Shown here one piece after another: positions 1-64,000 of a stretch of DNA of 64,000 nucleotides. The notes under the pieces were generated by a model, which did no database searches, was not told where the DNA came from, and saw only the letters and a list, made by a program, of their open reading frames with translations. Positions within the stretch are counted from its first letter, which is position 1; the number at the start of each line of letters is the position of its first letter. Location of the stretch: IMG/VR virus record IMGVR_UViG_3300017971_004694; one strand, 5' to 3'. This stretch comes from a virus. Made by a program: the position numbers and the translations under genes.

Positions 1-109
1 CACCTGGTTGTGGAAAGCCCGGAATACCGAGAGCATCGCCAAACTCACCGAGGATGCTTTGCGTAGTTGGATTGGATAGGTCAGCTTGCGTGGATAAAAT
101 AATCGCCAT
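1..109 (-). CDS. Partial gene (5' end only, MAIILSTQADLSNPTTQSILGEFG...), probably a baseplate protein; runs off the left edge
   Basis: ATG at 109 directly after the TAA of 112..948; frame open to the window edge; position downstream of the tape measure gene. Confidence 0.55.
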   Translation of the reverse strand, partial: MAIILSTQADLSNPTTQSILGEFGDALGIPGFPQPG

Positions 110-111
110 TT

Positions 112-948
112 TTATTCTTTTTCCCCTTTAAAATTGAGCGGCGTGCTTGCGGTGTCTGCCTTATTATAACCAGTTGGATTTCCAGAGGCTGCCTCGAAAG
201 TGGCCGGTGAACGGTGCCATGGCATGAAGTTGCTTCTGACTCCTCTTCTGTCAGTTACTATAAATTCCATAGTGTAGTTAAACACTCCCACTCCATTTGA
301 AACTTCCTCTCTAACTTCAAATGATTGAAAATATCCCTTAAATATCCAGCCCTGAAAATATAGCTCCACGGCGACAGCCAGGGAGCCAAGTGTGGGAAGC
401 AGTGGTGGATTTGCTGAACCACCGGTCAGAGTGCTTAGTAAAGTGCTTCCTACAGCGCCTATGCTCCCTTGGTTGGCATCCTGAATAAGACCACTGATAA
501 AACCTCCGGTAGTGACTTCGTTAAGCCTATCAGCTAGAGTTTTTTCTACTTGTTGGAAAGCATCTTGTTCAGCCCTATATACTTTGCGCAGAACATTAAT
601 GCCTTCGATTCCAGAGGCCCCAGTGCTCCCACCAATAGAAACAGTAATAAGTTCCTCTCCCCAATACTGTATGACGTAGCCACCCTTTGTTCTCTGCTTT
701 TGAATTACCTTGGCTCCTCTAATATTCATATTCTGCGGGTTGATATACATATCCACAAAGCCCAGACCAGGCACTCGCCAACGAATAAGTTGCCGATTTC
801 TTCTACCCAAAGGGGTTAGTGGGTTGGAGCTGATAATATCTGGAACTCTTGCTGGCCCCTCTCTAGATACGGGGTCTCTAAGCTCTTTGTTGTTTAGTGG
901 GTCGGCTGACGGATCATTTTGAACCTTGTTGAAAATATCCCTTACCAT
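112..948 (-). CDS. Putative tail-tube initiator / baseplate-proximal protein
   Basis: 278-aa ORF abutting the tape measure stop; MYINPQ...QRTKGGYVIQYWGEEL pattern resembles tube-fold proteins that follow the TMP in large myoviruses; mainly synteny. Confidence 0.55.
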   Translation of the reverse strand: MVRDIFNKVQNDPSADPLNNKELRDPVSREGPARVPDIISSNPLTPLGRRNRQLIRWRVPGLGFVDMYINPQNMNIRGAKVIQKQRTKGGYVIQYWGEELITVSIGGSTGASGIEGINVLRKVYRAEQDAFQQVEKTLADRLNEVTTGGFISGLIQDANQGSIGAVGSTLLSTLTGGSANPPLLPTLGSLAVAVELYFQGWIFKGYFQSFEVREEVSNGVGVFNYTMEFIVTDRRGVRSNFMPWHRSPATFEAASGNPTGYNKADTASTPLNFKGEKE

Positions 949-3051
949 TTACTCCTGCCTCCCTAAAGTCATTTTGTAGGACTGTTCTTGAATCTGCTGC
1001 GCTCCCTCACCACCAATAATTCTAATAAGGAGAGTATTGGTAGTTCCTCCAGCTTCCTCGGTTGTAGGAGGTGTTGCACTTGGGCCGCCACGAGCAGCTG
1101 CGCCAGTAGGACGTGTCTGCACCTCCAGCCAGTTTTCAAATGAAATATCTTTAATTTGCTGGAGCAGCCGAATTTTTCTCGCATCGCCAGAGCGAACCGT
1201 GGTTGTTAATGCTCTAAATGTAGGTGCTGCTGGGGCTCTTCCCGCAACTCTGGCTCTTAATGTTGGTCTTCTTGGGGCTCTTTGAGCTGCTCTGGCTCTT
1301 AATGTAGGTCTTGCTGGGGCTCTTTGAGCCGCTCTTCTTGTGGCTCCTGGCACTCCTGGGCCTTCTCTTATGCCTCTCATAACTCTTCTAAAGGAATCAG
1401 TTATGCTCTCTCGTGGTCTAGCCACTCGTGTAGGAAGCGCCCTTCTAGGAAAAGCTGGAACATCACGACCAATCAATCTTGTCAGTCCAGACATCCACAT
1501 GCCAGTTTGTCTTAAGCTCCTGCCAGTCTCCGTTTCTGCTGCACCTCGGGCTATTTGTCCCATGCCTGTTACTCTGTCAGGTTGCTCACGAAGCGCCTCA
1601 TCTATTTTTTCGATACCCTCGTCCATGCCCTCTCCGCCAACCATAGCTCTTAGATGCTGCTCCATGCGTTGTAGGGTTGTAAGCGACCTTTCCTGAATGC
1701 TTTTGCCAGTATCAAATGCTCTTTTCATAGCGTCAGTGCCTTCCACTTGAGACATGCCGCCACTCTGCACTTTGTTCAATACTTCAAGTATTCTATTTTG
1801 CTGCTCAGCAGTTCCCTGAATTCCAAGCTTACCAAGCATCTGCCTCTGCAAAAGGAACTGTTGCTCCATGCCAGGCTGCCTTACTGCTTGCTCCAGAGTA
1901 ATAATTCTACCTCCACCAAACCTAGAAAGAGTTCGCGTCAGGTCTTGAAGCTGCCTATTCATTCCACCAGGCTGCCTCATCTCAAGCTCCATCCTTAATG
2001 CACCGGCCAAGGCTCCTCGTCCACCACCTCTGCCGCCCATCATTGAAACAAACGCACGTTGCTGGACGCTCATTTTTGCTATTCCGCTGGTTACTTGGTT
2101 TACTATACCACCGATTTCTTTGATTGGAACACCACCACTTCTCAAAGCAGTCGTGAAGGTTCGCCATACAGTAGCCGCGCTTGCAGCACCTCTGCCAAAA
2201 ATAGCTAGGCTGTTGCTAGCTCGCATTATCTGTTCAGTGGCTGTCTTCGTATCCACTCCAGTATCTTCCGCCGCAGCAGCCATTTTCCCCATTGCTCTAA
2301 CAGTTTCGGGGATTCTTTGACCAAAATTTGTCCAGGATCTTGCGGCCATACGACCAGCTTCGCTAGAACTGAAGCCCATGCCTCTCATAGCAGTTGCTAG
2401 AACTGCTGTAGGTTGAACTGATGCTGTAGCTATACTTCCAAGCTCTTTAAACTCGCCTCTAGTCGCTATTAGAGCCCCTGGAACTATCCTGGCTTGTTTG
2501 TTCATATCGTCTAGCTGTTTGGTGGTAATCCCAAAAGCCGAGGCCATTCTACGCAGAGTTTGAGGATATGGGGTCGCTGCCGCCATGGTGTCTTTCACAG
2601 TTCCACCAAACAAGGCTGAAGCCTCACGGGCAGTCATCTGGGCTGTGCGCAGAGCCAATATAGCTTGGTTTGCTGGACCCAACACTTTTCCATAATTACC
2701 AAGTGTTCCCAATGGATCAGCTAATCGTCGGCCAAGCTGAGTAGTCATTCCGAGGACGGGAACGATATTGCCAACCAACCTCTTGAACATACCTCCAACA
2801 GCATCGCCCACACCCTGCAAAGGACCAAGACTTGTAGTGAGACTGGAGGCGACTCTATTACTCGCCGCCAAAGCCTGGTTTGTCCCAGCAGCGGCTTGGG
2901 CAGTCCCACCAAAAGCAGTGCTCAAGCCACCAAAGGCTATTCCCAACTCGGCAGCTTTGGCCTTCAGATCGTCCATGGTAATCAAACCACTTTGAAGATC
3001 TGTAAGCGCCTGCTTCATTTCAGCTATTTTGGTGGGATCAATTTCAGCCAT
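949..3051 (-). CDS. Tail tape measure protein
   Basis: 700 aa, Ala/Gly/Met-rich and helical, directly after the frameshifted chaperone pair; Arg/Ala/Pro repeats near the C-terminus. Confidence 0.8.
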   Translation of the reverse strand: MAEIDPTKIAEMKQALTDLQSGLITMDDLKAKAAELGIAFGGLSTAFGGTAQAAAGTNQALAASNRVASSLTTSLGPLQGVGDAVGGMFKRLVGNIVPVLGMTTQLGRRLADPLGTLGNYGKVLGPANQAILALRTAQMTAREASALFGGTVKDTMAAATPYPQTLRRMASAFGITTKQLDDMNKQARIVPGALIATRGEFKELGSIATASVQPTAVLATAMRGMGFSSSEAGRMAARSWTNFGQRIPETVRAMGKMAAAAEDTGVDTKTATEQIMRASNSLAIFGRGAASAATVWRTFTTALRSGGVPIKEIGGIVNQVTSGIAKMSVQQRAFVSMMGGRGGGRGALAGALRMELEMRQPGGMNRQLQDLTRTLSRFGGGRIITLEQAVRQPGMEQQFLLQRQMLGKLGIQGTAEQQNRILEVLNKVQSGGMSQVEGTDAMKRAFDTGKSIQERSLTTLQRMEQHLRAMVGGEGMDEGIEKIDEALREQPDRVTGMGQIARGAAETETGRSLRQTGMWMSGLTRLIGRDVPAFPRRALPTRVARPRESITDSFRRVMRGIREGPGVPGATRRAAQRAPARPTLRARAAQRAPRRPTLRARVAGRAPAAPTFRALTTTVRSGDARKIRLLQQIKDISFENWLEVQTRPTGAAARGGPSATPPTTEEAGGTTNTLLIRIIGGEGAQQIQEQSYKMTLGRQE

Positions 3052-3063
3052 TTACTAGAAACC

Positions 3064-3477
3064 TCACATAGGAGTAAATTTAATATCGTCCAAATCCATA
3101 TTCAAATAAGGATTAAGCTTCAATCTTTCCTGTTCTTTCAGCAATTCCACAGGATCCATTTCCTGTCTATCTTCTTCTCCGGGAAGTTCTCTGCCAAACA
3201 TTTGCTTAACTATGTGGCCGAAGTCTTCGTCTCCTGTCTTGTATGTATTATCTCTTGCGTCCCTTACTTCTTGGACACCTTCAGGATTGGAGAACATAGC
3301 GTTATATTCAGCAACGTCCCTCATAAACTCGTGCTTTTCTTTTTGGTCTTCAATAACCTGAGCCTGATACCAAGCCCATTGACTTTCGTTAATGTCTCTA
3401 AACATTTCGTGATCTACAGGCACCCGAAACGTTTTGCACAGTTGCCACCGGAGCCGGTGCCATTGCTCCGTGGCTAG
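3064..3477 (-). CDS. Tail assembly chaperone, C-terminal -1 frame extension (lambda gpGT-like)
   Basis: The -1 frame from A AAA AAC reads KKLATEQWHRLRWQLCKTFRVPVDHEMF... and runs into ORF 3064..3423 with no stop. Confidence 0.8.
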   Translation of the reverse strand, partial: LATEQWHRLRWQLCKTFRVPVDHEMFRDINESQWAWYQAQVIEDQKEKHEFMRDVAEYNAMFSNPEGVQEVRDARDNTYKTGDEDFGHIVKQMFGRELPGEEDRQEMDPVELLKEQERLKLNPYLNMDLDDIKFTPM

Positions 3478-3483
3478 TTTTTT
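3444..3483 (-). other. Programmed -1 ribosomal frameshift signal: slippery heptamer A AAA AAC (3483-3477) plus downstream hairpin
   Basis: GTA AAA AAC TAG ends the upstream ORF; followed by CCACGGAGC-N10-GCTCCGGTGG stem-loop. Confidence 0.8.
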
Positions 3484-3932
3484 ACTTCTTCCGCAGCATA
3501 TTGTTCATCGCACCGTTTGGTAATTTCATCATAAAATTCGATCAATTTTCCAAGAACGGGACTCTGCATGCTAGCGAGTATCTCCATTTTCTTAGTGATG
3601 GGATCCCCTTCTGGCTCGGGATGCATGGTTTCCAAAGAAACACCATTAGCAGATATTATTGAGCTTGCCAACACCCTAATGTTAAACTCAAATAGTTCTT
3701 TAGCGTCTGGAGTTTCTTTATTCAATAGAATCTGAGAAATATCCAGTTTCTCTTTCTCACCAAGACTCCTCATAACAAAGGTCGTCCCGGCAATCTCTAC
3801 CGAATCTTTTACACACCCCAGCTCAATAAGAGATCTGAGGTCAGCCACTCTGGGCTCCTCTTTTGGTTCTTCTTTCTTTTGTGCTTGGCTTGGATTGGAA
3901 TTTCCAAAGACATTGTGCTTCAAATCTGTCAT
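3474..3932 (-). CDS. Tail assembly chaperone (gpG-like)
   Basis: 152 aa, between tail tube and tape measure genes; ends in a canonical slippery site. Confidence 0.8.
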   Translation of the reverse strand: MTDLKHNVFGNSNPSQAQKKEEPKEEPRVADLRSLIELGCVKDSVEIAGTTFVMRSLGEKEKLDISQILLNKETPDAKELFEFNIRVLASSIISANGVSLETMHPEPEGDPITKKMEILASMQSPVLGKLIEFYDEITKRCDEQYAAEEVKN

Positions 3933-4028
3933 TACACACCTCTTCTAGTATTTGCCGAACGGCAGGTTATATTGTGAATCAAATAACATAAAGGTAGGAT
4001 AGTTTTCATCTTAGGTTTAAAGGGAGGG

Positions 4029-4058
4029 AAAACGGCGGGGAGAAAAATCTCCCCGCCG
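4029..4058 (-). terminator. Rho-independent terminator after the tail tube genes
   Basis: Perfect 11-bp stem CGGCGGGGAGA/TCTCCCCGCCG, 4-nt loop, followed by TTTT on the minus strand. Confidence 0.8.
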
Positions 4059-4073
4059 GATACTAACACATTC

Positions 4074-4709
4074 TTACGCGTTTTCTGTAAATGTCTGGTT
4101 AATCAGGTCGGCAACATCCAGAGTTCCTCTGAATCCGCCACCACCACCGGAACCACCGGAGCCACGGTCAGTAGCACGCTCACGTTCGTTAATCTGGAAG
4201 TTAATCCCACGAGCGCCGCCCTGAGCAGCGTTGGCCTCACTGCCACCAACGGTAGAGATAATGTCTTCACAGTATATAGTGGCCTCTTCTTGAATGATGT
4301 AGTTCTCAGATCTATAAGCTGGGTTGTAACTGTTAAACCAGCAGTTGACCAACTTATGTGTTACAGCTCCCTCATTTTCACCATTCGTTCTGTCGATGAT
4401 TTCAATATCGAACGGAACGAGCTGAGATTTAATGTTGATGAAACCCCTGGCAAAAGCCTCAGGTAGCCTTAGTCTATCGAACACAATACGAGTCACTCTA
4501 ACCTCATATGTAGTGGCCTGGTTGGGGACAAGTTCCAAGACGCCATCGAGTCCAACTTCTCTAACTCTCTCTATGTTTCTAGTTTGAGTGATAGCTAGAT
4601 TTTGGATTGCTCCAACAGTCTCAGTCCCAACCTTTACGATTATTTGAGTGCTCAGGCCTGTGCTAATGCTACTGGTTAGCGTTGAACCTGAAGTTGGGTA
4701 GGTAGCCAT
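4074..4709 (-). CDS. Tail tube protein (paralogue 1)
   Basis: 211 aa; IIVKVG..VGAIQ..ITQTR.IERVREVG pattern of myovirus tube proteins; follows the sheath; has its own terminator. Confidence 0.8.
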   Translation of the reverse strand: MATYPTSGSTLTSSISTGLSTQIIVKVGTETVGAIQNLAITQTRNIERVREVGLDGVLELVPNQATTYEVRVTRIVFDRLRLPEAFARGFINIKSQLVPFDIEIIDRTNGENEGAVTHKLVNCWFNSYNPAYRSENYIIQEEATIYCEDIISTVGGSEANAAQGGARGINFQINERERATDRGSGGSGGGGGFRGTLDVADLINQTFTENA

Positions 4710-4736
4710 ATTATTTGTTCCTCCAAAGAGTTTTTA

Positions 4737-5363
4737 TTATGATAAACTTCCACCGAGTCCAGAATTGATCATATCGGTAAACGACATACCGGCAGAGTCA
4801 AGCCTTCCTCTTATGCCCTTAACGTCTGTATTTCTTTCAATTGTATCTAGATCAAATGCTATGCCGCGCTTTCCACCTTGAGCTGCGCTTATAGCACCTC
4901 TCATTGTCGTAATATATTCACAAGCTAAATCAGACTGTTCCATGATGAGAAAGTTTTCTGATCTAAATGTGGGGTTATAGGTTTTGAACCAACAGTTATT
5001 TAGCGTGTGGACAATGGCATCACCAATCCCTAGACTATCGCTTCTGTCTATAATATCGATATTGAAAGGTATTCTTTGAGATTGAATATTGATAAACCCT
5101 CTGGCAAAAGCTTCTGTTATTCTTAGACCATCAAACACAAGTCTTTGTACTTGAACACTAATCTTAGCCGCTCCCTTGGGGTGAATCTCAATAACACCAT
5201 CCGTCCCAATTTCCTCCCAGGTGTGCATTTCCCTATTTTGCTGAATGCTCAGGGATTGAACTGCGCCCACCGTGGTCGTGCCCACCTTTATTGTTATTTG
5301 GGTGGACAGACCACTTTGGATCTCCGGGACTAAGAAACTTCCAGAATTGGGATAAGTCGCCAT
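4737..5363 (-). CDS. Tail tube protein (paralogue 2)
   Basis: 208 aa, collinear with 4074..4709 (MATYP.SGS, GLSTQI..KVG, EAFARGFINI.SQ..PF.I.IIDR, H.L.NCWF..YNP). Confidence 0.8.
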   Translation of the reverse strand: MATYPNSGSFLVPEIQSGLSTQITIKVGTTTVGAVQSLSIQQNREMHTWEEIGTDGVIEIHPKGAAKISVQVQRLVFDGLRITEAFARGFINIQSQRIPFNIDIIDRSDSLGIGDAIVHTLNNCWFKTYNPTFRSENFLIMEQSDLACEYITTMRGAISAAQGGKRGIAFDLDTIERNTDVKGIRGRLDSAGMSFTDMINSGLGGSLS

Positions 5364-5377
5364 ACACTATTACTCCA

Positions 5378-7924
5378 TTAGAACAGGCCCACCGAGATGT
5401 CGATGAAGATCCAGTTTACTGGGTAGTTAGGCTGCACTTCAACCACGATGTTCCATTGTCTTGGTTCCACCTCATCCCGACCAACGGAAAGGTTCCTATA
5501 AGCCGTGATGTAGTTCTGTGAAACGAAGGCGTTAAGCAATCCCAGAGCCCTTCAAGTAAGAGATGGAATAAGCGTTGGATCTTCGGGCTGGCCAATGAAC
5601 GCCTGGAAGCTACGACGCATCGTGCGAGCGATCTGGTCACGAATGAAGACAATCGACATTTCCTCTTCTTCCGGGAATCCGCTCTGCGTAGTAGTCTTAG
5701 CGTGTTGCACTCTTGCGCCGCCAGCGACTGGCTGAAGCACTGCAATACCAGCATCGCCTAGCTTGTTAAGTTGATTTTCTGTAAATAGTTTGTCATTAAG
5801 AATTGTAAAGCCTACAAGTGTCTTGTAGGTTAGTGGCATAGCTATGTTAGGCTCACCAGCAACTCTACCACCTGCGGCAGCAGCGATGTAATAACCAGGC
5901 AACGTAGTGCGTGAACCACTGATTACCTTGACAATTTCATCGGGATAGAAATACATTACCCTAAATGAATCTCCAAATGCATCAGCTACGCCGTAGTTTG
6001 CAAGGTCTTCAATGTTGGAATCCAAGATTTCCTCTGGATCATCTCCCTGAATCCCCTCAAGAATTCCAATATCCTCAGGCGCGGCAAGTTCGTTTCCAAG
6101 CACTTGCTCGACAGTTAGGGTTTCTAAAGATCCCGTAAACAACAGCCTCTCCCTTCTGTAATAGGTTGAAGACATGCGGTCTACGTGAACTCTAAATGCC
6201 TGTGTGATTGCAGAGAAAGTCTGTGCTGGAAGTGGAACAAGAATCTGTGCATCAACGGTTTCCAGAGTTTCCAACAATTCTGACCAATTGGCATCAAAGA
6301 AATCAGCATCTTCTACGTCGATGTAAGTAATTCTTAAGCCTCGTCCTGCTGCTAGAGCCAAGTCAGTCGTGAACAGAACTCTCTGTGAAGTGTCGCTTGG
6401 TGTGATAAGCTGCCATTTCAGATTGCTTTCCGTAGCAAAAGAACCTGCAGTTCTTTGAATCACTACAGTTGTGGTGTCCGTAACAGAAATAATATCGAAT
6501 CTTCCGGTGTTTGCCGCGAGCGCATTCACCAAGTCGATCTGTCTGTTGTTGGTTACATCTGCCTGAGTGAAGTTCCCAGACAAGCTAGTGAAAGTGGCTG
6601 TGGATCCGACTCCGATAGGAGCAAGAGCACCATCGGTAGAGGTCTGAATAATTCTATCGTCGGAAACTACCGTGTAGCTAAATGGATTACCACTTTGACC
6701 AGGATCCATGAACCGCGCCATTAGAAGCGTTGAGCTTCCCGTTTCCTCATAGTTCGAGAAAGCCGCTGTAATATCAGCGTCATAGAAAGTAACCTTGTTT
6801 GGGAAGATCTGATCTTCACTTCCGTCAGTGTTAATCATGAAGAAGTGAACTTCTGTATCTGTGTCTGGAAATCCAGGAGCCGTGATTGCGAAAATCAAAT
6901 CCTCCGCATTGGCATTACCAGTTGCCCCACCCTGGCCAGTAACACTATTAAGTGCTGGGAGAACAATTTCGGAGGTTCTCCTTGGGAGCGGAGGTTTGGC
7001 TTGCACAGCTAAAACTTCTGTTGCTCCATTCTCAAAGGCCATTTGGGCACCTAAGGATAAGGCATTATCCTCACTTGGATTTCCGTGTTTTTCAAATAGT
7101 TTCTGTGGATCGGTGAAAGTTTCGGGGTCATTGATGTCTAGAGTCGCAATGTAGCGAGCTTCTAGCTGATCTCCCACTTGTAAAACACGACTCTGTACTT
7201 GGATGGTGAATTTATCTCCAACATCAAATGGCTGGCCCGGAGCCGGGTTAAAAATAGCGAAGGAAATTATGCCGTTGCTTACGGCTGTGCCATCGCTTTT
7301 CCACAGATAGGGCTGGCCATATTCATCAAGAATTTGACCGCTTGTGGTTCCACTGACTGAGAAAGTGGCTTGGCCGCGTCTTGGAGCGCCGTAGCTGTCC
7401 CTGAGGACGCTAGAGCAGCGAACCGTCCAAGTTTCACCAGGGGCATTACTGTCTATTAGGGTTGGGGTGGAAAGATAACCATCACCAACATTAGTAGATG
7501 CCGCTGAATAGTACTGGCCTCCAAGGTCTACCAACGAAGCGCTTTGAAGCTCAATCTCTCCTGTGGTTGGATCAAGTTTAGCATCATACATGGTTGAGAA
7601 GCTCGATCCATCAATTGTTCCTTCAATGATTCTCAATTCAGCGCTGTTTAGAAGCAGAGTAGATCTATTTTCAACCAAGGGGTAGGTCGCAGTACGGAAG
7701 AACCGCCCGTAACCTTCGGTAGGCGTGGTGCTGAAAGTTGGATCAAACCCGTCAGTTCCATCACCAACGGCAGAATCAACAATCACTTCCTCACGTCTTC
7801 CTTCACCTTGTATGCTCAATATTCTAAGCCCGCCTGGGATAGAAACAGCACGAGTTAGAGTTCTCACTCTTGTTCTAACAGAAGGCTGAACATAGCCAAC
7901 AATTCCGGGGATATTAGGACTCAT
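5378..7924 (-). CDS. Contractile tail sheath protein, interrupted by an in-frame TGA at 5552-5554
   Basis: Start ATG 7924 (MSPNIPG) with GGAGG RBS; sheath features (LFEKHG.P...LSLGAQMAFENGA; MSIVFIRDQIARTMR); 57 more in-frame codons after the TGA (RALGLLNAF...VEVQPNYPVNWIFIDISVGLF) match the usual sheath C-terminus and fill the gap to the tube gene. Confidence 0.85.
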
Positions 7925-7971
7925 TATACAATCCTCCAAAGATATTATATATCCTTTCAGGAATATGTTTG

Positions 7972-7984
7972 ATTATTGATAGAT
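7972..7984 (-). promoter_or_regulatory. Late-promoter-like motif ATCTATCAATAAT upstream of the sheath gene
   Basis: One of 8 intergenic copies of consensus A(T/A/G)CTA(T/C)(C/T)AATA(A/T)(T/C), all oriented toward a minus-strand gene. Confidence 0.65.
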
Positions 7985-8072
7985 ATTGGAATATCAACCG
8001 CTTATGGTATATCGGGCAATAAAAGAATTGTTGTTTACTATCAATATAAATTCATTTTGTTGGAGGTGAAAG

Positions 8073-8573
8073 ATGCCGGTGTGTAAAAATTGTGATGAGA
8101 AATTTCCTAATAAAATCAAAGAGAATGGGCATACATACAGCCTGGCAGGCAGGAAGTTCTGCCCCAAATGTAGCCCAATAGGTGGTAGAAACACACGTAC
8201 TTACATAATTGAAGTTGAGGAGGGAAAGGCATTTTGTGCGCGATGCCAAGACATCAAGAGCATAAAGGAGTTCTATATCCGCAAAGAAAACGGCAAACCT
8301 TTCTCATACTGCCGAAAATGCCAAAAAGAAATTAAAGACTTGAAATTACAAGAGAAACTTGATAGAATAATAGAAGAAAGAAGCGGCGCGTGCTGCGATT
8401 GCGGCACCATGCTGCCTCCACCCATTTATGAGTTCTACAAAGATGGAAAGACATATCATATCAGTAGGGCGAAAAATATGTCTCTACAAAAGCTTAAGGA
8501 AGAATTAAGAGATCACTTGATGCTCTGTAAGAACTGTTGTGCGCTTAGAAAATGGGAATTAGGGAATGGGTAA
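8073..8573 (+). CDS. Zn-ribbon / HNH-endonuclease-like protein, probably degenerate; only convincing plus-strand gene
   Basis: GGAGG RBS; several CxxC pairs; C-terminus ELRDHLMLCKNCC mimics the HNH ELxKCxLLCANCH motif, but the catalytic His positions are not evident. Confidence 0.6.
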   Translation: MPVCKNCDEKFPNKIKENGHTYSLAGRKFCPKCSPIGGRNTRTYIIEVEEGKAFCARCQDIKSIKEFYIRKENGKPFSYCRKCQKEIKDLKLQEKLDRIIEERSGACCDCGTMLPPPIYEFYKDGKTYHISRAKNMSLQKLKEELRDHLMLCKNCCALRKWELGNG

Positions 8574-9341
8574 GGTAAGCACGCCATCCTCAAACATAAG
8601 AACCGTCACATCCGTAGAAAATCTTGTCCCACCCAACAAGCCGTAATTGAAACAGAAATTGATTGTATCCGCTATGGCATTTGCGTCTACTGGAATCTCA
8701 CGACGCCATTCGCTATATGTATCAACTGTGATGCTCTGTAGATAGACCTTTTCATTGCCCCAATCCTCTTCTCTTTCGCCACCCATACTCACTTTGTTGA
8801 TGTGCAAGCCTGCCTCGTAAAGTGGCTGGCGTGCTGCTCCAATAAGGAAAGAAGAGACAATATCGGTAAGTTCTTCTCTATCGGGCGTGCTTTCCGCAGC
8901 TATTTGAACCTCAAAGCTTTGATTCCAAGCGCCCGCTATAACCTTATGAGTGGGAACTCTTACGAAAGAACGATTCCCATAACCATCCAAAACCAGATCT
9001 AACCTATATTTGTTTGTGAAGTTTTGGTTGAAGCTCACAGGATTGTATGTTCCAGATGAATGGCGAACCGTGACTGCTGGCCAAAATCTCTTGTCCAGGC
9101 GATAGATGTCCCCGATATACATGCGTGTGGTGCATTCGTTCTGAATATCTGGAGGTAAATCGGTGACGTTGGGCGTAAGCGGAAAGCCAAAGCCGTCTGA
9201 TGTATAGCGATACAGCGTGTCCTGCTTGAAGTGCTCGCGCAAGACATCTATGAGCAGATTCTTACCCTGAGAAACTGCTACTTGCCTTACAAAGTCTTCA
9301 AGAGCAAATAAATCGCTATAGACGCGATGACTAGTTGCCAT
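8559..9341 (-). CDS. Putative tail terminator / tail completion protein
   Basis: 260 aa immediately upstream of the sheath; IAAESTPDREELTDIV pattern; synteny. Confidence 0.55.
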   Translation of the reverse strand: MATSHRVYSDLFALEDFVRQVAVSQGKNLLIDVLREHFKQDTLYRYTSDGFGFPLTPNVTDLPPDIQNECTTRMYIGDIYRLDKRFWPAVTVRHSSGTYNPVSFNQNFTNKYRLDLVLDGYGNRSFVRVPTHKVIAGAWNQSFEVQIAAESTPDREELTDIVSSFLIGAARQPLYEAGLHINKVSMGGEREEDWGNEKVYLQSITVDTYSEWRREIPVDANAIADTINFCFNYGLLGGTRFSTDVTVLMFEDGVLTLPIP

Positions 9342-9352
9342 TTAGGATCTCC

Positions 9353-9862
9353 TTATATTTCAGGCTGAGAAACTCTGGTTATTGTCCCTGCCTGAACTGT
9401 GAAAGTGACATTGGCGTGTATCTCATCTTTCAAGTAATATTCCGCCGAGTATCTGCCCATTGGTAGAAAGGCCATCCACTCTCCCGCCCGATTCGTCTTC
9501 GTCTTCTTAACCACTTGATTCTTATCATCATATACGGTGATGTTCACCCCACCACGCATGCGCCCACTCTGGTCTTTGATTTTGCCTACAGCTTTGTGAG
9601 TCGTCTTCTTGCTTACTTCCTCCCCAACTTGTTGCTGGGGTTTGATCTGTGGTTGTGCTTTTGGAGTCACTCGTGGCTTTAGCGATGGGAGAGCCACTTG
9701 TGGCTGGGGTTCAGGCTTCGCCTCGCCGCTTGGCGGCGCGAAGCCGTTGGCCCTGTTAAGTAGCTCCTTCATCATCTGCTCTATGATTACATATCTTCTG
9801 TCAAGCAACTCAACTTTCTCAAGCAGCTCTTCTATCATTTCTATTCCTGATCTTTCTATCAT
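9353..9862 (-). CDS. Hypothetical protein: coiled coil, Pro/Gln linker and carboxypeptidase-regulatory-like beta-sandwich
   Basis: C-terminal GKIKDQSG...GVNITVYD...TKTNRAGEW...LPMGRYS pattern; GGAG RBS. Confidence 0.55.
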   Translation of the reverse strand: MIERSGIEMIEELLEKVELLDRRYVIIEQMMKELLNRANGFAPPSGEAKPEPQPQVALPSLKPRVTPKAQPQIKPQQQVGEEVSKKTTHKAVGKIKDQSGRMRGGVNITVYDDKNQVVKKTKTNRAGEWMAFLPMGRYSAEYYLKDEIHANVTFTVQAGTITRVSQPEI

Positions 9863-9872
9863 TATTTCTCCT

Positions 9873-12800
9873 TTATAGGGTGTAGTTAACTCTTCCCTGC
9901 AAAACTGATATCGTATATGGGCCAGCAGTGTTTTGTGGCTCTAGTGATATGCCATGATGATCTTCGTATTGCATTATATTAGTTCCTGCCGGGCCGGCAG
10001 GTAATATCGTTTCATATTGATTGCCTGTGCCCTGTGCATTTTGTGCAGCCCTAAGGGTATAATAAGCTACCGATGGGCCAAATCCTCGCGACATGGACCA
10101 ACCTAGTTGAAAATCACCCACTACACCGACTAAGTTATACCATATTTCAACATTGTTGATAGTAGCTCCCACAGGGACAGTTTCTGTTCCAAAACTAAAA
10201 GCCAAAAGATTAAAGGTGCTGTCATATATAGTTTTGGTGGCTATCCATCCCCCACCAAACACCAACCAACTGCATGCACCGCCGTTAACGTCCATATCCA
10301 CAACAGCTGAATGTGTAGGAAAAACAACCGAATAAGTCTGCCCCTTGTTATTTATGTCCGTATTGCCAGTTCCAGTCAAGTTTATCATGGTGGTGGCGGA
10401 AACGAAAAAGTAATTGTGTGCTACAAGGCAATCCGCCGCTCCCACTCCATTAATAACACCATCGCCACTGAACGCAGCCGCTCCTCTAAACCAATTGTTA
10501 CATATTATGTGATTGCTGGTATCCGTTACTTCTAATATTGCTCCAATCGTAGCACCAGCGTTGTGCCTGAACACATTGTCACTTATGAGATATCCCCAAG
10601 CACCACCAGGACCAGATGCTGTAATATATACGATATCCTGTCCAGTATTGCCCTCACCAGTTACATAGTTGCCAGTGAAGATCACATTGCTCCCAGAACC
10701 TAGAGAGATATGATCCAGGCGTACCACATTTATATTCTCTGCTCCTTCAAAAAAGTTATCCGCAATCAATACATCATTAATGCCCCCACTAATTGATAAG
10801 CAAAAACGACCGTCACGAACAAAGTTGTTGGATATAATAGATTCATTTAGGCCCTGCGAGAAAAACATGCCGTGCGATGCAGCATTACCATAAAAGCCTG
10901 TAATAAGATTGCCAGAAATTAAAAAGTTGGTAGGCCCATCGTCAACCTGTATACCTGTCCCTATACCTTGGTCCGAGCCACCTGGATTCACCAGAGTATT
11001 ATTCGTTATCGTGAATCCATCATCTTGATTACCAGCATTTACCTCTGCACTAATCATTCTTCCATCAGCACCGGAAGTGTCTGTGCATTCTATATGATTT
11101 TTATCTATAGTTATTCTAGTTCCATCCTCAACTCTAATAAGTCTAGTTGCTGCCCCAGGAGCAGAGGATTTTAAAATGTAATTATTATGTATCAATACAT
11201 CAGTCGGGTCTGTTGTAAGCACGATGGCATTATCTGAAATGCCAGTCATGGTATTATCATTTATGGTTAAGTTAGTTACAGAAGTAATTGACACGACAGT
11301 TGGAGCATCAAAAATATTGCCACTTATTTCCATGTTTGTAACATTGTTAAGAACCACAGCGATATCAACCACTCCTGTGAAAGCAGAGTTTTTAACAACA
11401 GAATTGGCCACACTGTTGTCACAATAAATAGCGCGGCCAGGATTGGTAAACAAACAGTTAGAAATCTTTATAACGTTCACGTCATCAGCCGCAATTGCAA
11501 AATTGCTTGCATTCGGATTGTCGAAAACAAATCTACAGCGTTCTATGCGTATGCCAGTTATGTCACTACCCAAGCCACCGATGAAGGCGCCTGTTAAAGT
11601 TGTTGAACCGGTTTGAAAACCCAGGTCTCTAATAGTACAGCCGTTACCAGGAATTATGGTGCTGAAGGGAGTGCTATTGGTAACGTAAATAATTGAGTCT
11701 ATTAGACTGTCACCCTCAAGTGTTGTCCCAGCAGGCAGTATAATAGTGTCAGCTGAGGCGGTTATTTCAAGATCAATTGTTCCCCTAACGCGAATTCTCA
11801 TTGGAACTGGCAAATCGGCATAAGCATTGATATAATTTACGGCAGCTTGTAACGAGGCAAAAGAGCCATGAGTTATGTCATTTTCCTCAACGATCAGATC
11901 AATCTTGTTATCCAGCTTGTTGACAAATCTTCTCAAATCTCGTATAGCGTCCACAGTATTGCCAGCGTTAATATCCACCTGTGCTATGATAGTCTTGTCA
12001 TCACTGCTGAGAATTTCAGCAAGCGTAGGTGTGGTTAGAACACCAGACGCATAAAATCCGTCCTCAAGCATCTGAAACGCACCATCAGCATCCACGAACA
12101 CATTGTAGGTAACAGCAGCCCCGTTTTCTGGTATGGCTATGTTCTTACCACCTATAGAAAACACAGTGCCGTTTACCAGGATTTCACCGCCAGCGACACT
12201 AACCGTAGTAGTTCCGGCCACCCCAAAACCACGAATTATCCCGGCGCCGCGCAGCAAAGAGCGAGGGTATGTTATGTTGTCTCTAGTAAAGTCATCGCGC
12301 ACATCTTGCCTTCCCACATTTCCAAACAGACGCAAATCTTCCAGATGTTTGAAGCTGGTCGTATTGTGAAGCACGGTGCCCACCTGCACATATAGCTCCT
12401 CACTAATTCTATCGAATATTTCTAAATCGATGTAGTTTATGTTGTTAGTTCCAGGATCGGCCGCAACTTCTATTTCCACATAATCTATTCCATTTACATC
12501 GTATAGCTTGAACCTAAAACCTTCAGAGTCCGAACTGGGTATTGAAACGCTCACACCAGGATTTATTATAGTCGCGCCCGATCTGTCTCCCAGGGTCACA
12601 ACTCTACTTTCATACTGAATTCTCTTGTTGGGATTGGTTCTAAATGTTCTTGAGACGGCCACAATATCAAACCAGGATTCTGGATTGTTTGGCGTGCCCG
12701 CCGCATTTTGGTAGGTTAAACGTCTAGTTCCTCTCAATTGGCTGGTAACAAACTGATATCCATCCACAAACAGCTCATAAAGAGTGCGGTCGGTCGGAGT

Positions 12801-14495
12801 AGTGATGCCGAAGTAGTCAGCATATATGTCTATAGTTACATTCTCGTTGGTGCTAAAGTTATGTAGCACATTAAGGTTAGTGCTCAACACCTGGTCAAAT
12901 ATCCAGGTGCCGTCGTCAGCTGTTGAGTTTTTCACCCTTACAATTCCATTCTCTTTAATGCCCAAATCATCCAGATTTACAGCAGCAACGATTGTGTCAG
13001 AGCCATTTACTATTGCTCCCGTCGTGCTAACGATCTTTCTAACAGCAGCAATCTCATATCCATCGATATAAAATTTGCGCTCCTCAAGACTTTGTGCTAT
13101 TTCTCCTTCATTAAAGCCTAGTGCCTCCCAAGCTGTAGACCCTCCAGACGGAGCGAGAGCAGTCAGAGTCCCCTCAGGCTCGTCAAATGCCAGTCCCATC
13201 TCCCCTTTATAATGGAAAGCAATCAGCGGGCTGCCAGCAGTCGTAAAAGTATCGTTCAACACTTGCGTTAGATTTTCTGGAGTCCAATTGCTTGGGTTAG
13301 CTGAAAATGCTGTCATCGCTGCCAACACATCAATGTCTCCAGTATTTCCTGAGGCCCAACCAACTCTGATGTTCTGAACTCCAGCCGTTAAGGCTCGCAC
13401 ATCTAACCCACTACTTACAAGGAAAGGTGCAGCAGGTTGCACCAACTGAAGAACTTCGCCAGAAAAATCCGCTTTTTTAGTTGCAACTATAAGATTGGCC
13501 GGCTCGGATGTTTCTTCAGAAGTTCTGTATACAGCCGCAGTGCCAGTGCCGCTAGCTGGAGAAGGATTGATAGTATTAACTAATGTGTTTGAGATTACTT
13601 CATCAATGCGCAACTTATAGGTGTTTGAACCCAAAGTTACATCAATCACATCTCCCCTGGCAGCAATCGCCAAGTTGGCTTGTGCGGCGCTGAATGTTAC
13701 TCTGTTAACACCCTCCACCACTGTTGCGGCGGCAGAAGCAACAATACCAACATTGCGGTTGGTGCCAGGCAGAAAAGTTTCCTGTGTTCTTAGGATGCCA
13801 TTGCTGTGTTGTCTGTCTTGGTGCTGCACCAAAGCCCTTACGCCAAGCTCATCAAGCTCTTCAAAAGCAGTCTGGCCGTCGGTTGCATTAATGAATAGGA
13901 AGTTTGAATTATCAACAGAGATTGCACTGGCGTCGTGGGCGTCTGTAGGATCCGCAATGTGATCGTCAATTCTACCTCTTATGTCCGTCACAATCCCTTG
14001 GAGGTTTTGGGAAGCATATGGGGCCACATACCCATCAATATCACTGGTGTAGTGGCGCCCATATGTGCTTGGATGCGCAACATGCTGCGTTAGATTGTTT
14101 ATATCGACAGCGACTTTGTTCTCCAAAGAGATGATGCGGACTCGATTCTCATCAATCCAAGTTTTGAGCTGGACAGTGCTATAATCCAAGTCTAGCTTGG
14201 ACTCCTCTATTCCAGCAGTGGCAGCTATCATGCTATTGGTTATTGGCAATGCTACCAAACCGATAGTGGTGAGCGCCGAGGCTTTAATCGAGCCATCGGG
14301 GGCCAGCGACTGATCAAGTCGCGCAGCGACATCGGCAGCAGTTCCCTGCGGATCCAAACCAAGAGTTTCCTCAATCTGGAATACCGCACTGCGCAAGCCG
14401 TTTATAGCATCGCCGCCAATTTCCGTTATGTTGTCGTCAACTCGCGGTAGTTCTTTATCAGTGTCGAGTTCGCCAGGATATTTGCTATCAGGCAT
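9873..14495 (-). CDS. Large fibre / tailspike-like protein with a parallel beta-helix (pectin-lyase-like) region
   Basis: 1540 aa; C-terminal half has repeating I.I.NN.I/F beta-helix rungs; N-terminal YP..LD...N.LRSAV..IE.TLG motif shared with 15131..17470. Confidence 0.7.
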   Translation of the reverse strand: MPDSKYPGELDTDKELPRVDDNITEIGGDAINGLRSAVFQIEETLGLDPQGTAADVAARLDQSLAPDGSIKASALTTIGLVALPITNSMIAATAGIEESKLDLDYSTVQLKTWIDENRVRIISLENKVAVDINNLTQHVAHPSTYGRHYTSDIDGYVAPYASQNLQGIVTDIRGRIDDHIADPTDAHDASAISVDNSNFLFINATDGQTAFEELDELGVRALVQHQDRQHSNGILRTQETFLPGTNRNVGIVASAAATVVEGVNRVTFSAAQANLAIAARGDVIDVTLGSNTYKLRIDEVISNTLVNTINPSPASGTGTAAVYRTSEETSEPANLIVATKKADFSGEVLQLVQPAAPFLVSSGLDVRALTAGVQNIRVGWASGNTGDIDVLAAMTAFSANPSNWTPENLTQVLNDTFTTAGSPLIAFHYKGEMGLAFDEPEGTLTALAPSGGSTAWEALGFNEGEIAQSLEERKFYIDGYEIAAVRKIVSTTGAIVNGSDTIVAAVNLDDLGIKENGIVRVKNSTADDGTWIFDQVLSTNLNVLHNFSTNENVTIDIYADYFGITTPTDRTLYELFVDGYQFVTSQLRGTRRLTYQNAAGTPNNPESWFDIVAVSRTFRTNPNKRIQYESRVVTLGDRSGATIINPGVSVSIPSSDSEGFRFKLYDVNGIDYVEIEVAADPGTNNINYIDLEIFDRISEELYVQVGTVLHNTTSFKHLEDLRLFGNVGRQDVRDDFTRDNITYPRSLLRGAGIIRGFGVAGTTTVSVAGGEILVNGTVFSIGGKNIAIPENGAAVTYNVFVDADGAFQMLEDGFYASGVLTTPTLAEILSSDDKTIIAQVDINAGNTVDAIRDLRRFVNKLDNKIDLIVEENDITHGSFASLQAAVNYINAYADLPVPMRIRVRGTIDLEITASADTIILPAGTTLEGDSLIDSIIYVTNSTPFSTIIPGNGCTIRDLGFQTGSTTLTGAFIGGLGSDITGIRIERCRFVFDNPNASNFAIAADDVNVIKISNCLFTNPGRAIYCDNSVANSVVKNSAFTGVVDIAVVLNNVTNMEISGNIFDAPTVVSITSVTNLTINDNTMTGISDNAIVLTTDPTDVLIHNNYILKSSAPGAATRLIRVEDGTRITIDKNHIECTDTSGADGRMISAEVNAGNQDDGFTITNNTLVNPGGSDQGIGTGIQVDDGPTNFLISGNLITGFYGNAASHGMFFSQGLNESIISNNFVRDGRFCLSISGGINDVLIADNFFEGAENINVVRLDHISLGSGSNVIFTGNYVTGEGNTGQDIVYITASGPGGAWGYLISDNVFRHNAGATIGAILEVTDTSNHIICNNWFRGAAAFSGDGVINGVGAADCLVAHNYFFVSATTMINLTGTGNTDINNKGQTYSVVFPTHSAVVDMDVNGGACSWLVFGGGWIATKTIYDSTFNLLAFSFGTETVPVGATINNVEIWYNLVGVVGDFQLGWSMSRGFGPSVAYYTLRAAQNAQGTGNQYETILPAGPAGTNIMQYEDHHGISLEPQNTAGPYTISVLQGRVNYTL

Positions 14496-14513
14496 CTATT
14501 TGATCCTCCAAAG

Positions 14514-14894
14514 TTATGCTTCCCCTTCCTCGTTCGCCTTTATAGTAGAAGTAGTTGTTTTCGTTTTCTTTTTCTTCTTGTCATCTTGCGATTCTGTAGT
14601 AGATGTGCTCACTTCAGCATTGATTCCAGCACTAAAAGTAAGGCCGCCGTTCTGCTCAATTTTCTTCTGCCAGACATTTGCGCCAAAGTATGCGGAGACT
14701 ACCAGGGTAATTACCGAGACCCATTCAGTCCCGCTTAATAGGAATAGAGCAGACTTTGCCTTGAACACCCACGCACTAAGGAGTGGCGGAACAAAAGCGC
14801 CTAAAGTGGCCAAGATTATTACTAGCATAACTAACTGCCATTTTCTTGACTGATATTTTTTGTATTCTTTTCCGTTATATTTACCATTAGGCAT
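14514..14894 (-). CDS. Holin-like two-TM membrane protein
   Basis: Likely start ATG 14894 (MPNGKY) after AGGAG; KYQSRKW followed by two hydrophobic helices and a charged C-terminal tail. Confidence 0.5.
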   Translation of the reverse strand: MPNGKYNGKEYKKYQSRKWQLVMLVIILATLGAFVPPLLSAWVFKAKSALFLLSGTEWVSVITLVVSAYFGANVWQKKIEQNGGLTFSAGINAEVSTSTTESQDDKKKKKTKTTTSTIKANEEGEA

Positions 14895-15117
14895 CTTTTT
14901 TCTTGCTCCTGTTAATCGGTGCGTTTCTTGGCGCGGCATCCACCTGGGCCATTATTTCTTTCCTCTTTGCCTCTATCATATCTTTTACTGAGTTTTTTCT
15001 GGTAATGCTTGTTCTTTCGCCCTTTCTCATGGCTTTAAGTTCAAGTAGCCTACTACTAATAATTCCCAGCATTCTTTCATAGTCTTCTATGAGTTCTTCT
15101 AGCAGTCTATCATCCAT
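14887..15117 (-). CDS. Small coiled-coil hypothetical protein
   Basis: 76 aa, AGGAGG RBS, overlaps the next start. Confidence 0.6.
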   Translation of the reverse strand: MDDRLLEELIEDYERMLGIISSRLLELKAMRKGERTSITRKNSVKDMIEAKRKEIMAQVDAAPRNAPINRSKKKDA

Positions 15118-15130
15118 TTTTTATCCTCCT

Positions 15131-17470
15131 TTATGTCCACTTGTTGAGATCGAGCGGACCTAACACTCCATGCGTATATAGATTTCCTATTGGACCAGGA
15201 GCAGCATCAACGAACGAAGGAAAACCAATGCGGGCATCTAAAACATTACTAAGTACGGTACTATAATCACAGGCAGTAAGCGAAACCATTGGGCCAGTGC
15301 CGCCGCCACTTACATCGACTATAACATTGCTATTTATTGTAGCCCCATTAGCACCAAAAGCAAATATTGTGGCTACAGTGGGAGCAAGGGAATTCAGATC
15401 GTTTATAAGAATATTATTGTCGCTTATTTGCACATGCTCCACTACAGGGGCCAACGATGGGGCTACCAACACTGCACTCCCAATCGCCCCCACACCTGTG
15501 AACTTGAAGTAGTTGTTCTGCACTCGTGTTCTATGTGAGTCCGACAGAGCTATTACTGCATCCCAATTTCCCCCAGTAAACGTACATCCTTGAATAAGCG
15601 ATCCTTCTTGCACATTCCCAACCATGTATTTAGAATCTCCTAGATTCCAGTTTGTGCTTGAAAAGCCCTGAATGGTAACATTCTCTAGTTCCATAATTCC
15701 AAATGGAGTCGCAGGTTCAAGGCCCCCTTGCCCACTGTCTCCAAGTATCACTATTGTCATATTTCCAGCGGGCGCACCACCATCCGTGGGAGATGATATC
15801 ATAGCATTAATCAATTTAACTCTACCCTCACTCATAGTATATGTCGGGTCAGCAGCTGGTCTACCACTCAATTGTATCACTGGATGGTCTGTGCTTAGGG
15901 TAAATCCATCTCTAATGGTCATTGGTATCCACCCACCATACATGAAAAATCCGTCTATTACGAGATCGGCGCATGATAGTGATATAGGGTTGTTACTAGA
16001 ATCACTATGACCAAGAACATTCTCGTTCATATTTATGCGAAGGTTTTGAATCTTAAGTATATCTGCCTCAGAACGTATGAAGCTAGTGCTTATTATTCCA
16101 GGGCCGTAGGTATACATATATAGTCCGTTAACTTCTGTTCTATCTCCTCCAAAGTCAATAACAGGGGTGTTTGCTTTGTATGGTTCACATCTCACGGCAC
16201 AATCGTGTATTTTAAGACCCGAGGTGCCACCTGCCCCTATAATTGCCTGAGCGCCGTAGCCATCTATAAAAAAAGTATTGCTTACAACACAACCAAAACC
16301 ATTATGATTAAGCAGTGTTACTTCTCCAACAGGTGCAAGTTCACACTGAGAAATTTCTGCTAATATGCAGCCAGGCCCCGTGCTTATGCAATCCACACCA
16401 ACTGGGGTCACTCTTGTTTGCTCCACCCTTGGCCTGCGCCCGGATTGTAGGTATATTGTTCCTTCAATCTCGCACTGCTTTACCAAGAAGTCATCACAAT
16501 CGCTCACGAAAGCCTGGTATGCACCAGCACCGAAGTTGATGATTTCTATGTTTTGTATTGTAGATCCATACGCATCATGCTCAAAAGTAAGCATAAATGT
16601 TCCAACTTCATTTACCACTGTAGGTCTTTGTTCCACGCCAATGATTTTTACAGGTCTTGGGAGTATATGAGGCACGGTTATATGATATTCGCCCCCTCTT
16701 ACCAAGATAGTTCCACCTGTAGCAGCTACATCTAAAAGAGCCCTTTCCAACGCGTCCATGCCATTATACATGCCGCCTTCGGTGGTTACACCATCAGTGC
16801 ATGAAATCACAGTCCGCGCATGATGATCGCCAGCCTCTATACGCTCATCCAAGCTTGGGAAAATGCCTCCACCAATACCCCCAGTGGGACTAAATATATC
16901 ACTAGCAGAGGCAGCATTCTGGCTGGCCAATAGAGTTGAAACATGATCCCTGACAGCACCGGCTGGCAAGCTAAGTGGGATTCCAGGCACGAGTCCCGTC
17001 CCAATCTTTTCATATCCACCGGGACTGCCCAATTGTTCAACTATGTCATCTGGAGTGATGCGGAAATTCTGCACTCCTAGGCCTGCACCGTCAGCAAAGG
17101 TGGAGAAACTACCAGGATAGTCAAACAAAAGTAGTAGTTCTTCTAACTGGATATCCAGAGTTGGTCCAACCAAACCATTAAATACAGCGACTTTCGGAGC
17201 CGTATCTATGTGATTATCGTTGTGTCTGAAAGCAACACCATTGACGTGCTCATCAAAGTTGGTTTCATTCACATTGATCCTAGAGCCGTAATCGTTCAGG
17301 CGAGCCACAACGGTTCCGTAAGCTCCATGTGGATTTACACCTAGCGTTTGCTCAAGTGCCAAGACAGCGCTTCTCAGATCATTGTGGTCTCCAGCTATGA
17401 TCTCATCTATGCCATCGCGTGCCAGCCTTATTTGAGCATATCCGTCTATAGCGCCTGGATATTGGGTCAT
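15131..17470 (-). CDS. Second fibre / tailspike-like beta-helix protein
   Basis: 779 aa; ALERALLDVAATGGTILVRGGEY beta-helix cap followed by rungs; N-terminal motif shared with 9873..14495. Confidence 0.7.
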   Translation of the reverse strand: MTQYPGAIDGYAQIRLARDGIDEIIAGDHNDLRSAVLALEQTLGVNPHGAYGTVVARLNDYGSRINVNETNFDEHVNGVAFRHNDNHIDTAPKVAVFNGLVGPTLDIQLEELLLLFDYPGSFSTFADGAGLGVQNFRITPDDIVEQLGSPGGYEKIGTGLVPGIPLSLPAGAVRDHVSTLLASQNAASASDIFSPTGGIGGGIFPSLDERIEAGDHHARTVISCTDGVTTEGGMYNGMDALERALLDVAATGGTILVRGGEYHITVPHILPRPVKIIGVEQRPTVVNEVGTFMLTFEHDAYGSTIQNIEIINFGAGAYQAFVSDCDDFLVKQCEIEGTIYLQSGRRPRVEQTRVTPVGVDCISTGPGCILAEISQCELAPVGEVTLLNHNGFGCVVSNTFFIDGYGAQAIIGAGGTSGLKIHDCAVRCEPYKANTPVIDFGGDRTEVNGLYMYTYGPGIISTSFIRSEADILKIQNLRINMNENVLGHSDSSNNPISLSCADLVIDGFFMYGGWIPMTIRDGFTLSTDHPVIQLSGRPAADPTYTMSEGRVKLINAMISSPTDGGAPAGNMTIVILGDSGQGGLEPATPFGIMELENVTIQGFSSTNWNLGDSKYMVGNVQEGSLIQGCTFTGGNWDAVIALSDSHRTRVQNNYFKFTGVGAIGSAVLVAPSLAPVVEHVQISDNNILINDLNSLAPTVATIFAFGANGATINSNVIVDVSGGGTGPMVSLTACDYSTVLSNVLDARIGFPSFVDAAPGPIGNLYTHGVLGPLDLNKWT

Positions 17471-17482
17471 TGTTTATTCACC

Positions 17483-19501
17483 TCAGGTAATTATAGTATG
17501 CGTATGGTTTAATACTTCTTGGATAATACCATTAAATATTACATGGTTGTGCCCCTGTGACTCCAGCGTGGCGGTCTTCAATGTAGCAATAGACGTGCCC
17601 TGCGGTATAATAATCTGATGTTGGTGTGCTGGAACCGCAGGTGCAGCATTCACCGTGGTAGTGCCTGTCACAGGATTTGGGCTTGCATCCCTAGTTACAG
17701 GGAATTGATAGATTATGTCGGTCTTCGGCACCCTCATTAACGCTAATTTCTGGGCGCCTGTCTGAGTGAAGAAAGCTTTGTTTCTGGTCACATTTAACAC
17801 AAAATATCGCCAAGCTTCAGTATTATCAGGATTAAACCTTATTAATATATCTCTATCCTTAATAGCTGGGAACGGTAATGTCCAACCGTTAGGTTCATAG
17901 GCTGGCTCCAGTCCGCCACGATCCACTATATTCAAATCATCCGTGGCTGGATCTATTCTCACCAATATTCTTCTATCTGGTCTTCTTGGGTTGAAGAACT
18001 GAGTGTAGCCCTGTGTGAATCCAGTTCCATAACAAATTGGGCATCTCTTATCTGGATGCTCTCTTCTCTGCATGAAACAAGGACATCTGGCTCCTGTCCA
18101 CATCCTCCTAGCCAATACGAAAGGCTCACCAGTTGTTTCCAAAAGCAACTCTTCCCTTTGAAGCATATGGGTCCTAACGTCCGGAACTCTTACTTTTACA
18201 TTCTTAGAAGGATCAGTTGGGTCTTTTATCATCTGAACGCCGCCCCAATAGGATCCAGAGCATTGTCCCTCCATAAAACTTATTGGAGAGCGTGTTCTAT
18301 ATGAACCGCAATAGTCGAATCTTGGGAAATCTCCCGAGTTGTCATTGTTCGTCCCATCTGTAGTTAATGAATCTACAGTCTCTTGCCTAAATCTCAAATA
18401 GCCATCAGCGTAGCCATCGGTGTAACCATAGGCATACCCATCATACCCGTCTCTATATCCGCTTAATGCACAATCGTCGCTGTGCAGAACATTTGTAATC
18501 GCATAATTGGGCTTTTGGAAAGTCGGCTCAGCCTGGGCTATGATGGTATTGCCATCTTGTCTTCCTGGATACAGGAATATATTTTGTCCAGCTACGTGGG
18601 CTTCTCCTCTCGTTCCTTCATATCCGCGACCATCTGGACGAACTATAAATCTCGGAGGAACCTGGCTCTTTGCACTATAGGTTATAAGCTCGTCACCAAT
18701 TCTCAATATTCCAAAGTCAGGGAACCCACTAACGGATGAAGCTGGAATAATCAAGGCTGTGGAACTAACTGATCCACTAACATAGGCATCAGGATAGAAG
18801 AACATATTGGTTCCAGCTTGCCTGAGCCCTGTTGTCGTAAATAGGTTTGGATCAAACTCACCAGCCCTAACACCAAAGAACAATTGATCACCAGGAGCGA
18901 TTCCTCCAATTGTAGTCGTAGTGTCCTCTACTATAAACTCTGGGTAGCCGTCAAAAACGTCGGCTCTCTTATGCGCGATATAGACATTGTAGAACACCAC
19001 ATTATCTTCATCATAGGGATAAGCTTGTTTCCAGTTAAGCTCAACTTCAGTTCCAACTCCCTCATCTAGGGCCGCTACCAGTCCCAAATCTGTTGGCGGG
19101 AAGAACGGCCTATTAACTATGCAGGGTCTAGTTGGATTCGACGGAATGGGCTCTGGAGGTGGAGGGTTATAACCTGCCGTAAAGAATACGTAATCATATG
19201 CGTCTAAATTATTATACCCATCGCGCACGTCCATGTGGACTGCAATTTGAGCAGCCGCTCTAATAAAATCTGGAGCCTTTGGATATATTCCAACAACCCA
19301 TTTCCCTGTGCTAGGGAAAATCTTGCCCGTATAACCATTAACAAACGCACCAGCAAGAATAGCCTGGTAGCCATCAATGGAAGCCGCCAGGGTATTTATC
19401 TGAGCGCCGTTGGGCTGCTCCAAAACCGTAAAGCCCACAAGGGTGGTTCTTGGAACATCTGTTTGGTTAGGCGTTGGAATAAAGCCGGTAAACTGAGCCA
19501 T
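17483..19501 (-). CDS. Putative neck / head-closure protein with N-terminal beta-sandwich domains and a His-rich tail
   Basis: RCPCF...CPICYGTGF Zn motif of large-myovirus neck proteins; FN3-like segment; GYRDGYDGYAYGYTDGYADGY; C-terminal HQHQI/HNHVI/HTHTI. Confidence 0.55.
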   Translation of the reverse strand: MAQFTGFIPTPNQTDVPRTTLVGFTVLEQPNGAQINTLAASIDGYQAILAGAFVNGYTGKIFPSTGKWVVGIYPKAPDFIRAAAQIAVHMDVRDGYNNLDAYDYVFFTAGYNPPPPEPIPSNPTRPCIVNRPFFPPTDLGLVAALDEGVGTEVELNWKQAYPYDEDNVVFYNVYIAHKRADVFDGYPEFIVEDTTTTIGGIAPGDQLFFGVRAGEFDPNLFTTTGLRQAGTNMFFYPDAYVSGSVSSTALIIPASSVSGFPDFGILRIGDELITYSAKSQVPPRFIVRPDGRGYEGTRGEAHVAGQNIFLYPGRQDGNTIIAQAEPTFQKPNYAITNVLHSDDCALSGYRDGYDGYAYGYTDGYADGYLRFRQETVDSLTTDGTNNDNSGDFPRFDYCGSYRTRSPISFMEGQCSGSYWGGVQMIKDPTDPSKNVKVRVPDVRTHMLQREELLLETTGEPFVLARRMWTGARCPCFMQRREHPDKRCPICYGTGFTQGYTQFFNPRRPDRRILVRIDPATDDLNIVDRGGLEPAYEPNGWTLPFPAIKDRDILIRFNPDNTEAWRYFVLNVTRNKAFFTQTGAQKLALMRVPKTDIIYQFPVTRDASPNPVTGTTTVNAAPAVPAHQHQIIIPQGTSIATLKTATLESQGHNHVIFNGIIQEVLNHTHTIIT

Positions 19502-19518
19502 TTAGAAACACCACCTAT

Positions 19519-20046
19519 TTATGAGTCGTCCGTGAGCTTTTCTTTTTTCTCTTCCCTTTCTTCCCCTTTTATGTTATGATGATCCAAAAGATTCTCTATA
19601 TACTCTTGAACCTCCTGTTCTGGTTCGTGTTCTCTCATATATGAAATCTGTGCCTCGAAAGCTTCTTGTTCATTGGGATCGTTCAAGTAATCTTTTTTCT
19701 TTGTTTTTCCATTCACTTTGCCCGCTTCCTGCTGCATAACATGTACAATCTCATGAACCACATAGCGCATCTTATCTTTCCACGGGCTATCAAGCAACTT
19801 CTCATTAAGCTGTATGTGCTCGTTAGTGGTCTTTGCAGAAACGTCTAGGGGCTCGAATGTGATCTTCACAGAATCAACAAAGTTGGGATCCTTGTCATAT
19901 TCTTCGCACTTCTCTAGATACTCCTCCTCGTCTTTGAGGTCGGCTTTTAGTTTCTCAACTATCTTTTCCAGGTGCTCCTTGCTCCTCTGTTTCTTCTCTT
20001 CCCGCGCTTTTTTGAGCCTCTGGATCACTCTCCGTTTGTGATGCAT
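19519..20046 (-). CDS. Zincin-like metallopeptidase domain protein
   Basis: HEIVH (HExxH) plus downstream EQEAF third ligand; likely start ATG 20046 after GAGGAG. Confidence 0.6.
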   Translation of the reverse strand: MHHKRRVIQRLKKAREEKKQRSKEHLEKIVEKLKADLKDEEEYLEKCEEYDKDPNFVDSVKITFEPLDVSAKTTNEHIQLNEKLLDSPWKDKMRYVVHEIVHVMQQEAGKVNGKTKKKDYLNDPNEQEAFEAQISYMREHEPEQEVQEYIENLLDHHNIKGEEREEKKEKLTDDS

Positions 20047-20233
20047 GCTGCTGCCTCTCCTCATTTTTAAGTACTGAAATAGCAAACACTTGCTCATACC
20101 TGCTCATCTGTTCTTCCGCTTGCTTCATAGCATTTTTAAGTCCAAGTATTTCCACTTTTATCTCTGCCGCACTTCTTGGATTTTCTACACCAGCATATAT
20201 TATATGCTTCTTGACCAATCTTTCTACTACCAT
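19955..20233 (-). CDS. Hypothetical coiled-coil protein
   Basis: 92 aa, AAGGAG RBS; its 3' end overlaps the next gene by about 90 nt. Confidence 0.45.
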   Translation of the reverse strand: MVVERLVKKHIIYAGVENPRSAAEIKVEILGLKNAMKQAEEQMSRYEQVFAISVLKNEERQQHASQTESDPEAQKSAGREETEEQGAPGKDS

Positions 20234-20242
20234 AATTTCTCC

Positions 20243-21127
20243 TTATATGATTCTTCTCTGTCTAAGGTGTCGCAGCCTCATAAAGTTTGGATTATTAGCC
20301 AGAACTCTGAAACTTCCGAACCCGATTGGTTGTGGCTTAATACTCCACTTGATATGCTTCAATTGCTCAACGTGCTTACTAACGAAAGTACTGAGTTGGT
20401 TGTTCAGCGTAGTAGACAGCGGTGGTGGCTGCATTGTAATTCCGTTGTCTGTAATTGTGAATTCCCTGCCAGCTTCAATAAGCATTTGTGCAGCAGCCGC
20501 CAATATGTATGCGCCTTCCACAATCACATAAGCATAGCGATCATAAATCACAGGCATCGCGAATGTAAAATCTGTAAAGTGAGGCGTCTGGTTAAACTCA
20601 CTTAAACTTGCCCTTAAAAACCAAACCAACTCATCGTTAGTAAATATTGGACAATCAACCAATTCAATATTTCCATATGCATCGAGCGCCTCTTTTTTGA
20701 CATCATTTTTAAGTCTAGCCTTTAGCATAGCTAAAAGAATATTGATTCCGATAATTTCATCTTGTGAGTAACTAACACGAGCAGGATCACCTATCTGATC
20801 TCCAGATACCTCAATATCAGCACCTTGGCTTAAAACAATGAAGTTCAAATCTTCTTTGGTTTCAAAACCATTAACAACCACTCTCCAGCGATCAATCCAA
20901 ATTCCAGTCTCTGCCGAAGATGGCACTTTATAGTTGAACCTAAATCTACCCACCTCGGTGCGAACCACATCGGTAGATGAAAGCCCTCTTCTCAAAAAGT
21001 CACGATTATCTATAATAGCGACTTCTGGTGGAGAGTCAGGATCTACTTGTGCTCCTCTAGCATCTAGAACATCAACCTCTAGAACTATGGTATGTCCAAT
21101 AATTACTTGTCTGTTGGTAGTTGCCAT
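20243..21127 (-). CDS. Putative head-tail adaptor (neck) protein with N-terminal Ig-like domain
   Basis: 294 aa; beta-rich N-half and helical C-half (FTNDELVWFLRASLSEFN.TP); next to the Zn-motif neck gene. Confidence 0.5.
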   Translation of the reverse strand: MATTNRQVIIGHTIVLEVDVLDARGAQVDPDSPPEVAIIDNRDFLRRGLSSTDVVRTEVGRFRFNYKVPSSAETGIWIDRWRVVVNGFETKEDLNFIVLSQGADIEVSGDQIGDPARVSYSQDEIIGINILLAMLKARLKNDVKKEALDAYGNIELVDCPIFTNDELVWFLRASLSEFNQTPHFTDFTFAMPVIYDRYAYVIVEGAYILAAAAQMLIEAGREFTITDNGITMQPPPLSTTLNNQLSTFVSKHVEQLKHIKWSIKPQPIGFGSFRVLANNPNFMRLRHLRQRRII

Positions 21128-21130
21128 CTA

Positions 21131-21463
21131 TTAGCAGTCCTCCTCATCCGTAGCTACTCGTATTCTTGGAAAGCCAAACGGTTTTTGTATTATAAAAGGC
21201 TCTATCTCTTCAATAGTATCTCCACCAACTTCCGCCTGGATTATGGCCGTGTAATTACCTATTGTTGAAAATTCTGTCGTTTCAAATATATATGTGCCGT
21301 CTTTGAGCCTTATCATTGGCCTGGGAAAACCTGCCGCATTGGCTTTGCTCGGCAAAACTATTCTCTGTATACGCGCATTTGATACGGGTATGGGTTTTCC
21401 ATTAAGCAAAACCTCCAGCGGTATGCGGACTTTTTCTCCTGGTTGATACGGGCCAATTCCCAT
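21131..21463 (-). CDS. Small Ig-like virion protein
   Basis: 110 aa, beta-strand pattern like the N-domain of 20243..21127. Confidence 0.5.
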   Translation of the reverse strand: MGIGPYQPGEKVRIPLEVLLNGKPIPVSNARIQRIVLPSKANAAGFPRPMIRLKDGTYIFETTEFSTIGNYTAIIQAEVGGDTIEEIEPFIIQKPFGFPRIRVATDEEDC

Positions 21464-21475
21464 TTATTTTTTACC

Positions 21476-21763
21476 TCATATTGGTGGTAATACTCTTCTA
21501 TATCTTATATATAGTGGACAATCTACCTCTGGAGGAAACGGATCGTCGTTTACAAGAGTAAATTCTTGCGAGCCAGTTTCTGTAAAATCATTATTTTTCG
21601 TGTAGGTTATGCCCACATACACAACTTCTAATGTTCCTGGGATATACTCAAAGGAAGTGGTAAATATTAGTTTATAGCCATCAGCTTGATCGGTTATATC
21701 TTCTAAAATATGCTGATGATCATACAGCCCAGTTCCTCCAGTAATTAGATTGATAGTGGCCAT
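21476..21763 (-). CDS. Small beta-sandwich virion/fibre-associated protein
   Basis: FTTSFEYIPGTLEVVYVG...NDFTETGSQEFTL module; contains DGY. Confidence 0.5.
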   Translation of the reverse strand: MATINLITGGTGLYDHQHILEDITDQADGYKLIFTTSFEYIPGTLEVVYVGITYTKNNDFTETGSQEFTLVNDDPFPPEVDCPLYIRYRRVLPPI

Positions 21764-21785
21764 TTACACATTAACCCTCGCTTTT

Positions 21786-22127
21786 TCACATAGAATCTAA
21801 CCATTTCTTTTTATTCTTTTCATCACTTTTGTCTTGTGATTCTATCTCACCAGAAACTTCTGTGTTTTCATTTGAAGCTACCACTTCGTCGTTTACAACT
21901 TCCTCCTTTTCATCTTCTATCGGATTTTCTGCCAGTTGCTTCAAAGCCGCTGCTCTATTCACGATTGCTTTAAGCATATGTTCGGCACACTCCACAAAGC
22001 CCGTCCATCTTGCTCTTTGATCCATTGCTTGATCTCTAATGGGTTCTAAATTCATCTGCAAATCTTCCAAAACACTAGCAACTCCTTTCATAATTTCTGG
22101 GGACATACTCTTCAACTTTTCTTCCAT
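21786..22127 (-). CDS. Hypothetical coiled-coil protein (possible fibre chaperone)
   Basis: 113 aa, AGGAG RBS. Confidence 0.55.
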   Translation of the reverse strand: MEEKLKSMSPEIMKGVASVLEDLQMNLEPIRDQAMDQRARWTGFVECAEHMLKAIVNRAAALKQLAENPIEDEKEEVVNDEVVASNENTEVSGEIESQDKSDEKNKKKWLDSM

Positions 22128-22151
22128 CTTTTTTTCTCCTTTACCTTGATT

Positions 22152-22183
22152 AAAAAAGGGCGGCGGTTCTACCGCCGCCCTTT
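22152..22183 (-). terminator. Rho-independent terminator
   Basis: AAAGGGCGGCGGT-TCT-ACCGCCGCCCTTT stem with a T6 tail on the minus strand. Confidence 0.8.
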
Positions 22184-22205
22184 GTGAGCCTTAAAAGCTA
22201 TTCAG

Positions 22206-23762
22206 TTATGTCATATCGACAATCTGCACAATTGCATTCTTATTTAGGTTTCCGCCAAAAATCAGGTTGTTCAAACTTCCTGTCTGTCTGGCCACGTCAT
22301 TTACCACAGCCGCCTTATTTGCACGAGACACTGCATCATTGTATAGAAGCTGGCCATTTCTATAGACAAAAATGCCATCTCTGAACTGTGCATCTGTGTA
22401 GCCACCAACAGTAGTTTGATCGCCTTGATCAACAGCACGAGAACTATCCAATGTGTCAATTGCCGCTTCGGCGGCTGTAATCTCATACACACCACGAGGT
22501 GGATCCAAGGTGACATTAACCAGAGCATTATCGATGCCCTTTAAATGTCCTTCTAGGCTATTGTTACTTCCAATAGGTGTGTAGTTGGTTGGAGTAAACA
22601 GGCAGAAATATCCATCAAGCCACCTGTGAGTGTCGTCACCAAGCTGGTGCGTGCAATCTTCTGGATTAAGATCGCTGTAGATGGTTGAATTCACAATCAA
22701 ATGATCATCGGAGCTGTCGCCAATTGTAGCATATCCATCTACGTACAAATCATTTTGAACAACAACATCACCAGTTGCAAAAATGTGCTCACTTTCAGTG
22801 GAGTATATAAGATCTCCAGTTCCATCTGCATGTAATTCTGCCTGATAGGCAGTTCCACCATCGCCAGTGTTAAAAATTAAGTATGCATCAAGGTCTGTTG
22901 TGTCTCCAAGACCGCCAAGGTGAACAGCCGTGTCTTCAAGAGATCCATCAGAATACAACCTAAAACGGAATCTGTCTCCATTAGTATCATCAGTAATGGT
23001 GCATAGGTAACCATCTACAAGTCTGGTGCCACTTCCACCAGACATTATAAGGCAAGGATCCTCATCAACACCAGCAGTTGCATCCTGATTTACATGCCAA
23101 GTAATATTATCTGTTCCCTCAAGATCAGCATTTCCTGCAACTATATTCTCAAGAACTTCTTGTACATCGTCACCTACTACTCCAGTGATCGGTGACACAC
23201 CAATTTTGCCTGCGCCAGAATTACCTGCTGCTGTAGATGACAAATCTCCATATGAGTCCCCAGCACCAATGTAGGCAATTGCCCTATCGGGAACTGCATC
23301 GGAGTTTGCATCAAATGACGTGGACAAACCCCAATATCCATCAAATAACCATCCAATTCTGTTATACCCATCAGCATCTCTAGCCGTTATTCCAGTCCAA
23401 TCAGAAAGAGCTTCTGTACCATCATTATTGATTGTAAAGATTGGATCTGTAAGAATCGTTTCTTGAGTATTTATGTATGTGGTGGTTCCATTTACCGTGA
23501 AGTCTCCTTGGACAACGGCATTTGAAAGCATTTCGACATCACCTGTGAAAGTAACGTCACCTGATCCTATCTGATTAATTTCGCCATTATCAGCATGGAG
23601 TTCTAATGTAGTGGCACCACCATCCCCGTTTGTCAACACGAGTCCAGTCACGTAGCCATCATTAATGTCTCCACCCGAATATCCATCTATTGTTACCTGC
23701 GCAAAACTCCAACTATCGTTGGAATCCAATTGATCTGCGCGTAATACTGAACGGTGAGCCAT
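22206..23762 (-). CDS. Fibre-like virion protein (Asp/Gly/Thr-rich, 7 DGY motifs)
   Basis: 518 aa; VQGDFTVNGTTTYINT..T...DPIFTIN fibre-type segment; own terminator suggests abundant expression. Confidence 0.6.
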   Translation of the reverse strand: MAHRSVLRADQLDSNDSWSFAQVTIDGYSGGDINDGYVTGLVLTNGDGGATTLELHADNGEINQIGSGDVTFTGDVEMLSNAVVQGDFTVNGTTTYINTQETILTDPIFTINNDGTEALSDWTGITARDADGYNRIGWLFDGYWGLSTSFDANSDAVPDRAIAYIGAGDSYGDLSSTAAGNSGAGKIGVSPITGVVGDDVQEVLENIVAGNADLEGTDNITWHVNQDATAGVDEDPCLIMSGGSGTRLVDGYLCTITDDTNGDRFRFRLYSDGSLEDTAVHLGGLGDTTDLDAYLIFNTGDGGTAYQAELHADGTGDLIYSTESEHIFATGDVVVQNDLYVDGYATIGDSSDDHLIVNSTIYSDLNPEDCTHQLGDDTHRWLDGYFCLFTPTNYTPIGSNNSLEGHLKGIDNALVNVTLDPPRGVYEITAAEAAIDTLDSSRAVDQGDQTTVGGYTDAQFRDGIFVYRNGQLLYNDAVSRANKAAVVNDVARQTGSLNNLIFGGNLNKNAIVQIVDMT

Positions 23763-23802
23763 GGTTATTAAAACCTCCTAATATTTTTTTCTTGCTCACT
23801 TT

Positions 23803-24057
23803 CTAATTATTGAAAATTATTTTCTTCAACGAGCGAATTTCATCGTCATAACGTCTCATATCGCTGTTAATAAACTCTATAGCCAAGCCAGCCGCCCGTT
23901 TTTCTGGATCCTTAAAAACAAAGGAAAACTTTTTGTCACGACTGCATTTCAGCAAAACAAGACCCCTGAGTTTGAGATAAGCGGCTAGAGCTATATCACT
24001 TGTCTCGTATATTAATGATCCCTTATTCATAGCAGTGTCTTTTTTCTCGTCGCTCAT
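23803..24057 (-). CDS. Small hypothetical protein (DUF5659-like)
   Basis: YETSDIALAAYL pattern recalled from that family; ATGA overlap with the upstream gene. Confidence 0.45.
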   Translation of the reverse strand: MSDEKKDTAMNKGSLIYETSDIALAAYLKLRGLVLLKCSRDKKFSFVFKDPEKRAAGLAIEFINSDMRRYDDEIRSLKKIIFNN

Positions 24058-24482
24058 AATACCATCACCTGTATGGTTTCTCCATTTCTCAAAGGAAAAT
24101 CAAAAACTATTTTGTCATTTGAACTGCCCGGCCATACTTCCACAGGATCTTTATCATCTGTTGGCGGGCCATCTCCATTGAACAAAAGTTGGCCGTTTTT
24201 ATATATTGCAACCCTCTCGACAAATAGTAACACATCATAAGATAGGCCGCCAGGTATAATGAAATCAGTATGAGCCGGAACAGTTCCAACTATTTTAATT
24301 CTACCTATTGGAGTAGCGCTAGCTAAAAGGCGATCACACAGACCGGGCTCAAGCTTCGCACAGGTGACATTCCCATCTTTAATTTTCTCTGTAATAACAG
24401 AGTCTTTGGCCAGATCATCTGATGTTATTGTTTCATCTTTGATCTGTTTACCTTTTACCAAGGTTCTCTTGCCACACGTCAT
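24054..24482 (-). CDS. Fibre-associated small protein
   Basis: IKDETITSDDLAKDSVITEKIKDGNVT repeat; C-terminal IYKNGQLLFNG module like the C-terminus of 22206..23762. Confidence 0.55.
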   Translation of the reverse strand: MTCGKRTLVKGKQIKDETITSDDLAKDSVITEKIKDGNVTCAKLEPGLCDRLLASATPIGRIKIVGTVPAHTDFIIPGGLSYDVLLFVERVAIYKNGQLLFNGDGPPTDDKDPVEVWPGSSNDKIVFDFPLRNGETIQVMVL

Positions 24483-24557
24483 TTTTTGTTTACTCTAACC
24501 CTCTTTAACTGGAAACATTAACGGCCTGTAAGCAGGCGATCTTCATCATAATATATT

Positions 24558-24570
24558 GTTATTGATAGTT
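24558..24570 (-). promoter_or_regulatory. Late-promoter-like motif AACTATCAATAAC
   Basis: Consensus match about 75 nt upstream of 24482. Confidence 0.5.
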
Positions 24571-24680
24571 TTTAATGCAATTATCAAAATGATAGTGCAT
24601 AGGTATGCTATCAATACCCATATAACATAAGTAACAGCTTAAAATTCCTAATGATCTTTATATGTTTCTTTCATTGTATA

Positions 24681-25865
24681 TTAATATGGAACTGCTAAAA
24701 ATCTAAGTGGCATGTTGCTTCCACCTGTTGGCATCCATTGCATCCAAAAAGTGAATGAACTTCCTGGGTTATACTTACCGGCCACTGCGCCATTTGTGTT
24801 GTCGCCAGTTGATCCAGCATTTGGTGGAACTAGAAATTTTCCGCCTGGGGTAATTCCGCTTACTGGCCATGCAGCACCGCCCCACTGGCCACCTCTTGGG
24901 TTAAACAAAAATCCTAATTTCTGCCCGTCAGAAGCGGAAGTGTTCAAATGCATCCTGTATAATATGCCATAATTACCAACTAATATCTGCGGAGAACCAT
25001 CAGTTGCATCTACACCGACCGCATATGGATCATTCGCCGTATTATATGCAAGGGAAAATTGAACAATGCCATCTGCGGTGTCAATAGCGTATCCTGCCGC
25101 ACTATCATAAACTTTATCTGCGTATGGAAAAGTTCCACGCTGGTGAACATCACGCGGAAGAATGCTTAACCTTGGGCATGTTTTTAGAGCCTTGTCCCTT
25201 TGATCAATAGCACAAATAGTGACTTTGTGGCTCTGATCAAAAGTGTAATCATAAATGCCGTGCATCAGGTAGTTCTCAGCCGCTGGCGTTTCGATATCTG
25301 TTATTAGCCTAACTGTGTCTCCAGCGGGCACGTTCACCGGAGCCGAGGCTGTTGAAGTAAGCCAGCGATGGAACCCGACCTTACCAGCATATAAATAATT
25401 AGTTGTAGGACCAGCAGTCCCTTTCTTTTGTAAGGTAAGCGTGCCACTAGTTGAACTTGTGTTTTTAAGCAAAATGGCAAACTTCATTTTCTTTTTTTGG
25501 CCGTTTACATGGTATACGAACACTCTATTACTTTCACTACCAGTTGCAGAAAAGCCGTCGTCTTCATACAGCTTTCCCTTACTTGTTGGTTTTTCTGGAC
25601 TGTCACTGAAGATAAGTTTTCCTCCACTCCATGTGTGAGACATTGGAACTTCTGGACATACCAAAGGATTCACACCTGATAGTGGTATTACATCTGCTTG
25701 TGAGGCGCCATCCAAATCGGCTGCGAGCTGGGCTGGTGTCAGACAGGTAGTGGTTCCACTAAACTGAGATTCTTGATAACTTTTCTCGCCCCCGCATGAC
25801 GTAAAAGAGGGAACAAACAACATCAAGGCCAATAGTAATGCTAGACCCATACGTATACATTTCAT
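24681..25865 (-). CDS. Predicted lipoprotein with a beta-rich secreted domain
   Basis: Start MKCIRMG after GGGGAGG; hydrophobic stretch and lipobox-like FTS-C; LIFSDSPE...LYED...RVFVYHVN pattern recalled from bacterial secreted proteins. Confidence 0.55.
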   Translation of the reverse strand: MKCIRMGLALLLALMLFVPSFTSCGGEKSYQESQFSGTTTCLTPAQLAADLDGASQADVIPLSGVNPLVCPEVPMSHTWSGGKLIFSDSPEKPTSKGKLYEDDGFSATGSESNRVFVYHVNGQKKKMKFAILLKNTSSTSGTLTLQKKGTAGPTTNYLYAGKVGFHRWLTSTASAPVNVPAGDTVRLITDIETPAAENYLMHGIYDYTFDQSHKVTICAIDQRDKALKTCPRLSILPRDVHQRGTFPYADKVYDSAAGYAIDTADGIVQFSLAYNTANDPYAVGVDATDGSPQILVGNYGILYRMHLNTSASDGQKLGFLFNPRGGQWGGAAWPVSGITPGGKFLVPPNAGSTGDNTNGAVAGKYNPGSSFTFWMQWMPTGGSNMPLRFLAVPY

Positions 25866-25888
25866 TCTCAATCCTCCCCGGATATAGT

Positions 25889-26602
25889 TTATTGCTCCCA
25901 AATTATTAGTTCGCCACGAGTAATTGTCGAAGACGTTTGGTTTGGAACAATAGTAGTTCTAATATATGCTTTCTCAGAAAAAGGCACTCCAATTAGTTTT
26001 TTCTCAAACTGAATAAGACCTGGCGGGGTACTTATGCCCAGCAAATTAACCAAATCCCAGTGTTCATCAACAGTATTTGAGCCATAAGTTGATCTTCCCA
26101 TCAACTTGGCTTTAACCTCATCGCTAACAGTGAGGCTCCATGCCCAAACCCAGCCGCTTTTCCCAGCAGGAACATAATGGTGACATAAGAAAGCATCATA
26201 AGTTCCTACACCTATTCCACAGAACTCTGTGCCTCCACCATCATTTTCTGTCAGTATTTTGATCGCTCCCGCAGCGGCCGATCCTTGAATGACCTGAAAC
26301 TTCTCAATGAACCTGATGTCCGTTGCAACAGTGTTAACATCTTTTGATCCGTCGAGAGTAACGTCCTCAGTTTTCAATTCGTAAGCACTATTTAGGTATG
26401 TAATTCTGACTGCCCCAGCTCCACTGCCGGATGGCTTGTCTTGATTTGAAGTCGATTCAATAGATCGTTGTGCCTCACTGCTTTGTTCCACGTATGCTCT
26501 GGCAGATAGTAGAACTTCAGATGTAGAAGTAGTAGTTTTGTTTCCAAGTCTTCTTATAATATGTGGATTTTGAAAAACAGCGTCGATTTCGTATACTGGC
26601 AT
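25889..26602 (-). CDS. Virion-associated beta-sandwich hypothetical protein
   Basis: 237 aa, beta-rich, within the fibre cluster. Confidence 0.55.
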   Translation of the reverse strand: MPVYEIDAVFQNPHIIRRLGNKTTTSTSEVLLSARAYVEQSSEAQRSIESTSNQDKPSGSGAGAVRITYLNSAYELKTEDVTLDGSKDVNTVATDIRFIEKFQVIQGSAAAGAIKILTENDGGGTEFCGIGVGTYDAFLCHHYVPAGKSGWVWAWSLTVSDEVKAKLMGRSTYGSNTVDEHWDLVNLLGISTPPGLIQFEKKLIGVPFSEKAYIRTTIVPNQTSSTITRGELIIWEQ

Positions 26603-26605
26603 AAA

Positions 26606-27946
26606 TCACTCCTTCAAGCCATAAACGGTGGCAGTGAGATAATCTAAATTACGTGCAGGCAAGGTCAGATTGTCTTGAATAATTACTTCCACTTTGTCGG
26701 CAGTTCCAGCTTTCAATATCATGCGACCACCAAAGCTGATAACTCCAACGATGTTGTCAGTTATTCCTCCCTGAGCAATATCTGTATCCAATAGTCGCCT
26801 GAAATCTTCGTTTCTTTGAAATAGTCCAATGTTAATAGACACGCCATTGTTTACAGTCGCCTGTACTAAGATGCCATTTGCCAAGTCAGTACCGGCGCCC
26901 CACGAAGATCCATCCAGGTCCACGCTCAGCGCCGACATACAAAGTACAAAGTTCGTCAGAACAATATCATTAGTTGGGTCTGCGTCAAATGAAAAAGTAA
27001 CTGGTGTTACACTGCCGTTTACCAACATATCTTCAGAGCCGCCATTTTTAACAAAATCAATAATAGATGCAGTTGAAACTAGGACTGCTTTAGTGTCTAC
27101 CATTAATCTATATGATGATCCGTCGGCAACGGCATTGATGCGCTGTGCGTATCCATCACCATCAATGGCAGTTGTCAATAAGCTTCTGGTATTGGCCGGC
27201 ACAGGTTCATTTTCGGCCACAGCAAGCTCGACCCCATTCACGCCATCGATCAAATAGACCGCCTGTGTACCAGCATAACCATCTGGAATTATTGATTCTA
27301 CTTGTAAACGGTGTACGCCATAATCATCAAAAACATCAACGACATTGGTGCCATCTGTAATTTTAACCTGCCCAACGATGTTGTCGCCAGCAGGCAATGC
27401 ATCAGCGATCTTCTTGATACCATCGGTGTCTTTGATGGATGTAAGGGTCGTCTCCGTTGCAAAGTCTTTCGCCTCTAAACTATCAAGTTTGTTATAAGCG
27501 TCTAATAAAGTTGCCTCGGTAGCAAAATCTTTAGTTTCCAAACTTGCTAGAGTGGTTTCTGTAGCAAAGTCTTTGGCCTCTAAACTATCAAGTTTGTTAT
27601 AAGCATCAACAAGGGTAGCTTCTGTGGCCAAGGTTTGTTGTGTTGTTTCCGTAGCAAAGTCTTTCGACTCAAGGTCGTCTAGCTTATCATAAGCATCGGA
27701 CAGTGTTGTTTCTGTAGCCAAAGTTTGTTGTGTTGTTTCTGTAGCAAAATCTTTAGCTTCTAAACTTGGCGCAGACATACGAAGATAGCCATCACTATCA
27801 GCTTGTAGAAAAAATGCATTTCCTGCCGAATCTTTTATCATGATTGGCAGGCCAGGACTAGTTGCAGTTATATTGTAGCCATCTAAAGTGGCAATAGCAT
27901 TGCCATAAGCATCAAATAAGATGGCAGCAGGTGAGTCGCCAGCCAT
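26606..27946 (-). CDS. Fibre protein with coiled-coil KDFATE repeats
   Basis: 446 aa; five KDFATE(T/A)T-led repeats; 4 DGY; TAATG overlap with the upstream gene. Confidence 0.6.
   Translation of the reverse strand: MAGDSPAAILFDAYGNAIATLDGYNITATSPGLPIMIKDSAGNAFFLQADSDGYLRMSAPSLEAKDFATETTQQTLATETTLSDAYDKLDDLESKDFATETTQQTLATEATLVDAYNKLDSLEAKDFATETTLASLETKDFATEATLLDAYNKLDSLEAKDFATETTLTSIKDTDGIKKIADALPAGDNIVGQVKITDGTNVVDVFDDYGVHRLQVESIIPDGYAGTQAVYLIDGVNGVELAVAENEPVPANTRSLLTTAIDGDGYAQRINAVADGSSYRLMVDTKAVLVSTASIIDFVKNGGSEDMLVNGSVTPVTFSFDADPTNDIVLTNFVLCMSALSVDLDGSSWGAGTDLANGILVQATVNNGVSINIGLFQRNEDFRRLLDTDIAQGGITDNIVGVISFGGRMILKAGTADKVEVIIQDNLTLPARNLDYLTATVYGLKE
27430..27770 (-). repeat. Intragenic imperfect tandem repeats encoding KDFATETT(QQTLATExT)LxDAYxKLDxLE
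   Basis: Five units of variable length (about 14-30 aa), visible in both DNA and protein. Confidence 0.85.
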
Positions 27947-28830
27947 TATGAAATACTCCTAGTTCTATTAATTTCAAATATGCCAGAATATGTAATTGTA
28001 TCTGTCACAGTTTCTAGCACAATAATTCCATCAGAATCAAACATTTTCCATTCTATGGTAGATGGTGTTTTATTGGCATTTCTAGTGATATTCTTTTCAA
28101 CAATTTTTTTGCCATTAGGATCATACCACACAGTTTGAACGGGAAATGGATCCGCTTCTGGATATATTTTTTTGTATCCATCTGTTTCAAATCCACCAGC
28201 GGGGCCATCATCAATAAAGTGTATCAGATGTCTTAATTTTTTATGTTCTTCGTCTTCGATAAAATATCCATCTAGCTCGCCAAAATATGCATCAATGCCA
28301 GCCAGATGTGCCGTAAGTTCCTGATCACTATCAACTTCGGGTGGGCTTGTGTCCGGACTATAAAACGTTGGATCAAAATCAATGTTGAGCTTATCACCGT
28401 CGATTTCATCGGATCCACTGTGTATGTGTGTAAAGGCGTGAGCGTCAGGTAATCCTCCGCCGCCGCCAGCAAGCGTTGTGTTTTTCCACACAGCGAAGCC
28501 GGCAGTCTTATCAATTAATACAAACTCATAACCATCAGTAGTATCAATCCAGCGCCAGCCAACTTCGTAACCATCATTTTCATCTTCATAAGATGTTGGT
28601 GCATTTGGCGATATAACATAAAATGAATCTGTGCCGTCTGCCAAATGAGATAGTATGTGTTCATGAACATTGGTTCGAACATCAAATAACTCATATCCGT
28701 CCTTGGCATAAAAGTGTCCGCCGCTATACCTAATCTCGCCGGGGGTTCCAGGCGCACCATACCCATCATTTATTAGAAGTAATCCTTCCTCTATGCTAAC
28801 GCCTGAAAAATCATCGGGAGTTCTGGGCAC
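27946..28830 (-). CDS. Fibre-associated protein (6 DGY motifs, His-rich knot HAFTHIHSGSDEI)
   Basis: 294 aa, GGAGG RBS. Confidence 0.55.
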   Translation of the reverse strand: MPRTPDDFSGVSIEEGLLLINDGYGAPGTPGEIRYSGGHFYAKDGYELFDVRTNVHEHILSHLADGTDSFYVISPNAPTSYEDENDGYEVGWRWIDTTDGYEFVLIDKTAGFAVWKNTTLAGGGGGLPDAHAFTHIHSGSDEIDGDKLNIDFDPTFYSPDTSPPEVDSDQELTAHLAGIDAYFGELDGYFIEDEEHKKLRHLIHFIDDGPAGGFETDGYKKIYPEADPFPVQTVWYDPNGKKIVEKNITRNANKTPSTIEWKMFDSDGIIVLETVTDTITYSGIFEINRTRSIS

Positions 28831-28873
28831 AGCTTAAATCCTCCGTTAATGTGATAATAGAATTGCGGCTATA

Positions 28874-29149
28874 TTATTCTGGGCCCTCTCTTCTTTTGAA
28901 AGAAAAACCAACAGAATCAAAAAACCATTCTTGATCGGCAGGAAGACTTTTGCCCTCAGCAAGCGCCTTAATGTAGGATATATAATCAGCGTTAGCTTTT
29001 CCAAGAGCCTCCAGGGCTTTTCTTTCTGCGACCAAATAGTTTTGACGCAGCATGCCCAGAGATGCTTTTTCTGCTTCTACACTCTGCTGATATATTTTTG
29101 TGGTTTCAACCTCTTCAGTTGTAAGATGAATTACATTGTTTTCTGTCAT
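28874..29149 (-). CDS. Small coiled-coil protein (possible fibre assembly chaperone)
   Basis: 91 aa; translationally coupled to the upstream gene (TAATG). Confidence 0.55.
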   Translation of the reverse strand: MTENNVIHLTTEEVETTKIYQQSVEAEKASLGMLRQNYLVAERKALEALGKANADYISYIKALAEGKSLPADQEWFFDSVGFSFKRREGPE

Positions 29150-29589
29150 TATTTCTCCTCGTCTTTTTCGTCTTTCTTGGCAACAATAGGAGCCTCTCCT
29201 ACATCAAAAAGGCCTCCCTCCTCCTCCAACTGCTTAAGCAACTCGTCATCTTCACTAATCGTAAGTTCTCTAATTTCATCAGTAACATCGCCAACTTCTA
29301 TAGTTATTGATGACTTAATCCTCTGCGGAAATATAACCGTGGAAGGATCGGCTAAGCTCTTTTTAAGAGAAGGGGGCACTACTATCTTATCAACTTCAAC
29401 AAGGAATCCCTTGCGCAGATATTTAGAAATGGAGCCGCTTTTAATCGACTCCATTAAATCTTTATGTCTTAGATTAGACTTATGAGACATCAGATCTCTA
29501 GACACGCCTGCTGGTATTTTATACCGCAAGTCGCCAAGATTGATGTCTCTTTTTGTCGTATTTCTTAGAACATAATTGTTTTTATTCAT
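29149..29589 (-). CDS. Hypothetical protein
   Basis: 146 aa, acidic C-terminus. Confidence 0.6.
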   Translation of the reverse strand: MNKNNYVLRNTTKRDINLGDLRYKIPAGVSRDLMSHKSNLRHKDLMESIKSGSISKYLRKGFLVEVDKIVVPPSLKKSLADPSTVIFPQRIKSSITIEVGDVTDEIRELTISEDDELLKQLEEEGGLFDVGEAPIVAKKDEKDEEK

Positions 29590-29597
29590 ACGACCTT

Positions 29598-29849
29598 TTA
29601 TTCAGCCACCTCTGGGGTTTCAAGCACCACTACCTGTTCAGCCTGGGGACCTTTGTTATTGGCTCCAACAACAAAGGACACTTGCTGTCCAGCTATGAGT
29701 GTTTTAAACTTGTTTGGCTCTCCGTTAATGTTAGACCAATGCACAAAATAGTCTTTTCCGCCGTCTTCTGGAGCTATATATCCATAGCCACGACTGTTAT
29801 TAAACCATACTACTGTTCCATACCTAACTTCTCTTACTTCTTCATTCAT
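29598..29849 (-). CDS. csp: Cold-shock domain protein (CspA family)
   Basis: GTVVWFNNSRGYGYI (RNP1) and DYFVHWSNI (RNP2), KTL..GQQVSF. Confidence 0.9.
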   Translation of the reverse strand: MNEEVREVRYGTVVWFNNSRGYGYIAPEDGGKDYFVHWSNINGEPNKFKTLIAGQQVSFVVGANNKGPQAEQVVVLETPEVAE

Positions 29850-29882
29850 AATCTCTCTCCTCTTTGTATTAGTTACTACTAC

Positions 29883-30092
29883 TTATGATTCTATCGTATT
29901 ATTCTTAATGATGAAGTTCCCATTTCCCGGCACAAATATTACTTCACCTTTTTTCACAATCTTACCTTTCTTAATATACCAGCCGGAAATTATACAATCT
30001 TTGTTTTTCGGCACTGTGCCTCTTATGTCTATTATTCTATATTCGCCATCGCCACATTCTATTACTGGCCGTTGGGAATTAACCACCTTCAT
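29883..30092 (-). CDS. Small hypothetical protein
   Basis: 69 aa, GAGGAG RBS. Confidence 0.5.
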   Translation of the reverse strand: MKVVNSQRPVIECGDGEYRIIDIRGTVPKNKDCIISGWYIKKGKIVKKGEVIFVPGNGNFIIKNNTIES

Positions 30093-30351
30093 CTTCTCCT
30101 CCTGGGGCTATAATAATGTCGTCATTAATCGTTAAGCCATCTTCAGCATGTATGTCTAACATTGCTTGGACTTCTAGTATCGCCATTTTGGACATATCTT
30201 CCCTTTCGCTTGGTGGCGCCAATGCTATTGCTGTGTCCCATTTGTGGAATAAGTTTTGTAGATCTTCCTCGGCTCCAATTCGGCGGGCGTGTTTAATAAG
30301 TTTCGTTCTAGTTTCTTCTTCGCTCATTGGCTCTTTCTTCTTTTCGTTCAT
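30079..30351 (-). CDS. Small hypothetical protein
   Basis: 90 aa, AAGGAG RBS. Confidence 0.55.
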   Translation of the reverse strand: MNEKKKEPMSEEETRTKLIKHARRIGAEEDLQNLFHKWDTAIALAPPSEREDMSKMAILEVQAMLDIHAEDGLTINDDIIIAPGGEDEGG

Positions 30352-30365
30352 CTTCTTGTTCTCCT

Positions 30366-30665
30366 TTATGAGTTTGTATCACGGCCCCAGCCGCCCCAAG
30401 CTTCAACTCTTACATCTCCATATCCATCAGATCCCCTAAAAAACACTACGCTTTCTTGGCGACCATCAAAAATCATACCAACAGAACCGTCAGAGGGATT
30501 CAAATCTCCGTGGAGTGTGGTTCCATCAAAAGAGTATTCCAGAATCTTAGTTCCGCGATTTAATAGGGAAATTCCCTGGGCTATAAAATTAAACCTTACT
30601 TGTGGTTCAGCTGGAAAGCTGTAGCCGTCTACCGTAACTACTTCAAAGAAATTGAATCTACTCAT
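30366..30665 (-). CDS. Small beta-sandwich virion protein (2 DGY)
   Basis: Likely start MSRFNFF after GGGAG; promoter motif directly upstream. Confidence 0.6.
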   Translation of the reverse strand: MSRFNFFEVVTVDGYSFPAEPQVRFNFIAQGISLLNRGTKILEYSFDGTTLHGDLNPSDGSVGMIFDGRQESVVFFRGSDGYGDVRVEAWGGWGRDTNS

Positions 30666-30699
30666 ATGCTTGTCTCCCAATTATCTATAATTATGGTCT

Positions 30700-30712
30700 A
30701 TTATTGATAGAT
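30700..30712 (-). promoter_or_regulatory. Late-promoter-like motif ATCTATCAATAAT
   Basis: Identical to the 7972 copy; 35 nt upstream of ATG 30665. Confidence 0.65.
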
Positions 30713-30754
30713 TTTTCCTTTATCGTAAATAAAAGAACTCCAATATAATCTTAA

Positions 30755-30767
30755 ATTATTAGTAGTT
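30755..30767 (-). promoter_or_regulatory. Late-promoter-like motif AACTACTAATAAT (second, tandem copy)
   Basis: Consensus match just downstream of the terminator. Confidence 0.5.
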
Positions 30768-30771
30768 AAAT

Positions 30772-30801
30772 AAAAATGGGCTGCGCGAAGCAGCCCATTT
30801 C
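30772..30801 (-). terminator. Rho-independent terminator after the decoration-like gene
   Basis: AAAATGGGCTGC...GCAGCCCATTTT inverted repeat with T tails on both strands. Confidence 0.8.
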
Positions 30802-30843
30802 TTCTTTGATCATGATTGTTGTTGTTTGGGGTTATAAACTTAC

Positions 30844-31485
30844 TTACTCAACCCTGTAGCTCAGCACGACGCGAGTAGCCGCTTCGGTAGCACCGACCAG
30901 TGAAGGTGGGGTGGTTACCAAGAATGGGCTAGTCTCGAACTCGACAAAGCGACCAACGGTAACGGCAACTGCAAGAGCAGCACCAGTCAACGTCAGAACA
31001 CCATCAGCCTGTGGCTGAACGGCTGCGCCTGGGACACAATTGACATTGGTAAGCACAAGGCCGTCAGCAGCGGTGCTAACAGCGTCAACAGAAACTGCAT
31101 AAAGACCTGGCTTGTCCCAGCAAGTTACCTTGCCGCTTGCAGCCGCAGTGTGAGGACCAAGGTTGGTTCCTGTGGTTAGAAGACCGGCTGGTGTTCCAAT
31201 CACCTGGCCAAACAGAGTTCCATATCCACTGGTGCCGTCATCAAGCAGCCAGAGTGGGCGCACAGCAGCAGTGTTGACACGAGGTGCAACAGCCGCACGA
31301 TGCTGGGAAGTAATATTGTCGTAGCCATCGAGAACATCGAAAGCAGCCTTCTCAGTTGAGGTTACGGTTCTGGAAGCTCCGAAAAGAGTTCCAACTTCGC
31401 CACCTGCTACGAGAGAAAGATACGCATCGAGGCAGTCGAACTGTCCTAGGGGCTGAATCCCCGGTTGATAAATATAAAGAGCCAT
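30844..31485 (-). CDS. Putative capsid decoration / cement protein
   Basis: 213 aa near the MCP with its own promoter, RBS and terminator; Ala/Gly/Val-rich; GKVTCWDKPGLYAV resembles beta-tulip decoration proteins; related pattern in 40616..41317. Confidence 0.55.
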   Translation of the reverse strand: MALYIYQPGIQPLGQFDCLDAYLSLVAGGEVGTLFGASRTVTSTEKAAFDVLDGYDNITSQHRAAVAPRVNTAAVRPLWLLDDGTSGYGTLFGQVIGTPAGLLTTGTNLGPHTAAASGKVTCWDKPGLYAVSVDAVSTAADGLVLTNVNCVPGAAVQPQADGVLTLTGAALAVAVTVGRFVEFETSPFLVTTPPSLVGATEAATRVVLSYRVE

Positions 31486-31543
31486 TTTTTCCTCCGAGGC
31501 ACATTCTTTGATCAGCCTCTGTAAGTATTCGTTATTATGAAAA

Positions 31544-31556
31544 AATATTAATAGAT
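31544..31556 (-). promoter_or_regulatory. Late-promoter-like motif ATCTATTAATATT
   Basis: About 59 nt upstream of ATG 31485. Confidence 0.6.
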
Positions 31557-31575
31557 TTTGTATTAAATTGATTCA

Positions 31576-31815
31576 TTATTTAGAAGGTTTGTCTAGCACA
31601 ATGTCTAAGGTTATGTAATTTAAAGTTATTTCGGGTTTCCATTCTATATTGAGATAGTTGCCATCTACTTCTATTTTTGTGACCCTTCCCTTGGCAAACT
31701 CTTCTAGATGCTTGCACAGAGCTTCTGTGTCATACACATCTCCGTTCTTGTTAGGCACATTGCATCCCATAGATACTTGATATAGAACATGATCATTGCT
31801 ATTTAGAAGCTTCAT
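31576..31815 (-). CDS. 79-aa protein containing prohead-protease-like motifs (VSMGC, PNKNGDVY)
   Basis: AAGGAG RBS; the motifs resemble those in the 47090 protease gene. Confidence 0.5.
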   Translation of the reverse strand: MKLLNSNDHVLYQVSMGCNVPNKNGDVYDTEALCKHLEEFAKGRVTKIEVDGNYLNIEWKPEITLNYITLDIVLDKPSK

Positions 31816-31890
31816 ATTATTCTCCTTTCATTTTGGTCGTATGGATGCGGCAACATTCTAGTTAAAATGTAAAACAATTTTTGCTAATTT

Positions 31891-32769
31891 TTATGGAGTA
31901 GTAACATTAAGTGTGCCGCCGCTAACTCCCACATTACCACTTACTAGCTCATTGAGAAACATATTGATTGTTCCGCCAGCAACAGCATCGTAAGCAACAT
32001 TGCCAGCTCCAACGTCTATAGCTCCTACATTTAAGTTTAGCTCTCCGCCGCCCACACCATGCCATACACCAATAAGACTTGTATGACTACCCTGTGCTAC
32101 GACATGTTCAACGCTTCCCACAATACTAGAGCCGCCGTAATTTGCAATTCCTATAGCACTATCGGCAGTTAGATAAATATCGCCCACATGAACGTGCATA
32201 TGACCGCCGTCTGACGACTGCGCCCCAACGCCAATTCTGCCAGTATATACGGCACCTACTCTAGCAATAATAACAGCTGGCTCGGGGACGACACCAACAT
32301 CAAAATTAAGAATGCCCGAGCCAACCCCAGTTTGCACAATCTTGTCTGCATGTAGCCAGTTAGTTCCACCATTTCCTGATGCGGTTTTCAAAACTGCGCT
32401 TTGCCCAGTAGATTCTATTTTGCGAAACACAGCAGTTGACTGATCACCAGAAAATTGTACAGTTCCGACACCATATCCTCCACTAGTTGGTCCAATAATA
32501 GTGGCATTTGGAGCATGCACTGAGATATTTGCGGGGATTGTGATGCCTTCTAAGTAAACACCATTGTCCAAACACACAACTGTAAAACCAGCACTACTGG
32601 CCGCTATTGCCGCCGTGAACGTTAGAAAAGCCTTTTCGATTGTTTTACCATCGTTAGAATCACTACCGTGTTTCCCAACCCACCTCATATATTGATTATT
32701 TACAAGAGGTGCGAAAGAAGAGCTTATACTACTTGGTATTCCAAGAAAACCACTCATAGCGGCCCCCAA
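31891..32769 (-). CDS. Gly-rich beta-helix (pectin-lyase-like) protein, possible head fibre
   Basis: WVGKHGSDSNDGKTIEKAFLTFTAAI N-terminal cap followed by beta-helix-type rungs. Confidence 0.55.
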   Translation of the reverse strand: MGAAMSGFLGIPSSISSSFAPLVNNQYMRWVGKHGSDSNDGKTIEKAFLTFTAAIAASSAGFTVVCLDNGVYLEGITIPANISVHAPNATIIGPTSGGYGVGTVQFSGDQSTAVFRKIESTGQSAVLKTASGNGGTNWLHADKIVQTGVGSGILNFDVGVVPEPAVIIARVGAVYTGRIGVGAQSSDGGHMHVHVGDIYLTADSAIGIANYGGSSIVGSVEHVVAQGSHTSLIGVWHGVGGGELNLNVGAIDVGAGNVAYDAVAGGTINMFLNELVSGNVGVSGGTLNVTTP

Positions 32770-32797
32770 AATTAAAGTATCGTTGCATGTATATCAT

Positions 32798-32810
32798 ATT
32801 ATTAATAGCT
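32798..32810 (-). promoter_or_regulatory. Late-promoter-like motif AGCTATTAATAAT
   Basis: Directly after the MCP terminator and upstream of 32769. Confidence 0.6.
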
Positions 32811-32832
32811 CCACAAACTCCGGAGCCAAAAT

Positions 32833-32868
32833 AAAAAACGGGCTACCTATCAAAGATAGCCCGTTTTT
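32833..32868 (-). terminator. Rho-independent terminator after the major capsid gene
   Basis: AAAAAACGGGCTA...TAGCCCGTTTTT inverted repeat. Confidence 0.85.
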
Positions 32869-32891
32869 ATTAGGTTTTTAGCTACTGGGTA

Positions 32892-33929
32892 TTAGCCAAC
32901 GGCTACGGACTTGCGACCAACAGCGCAACCTCTTGGGTTGACGATGCCGATTCCGATGATCTCGGAAATAACCCAACCAAGCTTAAGCTGCTTTGGTTCG
33001 TCTGCTGGGAGCACCTCGATGTCCTGACGGACAGGCATAACACCAACAAACTCTGGGTCAGCCGTGCCGAACACGGTTCCGGCTGGGACGATCTTGGAAA
33101 CGATAATGTCGGCTCCCCAGATGTGGGCATAAAGACCAGTCTGAAGAATCTCTCTCATCGTAACAGGATCAACCTCGCCGCCACCAGTTCCCTGGCCACC
33201 ACCAGTTGCCCAATTCAGAATGTCATTGAACTCAATGATATTCATGAGGAACTTGGTAGTTACAAGGTCCCAGCGGTCAACCTGAACCTTGATCTCGGAG
33301 AGATCGCGCTTCAGGAGGCCAGCGTCCGCAATGTCCTGAGCGGTGTTCTCGCCGCCAAGAGTAGCGTCGGCTGCGAAATCCAAAGCTGCGAAGATGTTCG
33401 CATCCTCTTGAGCCTGGATTTCCTGACGAGCCTTTTGCTGCGCACGGTCGATGACGTTGAAACGACGCCTTCTGACTTCCGCGATACGAACGGTTGGGTT
33501 GGAAACAACCTCAAACTCTGGAACGGTCACACGGTCACCAAATACGCGGCTCTCTGGAGCCGAACCGTTGCTGGAAACAACAACAGCCGCGACATCAATA
33601 TCTCGGTCATACACAGGCAGAGCGCCCTGAGGAAGTGGGTCTACAACAAGAACTCTACGTCCAACACCCTGATAATCCAAGTTCCTACGGATTGGATTAG
33701 CCATGGCCTGGCCAAGAGCAATCTTGCCTTCCTGCGTCATAAGGGCACGCTTAATAAGCTCGTCTCTTTGCTGATCAGTAAAAGATGGATTCTGAGCTAG
33801 ACCGGTATTAGCTGGCTGAAGCTCCTCCAAGACACTAGCATACTTTACAATATTTGATAGGGCATCTTTAACAGAGCTAGCATTCTGTTCACCCTGGCTT
33901 CCATATGTGCTGAAAAGAGACATAAGCAT
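32892..33929 (-). CDS. Major capsid protein (HK97 fold) with N-terminal propeptide
   Basis: 345 aa; LGQAMANPIRRNLDYQGVGRRVLVVDPLPQGA, PEFEVVSNPTVRIAEV...FNVIDRAQQKA...EDANIF pattern; AGGAGG RBS, own promoter and terminator; codon usage typical of high expression. Confidence 0.85.
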   Translation of the reverse strand: MLMSLFSTYGSQGEQNASSVKDALSNIVKYASVLEELQPANTGLAQNPSFTDQQRDELIKRALMTQEGKIALGQAMANPIRRNLDYQGVGRRVLVVDPLPQGALPVYDRDIDVAAVVVSSNGSAPESRVFGDRVTVPEFEVVSNPTVRIAEVRRRRFNVIDRAQQKARQEIQAQEDANIFAALDFAADATLGGENTAQDIADAGLLKRDLSEIKVQVDRWDLVTTKFLMNIIEFNDILNWATGGGQGTGGGEVDPVTMREILQTGLYAHIWGADIIVSKIVPAGTVFGTADPEFVGVMPVRQDIEVLPADEPKQLKLGWVISEIIGIGIVNPRGCAVGRKSVAVG

Positions 33930-33980
33930 TGTCCTCCTTGTGTAGTTTAGATTTGACTTTCTCTTTCATTTCTATGCGTA

Positions 33981-33993
33981 ATTATTAGTAGAT
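33981..33993 (-). promoter_or_regulatory. Late-promoter-like motif ATCTACTAATAAT upstream of the MCP
   Basis: 52 nt upstream of ATG 33929. Confidence 0.7.
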
Positions 33994-34020
33994 TTTCTGG
34001 AAATATATTAGGCACTTATC

Positions 34021-35415
34021 TTATTCTTTAGCCTTTTTCTTCATGGCTTGACTAATAAGATGAAGTATCCTTTCTAACTTGCTGGGATCAATAACGATTT
34101 TACCCCCTCTTACCACCTTTCCTTTGAAGCTGCCTTTGCCTTTTATTCCAAGTTTATTAAGGGCTTCGTCTATGTTTTCCTCTAGTTTTGCCGCCGCTGC
34201 GACTGTTTTCATGTCCATTTCGCCCGTTACATCAACACCGAGTATTTCTTGTAGCTTTCTAGTATTATCTTCTGGTTTAATATCTGGGGTTTCCACGGCT
34301 CTACGAGCCACATAATCCATCTTCTTTCCTAGACCTTGTGCTTTTGCTATAAGAGCTTTGGTCTCCTCTATCACATCAACAAAATCTTCATACTTCTCAT
34401 CCAAGCGAGAAGCAATGTCGAACCCAAAATGATACCATCTTCCTGTCCCAAGCTCTATTTTTACTCTAGCCATCAGGGCTTGTAGTCTTGGGAATACTGT
34501 TTGTAGTTGATTAAAGTTCGCCACAAATTTTTTGAAGTTCTTTTCATCCAAAGGCTTTGCTAGTTTTCCCATGAACGGCTTCAATATGAGTGCAGCATCT
34601 CCCGCACTTTTCGAACCTTTGCCCTTGGCAGTTTGTAGAATATCGTGAAGGTCTTTAAGATCTGTTTTCAAATCTTCTTTGCGGCTCGTTATTTTGTTTC
34701 CAAAGGCACTAAGAAGAGTCATAGCTCCGCCAAGAGCCATAGCTCCTTTGCCCCATCTACCCATGGGTGCCTTACCTTTCATAGTTTTAGTTGTGGTTCT
34801 GCCACCAGTACCCTTTTTTCTTTCAGTCGTAGTAGTTTCACCACCACCCAAGTATTTGAAAGCCATGGGGGCGACCATTGAGACGAGCCCGATTACTGCA
34901 CCAATCCAGGCCGTCTTGTGAAGACGGCCATCAACGAAAGGGAGGTCAGCGATCCTCCTGATTGTCTTATCAACCCGGAGCGCTTCCTTAACCTTACCTT
35001 CTTCCTCAAGTTGATTTGCCTTCTTGGCCAGCTCTTTTACAAGCTCCGCATGAATACCAAAAAGAGCACCGCTAGGCATCCTAGTAGCAATCTCAATATC
35101 TTTTTTCTGTTGCTCCACTTGGTTCTCTACAACGCCACCGGCACCCATCGCATCAGCAAGCACTGCCGTCTCAGGATGAGCTTTTTCGATAAGCTCTTCG
35201 CCAGTTCCTTTAGTTACGTCGTATAGTCCAGCATCCTTCCTTTCCTTATCAGTCATACTTACGCCATTGTCTCGGAAAGGACCGACGGGCGATTCACTAG
35301 GATTGCCGACCAAATCTTTCTTTTTTGGATTGAGGTCGGTAGTAATCAAACCAGCGTCGGCAGCAATCTTTTCAAATTCCGCCATGACCGAACTGCCATT
35401 CCATTGTTTGCTCAT
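34021..35415 (-). CDS. Putative internal head / ejection protein
   Basis: Start MSKQWNGSSVMAEF after AAGGAG; LHKTA followed by a hydrophobic helix (WIGAVIGLVSMVAPMAF); degenerate PG-binding-like LQEILGVDVTGEMD. Confidence 0.6.
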   Translation of the reverse strand: MSKQWNGSSVMAEFEKIAADAGLITTDLNPKKKDLVGNPSESPVGPFRDNGVSMTDKERKDAGLYDVTKGTGEELIEKAHPETAVLADAMGAGGVVENQVEQQKKDIEIATRMPSGALFGIHAELVKELAKKANQLEEEGKVKEALRVDKTIRRIADLPFVDGRLHKTAWIGAVIGLVSMVAPMAFKYLGGGETTTTERKKGTGGRTTTKTMKGKAPMGRWGKGAMALGGAMTLLSAFGNKITSRKEDLKTDLKDLHDILQTAKGKGSKSAGDAALILKPFMGKLAKPLDEKNFKKFVANFNQLQTVFPRLQALMARVKIELGTGRWYHFGFDIASRLDEKYEDFVDVIEETKALIAKAQGLGKKMDYVARRAVETPDIKPEDNTRKLQEILGVDVTGEMDMKTVAAAAKLEENIDEALNKLGIKGKGSFKGKVVRGGKIVIDPSKLERILHLISQAMKKKAKE

Positions 35416-35419
35416 ATCA

Positions 35420-36490
35420 TTACGCTCCTTGTAAGAGTTCTTGTAGCTTCTTAGCCGGTGCGCCACCTTTTGGCTTTGGCATCGCCGTGGGTTTTGCGGC
35501 AGGAGCCGGCTCCCCTATCTTCTCGTATTTTGCTTCTGGTAGAAGCGAACTAGCTATTAATGTCACCGGAGGAATAAGAAAAGCTTGTTCCCTGTTCAAT
35601 CTCCGAAGTCTTTTGCCATTCAGTCTTTCTATAACCGAAAGTCTCCCCATCATCTCAGGGGAGCCTTTAAGTGGCCTTCTTTTCACCTGTCTGAAGGCTT
35701 GAGAGAAACCTTCTATGGTTGAATTAAGAAAGTGGATTAATGTGTCTTCAACATTTCCTTTCTCATTTACAATATAAAGATTCCCGGCACGCGCTGCACC
35801 AGGGACACCGCTGGGCTTTCTACCACTAAGAAGACCACTTATCGAGGGCCCTTCGCCAGGAGCAGCAGCCTCTGGAAGGCCAACTCCAAACTGCCTTTTA
35901 GCCAAACCACTAACAGCGCCAACAAGACCAAGACCAGCTAAGCCGCCAGCGAATAGTTTTAAAAGAGCATATAGGACATTAGTGAATCCCAATTTCTTTC
36001 CACCCTTAACGGCGCTGAGGAATTTCCTAAAATATCCACCCCTACCTATAGCTTGTTTCTCTATGGTTTCCGCTGGGAAATATTTGTTTGCACATGCAAT
36101 AGCAACCAAATCGTGCTCGTCCAACGTTCCCTTAATTTCAATCATATCTTCCAACATGCTGGTGGACTTGAGCCCTATTGCGCCTTTAACTTTATCCACA
36201 ACGCTTCCGGCAACATTTTTAAGACTACCCAAAGAAAGCGCTTGGCCTGGTTTCCAATTCAATTCGTCATCAACCAACCCACCAAGTTTTCCTGGTCCAA
36301 ATCCAACATACTCTGCAAGAAGAAGCAACAGTCCTATTTTCCAGCCGAAAATCTTCCAGCCAAGTATAGGGCCAATCGCTCCAAAGATCGTCTCAAATGG
36401 ATGATCCTTGAAATCTACTTTCTTAACTACCGTTCCCAGAAAATCTCGGATCATATCCTGACCTTCTTTGACGATAACTTTATCGGACAC
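35420..36490 (-). CDS. Putative internal head / ejection protein with membrane segments
   Basis: GTG start (VSDKVIVKEGQ) after GGAGG; two hydrophobic segments; IEKQA motif. Confidence 0.6.
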   Translation of the reverse strand: MSDKVIVKEGQDMIRDFLGTVVKKVDFKDHPFETIFGAIGPILGWKIFGWKIGLLLLLAEYVGFGPGKLGGLVDDELNWKPGQALSLGSLKNVAGSVVDKVKGAIGLKSTSMLEDMIEIKGTLDEHDLVAIACANKYFPAETIEKQAIGRGGYFRKFLSAVKGGKKLGFTNVLYALLKLFAGGLAGLGLVGAVSGLAKRQFGVGLPEAAAPGEGPSISGLLSGRKPSGVPGAARAGNLYIVNEKGNVEDTLIHFLNSTIEGFSQAFRQVKRRPLKGSPEMMGRLSVIERLNGKRLRRLNREQAFLIPPVTLIASSLLPEAKYEKIGEPAPAAKPTAMPKPKGGAPAKKLQELLQGA

Positions 36491-39400
36491 GATAGCCTCC
36501 AGGTGCTGGCGTTGGAGTTGTAGCCTTGGCCACAAGCTTTTCATGCAGCACTCTAAGATCGTTTAGATAATTTATAGCATCTGTCCGCATCTTGTTTACG
36601 AACGCCTTGGCCTCGCCTGATAGTGGCTGGGTTTTAAGGCTTTCCACTTGCCTTAAAATCTTTCCTACTTCGCCTCGCAATTGTCTTGCGTAACCTACTG
36701 GTGATTTACCACCAGAGAAAGCCTCGAAAGCACTTAGACTTTCTATAATTTCCCAATCTGGAAGCTTATCGAAATAGCTTTGCACACTATCTAGAGCAGC
36801 CTTTTCACGAGGTCTGCCACGCAGACCATAAAAAGCACCTCTATCTACCCCAGGCTTTCTGCCTCCAGCAGCAGGTGGGACCGCACCAGGTGCAGCTCCA
36901 GGAGCCCCAGGTCTCTCAGTTCCTGGAATTGGTTTAGCCGCAGGTGCTTTCCATCCACCAGCCAACTGGTTGTAAAGTTTCTGCATCATGCTTACAATCT
37001 GGTCAAATTTACCAGGGCTCTCCAAATCCATCATGGCCTTTTGAGGTTGAATAGCTCCATACATTTCCTGCAACAGCTTGGCTGGGACATCATCATGCTC
37101 GCTATCTGGGTCAAACAACTTCTGTAGTCGAAGCTCGGCAACAAAAGCCTGTGGGCTTTGTAGTGATTTCAAACTAACTTTCTTGCCCCTGAAGTCTATA
37201 TCGCCAGTAATAGCGGGAGCAGTCTTCTGTAGATATGCAGCTACTCTCTGTCCAAGATTGAGAACGTTTGCCGGCGGCTTTGCTGATGTAACAGTCGGAG
37301 TCTTAAACGCAGGCATGAGACCTTTGAGCTTGGCCATCATTTGATTATAAGCGCCGGCAGTATCTTTACCCCATGCTCCATCAACTCCATGTTTGCCCAC
37401 ATCAAAGCCAGCGGCAACCATAGCCCGCTGTAGAGCTTCAACCTGCGCATCTTTCGCCTTGGCTGGAGCCCTTCTCCTGCCTCTGTATTTGGTGGGTCTT
37501 TTGCCTTTCGCAGCCCGCTGCCTTTCTTTTAAGCGAGTAAGTAGGCTGCCCAAATCTGCAACTTTGACCAAACTGATGTTTTTCTTACCAGCAAGCTTCT
37601 TTAACACATTGTGATATAAATATTTATTTAGAAGCTTCATCTCATTTAAGCTTCTTTTGCGTGCCTTGAGCACAGCCAGCTCTTCCCTTAAGTTCTTTTT
37701 CCACTCCTCGGCGTCTTCTCCAAAAACCTTTGGGTTTGCATCTACTTTGGGAAGAATTTTGTTAATAGTCCCAACTAGAGCATTTTGAGCATTCTTAAAT
37801 TCTTTCTCGAACTTTTTATAAAGGTCTTCCCTTGGTGACACTTTTTCTTTCCCAGGCTCTTTTTTCTTCTCTAATTCTCTACTCAAAGGTCTTGTCGAAA
37901 TAAACATATCTAAATTATCAAATGCAGATGACCAAAGATCATATCCTTGGGCGCCCCAGCTTCCAGAATGTGGCTCTTCAGCAGACTCCGCATATTCGTA
38001 ATACTTTTTTATTTTTTGAAGAGTATTTTCAATCGTATTGGCAATTTTTAATAGCCTATCAAGCAATTTTTGATCCGCAGCGATTTCTTCAGCTTTTTGC
38101 ATATAACTAGCTATTCGCCTGTATGCACCCACTATAAACTCGTCGTATTCGGCATTTGGATCTTTATCGCCCCCAGGAAATGGATTAGAAATTAAAAATC
38201 CCTGTGGTTTTGCGGTAAAAGCGGTTTCTTCATCTGTTTGATCAGATACTGATCCTTCCATGGCTCTTAAACCGCTATTCATAGACTTAAGAATACTATA
38301 AAGTCTTCTTGCATCTTGAGCTTCCTTCTTAAGCGAGGCATCATTCTCCTCGGAGCCAGCCGCCTCGGAAGCTGAGCCCCTATTTACGAAAGGGTCTTCT
38401 CCTTCTAACAGTTTATCTCGCAATGAAGCAATTGTCTTATCTACAATCTGGGCTGCCTCAACATCGCCGTCTTCCTCCAGCAAATTAGCAGTTGCGACGA
38501 GCTTAGTCATCATCTCAGCATATTTGCCAGTAGGGTTCTTCAGCGCTTTTTCAACAACCTTCTTGTGCTCTTCAATAAGGGTCTCAACCTTTCCACCCTC
38601 TTCCTTTGCTGGAACGATGGTTGGTCCGCCGCCTGGGTGCGCCTGGTTAACAAGATCATCACCAGTCTCACCGGTCACATCATAAAGCTTATCGGCAGCT
38701 TCCTTGTAAAGAACAATCTGCTTGTCTACGGCAGTCGCGGCACCAGTCTCACCCATTTCCTCAAGGTCATTGGCCAGAGAAATGAGTTCGTTTATTGCTG
38801 AAGAGACAATAGCCATATCATCTGCTGCTGCCCATTCGGGGAGCTTAAGTTTTGTCTCTGGCTTTGGGCCTGGAGTCTTCTGCCATTTTTGGTGTATGGT
38901 TGGCCTTGCAACACCAATTGGTGGGCCACCACCTTTTTCTCTTTCTTCCATTTCTCTCATAGTTTTCCTCGCCATTTCCTCAACATCAAGGCCAGTCATA
39001 AGTTCTTTCATATCTAGTTTAGGCATAGTCTCTGACCAATGAGCATATGGATCAACCCATTTTGGAGTAATGGGTTTGAAGCCGGTCTCCTCAGATGGAA
39101 CTAATCCTGGTTTTGGCAACGGCTTTTCGGCAAACAGCCTTGGATATTTTGTTTTTGCGTATTCTAAAGCATCGCCTGGGTTCAGACCACGCAAATCCAT
39201 AAGTCTTTGAACTACTGTCTTTTGCTGCGGAGTAAGAGTCATAGCAGCCTCCTTGTTCACAAAATTGTCGTCTGCTGCCCCACCACGAGGCTTTGTAACA
39301 TCGCCGCCCACTTCGCGCATCTTCTTCTTTAGCTCATACTGACGGCGTTCACCAGCATCCATTTTGGCCCACTGTTCAGGGGTAGGCTCGTGACCGACAG

Positions 39401-40205
39401 CTTGCGGAACAGGCTTTGGCTTGGCAGCAGGCGGCGGGCCGGGCTTGGCAGCAGGTTTGGCAGCAGGTTTGGCAGCAGGTTTGGCAGCAGGTTTGGCAGC
39501 AGGTTTCCTTTTCGCAGTCTGCTGTTTTGCTGCATATGGCACCCACTTTTCAAGTAAATACTTCATATCTTCAGCTGAAGGAGCTTTTCTACCACGTATG
39601 GGTTTTAGACCAGCACTCTCTACTAAACTTGGATTCTTTTCCAAATAAGCATTCCAGGCCGCAGTAGAACGTCCACCCCAAGCTCCATCTGGATTACCTT
39701 TGTGAGGCCCCTTGGGATTGCTGGTTGCTATCCCAGTAGCCTTTTGTATAACAGATTGCACTTGTTTGATAAGCGGCGAGCTTTTCGGCTTTGCCCTGGT
39801 CCTACCCGCTCTACCCGATTCCGTCCCAGGCGTTACAAACTGAGGAGATTTAAGCCATGCTTGATAATCAGCTTTCCACTGTCCCATTACTGTTTCATTA
39901 GCCTTCTCTTCACTAATACCTGCACCCACCATTGTTTCGCGGGCAGCCCTATAAGCTTTATATTTTAGCTGGCCATCTGGATGGGTCCTAAGCCATTTAT
40001 TAAACTCTTCTCTGGCATCGGGCGTATCCTTCATAGATCCCCCTTCCTCTTCTGGCGCTGTAGCACCAGCGGGACCACCAGTTTCCCAACTCCAAGGCAC
40101 ACCCTTTCCTCCTTGAGATTCTTTTACGATCCAGCCCTTCTCAAGAGCCATTTTTGCAAATTCGTCCATTACGGAGCCGCCTAAAAGGTTATCGATTTTA
40201 ACCAT
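36480..40205 (-). CDS. Large internal head protein with two peptidoglycan-binding-like domains
   Basis: 1241 aa; VQSVIQ...NPDGAWGGRSTAA and VEALQRAM...GVDGAWGKDTA; K-x-A sites (IVKES, VNKEA, LKKEA, LVKVA); AAKP repeats. Confidence 0.65.
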   Translation of the reverse strand: MVKIDNLLGGSVMDEFAKMALEKGWIVKESQGGKGVPWSWETGGPAGATAPEEEGGSMKDTPDAREEFNKWLRTHPDGQLKYKAYRAARETMVGAGISEEKANETVMGQWKADYQAWLKSPQFVTPGTESGRAGRTRAKPKSSPLIKQVQSVIQKATGIATSNPKGPHKGNPDGAWGGRSTAAWNAYLEKNPSLVESAGLKPIRGRKAPSAEDMKYLLEKWVPYAAKQQTAKRKPAAKPAAKPAAKPAAKPAAKPGPPPAAKPKPVPQAVGHEPTPEQWAKMDAGERRQYELKKKMREVGGDVTKPRGGAADDNFVNKEAAMTLTPQQKTVVQRLMDLRGLNPGDALEYAKTKYPRLFAEKPLPKPGLVPSEETGFKPITPKWVDPYAHWSETMPKLDMKELMTGLDVEEMARKTMREMEEREKGGGPPIGVARPTIHQKWQKTPGPKPETKLKLPEWAAADDMAIVSSAINELISLANDLEEMGETGAATAVDKQIVLYKEAADKLYDVTGETGDDLVNQAHPGGGPTIVPAKEEGGKVETLIEEHKKVVEKALKNPTGKYAEMMTKLVATANLLEEDGDVEAAQIVDKTIASLRDKLLEGEDPFVNRGSASEAAGSEENDASLKKEAQDARRLYSILKSMNSGLRAMEGSVSDQTDEETAFTAKPQGFLISNPFPGGDKDPNAEYDEFIVGAYRRIASYMQKAEEIAADQKLLDRLLKIANTIENTLQKIKKYYEYAESAEEPHSGSWGAQGYDLWSSAFDNLDMFISTRPLSRELEKKKEPGKEKVSPREDLYKKFEKEFKNAQNALVGTINKILPKVDANPKVFGEDAEEWKKNLREELAVLKARKRSLNEMKLLNKYLYHNVLKKLAGKKNISLVKVADLGSLLTRLKERQRAAKGKRPTKYRGRRRAPAKAKDAQVEALQRAMVAAGFDVGKHGVDGAWGKDTAGAYNQMMAKLKGLMPAFKTPTVTSAKPPANVLNLGQRVAAYLQKTAPAITGDIDFRGKKVSLKSLQSPQAFVAELRLQKLFDPDSEHDDVPAKLLQEMYGAIQPQKAMMDLESPGKFDQIVSMMQKLYNQLAGGWKAPAAKPIPGTERPGAPGAAPGAVPPAAGGRKPGVDRGAFYGLRGRPREKAALDSVQSYFDKLPDWEIIESLSAFEAFSGGKSPVGYARQLRGEVGKILRQVESLKTQPLSGEAKAFVNKMRTDAINYLNDLRVLHEKLVAKATTPTPAPGGYRVR
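39442..39506 (-). repeat. 12-nt tandem repeat (GGTTTGGCAGCA on the plus strand, about 5 copies) encoding PAAK
   Basis: Directly visible in the sequence. Confidence 0.9.
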
Positions 40206-40594
40206 TATTCTCCCTCCTTGAATAGATCTTCAAGCTCGTGTAGGGCCATCTCAACCCTGTAAGCTGCCTTCACGTTCTTGCCATCTGCGAGTTCATTGGC
40301 GATCTTCTCAAGATTCTCAATAAGCATCTTGTCGTAAGCTGTCTTAAGCTCTGCCACCAAGGTTGGCTTTTCAAACTGCTCTAGAGCCTCATCGAACCTT
40401 TTCATAGGTTCCTCTTCCTCCCAGAACTTTTCCTCTTCCTCTTTAGTTACCTTTGCCTCTTTCTCAAGAGGAAGGGGCTCAAAAGCCTCGGGAGGTGGGC
40501 CCTCAAGGACATTATCCTTTTGGGCAACCTTCTCAAGCTCCTTCATAACCTCGCTGTCGAGCCAAGCAGCTTTATCTTCTTTTGAGAAACTCAT
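40205..40594 (-). CDS. Small internal head protein
   Basis: 129 aa; SEVMKELEKVA, LEKEA and the helical LEKIANEL motif shared with neighbouring genes. Confidence 0.65.
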   Translation of the reverse strand: MSFSKEDKAAWLDSEVMKELEKVAQKDNVLEGPPPEAFEPLPLEKEAKVTKEEEEKFWEEEEPMKRFDEALEQFEKPTLVAELKTAYDKMLIENLEKIANELADGKNVKAAYRVEMALHELEDLFKEGE

Positions 40595-40615
40595 AGACGC
40601 CTCCGCGTAAAATAT

Positions 40616-41317
40616 TTACAGCCACATAAACTCAAGCGTGTTAACTATAGCACTGGGTGGCCCGGTGACTATCGCTACGCCTGGATGTGTCTCTGTTAAT
40701 TGACTTGTCGTAAGTTGTCCCGTTGCGTTGACGAACAATGTAGCGTTCACCGGGTATCTCTGTAATGTATCATACTGATCCGTCGCAAAAATACCACGCT
40801 GAAACCAAATCGTCGCCCTATTGCTTCCAATGGTCGAATCATCACCAGGAAGCGATGGGACCTGATAAACATAATTCACTACTGTTCTTACACTATCGTT
40901 TTTTCCATTCCCAGTGCTATCATAATTTAGCCTACTATCCTTGGGCAAGGTCAAAATTCCATTAACAGGATTGAGAATCAAACCCTCATAGTCGGCCACG
41001 AAACTGCTTTGTATCAAACCACCATTAGCTAGTGGTGCAGTGAAATCCACGCTGTTGAAAAAATTGTATCCATCGGTGTAGATCAAACTTGGATCGGGAG
41101 CCGATAGAAGCACGATTTCATCAACCACGGGCATCGTGAAAGCATTAGTTCTTACATCATCAATAATTCCAAGTGGCGCAGTTCCGTCAGATAAGCCCAA
41201 AACTATATCCTGGCCAACCAGTTTAAGCTGACCTATGGCCCCTGGCTGAAACGAAGCCGAGGGGTCAACTGGATATGAGAACGGCAGGGCGTTGCCCGTT
41301 TGAATAAGTCTTAACAT
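40616..41317 (-). CDS. Second putative capsid decoration protein
   Basis: 233 aa; FQPGAIGQL...DGTAPLGIIDD...TIWFQRGIFATDQYD resembles beta-tulip decoration proteins; GGAGG RBS. Confidence 0.5.
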   Translation of the reverse strand: MLRLIQTGNALPFSYPVDPSASFQPGAIGQLKLVGQDIVLGLSDGTAPLGIIDDVRTNAFTMPVVDEIVLLSAPDPSLIYTDGYNFFNSVDFTAPLANGGLIQSSFVADYEGLILNPVNGILTLPKDSRLNYDSTGNGKNDSVRTVVNYVYQVPSLPGDDSTIGSNRATIWFQRGIFATDQYDTLQRYPVNATLFVNATGQLTTSQLTETHPGVAIVTGPPSAIVNTLEFMWL

Positions 41318-41332
41318 ACTTCCTCCTATTTG

Positions 41333-41983
41333 TTAACGGGGCATACCTCGCTCTTTTAACATTTTAAAAGTTGCGTTGGCCGCTTCTAATTCTTTTTGAA
41401 GCTCTAATAATCTTTCATAATCAGGTTCCTCTTCCCTATAAACCATTCCTATTGCGTCCAAAACGCCTAGTGCCTTGGCCTTGGCCTCAACAATGTCAGG
41501 CTCTCCAGTAGCCTCATACTCTTCCGCAGCCTCAAACCTTTCCTCAGCTTCGGCCTCTTCTTTTCTTTGTTCAGCAAAATACTCTGGGCTTATAGCCACC
41601 TTTTCAATAGATTCGTCGAGAATATTAGCAAGCTCAGTGAAACCTTGCTTGTCAAGAGTATCGGCAACGGCAGCAAGGCTTTTCAAAGCATATTCCTCGG
41701 CTTCTGCCTTTTTACAAACATCACACACTTTTGCGCCAGGGCACTCATGGGTATCTGCTTTTTGCTCTTTATTTTTCTTTTCTTTCTTTTTCTTCATTTC
41801 TTCTTTATATTTCTTCACTTTTTGACAATTCTTTTGCTCGTGGCCAAACTTTCCACAAAAAGTACACGGCCCCATACCAGCAGTCTTATGGAAAAGCTCT
41901 TTTAAAGAATCGCTGCCTAGATTGTCTACCATAGCCTCTACAATCTCGTCAACGCTATGCTTTTTTGTAACAGTCATTTGCAT
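41333..41983 (-). CDS. Internal head protein with a CCHC zinc knuckle (paralogue of 42237..42731)
   Basis: CTFCGKFGHEQKNC = C-x2-C-x4-H-x4-C right after FHKTA; AVADTLDKQGF shared with the paralogue. Confidence 0.7.
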   Translation of the reverse strand: MQMTVTKKHSVDEIVEAMVDNLGSDSLKELFHKTAGMGPCTFCGKFGHEQKNCQKVKKYKEEMKKKKEKKNKEQKADTHECPGAKVCDVCKKAEAEEYALKSLAAVADTLDKQGFTELANILDESIEKVAISPEYFAEQRKEEAEAEERFEAAEEYEATGEPDIVEAKAKALGVLDAIGMVYREEEPDYERLLELQKELEAANATFKMLKERGMPR

Positions 41984-42001
41984 TTCTCCTTGGCAGGCTC
42001 A

Positions 42002-42731
42002 TTAGTCTTTCTTCTTTTTCTTGTCTTTCTTACCATAGCGCTTTTTGATTTCAGCGCGTTTCTTGTCGCTAAGCTCATTGTCCCAGATGTCGCCAACAAT
42101 TTCACTAACTCTCTTGGTGGAATAATCTGGATTTTTCTTCTTCACATCTTTCACAGTTTTATCCCACCACCCCTTTGGTGCTTTTTCCTCAGCGCCCTCT
42201 GGCGGCTTTTCATCTTTGCCCTTCCAAGTTTTATACTTAGTCTTCTTTACTTTTTTTTTTTGCTACTCTCTCGATTGTCTCATCAAGAAGACTGGCCATT
42301 GCGTCAAAGCCCTGTTTGTCGAGGGTGTCGGCAACCTTAACCAAGTGCTTCAGCGCAAAGTCCGCTGCAATAGCCTCACGGTCATCAACTAGCTGGCCGT
42401 CGGCTGCGGCAGGAGGCATTGTCTCGCCTGGCTTCTTAAGTTCTTTGAGTTTGTCTTGTCTTGCTTGAGTAGCCGCATCAACATTGCCGCCTGCTCCCGC
42501 CTCCTTATCCGCTGCTTTCAATGCGTCCAAGTGCTTGTTATAAATTTGCGTAACCTGATTTGCGTCTTTCGCGCCCGCAAGCTCCTTCTTAAAAGCAGCG
42601 AGTGCTCCAGCAGCTTCCTTCTTAAGAGAAGCCTCTTTGTGAAACAGATCCGTAAAAGACTCGTCGCCTAGCTGTTCAGCCATAGCTTCAAGAATCTCAT
42701 CTGCATGTTTATTTTTAAGGCTGGTGCTCAT
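42002..42731 (-). CDS. Internal head protein; the 0-frame stops at 42237, but a shifted frame across an A11 run adds an 82-aa basic HMG-box-like tail
   Basis: N-terminus paralogous to 41333..41983; the shifted frame VKKTKYKTW...KKKNPDYSTKRVSEIVGDIWDNELSDKKRAE is open to 42002 and fills the gap to the next RBS. Confidence 0.6.
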
Positions 42732-42748
42732 ATTAAGCCTCCTAATAT

Positions 42749-42916
42749 TTATTTGTTTTCTTCCTTAGAACCTATATTTATCACTCTTATACCATCTGCT
42801 ATTTCCTTGACTTCTTCAATATGCTCATCAAAAAACTCAAGGAAGCCTTCAATTTCCTCGTCGGTCAACCCAAAATCTTTCTTAAGAGAATCAACTTCAT
42901 CATTAGGATAATTCAT
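42749..42916 (-). CDS. 55-aa acidic small protein (missing from the ORF track)
   Basis: GAGGAG RBS; MNYPNDEVDSLKKDFGLTDEEIEGFLEFFDEHIEEVKEIADGIRVINIGSKEENK; fills the intergenic gap. Confidence 0.6.
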   Translation of the reverse strand: MNYPNDEVDSLKKDFGLTDEEIEGFLEFFDEHIEEVKEIADGIRVINIGSKEENK

Positions 42917-42930
42917 AAGTTCTCCTCAGA

Positions 42931-42968
42931 AATAAGAAGAGGTCCCGGAGCCCAATTGCTCCGGGACC
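42931..42968 (-). terminator. Terminator-like hairpin after the protease-scaffold gene
   Basis: GGTCCCGGAGC/GCTCCGGGACC 11-bp stem followed by TCTTCTTATTT. Confidence 0.65.
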
Positions 42969-42978
42969 GTATTAACAA

Positions 42979-45900
42979 TTAATCCCACAGTTTAAGAACT
43001 TGAGTGGAAAGATCTTCCGACACTACGCCTTCACCAAGGTCGTCGCTCGTCACGCCAACCTGAAGTGCTGGGGCAGCAGTCTTAACTGGAGATGGCTTCG
43101 TTGCGCGGCCAAGGGCACGCTTAAACGATTCAAAGCTCTCAGCATCGATCTTCATGAGATCGTCTACCTGCTTGTCAAGAGCAGCCTTCCCATCAGGAAG
43201 AAGGCCCTTCTCTTGCATCTCAAGAGCAACAGCAAAGGCTCTCTTCATGCGAACCTTCTGCTCCTCAAGATCCGAAGCTGTTTTCTTCTGGGCATATTCC
43301 TTGGTCAGTTCGGCGCCGAAAGTCTTGCTCTCGGAATCTCCCTCACCAAAATAATCCTTCCAGTATTTAGCAGCGGCAGGATCTACTGCAAAAGCCTTAA
43401 GCTTCTCTTCATCGCTTAGGTCTCCCAGATTTAGAGCACCCTCTTTAAGCAATCCACCAAGGTGTTCCATGGCTTCGCGGACCTTTGGAAGATTCTGAAC
43501 TGCCTTCATAATCTCCTCATGCATCTCCACGAGGCCCTCCACAGTGGCTTCTGGGGTCTTAGTATCAAGCTGACCAAGACCAAAGCTCTTACCAAGCGGC
43601 ATGTCTGTATCTACCGTGGTCTGTGGATCCAACTTGAGCTGATACTTGGCTCCAACCTCGGCTGCGATCTTCTCACGCCACGCGCGGCGGTCTTCAGCGG
43701 TGACTTCAAGATCATCAGCTTCGGCTTCATCAAGCATCTGAATAAGCTCGTCATCGAGCATATTTACATCATCAGCAAGCTGCTCATCATCGGCCATACC
43801 TTCAAGCTCTCCCTCAAGCAGAGCCTCTGGTTCTTCGTCTTCCATAACCTCGACTCCTGCCATCTCTGGGCCACCATGCTCCTCTTCCTTCATTTCCTCT
43901 TCCATGAATTCTTCGGTAAGACCCTTCTCTTCTAGAACCTTCTCTACAATCGCCTTGATGGCTTCCTCGTCTGCGGCCATGCACTCACCACTACCCTCTT
44001 CCCCTTCCTGAGCTTGACGGACCATTTCACGACGACGCTCGGCGCGAGCCTCTAGAAGCTTCTCAACGATAAGCTCAGCCTTGCTCTTTTTCTTATCCTC
44101 TTTCTCTTCCTTCTTTTCTTTCTTTTCCTTCTTTTTCTCTATGGCTTCCTCAAGAGCAGGAGGCAGTTTGCCCTTTTTGCCCTTCTTCTTTTTCTTTGGC
44201 TTCTCTTCCTTTTCTTCCTTCTCTTCCTTCTCTTCCTTCTCTTCCTTCTCTTCCTTTTCTCCATTCTCTTCCTCTTCTTCCTTCTCTTCCCCCTTAGCTG
44301 CATCAACTATCAACGAGGCCTCTTTACGAAGCTCAACGTTTTCGTCAACAGCATCCTTGGAAAGTCTAAGAAGCTCGGCTACAACAATATCTTCCTCGCC
44401 CTTTCCAGCCTTCTTGCGGCTTTCAAGCGATTCGGCAAGCATAGCGAGTTCATCTGCACTCTCATCGAGAGCGGCGTAGGTGGACTGAATTTTATCGGTC
44501 ACTTCAGCAGTAGCCAGCATTTCTGGGTCATCGGCAGCGTCGTCTGCATCGTCGGCGTCATCTGCATCGTCAGCCTCAGTTGGAGATGGAAGCTCGGCCT
44601 CACCCTTTCCGGTAGTTTCCTCAAGGGCATCCTTGAGATCGCCAAGGGCCTTCTCAGCCTCTTCCAGATTTTCAGTAAGGGTCTCAACAGCCTGATCCAC
44701 TGGATCTTTTGCAGGCTCTTTTTCCTCTACTTCTTCTGGGCCAGGTTCACCACCGAGATCCATTGGGGGCATCTCTGGGGCACCAGCGGCAGGTGGGGGT
44801 GCTGGAGGTGCTGGAGGTGCAGGTGGTTGGGCGGTCTTAGTAAGACCGTCGCCCTTAAGAACGTAAGCCACCTTTGCAAGACCATCCTTACGAATAGCCT
44901 TAAGAACCTCGCGACCATAGCGTTTGCTGGTAAAAATATCCCACTGGTCATCAAGCTGATCTTCCCAAACCTCGCACCAGTAGCCTCAAGAACCTTGTCG
45001 GGACCAGCATAAACTTCCCAACGAGACTTCTCCTTGTTCACAGAGGTCTTCGCATCGTCATTGAAAGCCATGACGAACTTGGCGCGAAGCTTCTGGTCAG
45101 CGCGGAGGTGCTTCTTCTTCTCAGCAAGCTCAGCTGCGCCGCCACCAAGATTCTCTGGATTCTCGTCCAGATACATACCAACCATCTGCTTGTCTTCTTT
45201 CTTTTTGACATTATCATTGGTTGGATCGACCGGATAGGTCTGTGGCTCATTGACGCCACCGCCGCCCTGGTGATAGGCCCTCTTCTCACCGAAGACCTCT
45301 TCCATTGAATAGGCATTCTGCTCTGGATCATCAACGGCATCGTCGGCTGCACCGGAAGCGACTTCCTTATAGACGGTTTTTCCATCGGCGCCTTGCATAG
45401 GAACCAACTTCTTTCCATCGGTGGTGGTAATCATACCCTCGCCGCTAGAAAGAAAAGCGTGCCTCTTCAGCCTGCGCTCCTCAAGCTCTGCCCTAGACAG
45501 TTGCTTCTTAAGTCCAAGTTCCTTAGAACCACCACCAAGGTTCTCTGGATTTTCATCGAGATACATCCCGACCATTTGCTTATCTTCTTTCGCTTTCACT
45601 TGATCGTTCAATGGGTCCACTGGGTAGGTCTGTGGTTCATTTGCTCCACCACCTCCCTGATGATAAGCGGACTTCTTGAACTCTGCACGACGGGCCTCAG
45701 CCCTTTCACGAAGCTCTTTTTCAGACATAGTATGCTCCTCCTTTTTTATCTGGACGCCACTGGCTAAGTCTCCAAGTGCATTTTCCAAAGCGTCCACTTT
45801 GTTATATATATTAGTTACTTCACTTGCGAATCGAACATCAAATCCCGTTGGGTCGTTATAGTTGTCGGGGCCGGATTTAAGATCCTGTATGTATCCATGG

Positions 45901-47090
45901 CCGCCCCTACCGCTGGTCATCGCTTTATTCCCAGCAAGACCATACGGTGGATGTATTACTTCCACGTCTGCCGCCTGGGCTACTGGAGGCGTTGGGGGCG
46001 CCTCTGGTGCTGCTTCTTCTGGTGGCCCCTCAGCAGATGCTAATTCAACAATCTTATTCATTAGCATCTCTCTAACCTGAGGAGGCAGATCCGGATTATC
46101 CTTGAGGATGTTGCTCCAGTTACGTGCCTCTTCATCAGCTCCAGCAGCTTCCTTGACTAAGCCCTGTGATAAATTGGCGACAGTCTCGCGAAGGTCTTTA
46201 ACATCCTTGGCCAAACTATCAAGTTCGCCAGGAGTAACACAACCAGCAGCCCTAAGCTCATTAATTCTATCTTCCTTTTCCTCAGAATATTTATTGAGGC
46301 TGGCTATTACGCTTCTTAGTTGTGCGCCTGGATCTGCGCCGGTCACCACGAGGCCAAGCTCAATTGGAGAAAGATCAACGTTAATTTCTCCATATGTTTG
46401 CTTACCCTTAACACAAGGACAATAATCGGCTTCTACCTTTGCGACATTGCCGCACTCAAAACAGATAGACTTTCCAACAGCCGTTCCCATAGAGACGTTA
46501 TTGGCATATCCCGTAGAAACCTTTCTGGCCAAGTCCGGATAGTTAATCTTATCCAAAGCACATAGGGCGATGACGCGTTTGCGGGTTTCATCATAGTGAG
46601 TGTCAATTATGATGCCCCTAATTCCATCGACAGAGCTGCTTTGGTGATCTTTGCAGAGGGGCCTTCCAATCCATTTCCTATAGGCTAATTTAAGTTCTGA
46701 CTCTGGGAAAATATCGCCATTGTTGTTTTTGTATGGCTTGATGCTTGAATCACTACATTTCCATTTCCAAGAGCCGTTCTTTTTGTTGACGACCCACTCA
46801 CAAGTAACTGGATCATCACCAACTTTTTTGATTTCTCCATTTGCATCTAACAAAGCGGCTTCTGCCGCATGCATCATTACGCAACTGAAATACAAAAAAT
46901 CTTTAGCCTTTGGTGCTACGCGCTTCAAATGATTAGCATATTTCAAGAAGCGCTTTCTGATTTGTGCGTCCGCCTCTGCAACTTTGGGACTAAGCAATAG
47001 TTCTTTTACGTCAGGATTAGACAACGCCGAACAGGGAGAGTGAATCTCATCAGTGCTGAATTGTGCTTCAGCATATTTAATTATGGACAT
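42979..47090 (-). CDS. Prohead protease-scaffold fusion (about 1370 aa), split by a 1-nt frameshift near 44973
   Basis: Start MSIIKYA after GGAG; protease motifs NNNGDIF, KDHQ (His), VSMG (Ser), IELGLVVTGADPGA and a CFEC/CPC Zn insert; the -1 frame after EATGA reads EVWEDQLDDQWDIFTSKRYGREVLKAIRKDGLAKV directly into ORF 42979..44871 (acidic, helical scaffold). Confidence 0.8.
45099..45678 (-). repeat. Two near-identical peptide repeats of about 60 aa within the protease-scaffold (45488-45678 and 45099-45287)
   Basis: AYHQGGGG(A/V)NEPQTYPVDP.ND.VK.KEDKQMVGMYLDENPENLGGG occurs twice. Confidence 0.9.
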
Positions 47091-47232
47091 TGCGTTCTCC
47101 GCCGTTTGGATTTTCTTTCTCTTTCTCTGTTTTCTCATCGTCAAGGCCAGCTTGTTTTCTAATTTCCTTTTCTGCTTCTTCTTTGTCGTCATAGACATTA
47201 TCGATTTTGGTTGTGGATCTTTTGATAATCAT
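47077..47232 (-). CDS. 51-aa small internal-protein-like peptide (missing from the ORF track)
   Basis: GGAG RBS; MIIKRSTTKIDNVYDDKEEAEKEIRKQAGLDDEKTEKEKENPNGGERNVHN; overlaps the protease start. Confidence 0.55.
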   Translation of the reverse strand: MIIKRSTTKIDNVYDDKEEAEKEIRKQAGLDDEKTEKEKENPNGGERNVHN

Positions 47233-47235
47233 AGC

Positions 47236-47880
47236 TTAACGCTCCATCATTTTAATCAAACGGGCACGCCTAATAATATGCCCACGGATTTCACTAGCGT
47301 TTTTTCTTCCCAAAATGTTCTTACGAAAGTGAGTTTTCATTTGTTTGTCTATAATATTTTCGATACTCCTAATTATCTTGTCAGCCCTGTCCGAGGTGGC
47401 CATGATCTTGTTCACCTGTTCTGGATCTCCAAAGTCTTCGAAAGCCTCGATGAACTCCTCCAGAAACTCAGTAAGCTGTTGCATGCCATCCTGAAGAGCT
47501 GACTTAATTTGTCTTGTAGCAGTATCTTTTTCTAAAGGTTTAAGGATATGAATATATCCTGTATTTTGTTGAGGGGTTTCGGTCAAATCTTTTTCTTCTT
47601 CTTTTTGACCAGCGAAATCAATAATCAGTTTTGTATATCTATCTTTAACTTCTCTTTGAAATCTTCGAAGCAAATGTCTTATGCCGTATAGGTCTTCAGT
47701 GGAGGCAACCTGATTTTTCTTCAGCACATTAATGAGCCTATTGTCATGCTGTCTCGCAGCCCAAAGGTCTTTCAGGAATTTATCAAACATACGAATAGCC
47801 TCTTTGGCCGTCTGCTTTTCGGCATCAGAAATCTCGTATGAACGAAGTAAAGGTTGTTGAGCTTGCTTGTCAATACCCAT
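47236..47880 (-). CDS. Helical internal head protein
   Basis: 214 aa, starts MGIDKQA|QQ; promoter motif upstream. Confidence 0.65.
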   Translation of the reverse strand: MGIDKQAQQPLLRSYEISDAEKQTAKEAIRMFDKFLKDLWAARQHDNRLINVLKKNQVASTEDLYGIRHLLRRFQREVKDRYTKLIIDFAGQKEEEKDLTETPQQNTGYIHILKPLEKDTATRQIKSALQDGMQQLTEFLEEFIEAFEDFGDPEQVNKIMATSDRADKIIRSIENIIDKQMKTHFRKNILGRKNASEIRGHIIRRARLIKMMER

Positions 47881-47927
47881 TAACAGACCTCGCGTATCAA
47901 AATATAACTCGTCAAAATTAATGGATA

Positions 47928-47940
47928 AATATTAATAGAT
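47928..47940 (-). promoter_or_regulatory. Late-promoter-like motif ATCTATTAATATT for the protease operon
   Basis: 48 nt upstream of ATG 47880; identical to the 31544 copy. Confidence 0.65.
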
Positions 47941-47966
47941 TTCAGCTATTTCCATCTAACAAAATG

Positions 47967-48227
47967 CTACTGTGTGCTAATGTATTGGGAGGAAAATCCT
48001 TCCCAGGCAAACCCTTGATTCATGTCTTGAACAGTGCTGTCTCTTAAACCTACGATATTTTTAGCAAGTTCCGCGACCTCTTTATTATACTCTGGATCGT
48101 TGGTTTCGTTCTCCATGATGAAGCTGTGCAGAATATCCGTAACAACAGATGCGGCGCGTATGAATTTTTTGCGGCTTAGCTCATCAATTAGGTTAGACAG
48201 ATCGCCTATGACCTCGTTTTTTATCAT
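47967..48227 (-). CDS. Small hypothetical protein (weak copy of the internal-protein helical motif)
   Basis: 86 aa, GGAGG RBS. Confidence 0.55.
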   Translation of the reverse strand: MIKNEVIGDLSNLIDELSRKKFIRAASVVTDILHSFIMENETNDPEYNKEVAELAKNIVGLRDSTVQDMNQGFAWEGFSSQYISTQ

Positions 48228-49750
48228 TTTATGCCGCCTCCTGGTGCAAACGGTATAGACATGATTCCAGTTGGAACCGTGCTAGTTATGTAGGTTGTGT
48301 ATCCAACACTGGCGGGCTCCGGGAAAGGAACGTCGTTTCTTGCGGGTGTTGGGAGGGAACATTCTTGCTCTTGCTCTTCTAACTCTGGATTTTCATAAGG
48401 TTCTTTATCACCCAATGATTCTCTAATCTTATCTGTATCAACTGGCTTTTCGCCGCAAGGCTCAGAGAACCAATCGATGAGATCGACAAACATATCTTTA
48501 AATCCATAAGCTTTTGCTTCGGCGTATGCTGCCTTACATGGCCATCCGTTCTCGGTTCTAAATCTGGCTATGACGCCGCCCGTTCTATCTTGGCCAAAAT
48601 AGCAATGAACATAACAGGGTTTTTGAACTAAAAGCTTTGTGACGCAGTTTCCAAGAATATTTCTGCCGTATTCTTCTGGGCGTCCGCTCTCTAGAAATGC
48701 TGGGACATGCTCTAAGCCTACATCGTTGCACATTCGAGCGATGTCTGGATTCGCATGCAACGAGATCACCCTTTCTACTCCAAGTGATTTCATAGCTTCC
48801 AATTGTGCGTGGTCATCAATCATTCCGCCCCTATACACCATCCCAGGAACGACCACTGCAAAATTCCTGGGAAGCGACCTAGGGTTTGGTCTCAAATCTC
48901 CAATTTTATTCAAGGTTTCTACATCGAGCTTTCCTGTGGGTTGCAAGCCACTCTTTGCCTGCCAGCTAGCCAGCCCAACCACAAAATCAGCATCTAGTTG
49001 GGCAGTCTTACAAATATCTGTAATTATTCCAAACAAATCCATAACTGTCTTGCTGTGGGAAACTTTTTGATTAAATTCTACAGCATCCTCTATATCAAAC
49101 GCTGCAAGTCTCGGCTCACCTTTTAACAAAAGTGCGACACCTGTTTTGACCATCTGGTATTGATTCTTGTTAGCCGTGTGAGCTACAAATTCCAGATCCG
49201 GCTCGCCTATTGGGCTGTCGGGCAAATATTTCTGCCTGATGTCTTCAAGCTGCGAAGCAGCTTCTACGAGAGACGCCATAGCTCTTGGACGCATTCTGAG
49301 TCTTTGCATGAATTGTCTCGCCTCTGTCTCCGCCTCTGGCTCTCCTAGGAATGGAGATGTGACAGGGCGCGGTGCGCCCCTTCCAAGATGGCCCATCTCA
49401 TGAACGATGGTTTCCATCAAGCCGTCGAGAACAGCGTTTTCAAGCTCGCCTGAAGTTACAGTCTGCTTTGTTGCTTGGCCAGAATTGCGCATTGTGATCT
49501 CTCTAATCCTATCCTTGAAGATGTGGATCTCGCGCGGGTTTTTATTGGGGCCACTTTCCACATGACCCAATTGCCCAGAGCCACCTCCAGAGTGAACCTT
49601 GATTCTTATGTCTGGAGGCAGAAGACCTGGGCTGATTTGGTCAATCATATTCACTGCCTTATCAACAGCGGGATCCCAAGGCTCAATGACTATCCTGGCT
49701 GCTCGTTTGCTAAATGAAAAGCTCACTTCAATCTCCTTATACGGTTCCAA
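48224..49750 (-). CDS. Multidomain protein: zincin (HEMGH), PG-binding-like segment and Cys-dependent protein-tyrosine/dual-specificity phosphatase
   Basis: HEMGH...EPEAE; WQAKSGLQPTGKLDVETL; PRNFAVVVPGMVYRGG...VISLH...VHCYFGQDRTG (CX5R); N-terminal FSKRA. Confidence 0.75.
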   Translation of the reverse strand: MEPYKEIEVSFSFSKRAARIVIEPWDPAVDKAVNMIDQISPGLLPPDIRIKVHSGGGSGQLGHVESGPNKNPREIHIFKDRIREITMRNSGQATKQTVTSGELENAVLDGLMETIVHEMGHLGRGAPRPVTSPFLGEPEAETEARQFMQRLRMRPRAMASLVEAASQLEDIRQKYLPDSPIGEPDLEFVAHTANKNQYQMVKTGVALLLKGEPRLAAFDIEDAVEFNQKVSHSKTVMDLFGIITDICKTAQLDADFVVGLASWQAKSGLQPTGKLDVETLNKIGDLRPNPRSLPRNFAVVVPGMVYRGGMIDDHAQLEAMKSLGVERVISLHANPDIARMCNDVGLEHVPAFLESGRPEEYGRNILGNCVTKLLVQKPCYVHCYFGQDRTGGVIARFRTENGWPCKAAYAEAKAYGFKDMFVDLIDWFSEPCGEKPVDTDKIRESLGDKEPYENPELEEQEQECSLPTPARNDVPFPEPASVGYTTYITSTVPTGIMSIPFAPGGGIK

Positions 49751-50063
49751 GTATTTTGCCCAACTCGATTATCACCTGACCAACGAACCCTGGGTCAAGG
49801 CCCATTAGCAAGTTTTTGGTAATTCCAATAGCCTGACCAATAGCCGATGATGGCGGCAACCTTTTAGCACCCAGATCAACAGAAGATATTCTAAGCACTT
49901 TGCCTCTTAGCCTGCGCAAAAAGCGCCCGCGAAGTCTTACTGGAACACGGTGAAACATAAACTGAATAATCTTAAAGATAGACGCAGCCGCTTGGTCGGG
50001 TCTTGTGCCCGGCTGCTGAGCTTCCTTGCAAATGTCTCTTATGGAAAGTTTAATATCGGTCAT
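49737..50063 (-). CDS. Small internal-protein-like hypothetical protein
   Basis: 108 aa, ICKEA|QQ motif. Confidence 0.55.
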   Translation of the reverse strand: MTDIKLSIRDICKEAQQPGTRPDQAAASIFKIIQFMFHRVPVRLRGRFLRRLRGKVLRISSVDLGAKRLPPSSAIGQAIGITKNLLMGLDPGFVGQVIIELGKILGTV

Positions 50064-51734
50064 TTATTCATCAACCCTTTTGCCCTTTCTCCACTGATAG
50101 CAAGACCAGTATTTTGCTTTCGTTTTATTCTTGGCAGATTCGGTGTCACATTTGTGCCTAGCTCTGAAAGATTTACGACGCTTGGGGTCATCCCTCTTTA
50201 TTTCGAGTCCAGGATCGCCAAATTGAACCTTCTTTACCTTTTTTGTTTTGGGATCCATCACAAACACATGAAACTTCTTTTTACTACCAGATGGATTTCT
50301 TATTGGGTCATTAAGTTTCACCTTTTTGCCTTGATATTCGGCAGCTAGCACAGTTTTCTTCTTTGCAGATTTGTCTATACCATCATCAGCCCTAAAATCT
50401 TCTTCAGTAAGTTCTTGCGGCATATCCTTTTGTGTAAGTTCTTGCGGCATATCTCTTCGTGTAAGCGGCTGCGGAAACTGTCCCCTCTGTGGAGCAGGAG
50501 CAGGCTGCTTTTGCTGCTGTTGTTGTTGCTGTTGCGGCTGTTTTCCATACATTCTTCTCATATATTCCTGAAACTTAGCCGGATCTCTCAAACTCGTGCT
50601 TGGCCTAGCAGGAGGCTGTTGTTTAGCTGGTTGAGGAGCCGGTTGTCTTGGCTGTGGTTGAGGAGCCGGTTGTCTTGGCTGTGGTTGAGGTGCTGGTTGA
50701 GGTGCTGGTTGAGGTGCCGGCTGCCTCTGAGCTGGTTGCTGCTGTTGCCTCGCTCTGGTATTCTGAAGCCTAAAGTGATTGGCCCACTGATGAGCAAGAC
50801 CTTTATTTCTTATTGCCCTCACCCTTCTCTTTTGTTCCTCGGTCAACCCCTCCAGGTTTTGAGCCTCTTTTTCTATCCCATCGTCGGATTTTTGCCGTGA
50901 TTCAGCACGCATTATGTTTTGAAACACACCTTCAACCACCGCTTTACCTTTTTGTTCCCACATTTTTCTTAAAAGATCAAGAGCATTTGCGATTTTTGCT
51001 GGCTTGTAGCGCAGCATTAAGGCCTGAAAATATGTAATGTCCTGACTGTTAAGCCACTTGTCGAACTCAGTGTTTTTATTTACAAATTCTTTTCTCCATT
51101 GCATCCATTTTGCTTCTTGTTGTGCTGGTTTCGTCGGTTGATTGCGTTTTGCTTGCTGGGGCGCTTTCCATGGCGTACCAGGATATCCTAAATAACTATG
51201 CAACATTTTCCTAGTCAAATCTTTGATACGCCCTTTTTTCAAACTCGAAATTATATCTACTCCAGTTGCTTCCTGATATTGCTTAGCTCTCTGTGCCATT
51301 TCCGGGTTGGCTTTAAAGTATCTATCAACCCAATCTCCCTGAGCCTCTTTTTCTATGCCCAAAGAAGCCATAACATCCATAACATCTTGCTCTCCTTCAA
51401 ACAAATCCAGAAGATCGTATTCGGATCCACTGATCTCCTCTTCCTCTTCTATTTCATATGCAGGGGCTTCCTCCATAAAGGGAAGGACGCTTCTCTCTTT
51501 TTCCCTCTCTTCTTCCTCACGCCTTCCTTCATGGCGCTCAAACAAATAGGGCAGATCAAAGGGCTTTTTATTAGCAAGCCGCTTAAGGCGAATAGCTCTT
51601 GCTTCTTTTCTGCCTTGCTCTTCCAAAACCTTTGTGTGCTTTTTGACATATTCATCAATAATATCAGCCGCGTCAAAGAATCCCCTCTTATCGAGATAGT
51701 TTGCTAGGGCCACAAAATCTTTTAAGTTACTCAT
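50064..51734 (-). CDS. Internal head protein with K-x-A-separated segments, Gln/Pro repeats and a basic Cys-containing C-terminal domain
   Basis: IEKEA twice, IDKSA; C-terminal KKVQFGDPGLEIKRDDPKRRKSFRARHKCD...YWSCYQW pattern recalled from other phage hypothetical proteins. Confidence 0.65.
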   Translation of the reverse strand: MSNLKDFVALANYLDKRGFFDAADIIDEYVKKHTKVLEEQGRKEARAIRLKRLANKKPFDLPYLFERHEGRREEEEREKERSVLPFMEEAPAYEIEEEEEISGSEYDLLDLFEGEQDVMDVMASLGIEKEAQGDWVDRYFKANPEMAQRAKQYQEATGVDIISSLKKGRIKDLTRKMLHSYLGYPGTPWKAPQQAKRNQPTKPAQQEAKWMQWRKEFVNKNTEFDKWLNSQDITYFQALMLRYKPAKIANALDLLRKMWEQKGKAVVEGVFQNIMRAESRQKSDDGIEKEAQNLEGLTEEQKRRVRAIRNKGLAHQWANHFRLQNTRARQQQQPAQRQPAPQPAPQPAPQPQPRQPAPQPQPRQPAPQPAKQQPPARPSTSLRDPAKFQEYMRRMYGKQPQQQQQQQQKQPAPAPQRGQFPQPLTRRDMPQELTQKDMPQELTEEDFRADDGIDKSAKKKTVLAAEYQGKKVKLNDPIRNPSGSKKKFHVFVMDPKTKKVKKVQFGDPGLEIKRDDPKRRKSFRARHKCDTESAKNKTKAKYWSCYQWRKGKRVDE

Positions 51735-52405
51735 TTATTTACCCCTTTTTTGCAGAAGTGCTCCCACCAATTGTCCGCATCCTTGGGCAATGCCCTATAG
51801 CTTTTTGGTGGCGGAAGTAAGAACCCAGTCCTAAGCATAGAAATTAACTCTTTCATCTTTTCGTATTCAAAGTCTCTATCATCAATCAAACCAACTGTAT
51901 ATTTGTCGTATAGCTTTGAAGCCATTAAGTATGCTCTGTCCGCAGAAACCATTTTGCGAGTCTTTGGTTTTTTAACAACTTCACCAAAGTCTTCAAACTC
52001 CAACACTTCAGGAACAAGAGCATCAATTCTTTCCGACAGATCCGTTTCGCCCTTGCTTTCCAAAAGGCTGGCCACTTTGCCCAGCCCAATAAGACATTCT
52101 TCTTTGGGTTTGCCTGATATAAAATGTTCTATACAATTGTTTATGGCATCGGCTATATGAACCATACCTTTATTTTCCAAAGCGTCTGAGACATAAGTCA
52201 TAGAGTCAAGAATAGAAGCTTTTGAATATTTAAAACCACGCACTTGTTTTAAGCGCTCTTCTGCCCGCTTTTTACCCGATTCTCCACCATAACAGCCAAA
52301 TTCTTGGTATTTGCCCTTCTTGGTTTTTTTATGTCCTATGACACAATAAACCGTTTTGCCTTTTCTTTTCCTAGTGACTATCTTGGCGAGCTTCGTAATA
52401 CTCAT
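51731..52405 (-). CDS. Internal head protein (basic N-domain plus two helical motifs)
   Basis: Start MSITKLA after GGAGAGG; YCVIG...FGCY...AEERLKQV; ATGA overlap with the next gene. Confidence 0.6.
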   Translation of the reverse strand: MSITKLAKIVTRKRKGKTVYCVIGHKKTKKGKYQEFGCYGGESGKKRAEERLKQVRGFKYSKASILDSMTYVSDALENKGMVHIADAINNCIEHFISGKPKEECLIGLGKVASLLESKGETDLSERIDALVPEVLEFEDFGEVVKKPKTRKMVSADRAYLMASKLYDKYTVGLIDDRDFEYEKMKELISMLRTGFLLPPPKSYRALPKDADNWWEHFCKKGVNK

Positions 52406-52415
52406 ATCCTCTCCA

Positions 52416-52757
52416 TTATTTATTATACTTTCTGGAACCAAACATTTTATTAGTCAAAGAAGCATTTACGGCCTTATGGAAATCAAACTCAGGAAGCCAT
52501 ATTGCTTTAATGTTTCCTCCAGATGAATCACAGTTTATGTAAATTTCTCCAACATCGGGCACGTCAAGGGTCAACATATCACTATCAATATCCACATCTA
52601 CAACCGTTCCTCTAAAGAAACCGGTGTTATTCAGTGAGAACTGGTCAAAGTTAATGGATTCAATGTCTACACCCATCCACACACATATTTCTCTACCTAA
52701 AAATTTATCTCTAATGAAAGTAGCCATACCCATGATTATGCCCTCATAAGTCTTCAA
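52416..52757 (-). CDS. Small beta-barrel (possibly Sm-like) hypothetical protein
   Basis: 113 aa, GAGGG RBS; FLGREI.V...FRGTVVDVD...LTL...IYIN pattern. Confidence 0.45.
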   Translation of the reverse strand: MKTYEGIIMGMATFIRDKFLGREICVWMGVDIESINFDQFSLNNTGFFRGTVVDVDIDSDMLTLDVPDVGEIYINCDSSGGNIKAIWLPEFDFHKAVNASLTNKMFGSRKYNK

Positions 52758-52782
52758 TTTCTATGATCATTTATTATAAGAT

Positions 52783-55700
52783 TTATGCCGCCAAAAGTCT
52801 CTGCAATTTTCCCTTTAAGTTCAAATACCTGGGGACATTTTCTCTAAACTCATACACCAAGGCCCATCTTCTTCCTGCTGCGCTTGGGTGTTTGTCTTTT
52901 TTGGCTTCTTCGTATCTGGACTTCAGCCTTTCAATCTCTTCTTCTATAGACTCAATCATGCCAGAAATCTCTTCTTTTTTTAAGAACCTTATCCTTTCAT
53001 CTGGATCTGGAACATTCAAAAGATTTTTCCATCTTTTCACAACATTAGGTTCTCTTTGCTCGGGTCTTATATAGAGCGGATCCCAACGAAGTGGGCGCTC
53101 CCTATCTAAAATCTTCCCGGCAGTTTTCTGATCTATTTTGCCCAAAAACTTAATGTCTTTTTTATACTTGTTCCAGATCTCCTCCGAGAATAATATCTCA
53201 TGGACACCCTCTAATTTATGCAAGCCGCCGGCTTCTTTAATCATTTTCATAGGAACTTTATATGTATAGACATTTCCAAAAATGCCGTGGCGTGGGCCAA
53301 CTGTTCTCCAATTGGAAGTCATAAATAAGCCTACACTAATGGGCTCTTCTGTTTGCCTTGATCTTACCCAAGAGTGCTGACCAAGTTCAGCGTATTCTGG
53401 GTCTATCTTTTCCCAAAGCTCAGGATCAGGCAACCATCGTGTCTTGGGTCTGGGAATAGGTGGTCTTGGCCCTACGTGATACAATATTTTGTATTCTCCT
53501 TCCCTACGCACAGCCTCTTTCACAAACTCCCCTTTAGCAAATAGAAAGTCGTCCGCCATGTCCTCGCTTTCACCTATCTTGCTCCAATCCGCATCTGGCG
53601 GCATTAACCTATGTTTTTTGTATAGGTCTAGTTTGACTTCTTTATATCTTTCCATATCCCCTTCTTGTAATGCCCTGTGCTTTTCAAGTATTTGTCTATG
53701 CCTCTCTTCAACCGGGGCATCTAAGATGCGCTTGAGACCTTTAAGCTGATATTCCACATGCTCTTTGGGTCTTACTTTAAGATCTATAGAAATCCCTTCA
53801 GATGTCTCATATGTGTGCTCAACATAAGCGCCCTCTTTCACATTGGAAAATGGTATGCCCGCCTCTGTTAGCATCTTGCTGGTTCTCTCAACATCGTCGG
53901 TTCCAACTTGAAAGTCTATGTCCGATACGCCGGGGATGTTAATTCCAGCCGCCGTTGAACTAACACAAACAGGATCAATCCCAAGTTCCTTGAGTCTCTC
54001 TTGCTCTCTTTTCATTATCCTGAACATCTTGCGGCGTTCTCTGGCGCTCTTTAGCAAGACTTCATATTCTTCTTTGGTGTATTTTGCCGCTTTCTTGAAT
54101 AGTTCTTTTTTCCTGTCCTCATCTATTCTTGCGGCATCCATCTGCTTGTCTGTGGCCACCACCGCCTTGATGGTCTTTTTCTTCTGCATCACGGCTTTGG
54201 CTAGTCGATGGTAGCCGTCAATAACCTCGCCCTTATATACCAAGATCGGATATTTCAAATCCGCGTCCTTTATTCTTTTAGTATCATCCTTATATTTCTT
54301 AGGATTCTCAAGCACCTCTTCTGGACTATGGGCACCCTTCCCTGGACCAACCTCATCACCCCATACTTTTTCTTTCATGTTCCATTCAAGAGTGCTAATG
54401 GGGACATTCTCCGCTTTGTTGTCCGCAGTGATTTCTATTAACATATCCACGGAATATGCTCTATCACTATCCGTGTAAGTCTGCCCAGCCTTCTTCTCAA
54501 GATCATCTTCCTTGGCTTCCATGATCATCCACTTGTTTCCATCAGTCTTGAAGACCTTGTAGGCGCCCTTTTCCTTTTTGCCCTTCAACTTAAAGACAAT
54601 TTTGCTGCCGCTCCAGGAGATTTCATTATAGGTTCCAGAGTCATAAACTTCCACTTTTCCAGCACCATATTCGCCCTTGGGAATCTCTCCCTTGAACTTC
54701 ATGTATGAAATTGGGTGATCTTCCGTCTTCATGGCCAACAGCTTTTCTTTGCCTTTGGGAAGCTTGTGTTTTGGGATTGCCCATGAAGACATAGCACCCT
54801 GATCGTTTTCAAGTCTCAAATCGAAGTGTTCCCCAGCCCTCTCAGCCTTGTGGCGTTGAATTACAAACCTGTGCTTATTCTTTCCTTCTTCTTTGCCCTC
54901 TGGTTCTGGGGTCTCTTCAAACTCTCTTTTTTTTTTGTAAGTTGAAAGCGGGTCTTTCGCTGCCAATCTCAATTGGGCTTTCTTTCTACCCTTCATTTTG
55001 AAAAGTTCCATATCCAGAATATCCTCTATATTATATGGATATTCCTTCATAGTTCTTTCAATCTGCTTAGAGAACCTGGCCCAGAATTCTGGATTGTCTT
55101 TTTGAAGCACAACAAGCTCATGGAACTTATCCCAGAAATCAGCACCTATCTTATTATTCTCAAGCTCGTTTATCGCCTTGATTGGCATCCAGTCATACTT
55201 CCCAGGCATTACCAAAGCTCTCACAAGCATATATTTGCCCGGAGTAAACTGATTGGTCTTGGTGGTTAATGAGATTCCATTGTAGTCGTGTTCTTTCATG
55301 CCGCTAATGTCATCTTCCTTACCAGCCACCATTTTCTCAGCTTGCCATTTTGGTACAGCCTCAAGGCCGCCAATTTGTCTTGGTTCCAATCCTTCCAGAT
55401 CGGTTTCGTCTAAGTTCCAGATGTCCAATACTCTAAGCAACCTTGGCGTAGTTCCTTTTCTCCTCTGGCGTATTTCTTTACCCTGTAGGTTAAACCTGGC
55501 ACCAAGCGGAATGGCATCCTTGCGAGGAAGCTTCAGTCCATCTTCAACTTTCGTTATGAAATATGTGCCTGGGCCATCAGAGGATATACCATCTCTCTTC
55601 ATGGATACAAGCCACTCATCTAAACCAAACCTTTCATATGGGTTCTCAACGGACAACATTTTATCCACCCAACGCTGAAGTAGAGGTATAGAAACTTCTT

Positions 55701-58700
55701 GTTTTTTGAATTTCTCATTGATCTTCTTCTTCCTCTCTTCAAGTTTGTTCTGCATTTCCGACGAGCCCGTGCCCTTATTTTTCTTGACCTCTGCCTCAAG
55801 CATAGCCCTGGCCATCCAACCAACATAATGTAGTGGATCGTCAAAGGCATAGTCCTTTGTGGCACTCAAAAGAAATAGTTTTCTCAGAAGAGCAGCTCGT
55901 CTCTTTGCGGATGGCGCTTTAACCTCCCCTTCCTCTATTTTCTCTTGTAGGAAACTCAGCTCGTCATAATAGTCATAGTATTGTCGAACGGCACAGCTTT
56001 GGCCTATTGGAGCCACTTCGTTAAAAGCAACCATCAAATCTGCATGAGGATTTTGCTCTCTATGCTCTTGCGGAATCTCTTCCCTTCTCAGCTCTTTTTC
56101 AACCGTTCCCCACATATCTCTTGTGTGAGGTCCCCACAAAAAACCAGCAGCCGGAACCTTTTGTTCCTTTCTGGCTCGGCCAATGGTAAATCTTACACCA
56201 TCATGCGGACAGATAAAGGGAACCTCGTCCAGCCATGCTGGCGGAGTTCTTCCCTCTCCCTCGGGAGATGGCACAGCCTCTTCTTCTCTGGCTTCCTGTT
56301 CTGTTATTTCTTCTTCCATTGGGGGCACAAGTCCGTAATATCTTTTAAGCTTTGCTTTGATTTCCTGGCCTCTGCCTGTTTTCCAAATGTGGTGGTTCCA
56401 ATCAATAGAATTCAAGGGAACCCTACCACCTGGACAAGTTGGATTTGGGCACCAAGTATGAGACCAAGGCACTGCGGCTTGGGCTGAATATATTCCCATC
56501 TTTCTTTCTATATCTTTTTTCTCCTGCGCCAATCCACTTATTTTTTCATTAAGGTTTGTGAGCAATCTGTTCAGATCTCGTATCTTGCGCTCACCACTTT
56601 CTTTATCTTTAGGATCTGTATATGTGTCCTTGGCCTTGGAAAAGAATCTCAAAAGCTTGTTGGCTTTCTCTTGTTCTCTTTGCATAGTAGTTAATTTGCT
56701 ATCCAAGCGAGGCAGTTCTACGTTCCTCAGGCCTTCTACTCTTCCGGCGCAGTCTGGACACGCCCAGGTGCGTTTTTTTGTCTTTTGCATCTTGGGTGGA
56801 AGGGAGTTTTTCTCAAGGGTTTTACATATAGAGCACACTGGATTTTTTGATACTGTGTAGCCCTTATCCTTGGCCACTTCCTTGACCATCTGTCTGTCCA
56901 GGATTTTATAAATCCATTTATCCATGTTTATTGGTTCTACATTAGCCCTGTCCTCAGAGAAATATTCATTGGCCAAATCTGTGGTTTTCTCTATAATCTT
57001 CTGGATATAAGGTTTGGCCTCAGGCTGCTCTTCGAAATCAAGTTCTTGATTTCTTAGTTTTCTGGCCCTCTTCGTATCTATATCATCAAACATGCCAAAT
57101 GGCGCGTCAGGGAAAGTTCCAAATTGCTTGTTCAACCTGCCAGAATTTCTTATAAACCACATGCGACCTATAGATCTAACTATGTAAGGCAGAATCCAGC
57201 TCTGTAGGAGATGAGGCTCCTTCTTCAATATTTCCCAAGCTTTTGGATCATTAAGCAATTTTCTAAACTTAGGCCCTTCTTCCATTTTGTCTGGTGTAAA
57301 AAAGTCAAGCGCCTCCGAGGACATAGGGGGCGGATCTGGTTCTTTCCAAGTAGCCGTGCCCTTTTCGTCCACAGGAACCTCAAGTTTGGGGGCAAAGTAT
57401 GGCTTTGCCTCCGCAAGATGCCTTGCCTCTTCTTCTAGAGCTTCCATGCTATATTCTTCTACTACGTCCTCTTCTTCTTCCTTTTTGGCTTCTTTCTCCT
57501 CCTCGGACATCAGTTTTGAAATTTCTTCCCAGCGCTCTTCGAACTTTTCAGGATTGGCAAGCTCAACAAGCTCGCCGGCCATCTTTCCAGGGACAGCGGC
57601 GTATAGCTCAAAGCCGTTCATCATTCTATTATATCCCTTCTCCGCTTCTATGTCGGCTGCTTCTATATCATCCATATCAATGAAGGATTTGTTTAAATAC
57701 TCCGTTAAAGCTTCTGGATCAAGCGTCATTATTCTCTTCACTTCCTCATTGGCCTTACGAGCAAGGTATTCGTCTATTAGTTTTTTGATGGTGTGCTTTT
57801 GTTTTTCTGTAATCTCTCTGACTGCAGGAGGAACAACCTCTTTCTCCCTTTCAGCTTTTCTTTCTCGTCCAAGCAAATATGCAACCTCTTCTGGAGTCAA
57901 ATCTTCTAGTTCTGTAAATTCTTCCTCTTCTTCCAGCTCCTCTTCTTCCTCTTCAGGAATGGCAACTTCTTCCAGCTCTTCTTCCTCAAAAGCAACCTCT
58001 TCTGGCTCTGGCTCTGGCTCTGGCTCTGGCTCAGGTTCTGGCTTGGGAGCTTCTTCTACAACCGGAGGCTTTTCCTTAATCTCTTCTGGAACGGGAGCTG
58101 GAATTGGCTCCTCGCTTACATCCTCCCATTCGTCATCCTCCTCTTCCTCGGAGATTTCCTCAAGAAACTCCTCTTCCTCTTTCGGAAGCTCTTCAGGGAG
58201 CGCCTCTTCCTCTTCAAGTTTGGCCAACTCCTCTTCCTTTTCTTTTAGAAACTCCTGGTATGGTTGCTTCATGCCCTCAAGCAAACCCTGTTCTTCTTTT
58301 TCTTTTCTCCACTTCAGAAACTCATCAAGTTCTTCTTTACCTGGCGCCTCTCTTTTTGGCTTGGGCTCTACCCCTTCTTCCTCAAGTTCTTCGTATGTTC
58401 CACCATAGGGCTTCATCTTTTCGCCAAACATCTCAACGGCTTTTTCGCTTGGAAGTGGTCTTGGCTCAGTTGGCTCCACGAAGCCCTCTTCTTCCCTTTC
58501 GCGTCTTTGTTCCCCTTTAAGCCTCTCGATTTCAGCTTCGTCAAGCCCAGCTGCGAATTTTTCTATTCTATCTAAAACCTCACTAGCTTTTAGCCATGCT
58601 TCATATTTTTGTTTGGCTGGCCCCAAAGTCTCTGCGCCATTAAGGAAATTGGCGAACACCCAGGCAAAATTCTCTGAGTCGTCTGGGCCAATAGCCGTGA

Positions 58701-61700
58701 ACAACAAACCATCTTTTTCAATAGGGAGCCCCGTCCAAATACCCTTGGAACGGCGGACACTGCCCATAATCTCTGGCCAACCAGTAACTTCTCTTCCTTT
58801 CATAACGCCTGCCTCGGCAGCAAGAAGTGGGGCGTGGCAAATCATAGCGACGGGTTTCTTCTGACGCACGAATTTCCTAAGGAGTTTCTGTGCTTTCTTA
58901 TCCTTGGAATATTTAACCATGCCCATGCCGCCAACTACAAAGAGGGCATCATAATCTCCAACATCAACACTAGCAACCTTTTTGCTTATATCTACGGCTG
59001 TGCCCCTATCTCCAGTGGCTTTCAGCCCAGATGAAGCAGTATCAACATCAAACTTAAACTTCTCTACAAATAGATTGAGCGGAGTGGTATATTCAATCTC
59101 ACAAAAATCTTCTGGAGAAAGTATCATTAAAATCTTTTTGGCTTTGGCCTCTTTTATTATTTCTCTTCTAGATAAAGCCATTTTATCATCCGCATCAAAA
59201 TAAGTGCCGATTTCGCCAAAATCCACTCCCTTGGTTGGGAAGAAAGGAATTGCTCCCGTGTCTAAGCCACCGGGCTCTTTATCAAGATTTTCTGGGAGCA
59301 TGGTGTATTTCTTTCCATATGATTGTGGGAACTGATCCGAATCATCCTGCTTTCCGCCCATTGGCCCTTTCACTTTGCCTTGGGTCTCTCCAATGGAACC
59401 GGGAACACGGATGCTGCCTTTATTATGGAGCGTAGAAATATCACTCCTCATGCCGTCGCCTTTTACGACGCCAGTCTTCACATCTGGCCAATCCTCATTA
59501 AGCTCGTTCAGAAGCGTTTTAAGCTCTGCTCTGAGCTTATCGATTCCAACCTCTTTGTCGAGCTTGAACTCTACGTGTAGCCCCGTTCCGCCACTCTGGA
59601 AGATGGTTGGCGTGGAACCATACTTGGCCTTCAGCTTTTTGGCGAGCGCCCTGGCATACTTCTTGGCTTGGTCTAATGAATATTTGCCGTGAATATCCAA
59701 ATCAACAAAGCCCAGGTTTGTCTTTGTTCCGAATACCTGGTGGAACGAAAGAATGCGCCTTTTGACCCAGTAGAAATAGTTGTTTGGGTTCTCGGAGTTT
59801 CCAGGGTCATCGTTGGTTATTTTGATTTCTTTTCCATCATGATTTCTCTTGAGTATTTTCTGGTTCTTGCCTATGCCAATATACACCAATACCGGCTTGT
59901 CTTTGATGCGAGACATGATTTTCTTACGGATTTCCGGCTTTTCATAATGGCTTTTAATCTGACCACGAGTAAGCTTGGTTCCTTCTTTGTCAATTAGCAC
60001 CTCAGACATTTTCTCCTGATCTTCATCGCCATCGTCATCCGCCATCTGAACGCCTTCATAAACATCAAATCTAATAACCATATAACGCTTATTAGTACCG
60101 AATCTTCTTTCAAGCGCCTTGGCTATACGCTTGCCAAAAGCCTTTTCTATGCGCTTGCTGCTCATCCTCTCTTTGGCAGTAATAAGCAGATCACAAACAT
60201 GCGCTCCGCCATAAGTGCGACACTTCACCACTTCTTCGACACTCACGGGAACGTCACTTGTGCGAATAGTCATCCTGCGCTTCCCGTTTTTAATCGCATC
60301 TACATATTGAGAAGGGAAATAAAGAGCACCTGGCTCGGCATAAATGGCAGCGTGTTTAGACAAAGTTAGGCTCGCCTCTCTTCTTTCTTCACCGCTCCAC
60401 TTTCCAGGGGCAAACTTATCCTTTAAAGTTTCCCAATTTTCCAATACAAAATTAGCTATTTCTCTGCTAAGATAATAACCAAACTCCTCATCTGTGATTT
60501 CTTTACCATATATTTGACTATACTCTTTGCGAGCCTGCTCTTTGAGAGCCGGGTTCATCTCAAACTCTTTTTCGGTCTTATGATATAGTTCACCAATCAC
60601 TTCTCGCTGAATAGGATTAATGACAATTTCCATCGTGTCTTCTTCCACAAACTCGTCTTCATCCTGCGCTCTTTTACTAAGTATCGAAAGCTCGCCTACC
60701 AGTCGTCTGGATGGAAATCCACCCATACCACGACCACCTGGAACACCCCTTAGCAACTCGCTTGCTATAGGAGCCAGGTCGGGTTGGGTTTGCATCAGCT
60801 TGGTAAGAACTTTCTTGAACCTGGAAGAATATAGATAATGTAGGTGTCCTGGTCCAAAAGGTTTTCTGCCATACAGGAATCTCTGCACACGACCAGGGCC
60901 GCTTCCATTGGATATGATGATTAACTGGTAGATATTGTAGGCGTTGGGCGCAGTAGTATCATAGCCAGACTTTTGCACATATCTGGTTGTAGCTCTAATC
61001 TTGTTCATAAAATCTTGTCTTGAAGTGTTTTCTATTAGATTGCCTACAGCCTTATCTTTTCTTATGTTTTTGGAGTTAAACTTACGCTTAAACTTGGCGA
61101 AGGAACTTGGGTTATTCTTCATCACGATGAGCCCTGCAAGCTTACTGCGTGCTACATTTCCCGTAATGTAAGTTGTGAATATTTTTTGCACCTCTCTTCT
61201 AACGGCAGGTGAGTCCGCGCCCAATTGCCTAAGAATCTCTGGCTTAAGTGTCTTGCCGACATACCTTCCATCCTTTTCCAACACAACCATGTTTGGGCTG
61301 TATCTTATGAAAGTTCCTTCTCTGCGCCTTACTCTGGATCTTGGGTTCTTTTCTAAGAAGGCTTTGATAATTCTTGGATTAATGTCTTGATAATCCCAAA
61401 TATTTTGCTTGCGAACCGCCTTCAAAGCCCTCTTCCAATCACTAGACATTTTCTTAAATTCGCTAGGAGAAATGCCAGTTGCGCTTTGAGCATTGGGCAT
61501 TCTAGAAAGCATCCCCATAAAATACGGACCATGAACCTGAGTTGGGCCAAAGGAAGTTCCAGAGTCTCCAATAACATGCGTTCTTCCACCCGATTCCAAC
61601 TGAGCCATGATTCTAAACATTTTTTCGCCATCGACACCGCCTATCGTCCCAAGCCTGCCCGGAGCATGCGTGATGCCCAGCATCTTTTCAAGCCTTCGTA

Positions 61701-62190
61701 TAATAGTATCTACATAAGAGGCAGTCTTAACAAGCATAGCTCTTTTGGATAGATGCTCTTTAAGCAATTCAATATCTCCCTGATCCTTTGGCCTGTTCAT
61801 TTTCTCCTTCCACTCTAATACATGTTCGGGCGCCCAATGTTTGAATCCAAGATGTTCTCTGGTAGTGACACCCTCGCTCATAAAATCTTTGTCTCCCACC
61901 ATCCAAGGCCCAGTAAATATTTCTATTTCTCCCACATCAGTTTGGAAAGACGCCCTGGGATTTCCTGGTCTTATTTCATCAACGACCGCATCGGGATGCT
62001 GCTCAATTTTCTTAAACTCATCTGGGTCCGCATGGACATCTAAATCATTAATGCTTTTTACACCCAAGGCCCCAAGAACGCCGCTTCCACCAATAGTGAT
62101 TTTGTTGATGTCTACTCCAACCTCATCGAGTATTTCCTTGAGGTTTCTAATGAACGCCTCGTGCTTTTCTTTTTCTGGATCTCTGGGCAA
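52783..62190 (-). CDS. 3135-aa polyprotein: NTase-like, SLT/lysozyme-like, ASCH, LigD-type AEP polymerase, DJ-1/PfpI, acidic linker, Cys-rich domain, LigD 3'-phosphoesterase, ParB/Srx-like, second NTase and ART-like domains
   Basis: GGSG..DLD; QLESGG..GD.GTSFGPTQV; DAIKNGKRRMTIR; VDLD/SGGTGLHV/RVPGS; EIE..GG.G..ICHAP; QRHKA...HFDLRLE...EDHP..Y; YPIL..IDGYHRL; SS...SDID; YH..FMTS..HEIL. The TTG start has no clear RBS. Confidence 0.75.
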   Translation of the reverse strand: MPRDPEKEKHEAFIRNLKEILDEVGVDINKITIGGSGVLGALGVKSINDLDVHADPDEFKKIEQHPDAVVDEIRPGNPRASFQTDVGEIEIFTGPWMVGDKDFMSEGVTTREHLGFKHWAPEHVLEWKEKMNRPKDQGDIELLKEHLSKRAMLVKTASYVDTIIRRLEKMLGITHAPGRLGTIGGVDGEKMFRIMAQLESGGRTHVIGDSGTSFGPTQVHGPYFMGMLSRMPNAQSATGISPSEFKKMSSDWKRALKAVRKQNIWDYQDINPRIIKAFLEKNPRSRVRRREGTFIRYSPNMVVLEKDGRYVGKTLKPEILRQLGADSPAVRREVQKIFTTYITGNVARSKLAGLIVMKNNPSSFAKFKRKFNSKNIRKDKAVGNLIENTSRQDFMNKIRATTRYVQKSGYDTTAPNAYNIYQLIIISNGSGPGRVQRFLYGRKPFGPGHLHYLYSSRFKKVLTKLMQTQPDLAPIASELLRGVPGGRGMGGFPSRRLVGELSILSKRAQDEDEFVEEDTMEIVINPIQREVIGELYHKTEKEFEMNPALKEQARKEYSQIYGKEITDEEFGYYLSREIANFVLENWETLKDKFAPGKWSGEERREASLTLSKHAAIYAEPGALYFPSQYVDAIKNGKRRMTIRTSDVPVSVEEVVKCRTYGGAHVCDLLITAKERMSSKRIEKAFGKRIAKALERRFGTNKRYMVIRFDVYEGVQMADDDGDEDQEKMSEVLIDKEGTKLTRGQIKSHYEKPEIRKKIMSRIKDKPVLVYIGIGKNQKILKRNHDGKEIKITNDDPGNSENPNNYFYWVKRRILSFHQVFGTKTNLGFVDLDIHGKYSLDQAKKYARALAKKLKAKYGSTPTIFQSGGTGLHVEFKLDKEVGIDKLRAELKTLLNELNEDWPDVKTGVVKGDGMRSDISTLHNKGSIRVPGSIGETQGKVKGPMGGKQDDSDQFPQSYGKKYTMLPENLDKEPGGLDTGAIPFFPTKGVDFGEIGTYFDADDKMALSRREIIKEAKAKKILMILSPEDFCEIEYTTPLNLFVEKFKFDVDTASSGLKATGDRGTAVDISKKVASVDVGDYDALFVVGGMGMVKYSKDKKAQKLLRKFVRQKKPVAMICHAPLLAAEAGVMKGREVTGWPEIMGSVRRSKGIWTGLPIEKDGLLFTAIGPDDSENFAWVFANFLNGAETLGPAKQKYEAWLKASEVLDRIEKFAAGLDEAEIERLKGEQRREREEEGFVEPTEPRPLPSEKAVEMFGEKMKPYGGTYEELEEEGVEPKPKREAPGKEELDEFLKWRKEKEEQGLLEGMKQPYQEFLKEKEEELAKLEEEEALPEELPKEEEEFLEEISEEEEDDEWEDVSEEPIPAPVPEEIKEKPPVVEEAPKPEPEPEPEPEPEPEEVAFEEEELEEVAIPEEEEEELEEEEEFTELEDLTPEEVAYLLGRERKAEREKEVVPPAVREITEKQKHTIKKLIDEYLARKANEEVKRIMTLDPEALTEYLNKSFIDMDDIEAADIEAEKGYNRMMNGFELYAAVPGKMAGELVELANPEKFEERWEEISKLMSEEEKEAKKEEEEDVVEEYSMEALEEEARHLAEAKPYFAPKLEVPVDEKGTATWKEPDPPPMSSEALDFFTPDKMEEGPKFRKLLNDPKAWEILKKEPHLLQSWILPYIVRSIGRMWFIRNSGRLNKQFGTFPDAPFGMFDDIDTKRARKLRNQELDFEEQPEAKPYIQKIIEKTTDLANEYFSEDRANVEPINMDKWIYKILDRQMVKEVAKDKGYTVSKNPVCSICKTLEKNSLPPKMQKTKKRTWACPDCAGRVEGLRNVELPRLDSKLTTMQREQEKANKLLRFFSKAKDTYTDPKDKESGERKIRDLNRLLTNLNEKISGLAQEKKDIERKMGIYSAQAAVPWSHTWCPNPTCPGGRVPLNSIDWNHHIWKTGRGQEIKAKLKRYYGLVPPMEEEITEQEAREEEAVPSPEGEGRTPPAWLDEVPFICPHDGVRFTIGRARKEQKVPAAGFLWGPHTRDMWGTVEKELRREEIPQEHREQNPHADLMVAFNEVAPIGQSCAVRQYYDYYDELSFLQEKIEEGEVKAPSAKRRAALLRKLFLLSATKDYAFDDPLHYVGWMARAMLEAEVKKNKGTGSSEMQNKLEERKKKINEKFKKQEVSIPLLQRWVDKMLSVENPYERFGLDEWLVSMKRDGISSDGPGTYFITKVEDGLKLPRKDAIPLGARFNLQGKEIRQRRKGTTPRLLRVLDIWNLDETDLEGLEPRQIGGLEAVPKWQAEKMVAGKEDDISGMKEHDYNGISLTTKTNQFTPGKYMLVRALVMPGKYDWMPIKAINELENNKIGADFWDKFHELVVLQKDNPEFWARFSKQIERTMKEYPYNIEDILDMELFKMKGRKKAQLRLAAKDPLSTYKKKREFEETPEPEGKEEGKNKHRFVIQRHKAERAGEHFDLRLENDQGAMSSWAIPKHKLPKGKEKLLAMKTEDHPISYMKFKGEIPKGEYGAGKVEVYDSGTYNEISWSGSKIVFKLKGKKEKGAYKVFKTDGNKWMIMEAKEDDLEKKAGQTYTDSDRAYSVDMLIEITADNKAENVPISTLEWNMKEKVWGDEVGPGKGAHSPEEVLENPKKYKDDTKRIKDADLKYPILVYKGEVIDGYHRLAKAVMQKKKTIKAVVATDKQMDAARIDEDRKKELFKKAAKYTKEEYEVLLKSARERRKMFRIMKREQERLKELGIDPVCVSSTAAGINIPGVSDIDFQVGTDDVERTSKMLTEAGIPFSNVKEGAYVEHTYETSEGISIDLKVRPKEHVEYQLKGLKRILDAPVEERHRQILEKHRALQEGDMERYKEVKLDLYKKHRLMPPDADWSKIGESEDMADDFLFAKGEFVKEAVRREGEYKILYHVGPRPPIPRPKTRWLPDPELWEKIDPEYAELGQHSWVRSRQTEEPISVGLFMTSNWRTVGPRHGIFGNVYTYKVPMKMIKEAGGLHKLEGVHEILFSEEIWNKYKKDIKFLGKIDQKTAGKILDRERPLRWDPLYIRPEQREPNVVKRWKNLLNVPDPDERIRFLKKEEISGMIESIEEEIERLKSRYEEAKKDKHPSAAGRRWALVYEFRENVPRYLNLKGKLQRLLAA

Positions 62191-62228
62191 ATCATCGGCG
62201 TCACTCTTTTTAGCTTCCTTGAACTTAT

Positions 62229-63206
62229 CTATGTTTTAGAATGAAACTCATGCATGGTTGCGTCCTTAGGGCTTTTGTCTTCCCTGAATCTCACAAACTT
62301 TTGGTGCCTAAGACCGCCAGGCTGTCGCTCTTGGAAACCTATCTCAATTACAAAAGGCCCTTTCTTGAGCTTACTTTTAATCTTCCCCTCGTCTTCTTTG
62401 GAGAAGTTGCTAATCTCGCTCATATGATAGAGCTTCCCTTTATAATATTGCCCATAGAGAGCCTTTAGCTTATCTTTTTCGCTCATCTCGTAATCAAATA
62501 CGACATAATCATCACTTTCGCTTTTACCAGCACCACCTTTATATTTATACATAATCTTAGGTGGCTTGGGCTCAGTTTCACCCTTGCTCTTATATTCATA
62601 TGGTTTATCTTTCAGCTTTAGCACAATACCTTCTCCGCCAGTGTTGACGGCTGTGTTCATGGCTTTCTGCCAATCTCCAAAGCTATAATTCTTAGTAAGT
62701 TTTACCTTATCACTCTCTTTCACAAGACTTTGTAGTGCCTTGCGGCGCTCTCCAAAGCCCTTGTCTGCTACTTTGTTGCCCTTGCTCCAAAGCACATCGT
62801 AGAGATGTATCTTCACGGAACCCGGAAGTTCCTTGGCCTTTTCAGCAGATTTTTCTGGCGAACTACCAGCTAAAGAAGTGACCTTGCCTACGTCTTGTTT
62901 ATTTTTATCCCAATATACCAACTCACCTTCAACGTGCGTTCCTTCAGGAAGAAAGCTAAGCGCCTCAACAAGCTCGGGGAAGTTTTCGGTTTTCTCATCA
63001 CCTCTGCGGCTATAAAGACGAACCTTTCCACCAGTTCTGATGATCTGAACTTTCCAGCCATCCAACTTCTCTTCTACCACAATATTTTCACGATTGAAAT
63101 CCTTTAGGAGTTCATCCACATCTTTAATCTCAGTGAGACGCATTAAGGACACTGGCCCAAGGCCATCTGGAGACGCTCGTAGAGATAAGGCAAGCTTGGT
63201 AGTCAT
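62229..63206 (-). CDS. lig: ATP-dependent DNA ligase (LigD/LigC-type adenylation plus OB domain)
   Basis: EEKLDG (motif I), VEGEL (III), LYDVL (IIIa), EGIVLK (IV), YKYK (V), LRHQKFVRFREDK (VI). Confidence 0.9.
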   Translation of the reverse strand: MTTKLALSLRASPDGLGPVSLMRLTEIKDVDELLKDFNRENIVVEEKLDGWKVQIIRTGGKVRLYSRRGDEKTENFPELVEALSFLPEGTHVEGELVYWDKNKQDVGKVTSLAGSSPEKSAEKAKELPGSVKIHLYDVLWSKGNKVADKGFGERRKALQSLVKESDKVKLTKNYSFGDWQKAMNTAVNTGGEGIVLKLKDKPYEYKSKGETEPKPPKIMYKYKGGAGKSESDDYVVFDYEMSEKDKLKALYGQYYKGKLYHMSEISNFSKEDEGKIKSKLKKGPFVIEIGFQERQPGGLRHQKFVRFREDKSPKDATMHEFHSKT

Positions 63207-63212
63207 GTTTAT

Positions 63213-64000
63213 TTACTCCTTAGCTTGTTTCATTATAGATATTAGCCTCAACATACGGGCCGTTCTTTCTGGGGCTTCAGGTGCTTCAGGCTTAACTTCA
63301 ACCTCTTCTCTAATATCTTCAGGCTTAACTGGCCTTAATCTTCTACCCTCGTAAGTTCTAATAAACCATTCGTTAAGCTTTTTGATAAAATCTTCATCTG
63401 TGATCAACTCGTGGTAAATGCCCTTGGGCTGTTTGACCAGAGCTATTCTACCAGCATATTGGCTTCCAGGCTTATATACAACCCATCTCCTACTCTTGAG
63501 TATGTCTTCCGCTGTGACTTCCTCTTTTGGTGCTTCTTCAGGCTTCGCTGCCTCTTCAGGCGGAGGCGGAGCCAGGCTTGGTTCTGGAATCTCTGATGGC
63601 GGCGGAACTTCAGGCTTGGCTTCTTCGGGTTTAGCCTCTTCCGGTTCTTTACCTTTAATCTTGGTAAGCTCGTCCACTTTCATCAAATATACCCATTTTG
63701 AATCTTGCAGGACAACCTGCCAGAGTGTTCCCTTACCAAATATTTTTGCAAACCCAACTGGGTATTTTCCTTCGTGTGGAATTACCTTAACCACATCATT
63801 TTCTGGGTCATCTTCTACAATGTGTCTGCCCAAGTATTTGTTAAACCTTTCCTTACTCACTCTTACTTGTCCAAGAGCGTCATTTTTCTCTACAGAGCTG
63901 ACTCGTGGATCTGGAGTATACCAACCCTTTTCTCTTTTCAGCCCTTCCTCTGGAGCAGAAACTTCTGGTTTGCCAGGCTCACTGACCTTTTCCTCTTCTA
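63213..64000 (-). CDS. 3' part of a larger Glu/Pro-rich internal-protein-like gene extending beyond the right edge
   Basis: The frame of ORF 63213..63860 stays open to the window edge (EEEKVSEPGKPEVSAPEE...); ends IMKQAKE. Confidence 0.65.
   Translation of the reverse strand, partial: EEEKVSEPGKPEVSAPEEGLKREKGWYTPDPRVSSVEKNDALGQVRVSKERFNKYLGRHIVEDDPENDVVKVIPHEGKYPVGFAKIFGKGTLWQVVLQDSKWVYLMKVDELTKIKGKEPEEAKPEEAKPEVPPPSEIPEPSLAPPPPEEAAKPEEAPKEEVTAEDILKSRRWVVYKPGSQYAGRIALVKQPKGIYHELITDEDFIKKLNEWFIRTYEGRRLRPVKPEDIREEVEVKPEAPEAPERTARMLRLISIMKQAKE

Follow-up and report, generated by a model that had tools for sequence, protein, structure and literature searches.

Background

Glycosylation of virions by phage-encoded glycosyltransferases (GTs) has been described in mycobacteriophages (Freeman et al. 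2023, Cell Host Microbe, PMC10527164, as cited in PMC12619734). As presented in that citation, the system comprises the phages' own soluble GT cluster near the structural genes, with virion surface proteins as proposed targets, and in both respects it resembles the phage clade described here, represented by a 64,000-nt stretch of viral DNA (the whole of which is referred to as the window) whose outer tail proteins are rich in the tripeptide D-G-Y. On the same account, mycobacteriophage glycans are carried by the C-terminal regions of capsid and tail-tube proteins, whereas here capsid and tube are devoid of the motif. Unlike in the mycobacteriophages as cited, the candidate acceptor is a tyrosine within a strict tripeptide, placed in turns of the outer tail and known from sequence alone.

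O-glycosylation of tyrosine occurs in bacterial S-layers, those of Paenibacillus alvei (SpaA) and Thermoanaerobacter (PMC2943079). The likeness lies in a glycan placed on the tyrosines of proteins that form a surface array; the S-layer system differs in having few sites per protein and in its use of a membrane O-OTase for transfer. We know of no DGY context among glycosylated S-layer tyrosines.

Short sequons are used in bacteria by Campylobacter PglB (D/E-X-N-X-S/T) and in O-glycosylation by Bacteroidota (D-(S/T)-(A/I/L/V/M/T)). Like DGY, these motifs are short, are enriched in surface proteins and require an acidic residue at −1 or −2 relative to the acceptor, but both rely on periplasmic oligosaccharyltransferases and lipid-linked glycans, while the GTs considered here look soluble and cytoplasmic and the putative acceptor is tyrosine. 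Glycosylation of serine-rich-repeat adhesins is initiated in the cytoplasm by the GT4 enzymes GtfA/GtfB and then extended by GT2/GT8 enzymes, and EarP rhamnosylates EF-P at the tip of a β-hairpin. These offer precedents for the decoration of a fibre-like protein at repeated sites by several cytoplasmic GTs and for the reading of a hairpin tip, but their acceptors are Ser/Thr or Arg rather than Tyr, and the sequence relation is confined to the level of GT family. Current phage biology does not include short linear motifs that label an entire class of virion proteins, and no prior description of a DGY motif was found in the searchable literature.

Enrichment of DGY in the tail block

The tail block of the window (positions 5552–31485, 8275 aa) contained 35 DGY tripeptides against 1.84 expected from the composition of each protein (Poisson p = 3e-32). 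Shuffling of the tail-block proteins (n = 5000) produced a mean of 1.8 and a maximum of 9 copies, and the first-order (dipeptide) expectation was 6.7, which ruled out composition or dipeptide bias as a source of the signal. In this phage and its clade, the excess over chance amounted to ~12–19-fold across the proteins of the outer tail, baseplate and fibres. Per-gene counts agreed exactly with those of the first-pass annotation (36 DGY in the genes it named), and the enrichment that it reported survived every composition control.

The excess was specific to one order of residues. In a ranking of tripeptides, DGY was far ahead and DAY, partially enriched, came second (11 vs 1.5 expected), while each of the remaining five orderings of D, G and Y occurred 0–2 times; NGY (1 vs 1.4 expected), EGY and DGW were not enriched. 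Near-variants noted earlier were also present: the sheath has DSYG and DEYG, and DAYG occurs in other proteins. Suggestions that the motif might be an Asp-Gly isoaspartate site or a calcium-binding turn found no support, NGY not being enriched; calcium, moreover, is not usually coordinated by a tyrosine hydroxyl.

There is practically no chance that composition, biased codon usage, a DNA motif or repeats of paralogous domains produced the signal, even though some copies do sit in repeats, such as the DAY repeats of the 26606 gene product, 56-aa repeats in the L018 protein, and the modules DGYWYVRG and VDGYLVKxGGN of phage G. Beyond the composition, shuffling and first-order controls, which leave the excess unexplained, DGY sites use all synonymous codons, and the signal therefore resides in the protein. 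Matches to GAYGGNTAY on the coding strand were in frame in 37 of 38 cases and the opposite strand held none, so that a DNA-level motif was ruled out as well. Paralogy among carriers in the window was rejected in turn: the flanks of the motif are not conserved, and the earlier view of the carriers as unrelated held to the extent that no similarity was detectable by BLAST, save for the shared N-termini of the 9873 and 15131 products. For the window, the artefact reading is refuted.

Carrier proteins and DGY-free parts of the virion

All carriers are encoded on the minus strand. The tail sheath (795 aa, 5552–7939; PHROG tail sheath, E = 8e-18 over residues 405–784) has a single DGY at residue 153, together with DSY181 and DEY205. 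Across 15 sheath orthologues, every D[GASE]Y column fell at residues 75–216 or 436–461, leaving the conserved C-terminal core (500–795) without any; site 153 was DGY in 11 of the 15. Single copies were also found in a 260-aa tail protein (8559–9341; DGY119), a 95-aa protein (21476–21763; DGY28), a 213-aa protein (30844–31485; DGY53, with DAY20) and a 233-aa protein within the head/neck block (40616–41317; DGY82). Two copies each were present in a 104-aa protein (30366–30680; DGY18 and 85) and in a β-helix-like protein of 779 aa (15131–17470; DGY9 and 403, with DAY299), which has its N-terminus in common with a β-helix fibre/spike protein of 1540 aa carrying three (9873–14495; DGY154, 478 and 578; Pfam Beta_helix, E = 1e-10).

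Higher counts were seen in four further proteins. A 446-aa protein (26606–27946) has four DGY (22, 52, 222 and 264) and four DAY (12, 84, 114 and 149), three of the latter within ~30-aa tandem repeats. The densest carrier, of only 294 aa (27946–28830), has six (DGY22, 44, 86, 99, 187 and 217) in addition to DAY180, and its ~110-aa C-terminal module is widespread among huge phages. Seven occur in a fibre-like protein of 518 aa (22206–23762; DGY26, 35, 131, 141, 250, 342 and 383, with DSY169 and DAY292), each of whose 47 orthologues contains 4–8 DGY (0.23 expected); sites 26, 131, 141 and 383 vary little or not at all among them. A structural protein of 672 aa (17483–19501) likewise has seven, against 0.20 expected (DGY43, 94, 184, 351, 354, 362 and 366, with DAY100 and 238). 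Its residues 351–368 form the tandem run DGYDGYAYGYTDGYADGY (18398–18451), which is kept in place across orthologues with varying unit number and spacers (DGYDGYANTDGY in L004, DGYRDGYDGYSPRDGYDGY in L020).

The inner tail genes on the same strand (112–5363), encoding a tube initiator and a tape measure (weak Pfam hits) and two tube paralogues, contained no DGY, against 7.3 expected at the tail-block rate (P = 7e-4). The head block (31576–63860, minus strand), made up of the major capsid protein (MCP), a protease-like protein, a giant 3135-aa protein and others, contained two in 10.6 kaa, which is the background level (44.9 expected at the tail-block rate, 1.2 from composition). No DGY was found in the MCP (32892–33929, minus strand; phrog_2522 match, E = 3e-76) or in either tube paralogue. 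The absence from the MCP and the one copy in the giant head protein (VIDGYHR) had both been reported correctly, while Pfam gave no confirmation of the label 'ParB-like' for the context of the latter. The wording 'external virion proteins' proved too broad: capsid surface proteins carry no DGY, and the motif is thus tail-specific. Its predicted location is the outward-facing tail, namely fibres, baseplate periphery and outer domains of the sheath.

Conservation and structural setting

Conservation of D, G and Y within the motif was 0.81, 0.95 and 0.88, compared with 0.57, 0.76 and 0.52 for the same residues elsewhere and 0.45–0.69 for the motif flanks. Many sites were invariant across 46–79% identity, and replacement of D by E (EGY) was tolerated at some. 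Tyrosine was replaced by phenylalanine at 6 of 360 motif sites (1.7%) as opposed to 92 of 723 other tyrosines (12.7%; OR 0.12), a substitution pattern by which the tyrosine hydroxyl appears indispensable at the motif.

DGY content of the 27946 family (120 homologues) was bimodal. In DGY-free homologues, site 22 reads NA, DA, GA or DGT, site 44 D-x-[VAT] and site 217 GAY, and sites 86 and 99 belong to an insertion present almost only in carriers. With other residues at the equivalent positions in these homologues, the motif must be dispensable for the fold. The proposal that DGY is selected as a linear unit was borne out by its forming an island of conservation, by its restriction to a lineage and by the tandem runs. 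DGY is a real, clade-specific and positively maintained linear motif.

No solved structures related to the carriers were found by sequence or by fold. In AF2 models of moderate confidence (pLDDT 74–75), sites 131 and 141 of the 22206 product lay at strand-turn-strand junctions, sites 44 and 99 of the 27946 product at turns between strands and its site 217 just before a strand; other sites fell in coil or low-confidence regions. Mapping to exposed β-turns, as had been proposed, was thus matched by four confidently modelled sites at turns, with a fifth immediately before a strand, the exposure itself being a prediction. The models suggest that in folded domains Asp-Gly forms a tight turn and that the Tyr stands where the following strand begins or right next to that point. 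Asp-Gly and Asn-Gly make two-residue β-hairpin turns (type I'), and DGY is similarly placed at the four modelled sites, but a pure turn preference would also enrich NGY and DGF/DGW and would persist in homologues, neither of which is the case. A fold-required Asx-Gly β-turn was accordingly rejected on the strength of homologues without DGY, the NGY count (1 vs 1.4) and the exclusion of Phe.

The D-G-Y turn could itself be the working part, needing no writer, which we regard as unlikely but deserving of serious weight. It might act as a minimal ligand-binding dyad (Asp carboxylate plus Tyr hydroxyl and ring) that holds host surface polysaccharide or a metal ion through numerous weak interactions, or as an inter-subunit Asp-Tyr hydrogen-bond clamp that stabilises the β-structures of fibres. 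The invariance of several sites in 47 orthologues and conservation above the flanks are consistent with such a function, yet homologues from other lineages adopt the fold, and are presumably functional, with no DGY. The hairpin-junction setting, in which both strands flank the motif with hydrophobic or aromatic residues, also fits, although tandem runs cannot all be hairpin turns, and the many non-homologous sites in unrelated proteins, the sheath and the 95–104-aa proteins included, are hard to reconcile with a geometry-dependent clamp. The need for a hydroxyl would suit hydrogen bonding or coordination, and a tail-specific rather than virion-wide distribution is what host contact would predict, but known lectin and metal sites are all larger. 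In DGY-poor lineages the top tripeptides are DGT and DGS, which suggests that a D-G turn followed by a hydroxyl residue is general in fibres and that the clade may have tuned it.

Distribution of the motif among huge phages

Huge phages with a phage-G-type capsid protein contained 293 DGY vs 24 expected over 151 kaa, whereas other huge phages with homologous tail proteins contained 17 vs 26. All 25 loci with a phage-G-type MCP were DGY-positive and belonged to one clade. A generic property of tail fibres was rejected on the figures for the DGY-poor huge phages and for T4, whose outer tail and fibre proteins had 4 DGY vs 2.0 expected in 9.3 kaa. When whole contigs were searched, 15 DGY-positive records gave 23–101 hits compared with 1–31 for a reversed-pattern control, and hits in 14 DGY-poor records were at control level. 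As a non-circular test of a clade trait, the DGY count of the 27946 family was compared with the DGY O/E of neighbouring genes, and the two were strongly correlated (Spearman 0.77, p = 3e-12). The DGY excess is a clade trait, apparently of single origin.

Searches with the sheath or fibre protein returned no relatives among cultured phages, while a search with the MCP identified Bacillus phage G (capsid protein 52% identical). Phage G shows a modest DGY excess (14 vs 2.2), mostly due to two repeated motifs. The clade has no cultured member, and the source phage, of ~450 kb, is likewise uncultured.

Presence or absence at the level of the lineage, in unrelated proteins of one structure, would fit a single shared reader, and DGY might be a docking or assembly tag recognised by a clade-specific decoration protein, fibre chaperone or attachment adaptor. 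We consider this doubtful. Small unannotated ORFs do lie between the fibre genes, but no candidate reader was found among the genes considered. Eight carriers have a DGY in their first 55 residues; the N-terminal bias is nevertheless weak (11 of 35 tail-block motifs in that part, which makes up about one fifth of the sequence), and seven sites per 500-aa protein, as well as tandem runs, exceed the needs of docking.

A glycosyltransferase block associated with the clade

Genomes of the clade encode a block of at least five soluble GTs, comprising GT4, several GT2 and Glyco_trans_1_2 enzymes. GT2 was detected over cut-off in 12 of 15 DGY-positive contigs and in 0 of 14 DGY-poor ones, seven of which are complete genomes; GT1 was detected in 10 of 15 at E ≤ 0.001 (7 over cut-off), again vs 0 of 14. 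In six of six genomes the block starts no more than two genes away from, and on the same strand as, an 892–1338-aa protein with 5–10 DGY. An S-layer-type O-OTase pathway finds no match in the block: the 13 proteins of the G004 block have no clear TM helix (maximum 19-aa hydropathy 1.58), and the block enzymes are all small GT-A/GT-B. Their nearest relatives of known structure have lipids, teichoic acids or small molecules as substrates. The block does not fall within the 64,000-nt window; a 758-aa double-GT orthologue (P0196) is located on a 452,631-bp contig, and the contig of the window proteins also measures 452,631 bp. The block is probably present in the window's own genome.

Among adequately complete contigs, co-occurrence of GTs and DGY was perfect. 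A trait of one origin will co-vary with any clade-specific gene, however, and the single origin leaves gene-content profiling with low power for finding a reader or writer. The proposed check of co-occurrence thus yielded a clade-specific, syntenic GT block, but one confounded with phylogeny and equalled by PF03162, the family of a PTP-like phosphatase. The phosphatase tracks the trait no less closely than the GTs, which leaves the latter as candidate writers only. Phage G, which lacks both the GT block and the PTP-like gene, is uninformative for separating these candidates; as a cultured phage with weak, repeat-driven DGY and no GT block, it is a natural comparator.

Another cycle of tyrosine modification, such as phosphorylation or nucleotidylation, perhaps involving the PTP-like phosphatase of the head block (48224–49750), is improbable. 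PF03162 was found in 13 of 15 DGY-positive vs 1 of 14 DGY-poor contigs, the window protein scores over the Pfam cut-off (29 bits vs 27), and the need for the hydroxyl fits, but no kinase or transferase partner was found, and the Fic and sulfotransferase families, rejected as writers, showed no association with DGY across contigs. The phosphatase gene sits among those of head and internal proteins, which makes an ejected effector the likelier role for its product; some enzymes of the PFA-DSP/Y_phosphatase2 family act on non-protein phosphates.

A candidate tyrosine sequon and its implications

The explanation that we tentatively favour, holding it somewhat short of probable, is that DGY is a tyrosine O-glycosylation sequon. 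The fuller proposal, in which a clade of ~400–500-kb phages marks the tail exterior with a D-G-Y tyrosine sequon read by a dedicated GT block, is put forward with greater reserve. In the host cytoplasm during infection, the GT block would recognise the exposed D-G-Y turn and build an O-linked glycan on the tyrosine hydroxyl; the acidic residue at −2 would serve for recognition or activation, in the manner of the bacterial D/E-X-N-X-S/T sequon. The outcome would be a tail surface coated with sugar. We infer that the block acts on proteins and that tyrosine is its acceptor, and the purpose of the glycan likewise. The suggestion of enzymatic tyrosine modification in the first-pass annotation has thereby gained circumstantial backing, from the need for the hydroxyl and from the syntenic, clade-specific GT block, with both acceptor and enzyme putative.

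There are counterpoints to a sequon. The GTs belong to the generic GT4 and GT2 families and might serve instead in DNA hypermodification or in the synthesis of another glycan. Invariant DGY sites are also compatible with a structural or binding function tied to particular sites, and the capsid surface is without DGY, unlike in the mycobacteriophage precedent.

If the motif is instead an intrinsic adhesive or clamp element, it would represent a new minimal structural element. If the sequon is true, it would have no described precedent, either as a tyrosine-directed glycosylation code in any virus or as a phage sequon readable from the genome alone, and it would add a new enzyme-substrate code with candidate enzymes at hand. 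It would provide a sequence-readable map of sugar-coated tail surfaces in the largest known phages, and with it a handle on how huge phages may shield or tune their tails.

DGY enrichment in the outer tail proteins

The first-pass annotation had reported the tripeptide Asp-Gly-Tyr (DGY) as enriched in external virion proteins, as a possible modification or docking tag. DGY was counted on a non-overlapping ORF set called from the window, and the per-gene counts were identical to those reported earlier (36 in the genes named there and one in a giant head protein). Across the tail block (5552–31485; 8275 aa), 35 copies were observed against 1.84 expected from each protein's own composition, and the excess held up against 5000 within-protein shuffles (mean 1.8, maximum 9). 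DGY tops all tripeptides there, its margin in P exceeding 25 orders of magnitude, with DAY second (11 vs 1.5), and the other five orderings of D, G and Y occur 0–2 times each. A first-order expectation from DG and GY counts reaches 6.7, although those counts contain the motif itself. At the tail-block rate, 7.3 copies would be expected in the inner tail proteins (112–5363) and 44.9 in the head block (31576–63860), where 0 and 2 were found. All synonymous codons are in use at DGY sites, and GAYGGNTAY matches the coding strand 38 times, in frame in 37 cases, and never matches the opposite strand; the signal therefore lies in the protein, not in the DNA.

Among related tripeptides in the tail block, DGF occurs 7 times (2.3 expected), and NGY (1 vs 1.4), EGY (1 vs 1.2), DGW and the others do not depart from expectation, with the same picture in relatives. 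Thirteen percent of tail-block tyrosines fall within DGY. The flanks show a strand-like preference only (beta-branched or hydrophobic residues on the N-terminal side, Leu at +1 and +3). As had been claimed, the carriers are mutually unrelated by BLAST, the sole exception being the first 60 residues of the beta-helix(-like) proteins 9873 and 15131.

Nearly all genes of the window lie on the minus strand, running in transcription order from the head block through ~25 kb of fibre, baseplate and unknown tail genes to the sheath (5552–7939, −), two tube paralogues, a tape-measure-like gene and the tube initiator. The two adjacent paralogues at the tail-tube position (4074–4709 and 4737–5363, −) are 51% identical over their full length. 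Since a 452,631-bp contig bears the window's proteins, the phage is a huge phage. Within the tail block, residues ~75–165 of the 26606–27946 (−) product consist of a ~30-aa unit of the form TQQTLATEATLxDAYNKLDSLEAKDFA repeated three times in tandem, every copy having the DAY variant. The 192-aa product of 19519–20097 (−), which has no DGY, gave weak eCIS_core and SprT-like matches and possibly carries a zinc-metallopeptidase-like motif.

The head block includes the MCP (32892–33929; phrog_2522, E 3e-76), a protease-like protein, a 508-aa protein with a PTP-like domain and a 3135-aa protein (52783–62190, −) whose single DGY lies in VIDGYHR at residue 2658. The earlier "ParB-like" label for this segment found no confirmation, a Pfam search around that residue giving no match. 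An ATP-dependent DNA ligase (62229–63206, −; PF01068, E 3e-32) lies directly upstream of this giant ORF. Two further head-block proteins, 34021–35466 (481 aa) and 36480–40205 (1241 aa), both on the minus strand, have a common ~100-aa segment (41% identity), and the latter has a weak endolysin-PHROG match at residues 891–955.

Distribution among related phages

A search with the sheath found no cultured relatives and returned 16 IMG/VR loci (42–72% identity), every one with a roughly tenfold DGY excess; an unrelated phage contig taken for comparison had none. On the contigs of three large relatives the coding strand gave 90, 50 and 47 pattern matches and the opposite strand 3 apiece; the reversed pattern gave 1–14. 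The C-terminal ~110-aa module of the 27946 family (27946 being the 294-aa densest carrier) is widespread in huge phages, and among 120 homologues DGY was absent in 73 and present at least twice in 36. In a non-circular test on 80 IMG/VR loci around this family, the DGY count of the family protein correlated with observed/expected DGY in neighbouring genes (Spearman 0.77, p 3e-12). Pooled DGY-positive loci held 293 copies vs 24.3 expected (12-fold, the top tripeptide by far) and DGY-poor loci 17 vs 25.8. The top tripeptides in the same tail region of DGY-poor huge phages (among L030–L109) were DGT and DGS, at about 2.2-fold, so that D-G with a hydroxyl residue after it may be common to these tail proteins in general.

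Each of the 25 loci where BLAST detected a phage-G-type MCP nearby was DGY-positive; together with the window they form one clade, to which Bacillus phage G (52% identical MCP) is a distant sister. The fibre block of phage G shows a modest excess (14 vs 2.2), nine of the 14 copies lying in two repeated motifs, and DGY ranks fourth among its tripeptides. No clear excess was seen in LR745208, Tunturi_5 or Rctr197k, and the outer tail and fibre proteins of T4 held 4 vs 2.0 in 9.3 kaa. The original DGY observation holds in full, and comparison with related phages widens it to a clade. No description of a DGY motif in phage proteins was found in the searchable literature.

One relative (G001) encodes a 739-aa protein (L018:3214–5433, +) with 15 DGY, several of which belong to ~56-aa repeats of the form NYGxVxQITxDGYLDxFESVPGV. 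Three ~350-aa paralogues come next in tandem; all have DGY at ~10, ~54 and ~80, and two have a further copy at 69.

Structural context and conservation

AF2 models of the fibre-like protein 22206 (pLDDT 75) and of 27946 (pLDDT 74) placed sites 131 and 141 of the former and 44 and 99 of the latter in a tight turn that connects two strands, with site 217 of 27946 immediately ahead of a strand. At these five sites D-G is ahead of a strand and Tyr at or beside its start. The remaining sites fall in coil or low-confidence segments. The tandem DGY run of 17483, a 672-aa structural protein, is kept in place in orthologues with varying unit numbers and spacers; this is how a linear motif behaves, as neighbouring units could not all form hairpin turns. 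In established sheath architecture, the C-terminal core forms the inner layer and inserted domains face outward; across 15 orthologues of the window's sheath all ten columns bearing D[GASE]Y fell at positions 75–216 or 436–461, and the conserved C-terminal core, to which the sheath profile aligns, had none. That DGY itself has a binding or structural role is a less likely alternative.

DGY-free 27946 homologues differ at the aligned positions, which argues that the motif is not required for folding. Site 22 is DGY in 27 of 36 carriers and a variable short turn (NA, DA, GA, DGT) in DGY-free homologues; site 44 is D-x-Y in carriers vs D-x-[V/A/T]; sites 86 and 99 lie inside an insertion almost confined to carriers. 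Site 217 is GAY in nearly all family members and DGY only in the window protein, where D-G was gained beside an ancestral Tyr. DGY is thus dispensable for folding, yet strongly kept. The 47 orthologues of 22206 (46–79% identical) have 4–8 DGY each vs 0.23 expected; sites 26, 131, 141 and 383 show little or no variation, EGY stands in for DGY in some members at sites 35 and 250, as DAY does at site 383, and ten further columns show sporadic DGY. Conservation of motif D/G/Y was 0.81/0.95/0.88 vs 0.57/0.76/0.52 for the same residue types elsewhere in this family (Mann-Whitney p 1e-4) and 0.45–0.69 in the immediate flanks, making the tripeptide an island of conservation.

Pooled over three families, 6 of the 360 motif cells holding Tyr or Phe had Phe, compared with 92/723 at the remaining columns of these alignments in which Tyr is the majority residue (odds ratio 0.12, Fisher p 3e-11). 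The cells are not phylogenetically independent, but both the sheath and the 22206 family show a large effect. Aromatic packing alone would tolerate Phe; judged from these alignments, the hydroxyl matters. The bacterial sequon D/E-X-N-X-S/T has an obligatory acidic residue two positions before the acceptor. DGY parallels it, with an acidic residue, partly replaceable by Glu, two before the presumed acceptor. The docking role also proposed for this linear motif seems improbable.

Glycosyltransferase genes and other candidate partners

No glycosyltransferase (GT) was found inside the window. Partners were surveyed in 15 DGY-positive and 14 DGY-poor large contigs, the trait being confirmed on whole records. 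GT2 exceeded the Pfam cut-off in 12/15 vs 0/14; the three positive contigs without it are 26–40% complete, and seven of the DGY-poor contigs are complete genomes. GT1 (E ≤ 0.001) was detected in 10/15 (7 over cut-off) vs 0/14. The GT genes cluster in one block (GT4, three GT2 and Glyco_trans_1_2 in the relative G004; a GT10-like gene in G003), which in all six genomes examined begins at most two genes from an orthologous large protein that is encoded on the same strand and has 5–10 DGY; in three genomes the two are immediate neighbours, and in three a single short ORF of 70–236 aa intervenes. Among solved structures, those closest to the GT4 enzyme are of generic enzymes (PglA, BshA, TarM). 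P0196, a full-length orthologue (56% identical) of the double GT of G002, lies on a 452,631-bp contig; as this is the size of the window's contig, it is indirect evidence by which the GT block is very probably also in this phage's genome.

About 15 orthologues of the clade's double GT (homologues of L125:5130–7418) are ~1150–1210 aa long, with intein/homing-endonuclease domains (PF14528, PF14890). The DGY-rich protein adjoining the block in G004 (L122:3071–5749, +; 892 aa, 10 DGY) has a dockerin/EF-hand-like calcium-binding segment (PF00404, E 1e-8), and the preceding gene encodes a Laminin_G_3 lectin-like domain.

The PTP-like family PF03162 was found in 13/15 DGY-positive contigs vs 1/14 DGY-poor, that one weakly, and is specific to the DGY-positive clade. 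Its window member, the 508-aa product of 48224–49750 (−) in the head/internal-protein block, scores 29 bits where the cut-off is 27 and has additional weak PG_binding_1 and DSP-PTPase toxin-type matches; it is possibly an effector that is ejected. Sulfotransferase and Fic families did not co-vary with the trait in this comparison. Phage G has neither GT block nor phosphatase at threshold and so cannot separate the two candidates. Because the DGY trait has one apparent origin, any clade-specific gene co-varies with it, and co-occurrence alone cannot identify the writer; the GT block is favoured over other clade-specific genes only by its conserved position beside DGY-rich genes and by precedent.

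Such precedents differ in detail. Mycobacteriophage capsid and tail-tube subunits are glycosylated at their C-termini by phage-encoded GTs (Freeman et al. 2023, as cited in PMC12619734), whereas capsid and tube here lack DGY. Tyrosine O-linked glycans occur on bacterial S-layer proteins (PMC2943079), where a membrane transferase is used; no membrane helix is evident in the proteins of the G004 block. DNA hypermodification, a possible role of phage GTs (Pyle et al. 2024, as cited in PMC12619734), may be an alternative role for the block.

The interpretation first put forward is supported in part. DGY is under selection as a linear unit of the outer tail. The sequence comparisons suggest tyrosine-directed modification as the leading reading, the modification itself still being putative. 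Its best candidate form, which we advance tentatively, is glycosylation by the clade's GT block, which would act at the Tyr of DGY on the outer tail proteins.

Follow-up and report, generated by a model that had tools for sequence, protein, structure and literature searches.

Why would a phage keep a DNA ligase, a primase-polymerase, and a 3'-phosphoesterase, three enzyme types shared with bacterial LigD, among its head-assembly genes? The question is raised by positions 52783 to 63206 (minus strand) of a 64,000-nucleotide stretch of IMG/VR record IMGVR_UViG_3300017971_004694, hereafter the window, whose source is a ~450-kb uncultured myovirus, a distant relative of Bacillus phage G. The segment is one gene, encoding a beads-on-a-string polyprotein of ~3,460 amino acids (aa) that comprises a ligase open reading frame (ORF) and an ORF of 3,135 aa. 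The ligase stands here as an ORF of its own, but this separation is not by design. A -1 shift at a short A run carries the ligase frame into that of the 3,135-aa ORF, which stays free of stops back to position 62235. DNA alignment gives A5 in the relative L012 versus A4 in the window, with flanks conserved on both sides; homologue P0005 reads the same peptide through without a break, and in 13 of 17 homologues, ligase and giant protein form a single fusion. On this sequence evidence, a 1-nt frameshift, due to a single-base loss in this assembly, separates the ligase ORF from the rest of the gene.

From its N terminus, the polyprotein consists of the DNA ligase, a nucleotidyltransferase (NTase)-like module, a module without assigned fold (SLT-like?), a small unit, ASCH plus the LigD-type polymerase, and DJ-1/PfpI; it continues with an acidic spacer, a large Zn-cluster core, the LigD-type 3'-phosphoesterase, a ParB/Srx-like module, and variable C-terminal units (Table 1). 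At least six modules can be assigned through Pfam and PHROGs, biochemically disparate and joined in one polypeptide among virion or late genes. The larger ORF has 16 homologues of 1.9 to 3.2 kaa.

Table 1. Polyprotein modules, linker tags, and neighboring genes in the window; residues are those of the 3,135-aa ORF.
Feature	Residues	Coordinates	Strand	Evidence
ATP-dependent DNA ligase module, N-terminal in polyprotein		62229..63206	-	NTase + OB, motif I KLDG, motif VI RFREDK
A4 run, one A fewer than homologues		62234..62237	-	sequence read, DNA alignment
Polyprotein remainder (P0001), 3,135 aa		52783..62190	-	ORF list, translation
Variable N-terminal module, nucleotidyltransferase-like	1-147	61750..62190	-	phrog_12854 E 4e-5
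Linker tag 1, HLSKRA	147-151	61738..61752	-	motif
Conserved module, fold unassigned	152-503	60682..61737	-	invariant E-S ... G-D-x-G-x-S-x-G-x-T-Q and A-Y-N-x-Y-Q
Linker tag 2, ILSKRA	504-508	60667..60681	-	motif
Linker tag 3, TLSKHA	610-614	60349..60363	-	motif
ASCH-like module	615-712	60055..60348	-	PF04266
LigD-type (NHEJ clade) primase-polymerase (POL)	720-960	59311..60033	-	AEP motifs, predicted structure
DJ-1/PfpI module	1018-1177	58660..59139	-	PF01965 104 bits; TIGR01382 86.5 bits; PDB 4hcj, 1oi4
Acidic low-complexity E/P/K-rich spacer	about 1200-1589	57424..58593	-	translation; aligns poorly among homologues
Large conserved core	1590-2400	54991..57423	-	Cys-x2-Cys / C-P-H-D clusters, coiled coil, invariant Cys/His/Trp columns
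LigD-type 3'-phosphoesterase (PE)	2415-2560	54511..54948	-	PF13298, TIGR02777, PDB matches
ParB/Srx-like module	2566-2685	54136..54495	-	phrog_17560 E 9e-16
Variable C-terminal modules	2686-3135	52786..54135	-	weak NTase match PF14907 E 0.012 + 265-aa end
Tyrosine-phosphatase-like neighbor, second candidate cargo		48224..49750	-	PF03162 29 bits; N-terminus SFSFSKRA
823-aa head-maturation-protease-like protein, candidate processing enzyme		44727..47198	-	phrog_18299 E 1e-12; NF045541 29.8 bits
Major capsid protein (MCP), head-module anchor		32892..33929	-	phrog_2522 258 bits

The ligase is present where it had first been seen, scores 112 bits against PF01068 and 96.5 bits against TIGR00574, and falls within the ATP-dependent DNA ligase superfamily; the Pfam match of its OB domain is weak (14 bits), motif VI being read in the translation. 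Against the LigD-ligase model TIGR02779, it stays at 81.2 bits, below the cut-off of 227.75, and its best PDB relatives are archaeal (9dfa and 2cfm, E 1e-19), with the LIG domain of Mycobacterium tuberculosis (Mtb) LigD (1vs0) reaching only E 1.4e-4. It is thus predicted to be a minimal ATP-dependent DNA ligase, closer to the archaeal Lig1 type than to LigD LIG, with which it shares the minimal NTase+OB architecture. Hence, the complete LigD set of the sequence-only reading is a functional analogy, not orthology: the three enzyme types with intact catalytic residues stand, but the ligase falls outside the LigD type.

The polymerase, earlier placed at about 59380 to 59990, carries D830/D832, S866-G-G-x-G-x-H872, and R915-x-D917, and its DxD, SGGxGxH, and RxD motifs are invariant or nearly so in alignments of 17 and of 51 homologues. 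It falls below the cut-off of PF21686 (25.0 bits as a module and 20.5 within the ORF versus GA 27.4), a family matched by 46 of the 51 homologues (best E 1.8e-18), and far below that of TIGR02778 (18.5 against 214.7). Its AF2 model (pLDDT 94.1) was matched by Foldseek with an E of 1.7e-11 and a TM of 0.72, and in VIA, it aligned to the Mtb LigD PolDom 2irx with a Z of 21.1 (2.7 Å, 217 residues), followed by Pseudomonas aeruginosa (19.9), Methanocella (19.4), PrimPolC (18 to 18.6), and the next clade (13.9). The predicted structure places POL within the NHEJ primase-polymerase clade, though as a divergent enzyme, with a fold nearest to NHEJ AEPs and not to other primases.

The 3'-phosphoesterase, first noted at about 54510 to 54960, scores 94.7 bits against PF13298 (GA 31.1), matches PDB 3p43 with an E of 1e-33, and straddles the TIGR02777 cut-off of 144 (144.4 as an isolated module, 137.5 within the whole ORF). 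When it is aligned to 2lj6, 3n9b, and 3p43, KRE, QRH, HFDLR, and DHPISY fall at catalytic or metal positions and differ from the catalytic residues of the Pseudomonas LigD PE 2lj6 (R-D, Q-x-H, H-x-D-x-R, H...Y) only in having E for D behind the Arg. By sequence, the module is clearly a LigD-type 3'-phosphoesterase with its metal and catalytic residues in place; the identities and intact active sites of all three enzymes are solid.

The remaining modules are diverse and partly mobile. The NTase-like N-terminal module is missing at the same place in four related loci (L001, L003, L004, and L005; no tblastn match) and sits elsewhere in P0006 and P0008, where alignment indicates that it has moved. 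A PDB sequence search with residues 152 to 503 gave no match; an Atlas SLT cluster (0.89, 34% share) offers a lead only to an SLT-like function. PF04266 (ASCH) was matched in 6 of the 17 family members (best E 4e-6), and the joint to POL is a conserved A-D-D (A717, D718, D719) with no tag in between. The DJ-1/PfpI domain, found in 13 of the 17 family members, keeps its Cys-His elbow (ICHAP). A PDB profile search with the large core gave coiled-coil noise only. A stand-alone homologue of the ParB/Srx-like module is encoded within the structural module of the Croceibacter phage P2559S, and the variable C-terminal modules found no match in four related loci, with an Atlas PARP cluster (0.87, 16% share) as a mere lead to an ART-like end. 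In distant relatives, topoisomerase IB, ART-PolyVal, Acb1, and VanY come in exchange; PolyA_pol/CCA-type NTases and 2H/LigT phosphoesterases also occur among relatives.

What joins these modules? The sequence-only reading had pointed to K-x-A motifs beside the enzymes, but plain K-x-A is not enriched in the ORF (28 observed versus 20.8 expected). The named sites nevertheless coincide with an enriched [LI]-S-K-R-A tag of the homologues, 45 copies of which were observed in 17 homologues versus 2.6 expected (~17-fold enrichment). Distant polyproteins hold 3 to 8 copies each. The tag marks module borders, and modules change place between homologues with their tag bounds kept. Only three strict copies occur in the window protein, where most junctions are degenerate: the ligase begins with MTTKLALSLRA, and RKKAQ..LAAKD upstream and LEKKAG downstream of PE both align with LSKRA in homologues. 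Seven copies lie at extreme N termini; the tag stands at the polyprotein N terminus in P0004, P0038, P0039, and P0042 and opens the phosphatase-like neighbor in six genomes (the window, L001, L003, L004, L005, and L012). This repeated linker and N-terminal tag fits a processed capsid cargo; it might also serve for docking or do no more than connect the modules. The L-I-K-R-A of the MCP lies within a conserved, probably folded segment and therefore gives no link between the tag and the head protease.

The setting among head-morphogenesis genes, proposed from sequence, holds. The MCP is 54% identical to gp27 of phage G, the protease-like protein has a homologue in L001, MCP and sheath lie downstream of the polyprotein in the window, and TerL and portal lie directly upstream of it in relatives. 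The order of TerL, portal, polyprotein, head protease, and MCP is common to five to six other contigs, with TerL(GpA)-portal-(small)-polyprotein-...-protease in L001, L003, L012, L013, and the contig of P0038. The slot behind the portal is kept across 36 to 70% identity, L013 carrying the same content as two ORFs, so the placement is conserved in homologous contigs. Late transcription, also claimed in the sequence-only reading, is not readable from sequence; promoter and terminator scans equaled those of shuffles.

An enzyme string behind the portal gene with a repeated L-S-K-R-A tag suggests that a kit for repairing DNA nicks, gaps, and ends is probably shipped in the capsid. Our preferred reading, to which we give somewhat better than even chances, is that the polyprotein is a polyvalent or capsid-cargo protein carrying a nucleic-acid end-repair kit that would be loaded, cut, and injected and would act without Ku; the evidence for packaging, cleavage, and injection is circumstantial. 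The tag would act as a T4-like capsid-targeting sequence and protease site, and the polyprotein would enter proheads and then undergo cleavage at the tags, for which the head protease is the likeliest candidate. Once freed, the enzymes would pass into the host along with the DNA, where POL may fill short gaps, PE may clean 3'-phosphate or 3'-ribonucleotide ends (both known substrates of LigD PE), and LIG may seal. Annealed genome ends would be closed on entry, cos ends being suggested solely by the terminase family (lambda gpA type), and nicks or breaks would be mended prior to the expression of any phage gene. A short N-terminal peptide on unrelated head-module proteins is likewise found in T4 IPI-III and Alt (a capsid-targeting sequence that the prohead protease gp21 removes) and in phiKZ/SPN3US-type ejection proteins (PMC5694885, PMC10052503). 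By analogy with T4, the tag fits a combined targeting and cleavage signal, and the cargo would be enzymes injected with the DNA; unlike the L/I-x-E or A/S/G-x-E of T4 and giant phages, however, it reads S-K-R-A and is also repeated internally, stringing enzymes into one precursor.

Multienzyme proteins injected with phage DNA are a published idea, the polyvalent proteins of Iyer, Burroughs, Anand, de Souza, and Aravind 2017 (PMC5512222). Like these, the phage protein is very large, combines disparate domains (NTase, ParB-like), is surrounded by virion genes, and is predicted to undergo processing and to reach the host with the DNA, there acting ahead of gene expression; ART-PolyVal, GNAT, 2H, and peptidoglycan hydrolase domains of its relatives are shared with that class, and ART-PolyVal, Acb1, VanY, and topoisomerase IB are hallmarks of its injected members. 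No LigD PE, DNA ligase, DJ-1/PfpI, or end joining appears among the polyvalent proteins of that study, in which PrimPol domains are confined to conjugative elements of Firmicutes and Fusobacteria. Unlike polyvalent proteins, the phage modules are parted by a short tag, and Pfam and PHROGs searches of the window protein and 16 homologues turned up neither a zincin peptidase nor a MuF/portal-anchor domain, both customary features of that class. Particle proteomics of phage G found many nucleic-acid enzymes in particles (PMC12484599), which weakly supports the cargo reading. No account of LigD modules within a virion protein was found in the literature searched, in agreement with the sequence-only reading.

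A place in a late operon is also compatible with a late role in the cytoplasm. An unlikely rival is a repair factory made together with the head proteins but left unpackaged, which would close nicks and gaps in the very large replicated genome shortly before or during packaging, with the tags as flexible linkers or as sites for a cellular or phage protease. In its favor, DNA for packaging must lack nicks and gaps, the hard evidence that the protein is packaged comes down to gene position and a motif, and the MuF virion anchor is missing from the Pfam matches noted above. A linker role leaves unexplained, however, the tag at the extreme N terminus of unrelated neighbors; the peptidoglycan-acting VanY and the anti-defense Acb1 and ART-PolyVal of relatives make sense at entry, and the slot behind the portal is kept despite sequence divergence and even in split form.

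Could the giant protein instead be packaged and ejected whole, like the N4 virion RNA polymerase, with the tag as a docking peptide for scaffold, protease, or portal? We consider this improbable, although transfer without processing is described for that polymerase, of about 3,500 aa, and for some plasmid polyvalent proteins (PMC5512222). The tag stands at position 4 to 8 of some proteins, where cutting would free merely 6 to 7 residues. T4, however, removes equally short N-terminal targeting peptides. Modules also shuffle as tag-bounded cassettes, L013 has two ORFs, and archaeal NHEJ enzymes, represented near the top of the matches by 5dmu and 5dmp, act as separate proteins.

LigD polymerase and ligase normally rely on Ku for end bridging, and the mycobacteriophages Corndog and Omega circularize their genomes with phage Ku and host LigD. 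The phage studied here resembles them in having NHEJ-family enzymes, probably to close genome ends on entry; unlike them, it encodes ligase, polymerase, and phosphoesterase itself. As the sequence-only reading had noted, no Ku is visible: tblastn with Corndog gp87 found no match in the window or six related loci, and PF02735 had none in a 301-kb relative (75% complete) or a 98-kb relative. Classical NHEJ needs Ku, which makes Ku-independent sealing of ends, nicks, and gaps likelier. True NHEJ of restriction or CRISPR double-strand breaks, in line with the sequence-only reading, by injected LIG, POL, and PE together with host Ku or an unrecognized phage end-binder, is a quite unlikely reading. 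PE and POL do belong to NHEJ-specific families, POL is closer to the Ku-dependent LigD PolDom than to PrimPolC, and Pitcher et al. reportedly described in 2006 that mycobacteriophages exploit NHEJ; against this, the ligase differs from the LigD type, such joining would be mutagenic for a cut phage genome, and a host Ku cannot be assumed. The likeness to LigD, and to the split Methanocella paludicola set (5dmu Pol, 5dmp PE), lies in the three enzyme types. The gene differs from LigD in being viral and in a head-assembly operon, with modules spread over the polyprotein among at least eight unrelated ones and probably freed as separate proteins, a ligase closer to the archaeal/eukaryotic Lig1 type, a POL that fails the curated LigD models, and no Ku found. 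Similar to the phage pair are mycobacterial Prim-PolC and LigC (6sa0, 5op0), a Ku-independent AEP polymerase and an ATP-dependent ligase that fill and seal short gaps; unlike Prim-PolC, the phage POL has no C-terminal extension, matches LigD PolDom slightly better, and sits in a viral polyprotein.

Least probable is a kit that would repair and rejoin tRNAs or other RNAs after their cleavage by host anticodon nucleases or abortive-infection RNases, like T4 Pnkp and Rnl: the ligase passes the RNA_ligase model weakly (PF09414, 29.6 bits versus GA 27), PE takes off 3'-phosphates and 3'-ribonucleotides, ASCH is a putative RNA-binding domain, and the window protein has two NTase-like modules, with further NTases and 2H/LigT enzymes in relatives, but the ligase carries motif VI on an OB domain of DNA-ligase kind and scores far higher as a DNA ligase, POL and the relatives' topoisomerase IB act on DNA, and no polynucleotide kinase is seen in the window protein.

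Returning to an injected, Ku-independent repair kit, a broader reading is tentative and falls a little short of even chances. The phage-G-like megaphage clade and its smaller relatives may pack interchangeable cassettes (ligase, NHEJ-type polymerase, 3'-phosphoesterase, topoisomerase IB, NTases, phosphatase, ART, and Acb1) by an [LI]-S-K-R-A "load-and-cut" code, so that repair and anti-defense functions would precede phage gene expression. If true, a DNA-repair system delivered by the virion would be on record for the first time in a bacterial virus, and the tag would allow the capsid cargo of uncultured megaphages to be predicted by a simple, testable rule and might serve as a tool for loading foreign proteins into capsids. 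The modules themselves, as compact stand-alone LigD-type enzymes, are new sequence space and possible reagents. The concept of polyvalent proteins would extend to DNA repair and to tag-based processing instead of an embedded metallopeptidase. If the kit is packaged, very large phages would secure their long, vulnerable genomes at entry by bringing along a ligase, a polymerase for gaps, and an enzyme that cleans ends, closing ends and mending nicks or nuclease damage without awaiting host or phage gene expression, a counter-defense principle undocumented for phages.

The minus strand of the window carries nearly all of its genes, among them the 3,135-aa ORF P0001 and the ligase ORF P0002. In 13 of the 17 family members (the window and 16 metagenomic homologues of 1.9 to 3.2 kaa and 36 to 70% identity), the ligase forms the N-terminus of the same polypeptide. 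The large frame of the window is open back to position 62235, and the homologue P0005 reads straight through the junction with an identical peptide. DNA alignment with the related locus L012 shows a run of A4 in the window versus A5 in L012, with both flanks conserved. Read from these alignments, the ligase and the 3,135-aa ORF are one gene, not two. A 1-nt indel at the junction, whether it arose in assembly or by recent mutation, appears more likely than a programmed frameshift, which was rejected because there is no slippery heptamer, just the A4 run. No database record was found for the exact ligase product of the window, viral and metagenome contigs scanned by pattern yielded no independent copies of the junction, and no close cultured phage was found for the polyprotein. 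One homologue, P0015, carries an internal intein with a LAGLIDADG endonuclease (PF03161, E 3e-21; Intein_splicing also matched).

Features of the polyprotein gene and its neighborhood
Feature	Location	Strand	Basis
P0001, 3,135 aa	52783-62190	(-)	ORF translation
P0002, ligase, 325 aa	62229-63206	(-)	ORF translation
DNA_ligase_A_M	P0002		Pfam, 112 bits
LigD_N 3'-phosphoesterase	P0001 residues 2445-2547		Pfam, 94.7 bits
LigD_Prim-Pol, sub-threshold	P0001 residues 826-906		Pfam, 20.5 bits vs GA 27.4
DJ-1/PfpI	P0001 residues 1018-1177		Pfam, 104 bits
ParB/Srx-like family	P0001		PHROGs, phrog_17560
NTase-like family	P0001, N-terminal		PHROGs
Phosphatase-like protein, 508 aa	48224-49750	(-)	tyrosine/dual-specificity phosphatase domain, PF03162, 29 bits
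Head-protease-like domain	within ORF 44727-47198		
Major capsid protein (MCP)	32892-33929	(-)	phrog_2522, 258 bits
Sheath gene	5552-7939		

The domain content of the polyprotein is shown. The phosphoesterase module (PE) is unambiguously assigned as a LigD-type 3'-phosphoesterase by its sequence: it scores 144.4 against TIGR02777 (cut-off, 144), matches PDB entries 3p43, 3p4h, 2lj6, 5dmp, and 3n9b (E 1e-33 to 3e-21), and keeps all catalytic residues of the Pseudomonas LigD PE except for one D-to-E change. The polymerase module (POL) falls below the curated cut-offs (PF21686, 25 versus 27.4; TIGR02778, 18.5 versus 214.7). A full-database search yielded 224 relatives of POL, and when the module was aligned with 50 of them, 46 of the 51 sequences matched PF21686 and the DxD, SGGxGxH, and RxD motifs were invariant. 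With 16 close homologues as input, the initial structure model was of low quality (pLDDT 54), and the final model, built on the 51 diverse sequences, reached a pLDDT of 94.1. Its best structural match is Mtb LigD PolDom (Z 21.1, 2.7 A over 217 residues), followed by P. aeruginosa LigD (Z 19.9), the Methanocella NHEJ polymerase (19.4), and Prim-PolC (18.6); the top matches are NHEJ AEPs only, after which the score drops to 13.9 for primases. Everything besides the curated sequence cut-offs, motifs and predicted fold alike, places POL in the NHEJ clade.

Motif I (KLDG) and motif VI are both present in the ligase module (LIG), a DNA ligase of minimal NTase+OB build. It scores 81 against the LigD-ligase model TIGR02779 (cut-off, 228), and in PDB sequence comparison it is closer to archaeal ligases (E 1e-19) than to the Mtb LigD ligase (1e-4), indicating a ligase that is not LigD-type. 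The sequence-only reading had proposed a complete LigD set; all three enzyme functions are indeed represented, but LigD orthology holds for only two-thirds of the set. Elsewhere in the polyprotein, an SLT identity for residues 152 to 503 was rejected (no Pfam or PDB sequence matches and a weak Atlas lead), as was an ART identity for the C-terminus, whose sole support was an Atlas lead of 0.87 with a PARP share of 16%. Profile searches of the central 800-aa core returned coiled-coil noise only.

Where does such a gene reside? The gene order in relatives is TerL (GpA family), portal, a small protein, an optional 450- to 600-aa protein, the polyprotein, and a protease-fusion protein. In L013, a distant relative on a 65-kb contig, the cargo consists of two overlapping ORFs (5893-18775) at the corresponding position behind the portal, the first (1,371 aa) with topoisomerase IB and DNA ligase and the second (2,924 aa) with 2H/LigT, POL, PE, and eight tags; the contig of P0038, another homologue, is arranged likewise. 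The evidence best supports a capsid-cargo polyprotein, for which we infer packaging, cleavage, injection, and substrate: it would be packed into the capsid, cut at its tags, probably by the head protease, and delivered as a Ku-independent kit sealing ends, nicks, and gaps. A rival explanation is a late function in the cytoplasm. Promoter and terminator scans of the window found no more than in shuffled sequences.

The window MCP is 100% identical to that of a 452,619-bp contig (ena:ERZ27256783:k141_1691178) and 54% identical to gp27 of Bacillus phage G, in which no polyprotein homologue was found. It has >1,800 homologues, the best 120 all at least 80% identical, which makes this an abundant capsid lineage in metagenomes. 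Its N-terminal extension of ~46 aa is missing from gp27. In the 301-kb IMG/VR relative G001 (187659-192111), the MCP lies in four pieces over ~4.5 kb with stops between them, 82 to 93% identical to the uninterrupted window MCP, probably reflecting introns or homing elements. Between protease and MCP, the window encodes a 1,241-aa protein (36480-40205, minus strand) with an endolysin-like stretch at residues 891 to 955 (phrog_17214, E 2e-5), possibly an ejection or cell-wall-piercing protein. Several proteins between polyprotein and MCP (50064-51734; 47967-48227, minus strand; and neighbors) share an L-x-x-x-A-N-x-L-D-x-x-G-like helical segment near their N-termini.

The ligase and phosphoesterase modules had been described as flanked by K-x-A, which we rejected as a border code because it is too loose (28 observed versus 20.8 expected). 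In its place, [LIFVM]-S-[KR]-[RKH]-[AG] was counted, with 45 observed versus 2.6 expected from shuffles of 17 proteins. In the family alignment, [LI]-S-K-R-A, usually just preceded by F-x, stands at every module border; ParB-like, NTase, and similar modules shift their place among homologues while the tag borders stay. The window has three strict copies, all within the giant ORF, and its other junctions carry degenerate tags aligned with strict copies in homologues. Distant POL-bearing polyproteins contain 3 to 8 copies each, a large protein upstream of TerL has the tag too, and seven instances lie at the very N-terminus. The phosphatase-like protein begins with this tag in the window and in five other genomes. 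In the window its N-terminal tag reads S-F-S-F-S-K-R-A, making this protein a second candidate injected effector; it also has weaker matches to Tc-R-P and PTP-SAK. The GTG immediately before the tag is probably the true start.

The tag pattern resembles, by sequence alone, the capsid-targeting sequence plus protease site of T4. Packaging without cleavage is the rival at this step. For the cutter at the tags, the head protease is more likely than the embedded PfpI domain, since of 26 distant proteins with the tag, only 2 contain PfpI. A link between the tag and an MCP propeptide was rejected: L-I-K-R-A is conserved in the MCP, but the whole MCP is conserved too (at least 80% identity in 120 homologues) and the peptide aligns with residues 11 to 15 of the shorter phage G MCP, making it uninformative. 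Many head-module proteins of phage G (gp5, gp8, gp9, gp10, gp12, gp13, gp17, and gp20; L014, 1-27000) share an N-terminal x-R-L-K-K / R-L-I-S-K peptide, which may be a sister tag.

Ku-assisted NHEJ is a further rival to the Ku-independent kit. The earlier observation that the window has no Ku gene was borne out by tblastn with Corndog gp87, which found no match in the window or six loci, and the Ku Pfam model had none in the 301-kb relative (75% complete) or a 98-kb relative. The remaining rival is RNA repair.

Among 26 further, distant POL-bearing polyproteins, LigD_N occurs in 14, DNA ligase in 11, and topoisomerase IB in 7, with fewer cases of PolyA_pol/CCA NTase, 2H/LigT, HD, GNAT, ART-PolyVal, Acb1, and VanY. 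This repertoire matches that of polyvalent proteins, for which injection alongside phage DNA has been predicted (PMC5512222); LigD, DNA ligase, DJ-1, and end joining are not listed in that study, which restricts PrimPol to conjugative elements. A jumbo-phage survey is likewise without LigD (PMC7824862), and the literature searched held nothing relevant on LigD in virions, the tag letters, or end joining in huge phages. Within that literature, a polyprotein design with LigD-type enzymes is undescribed, and we class it as an extension of the known polyvalent and capsid-cargo proteins.
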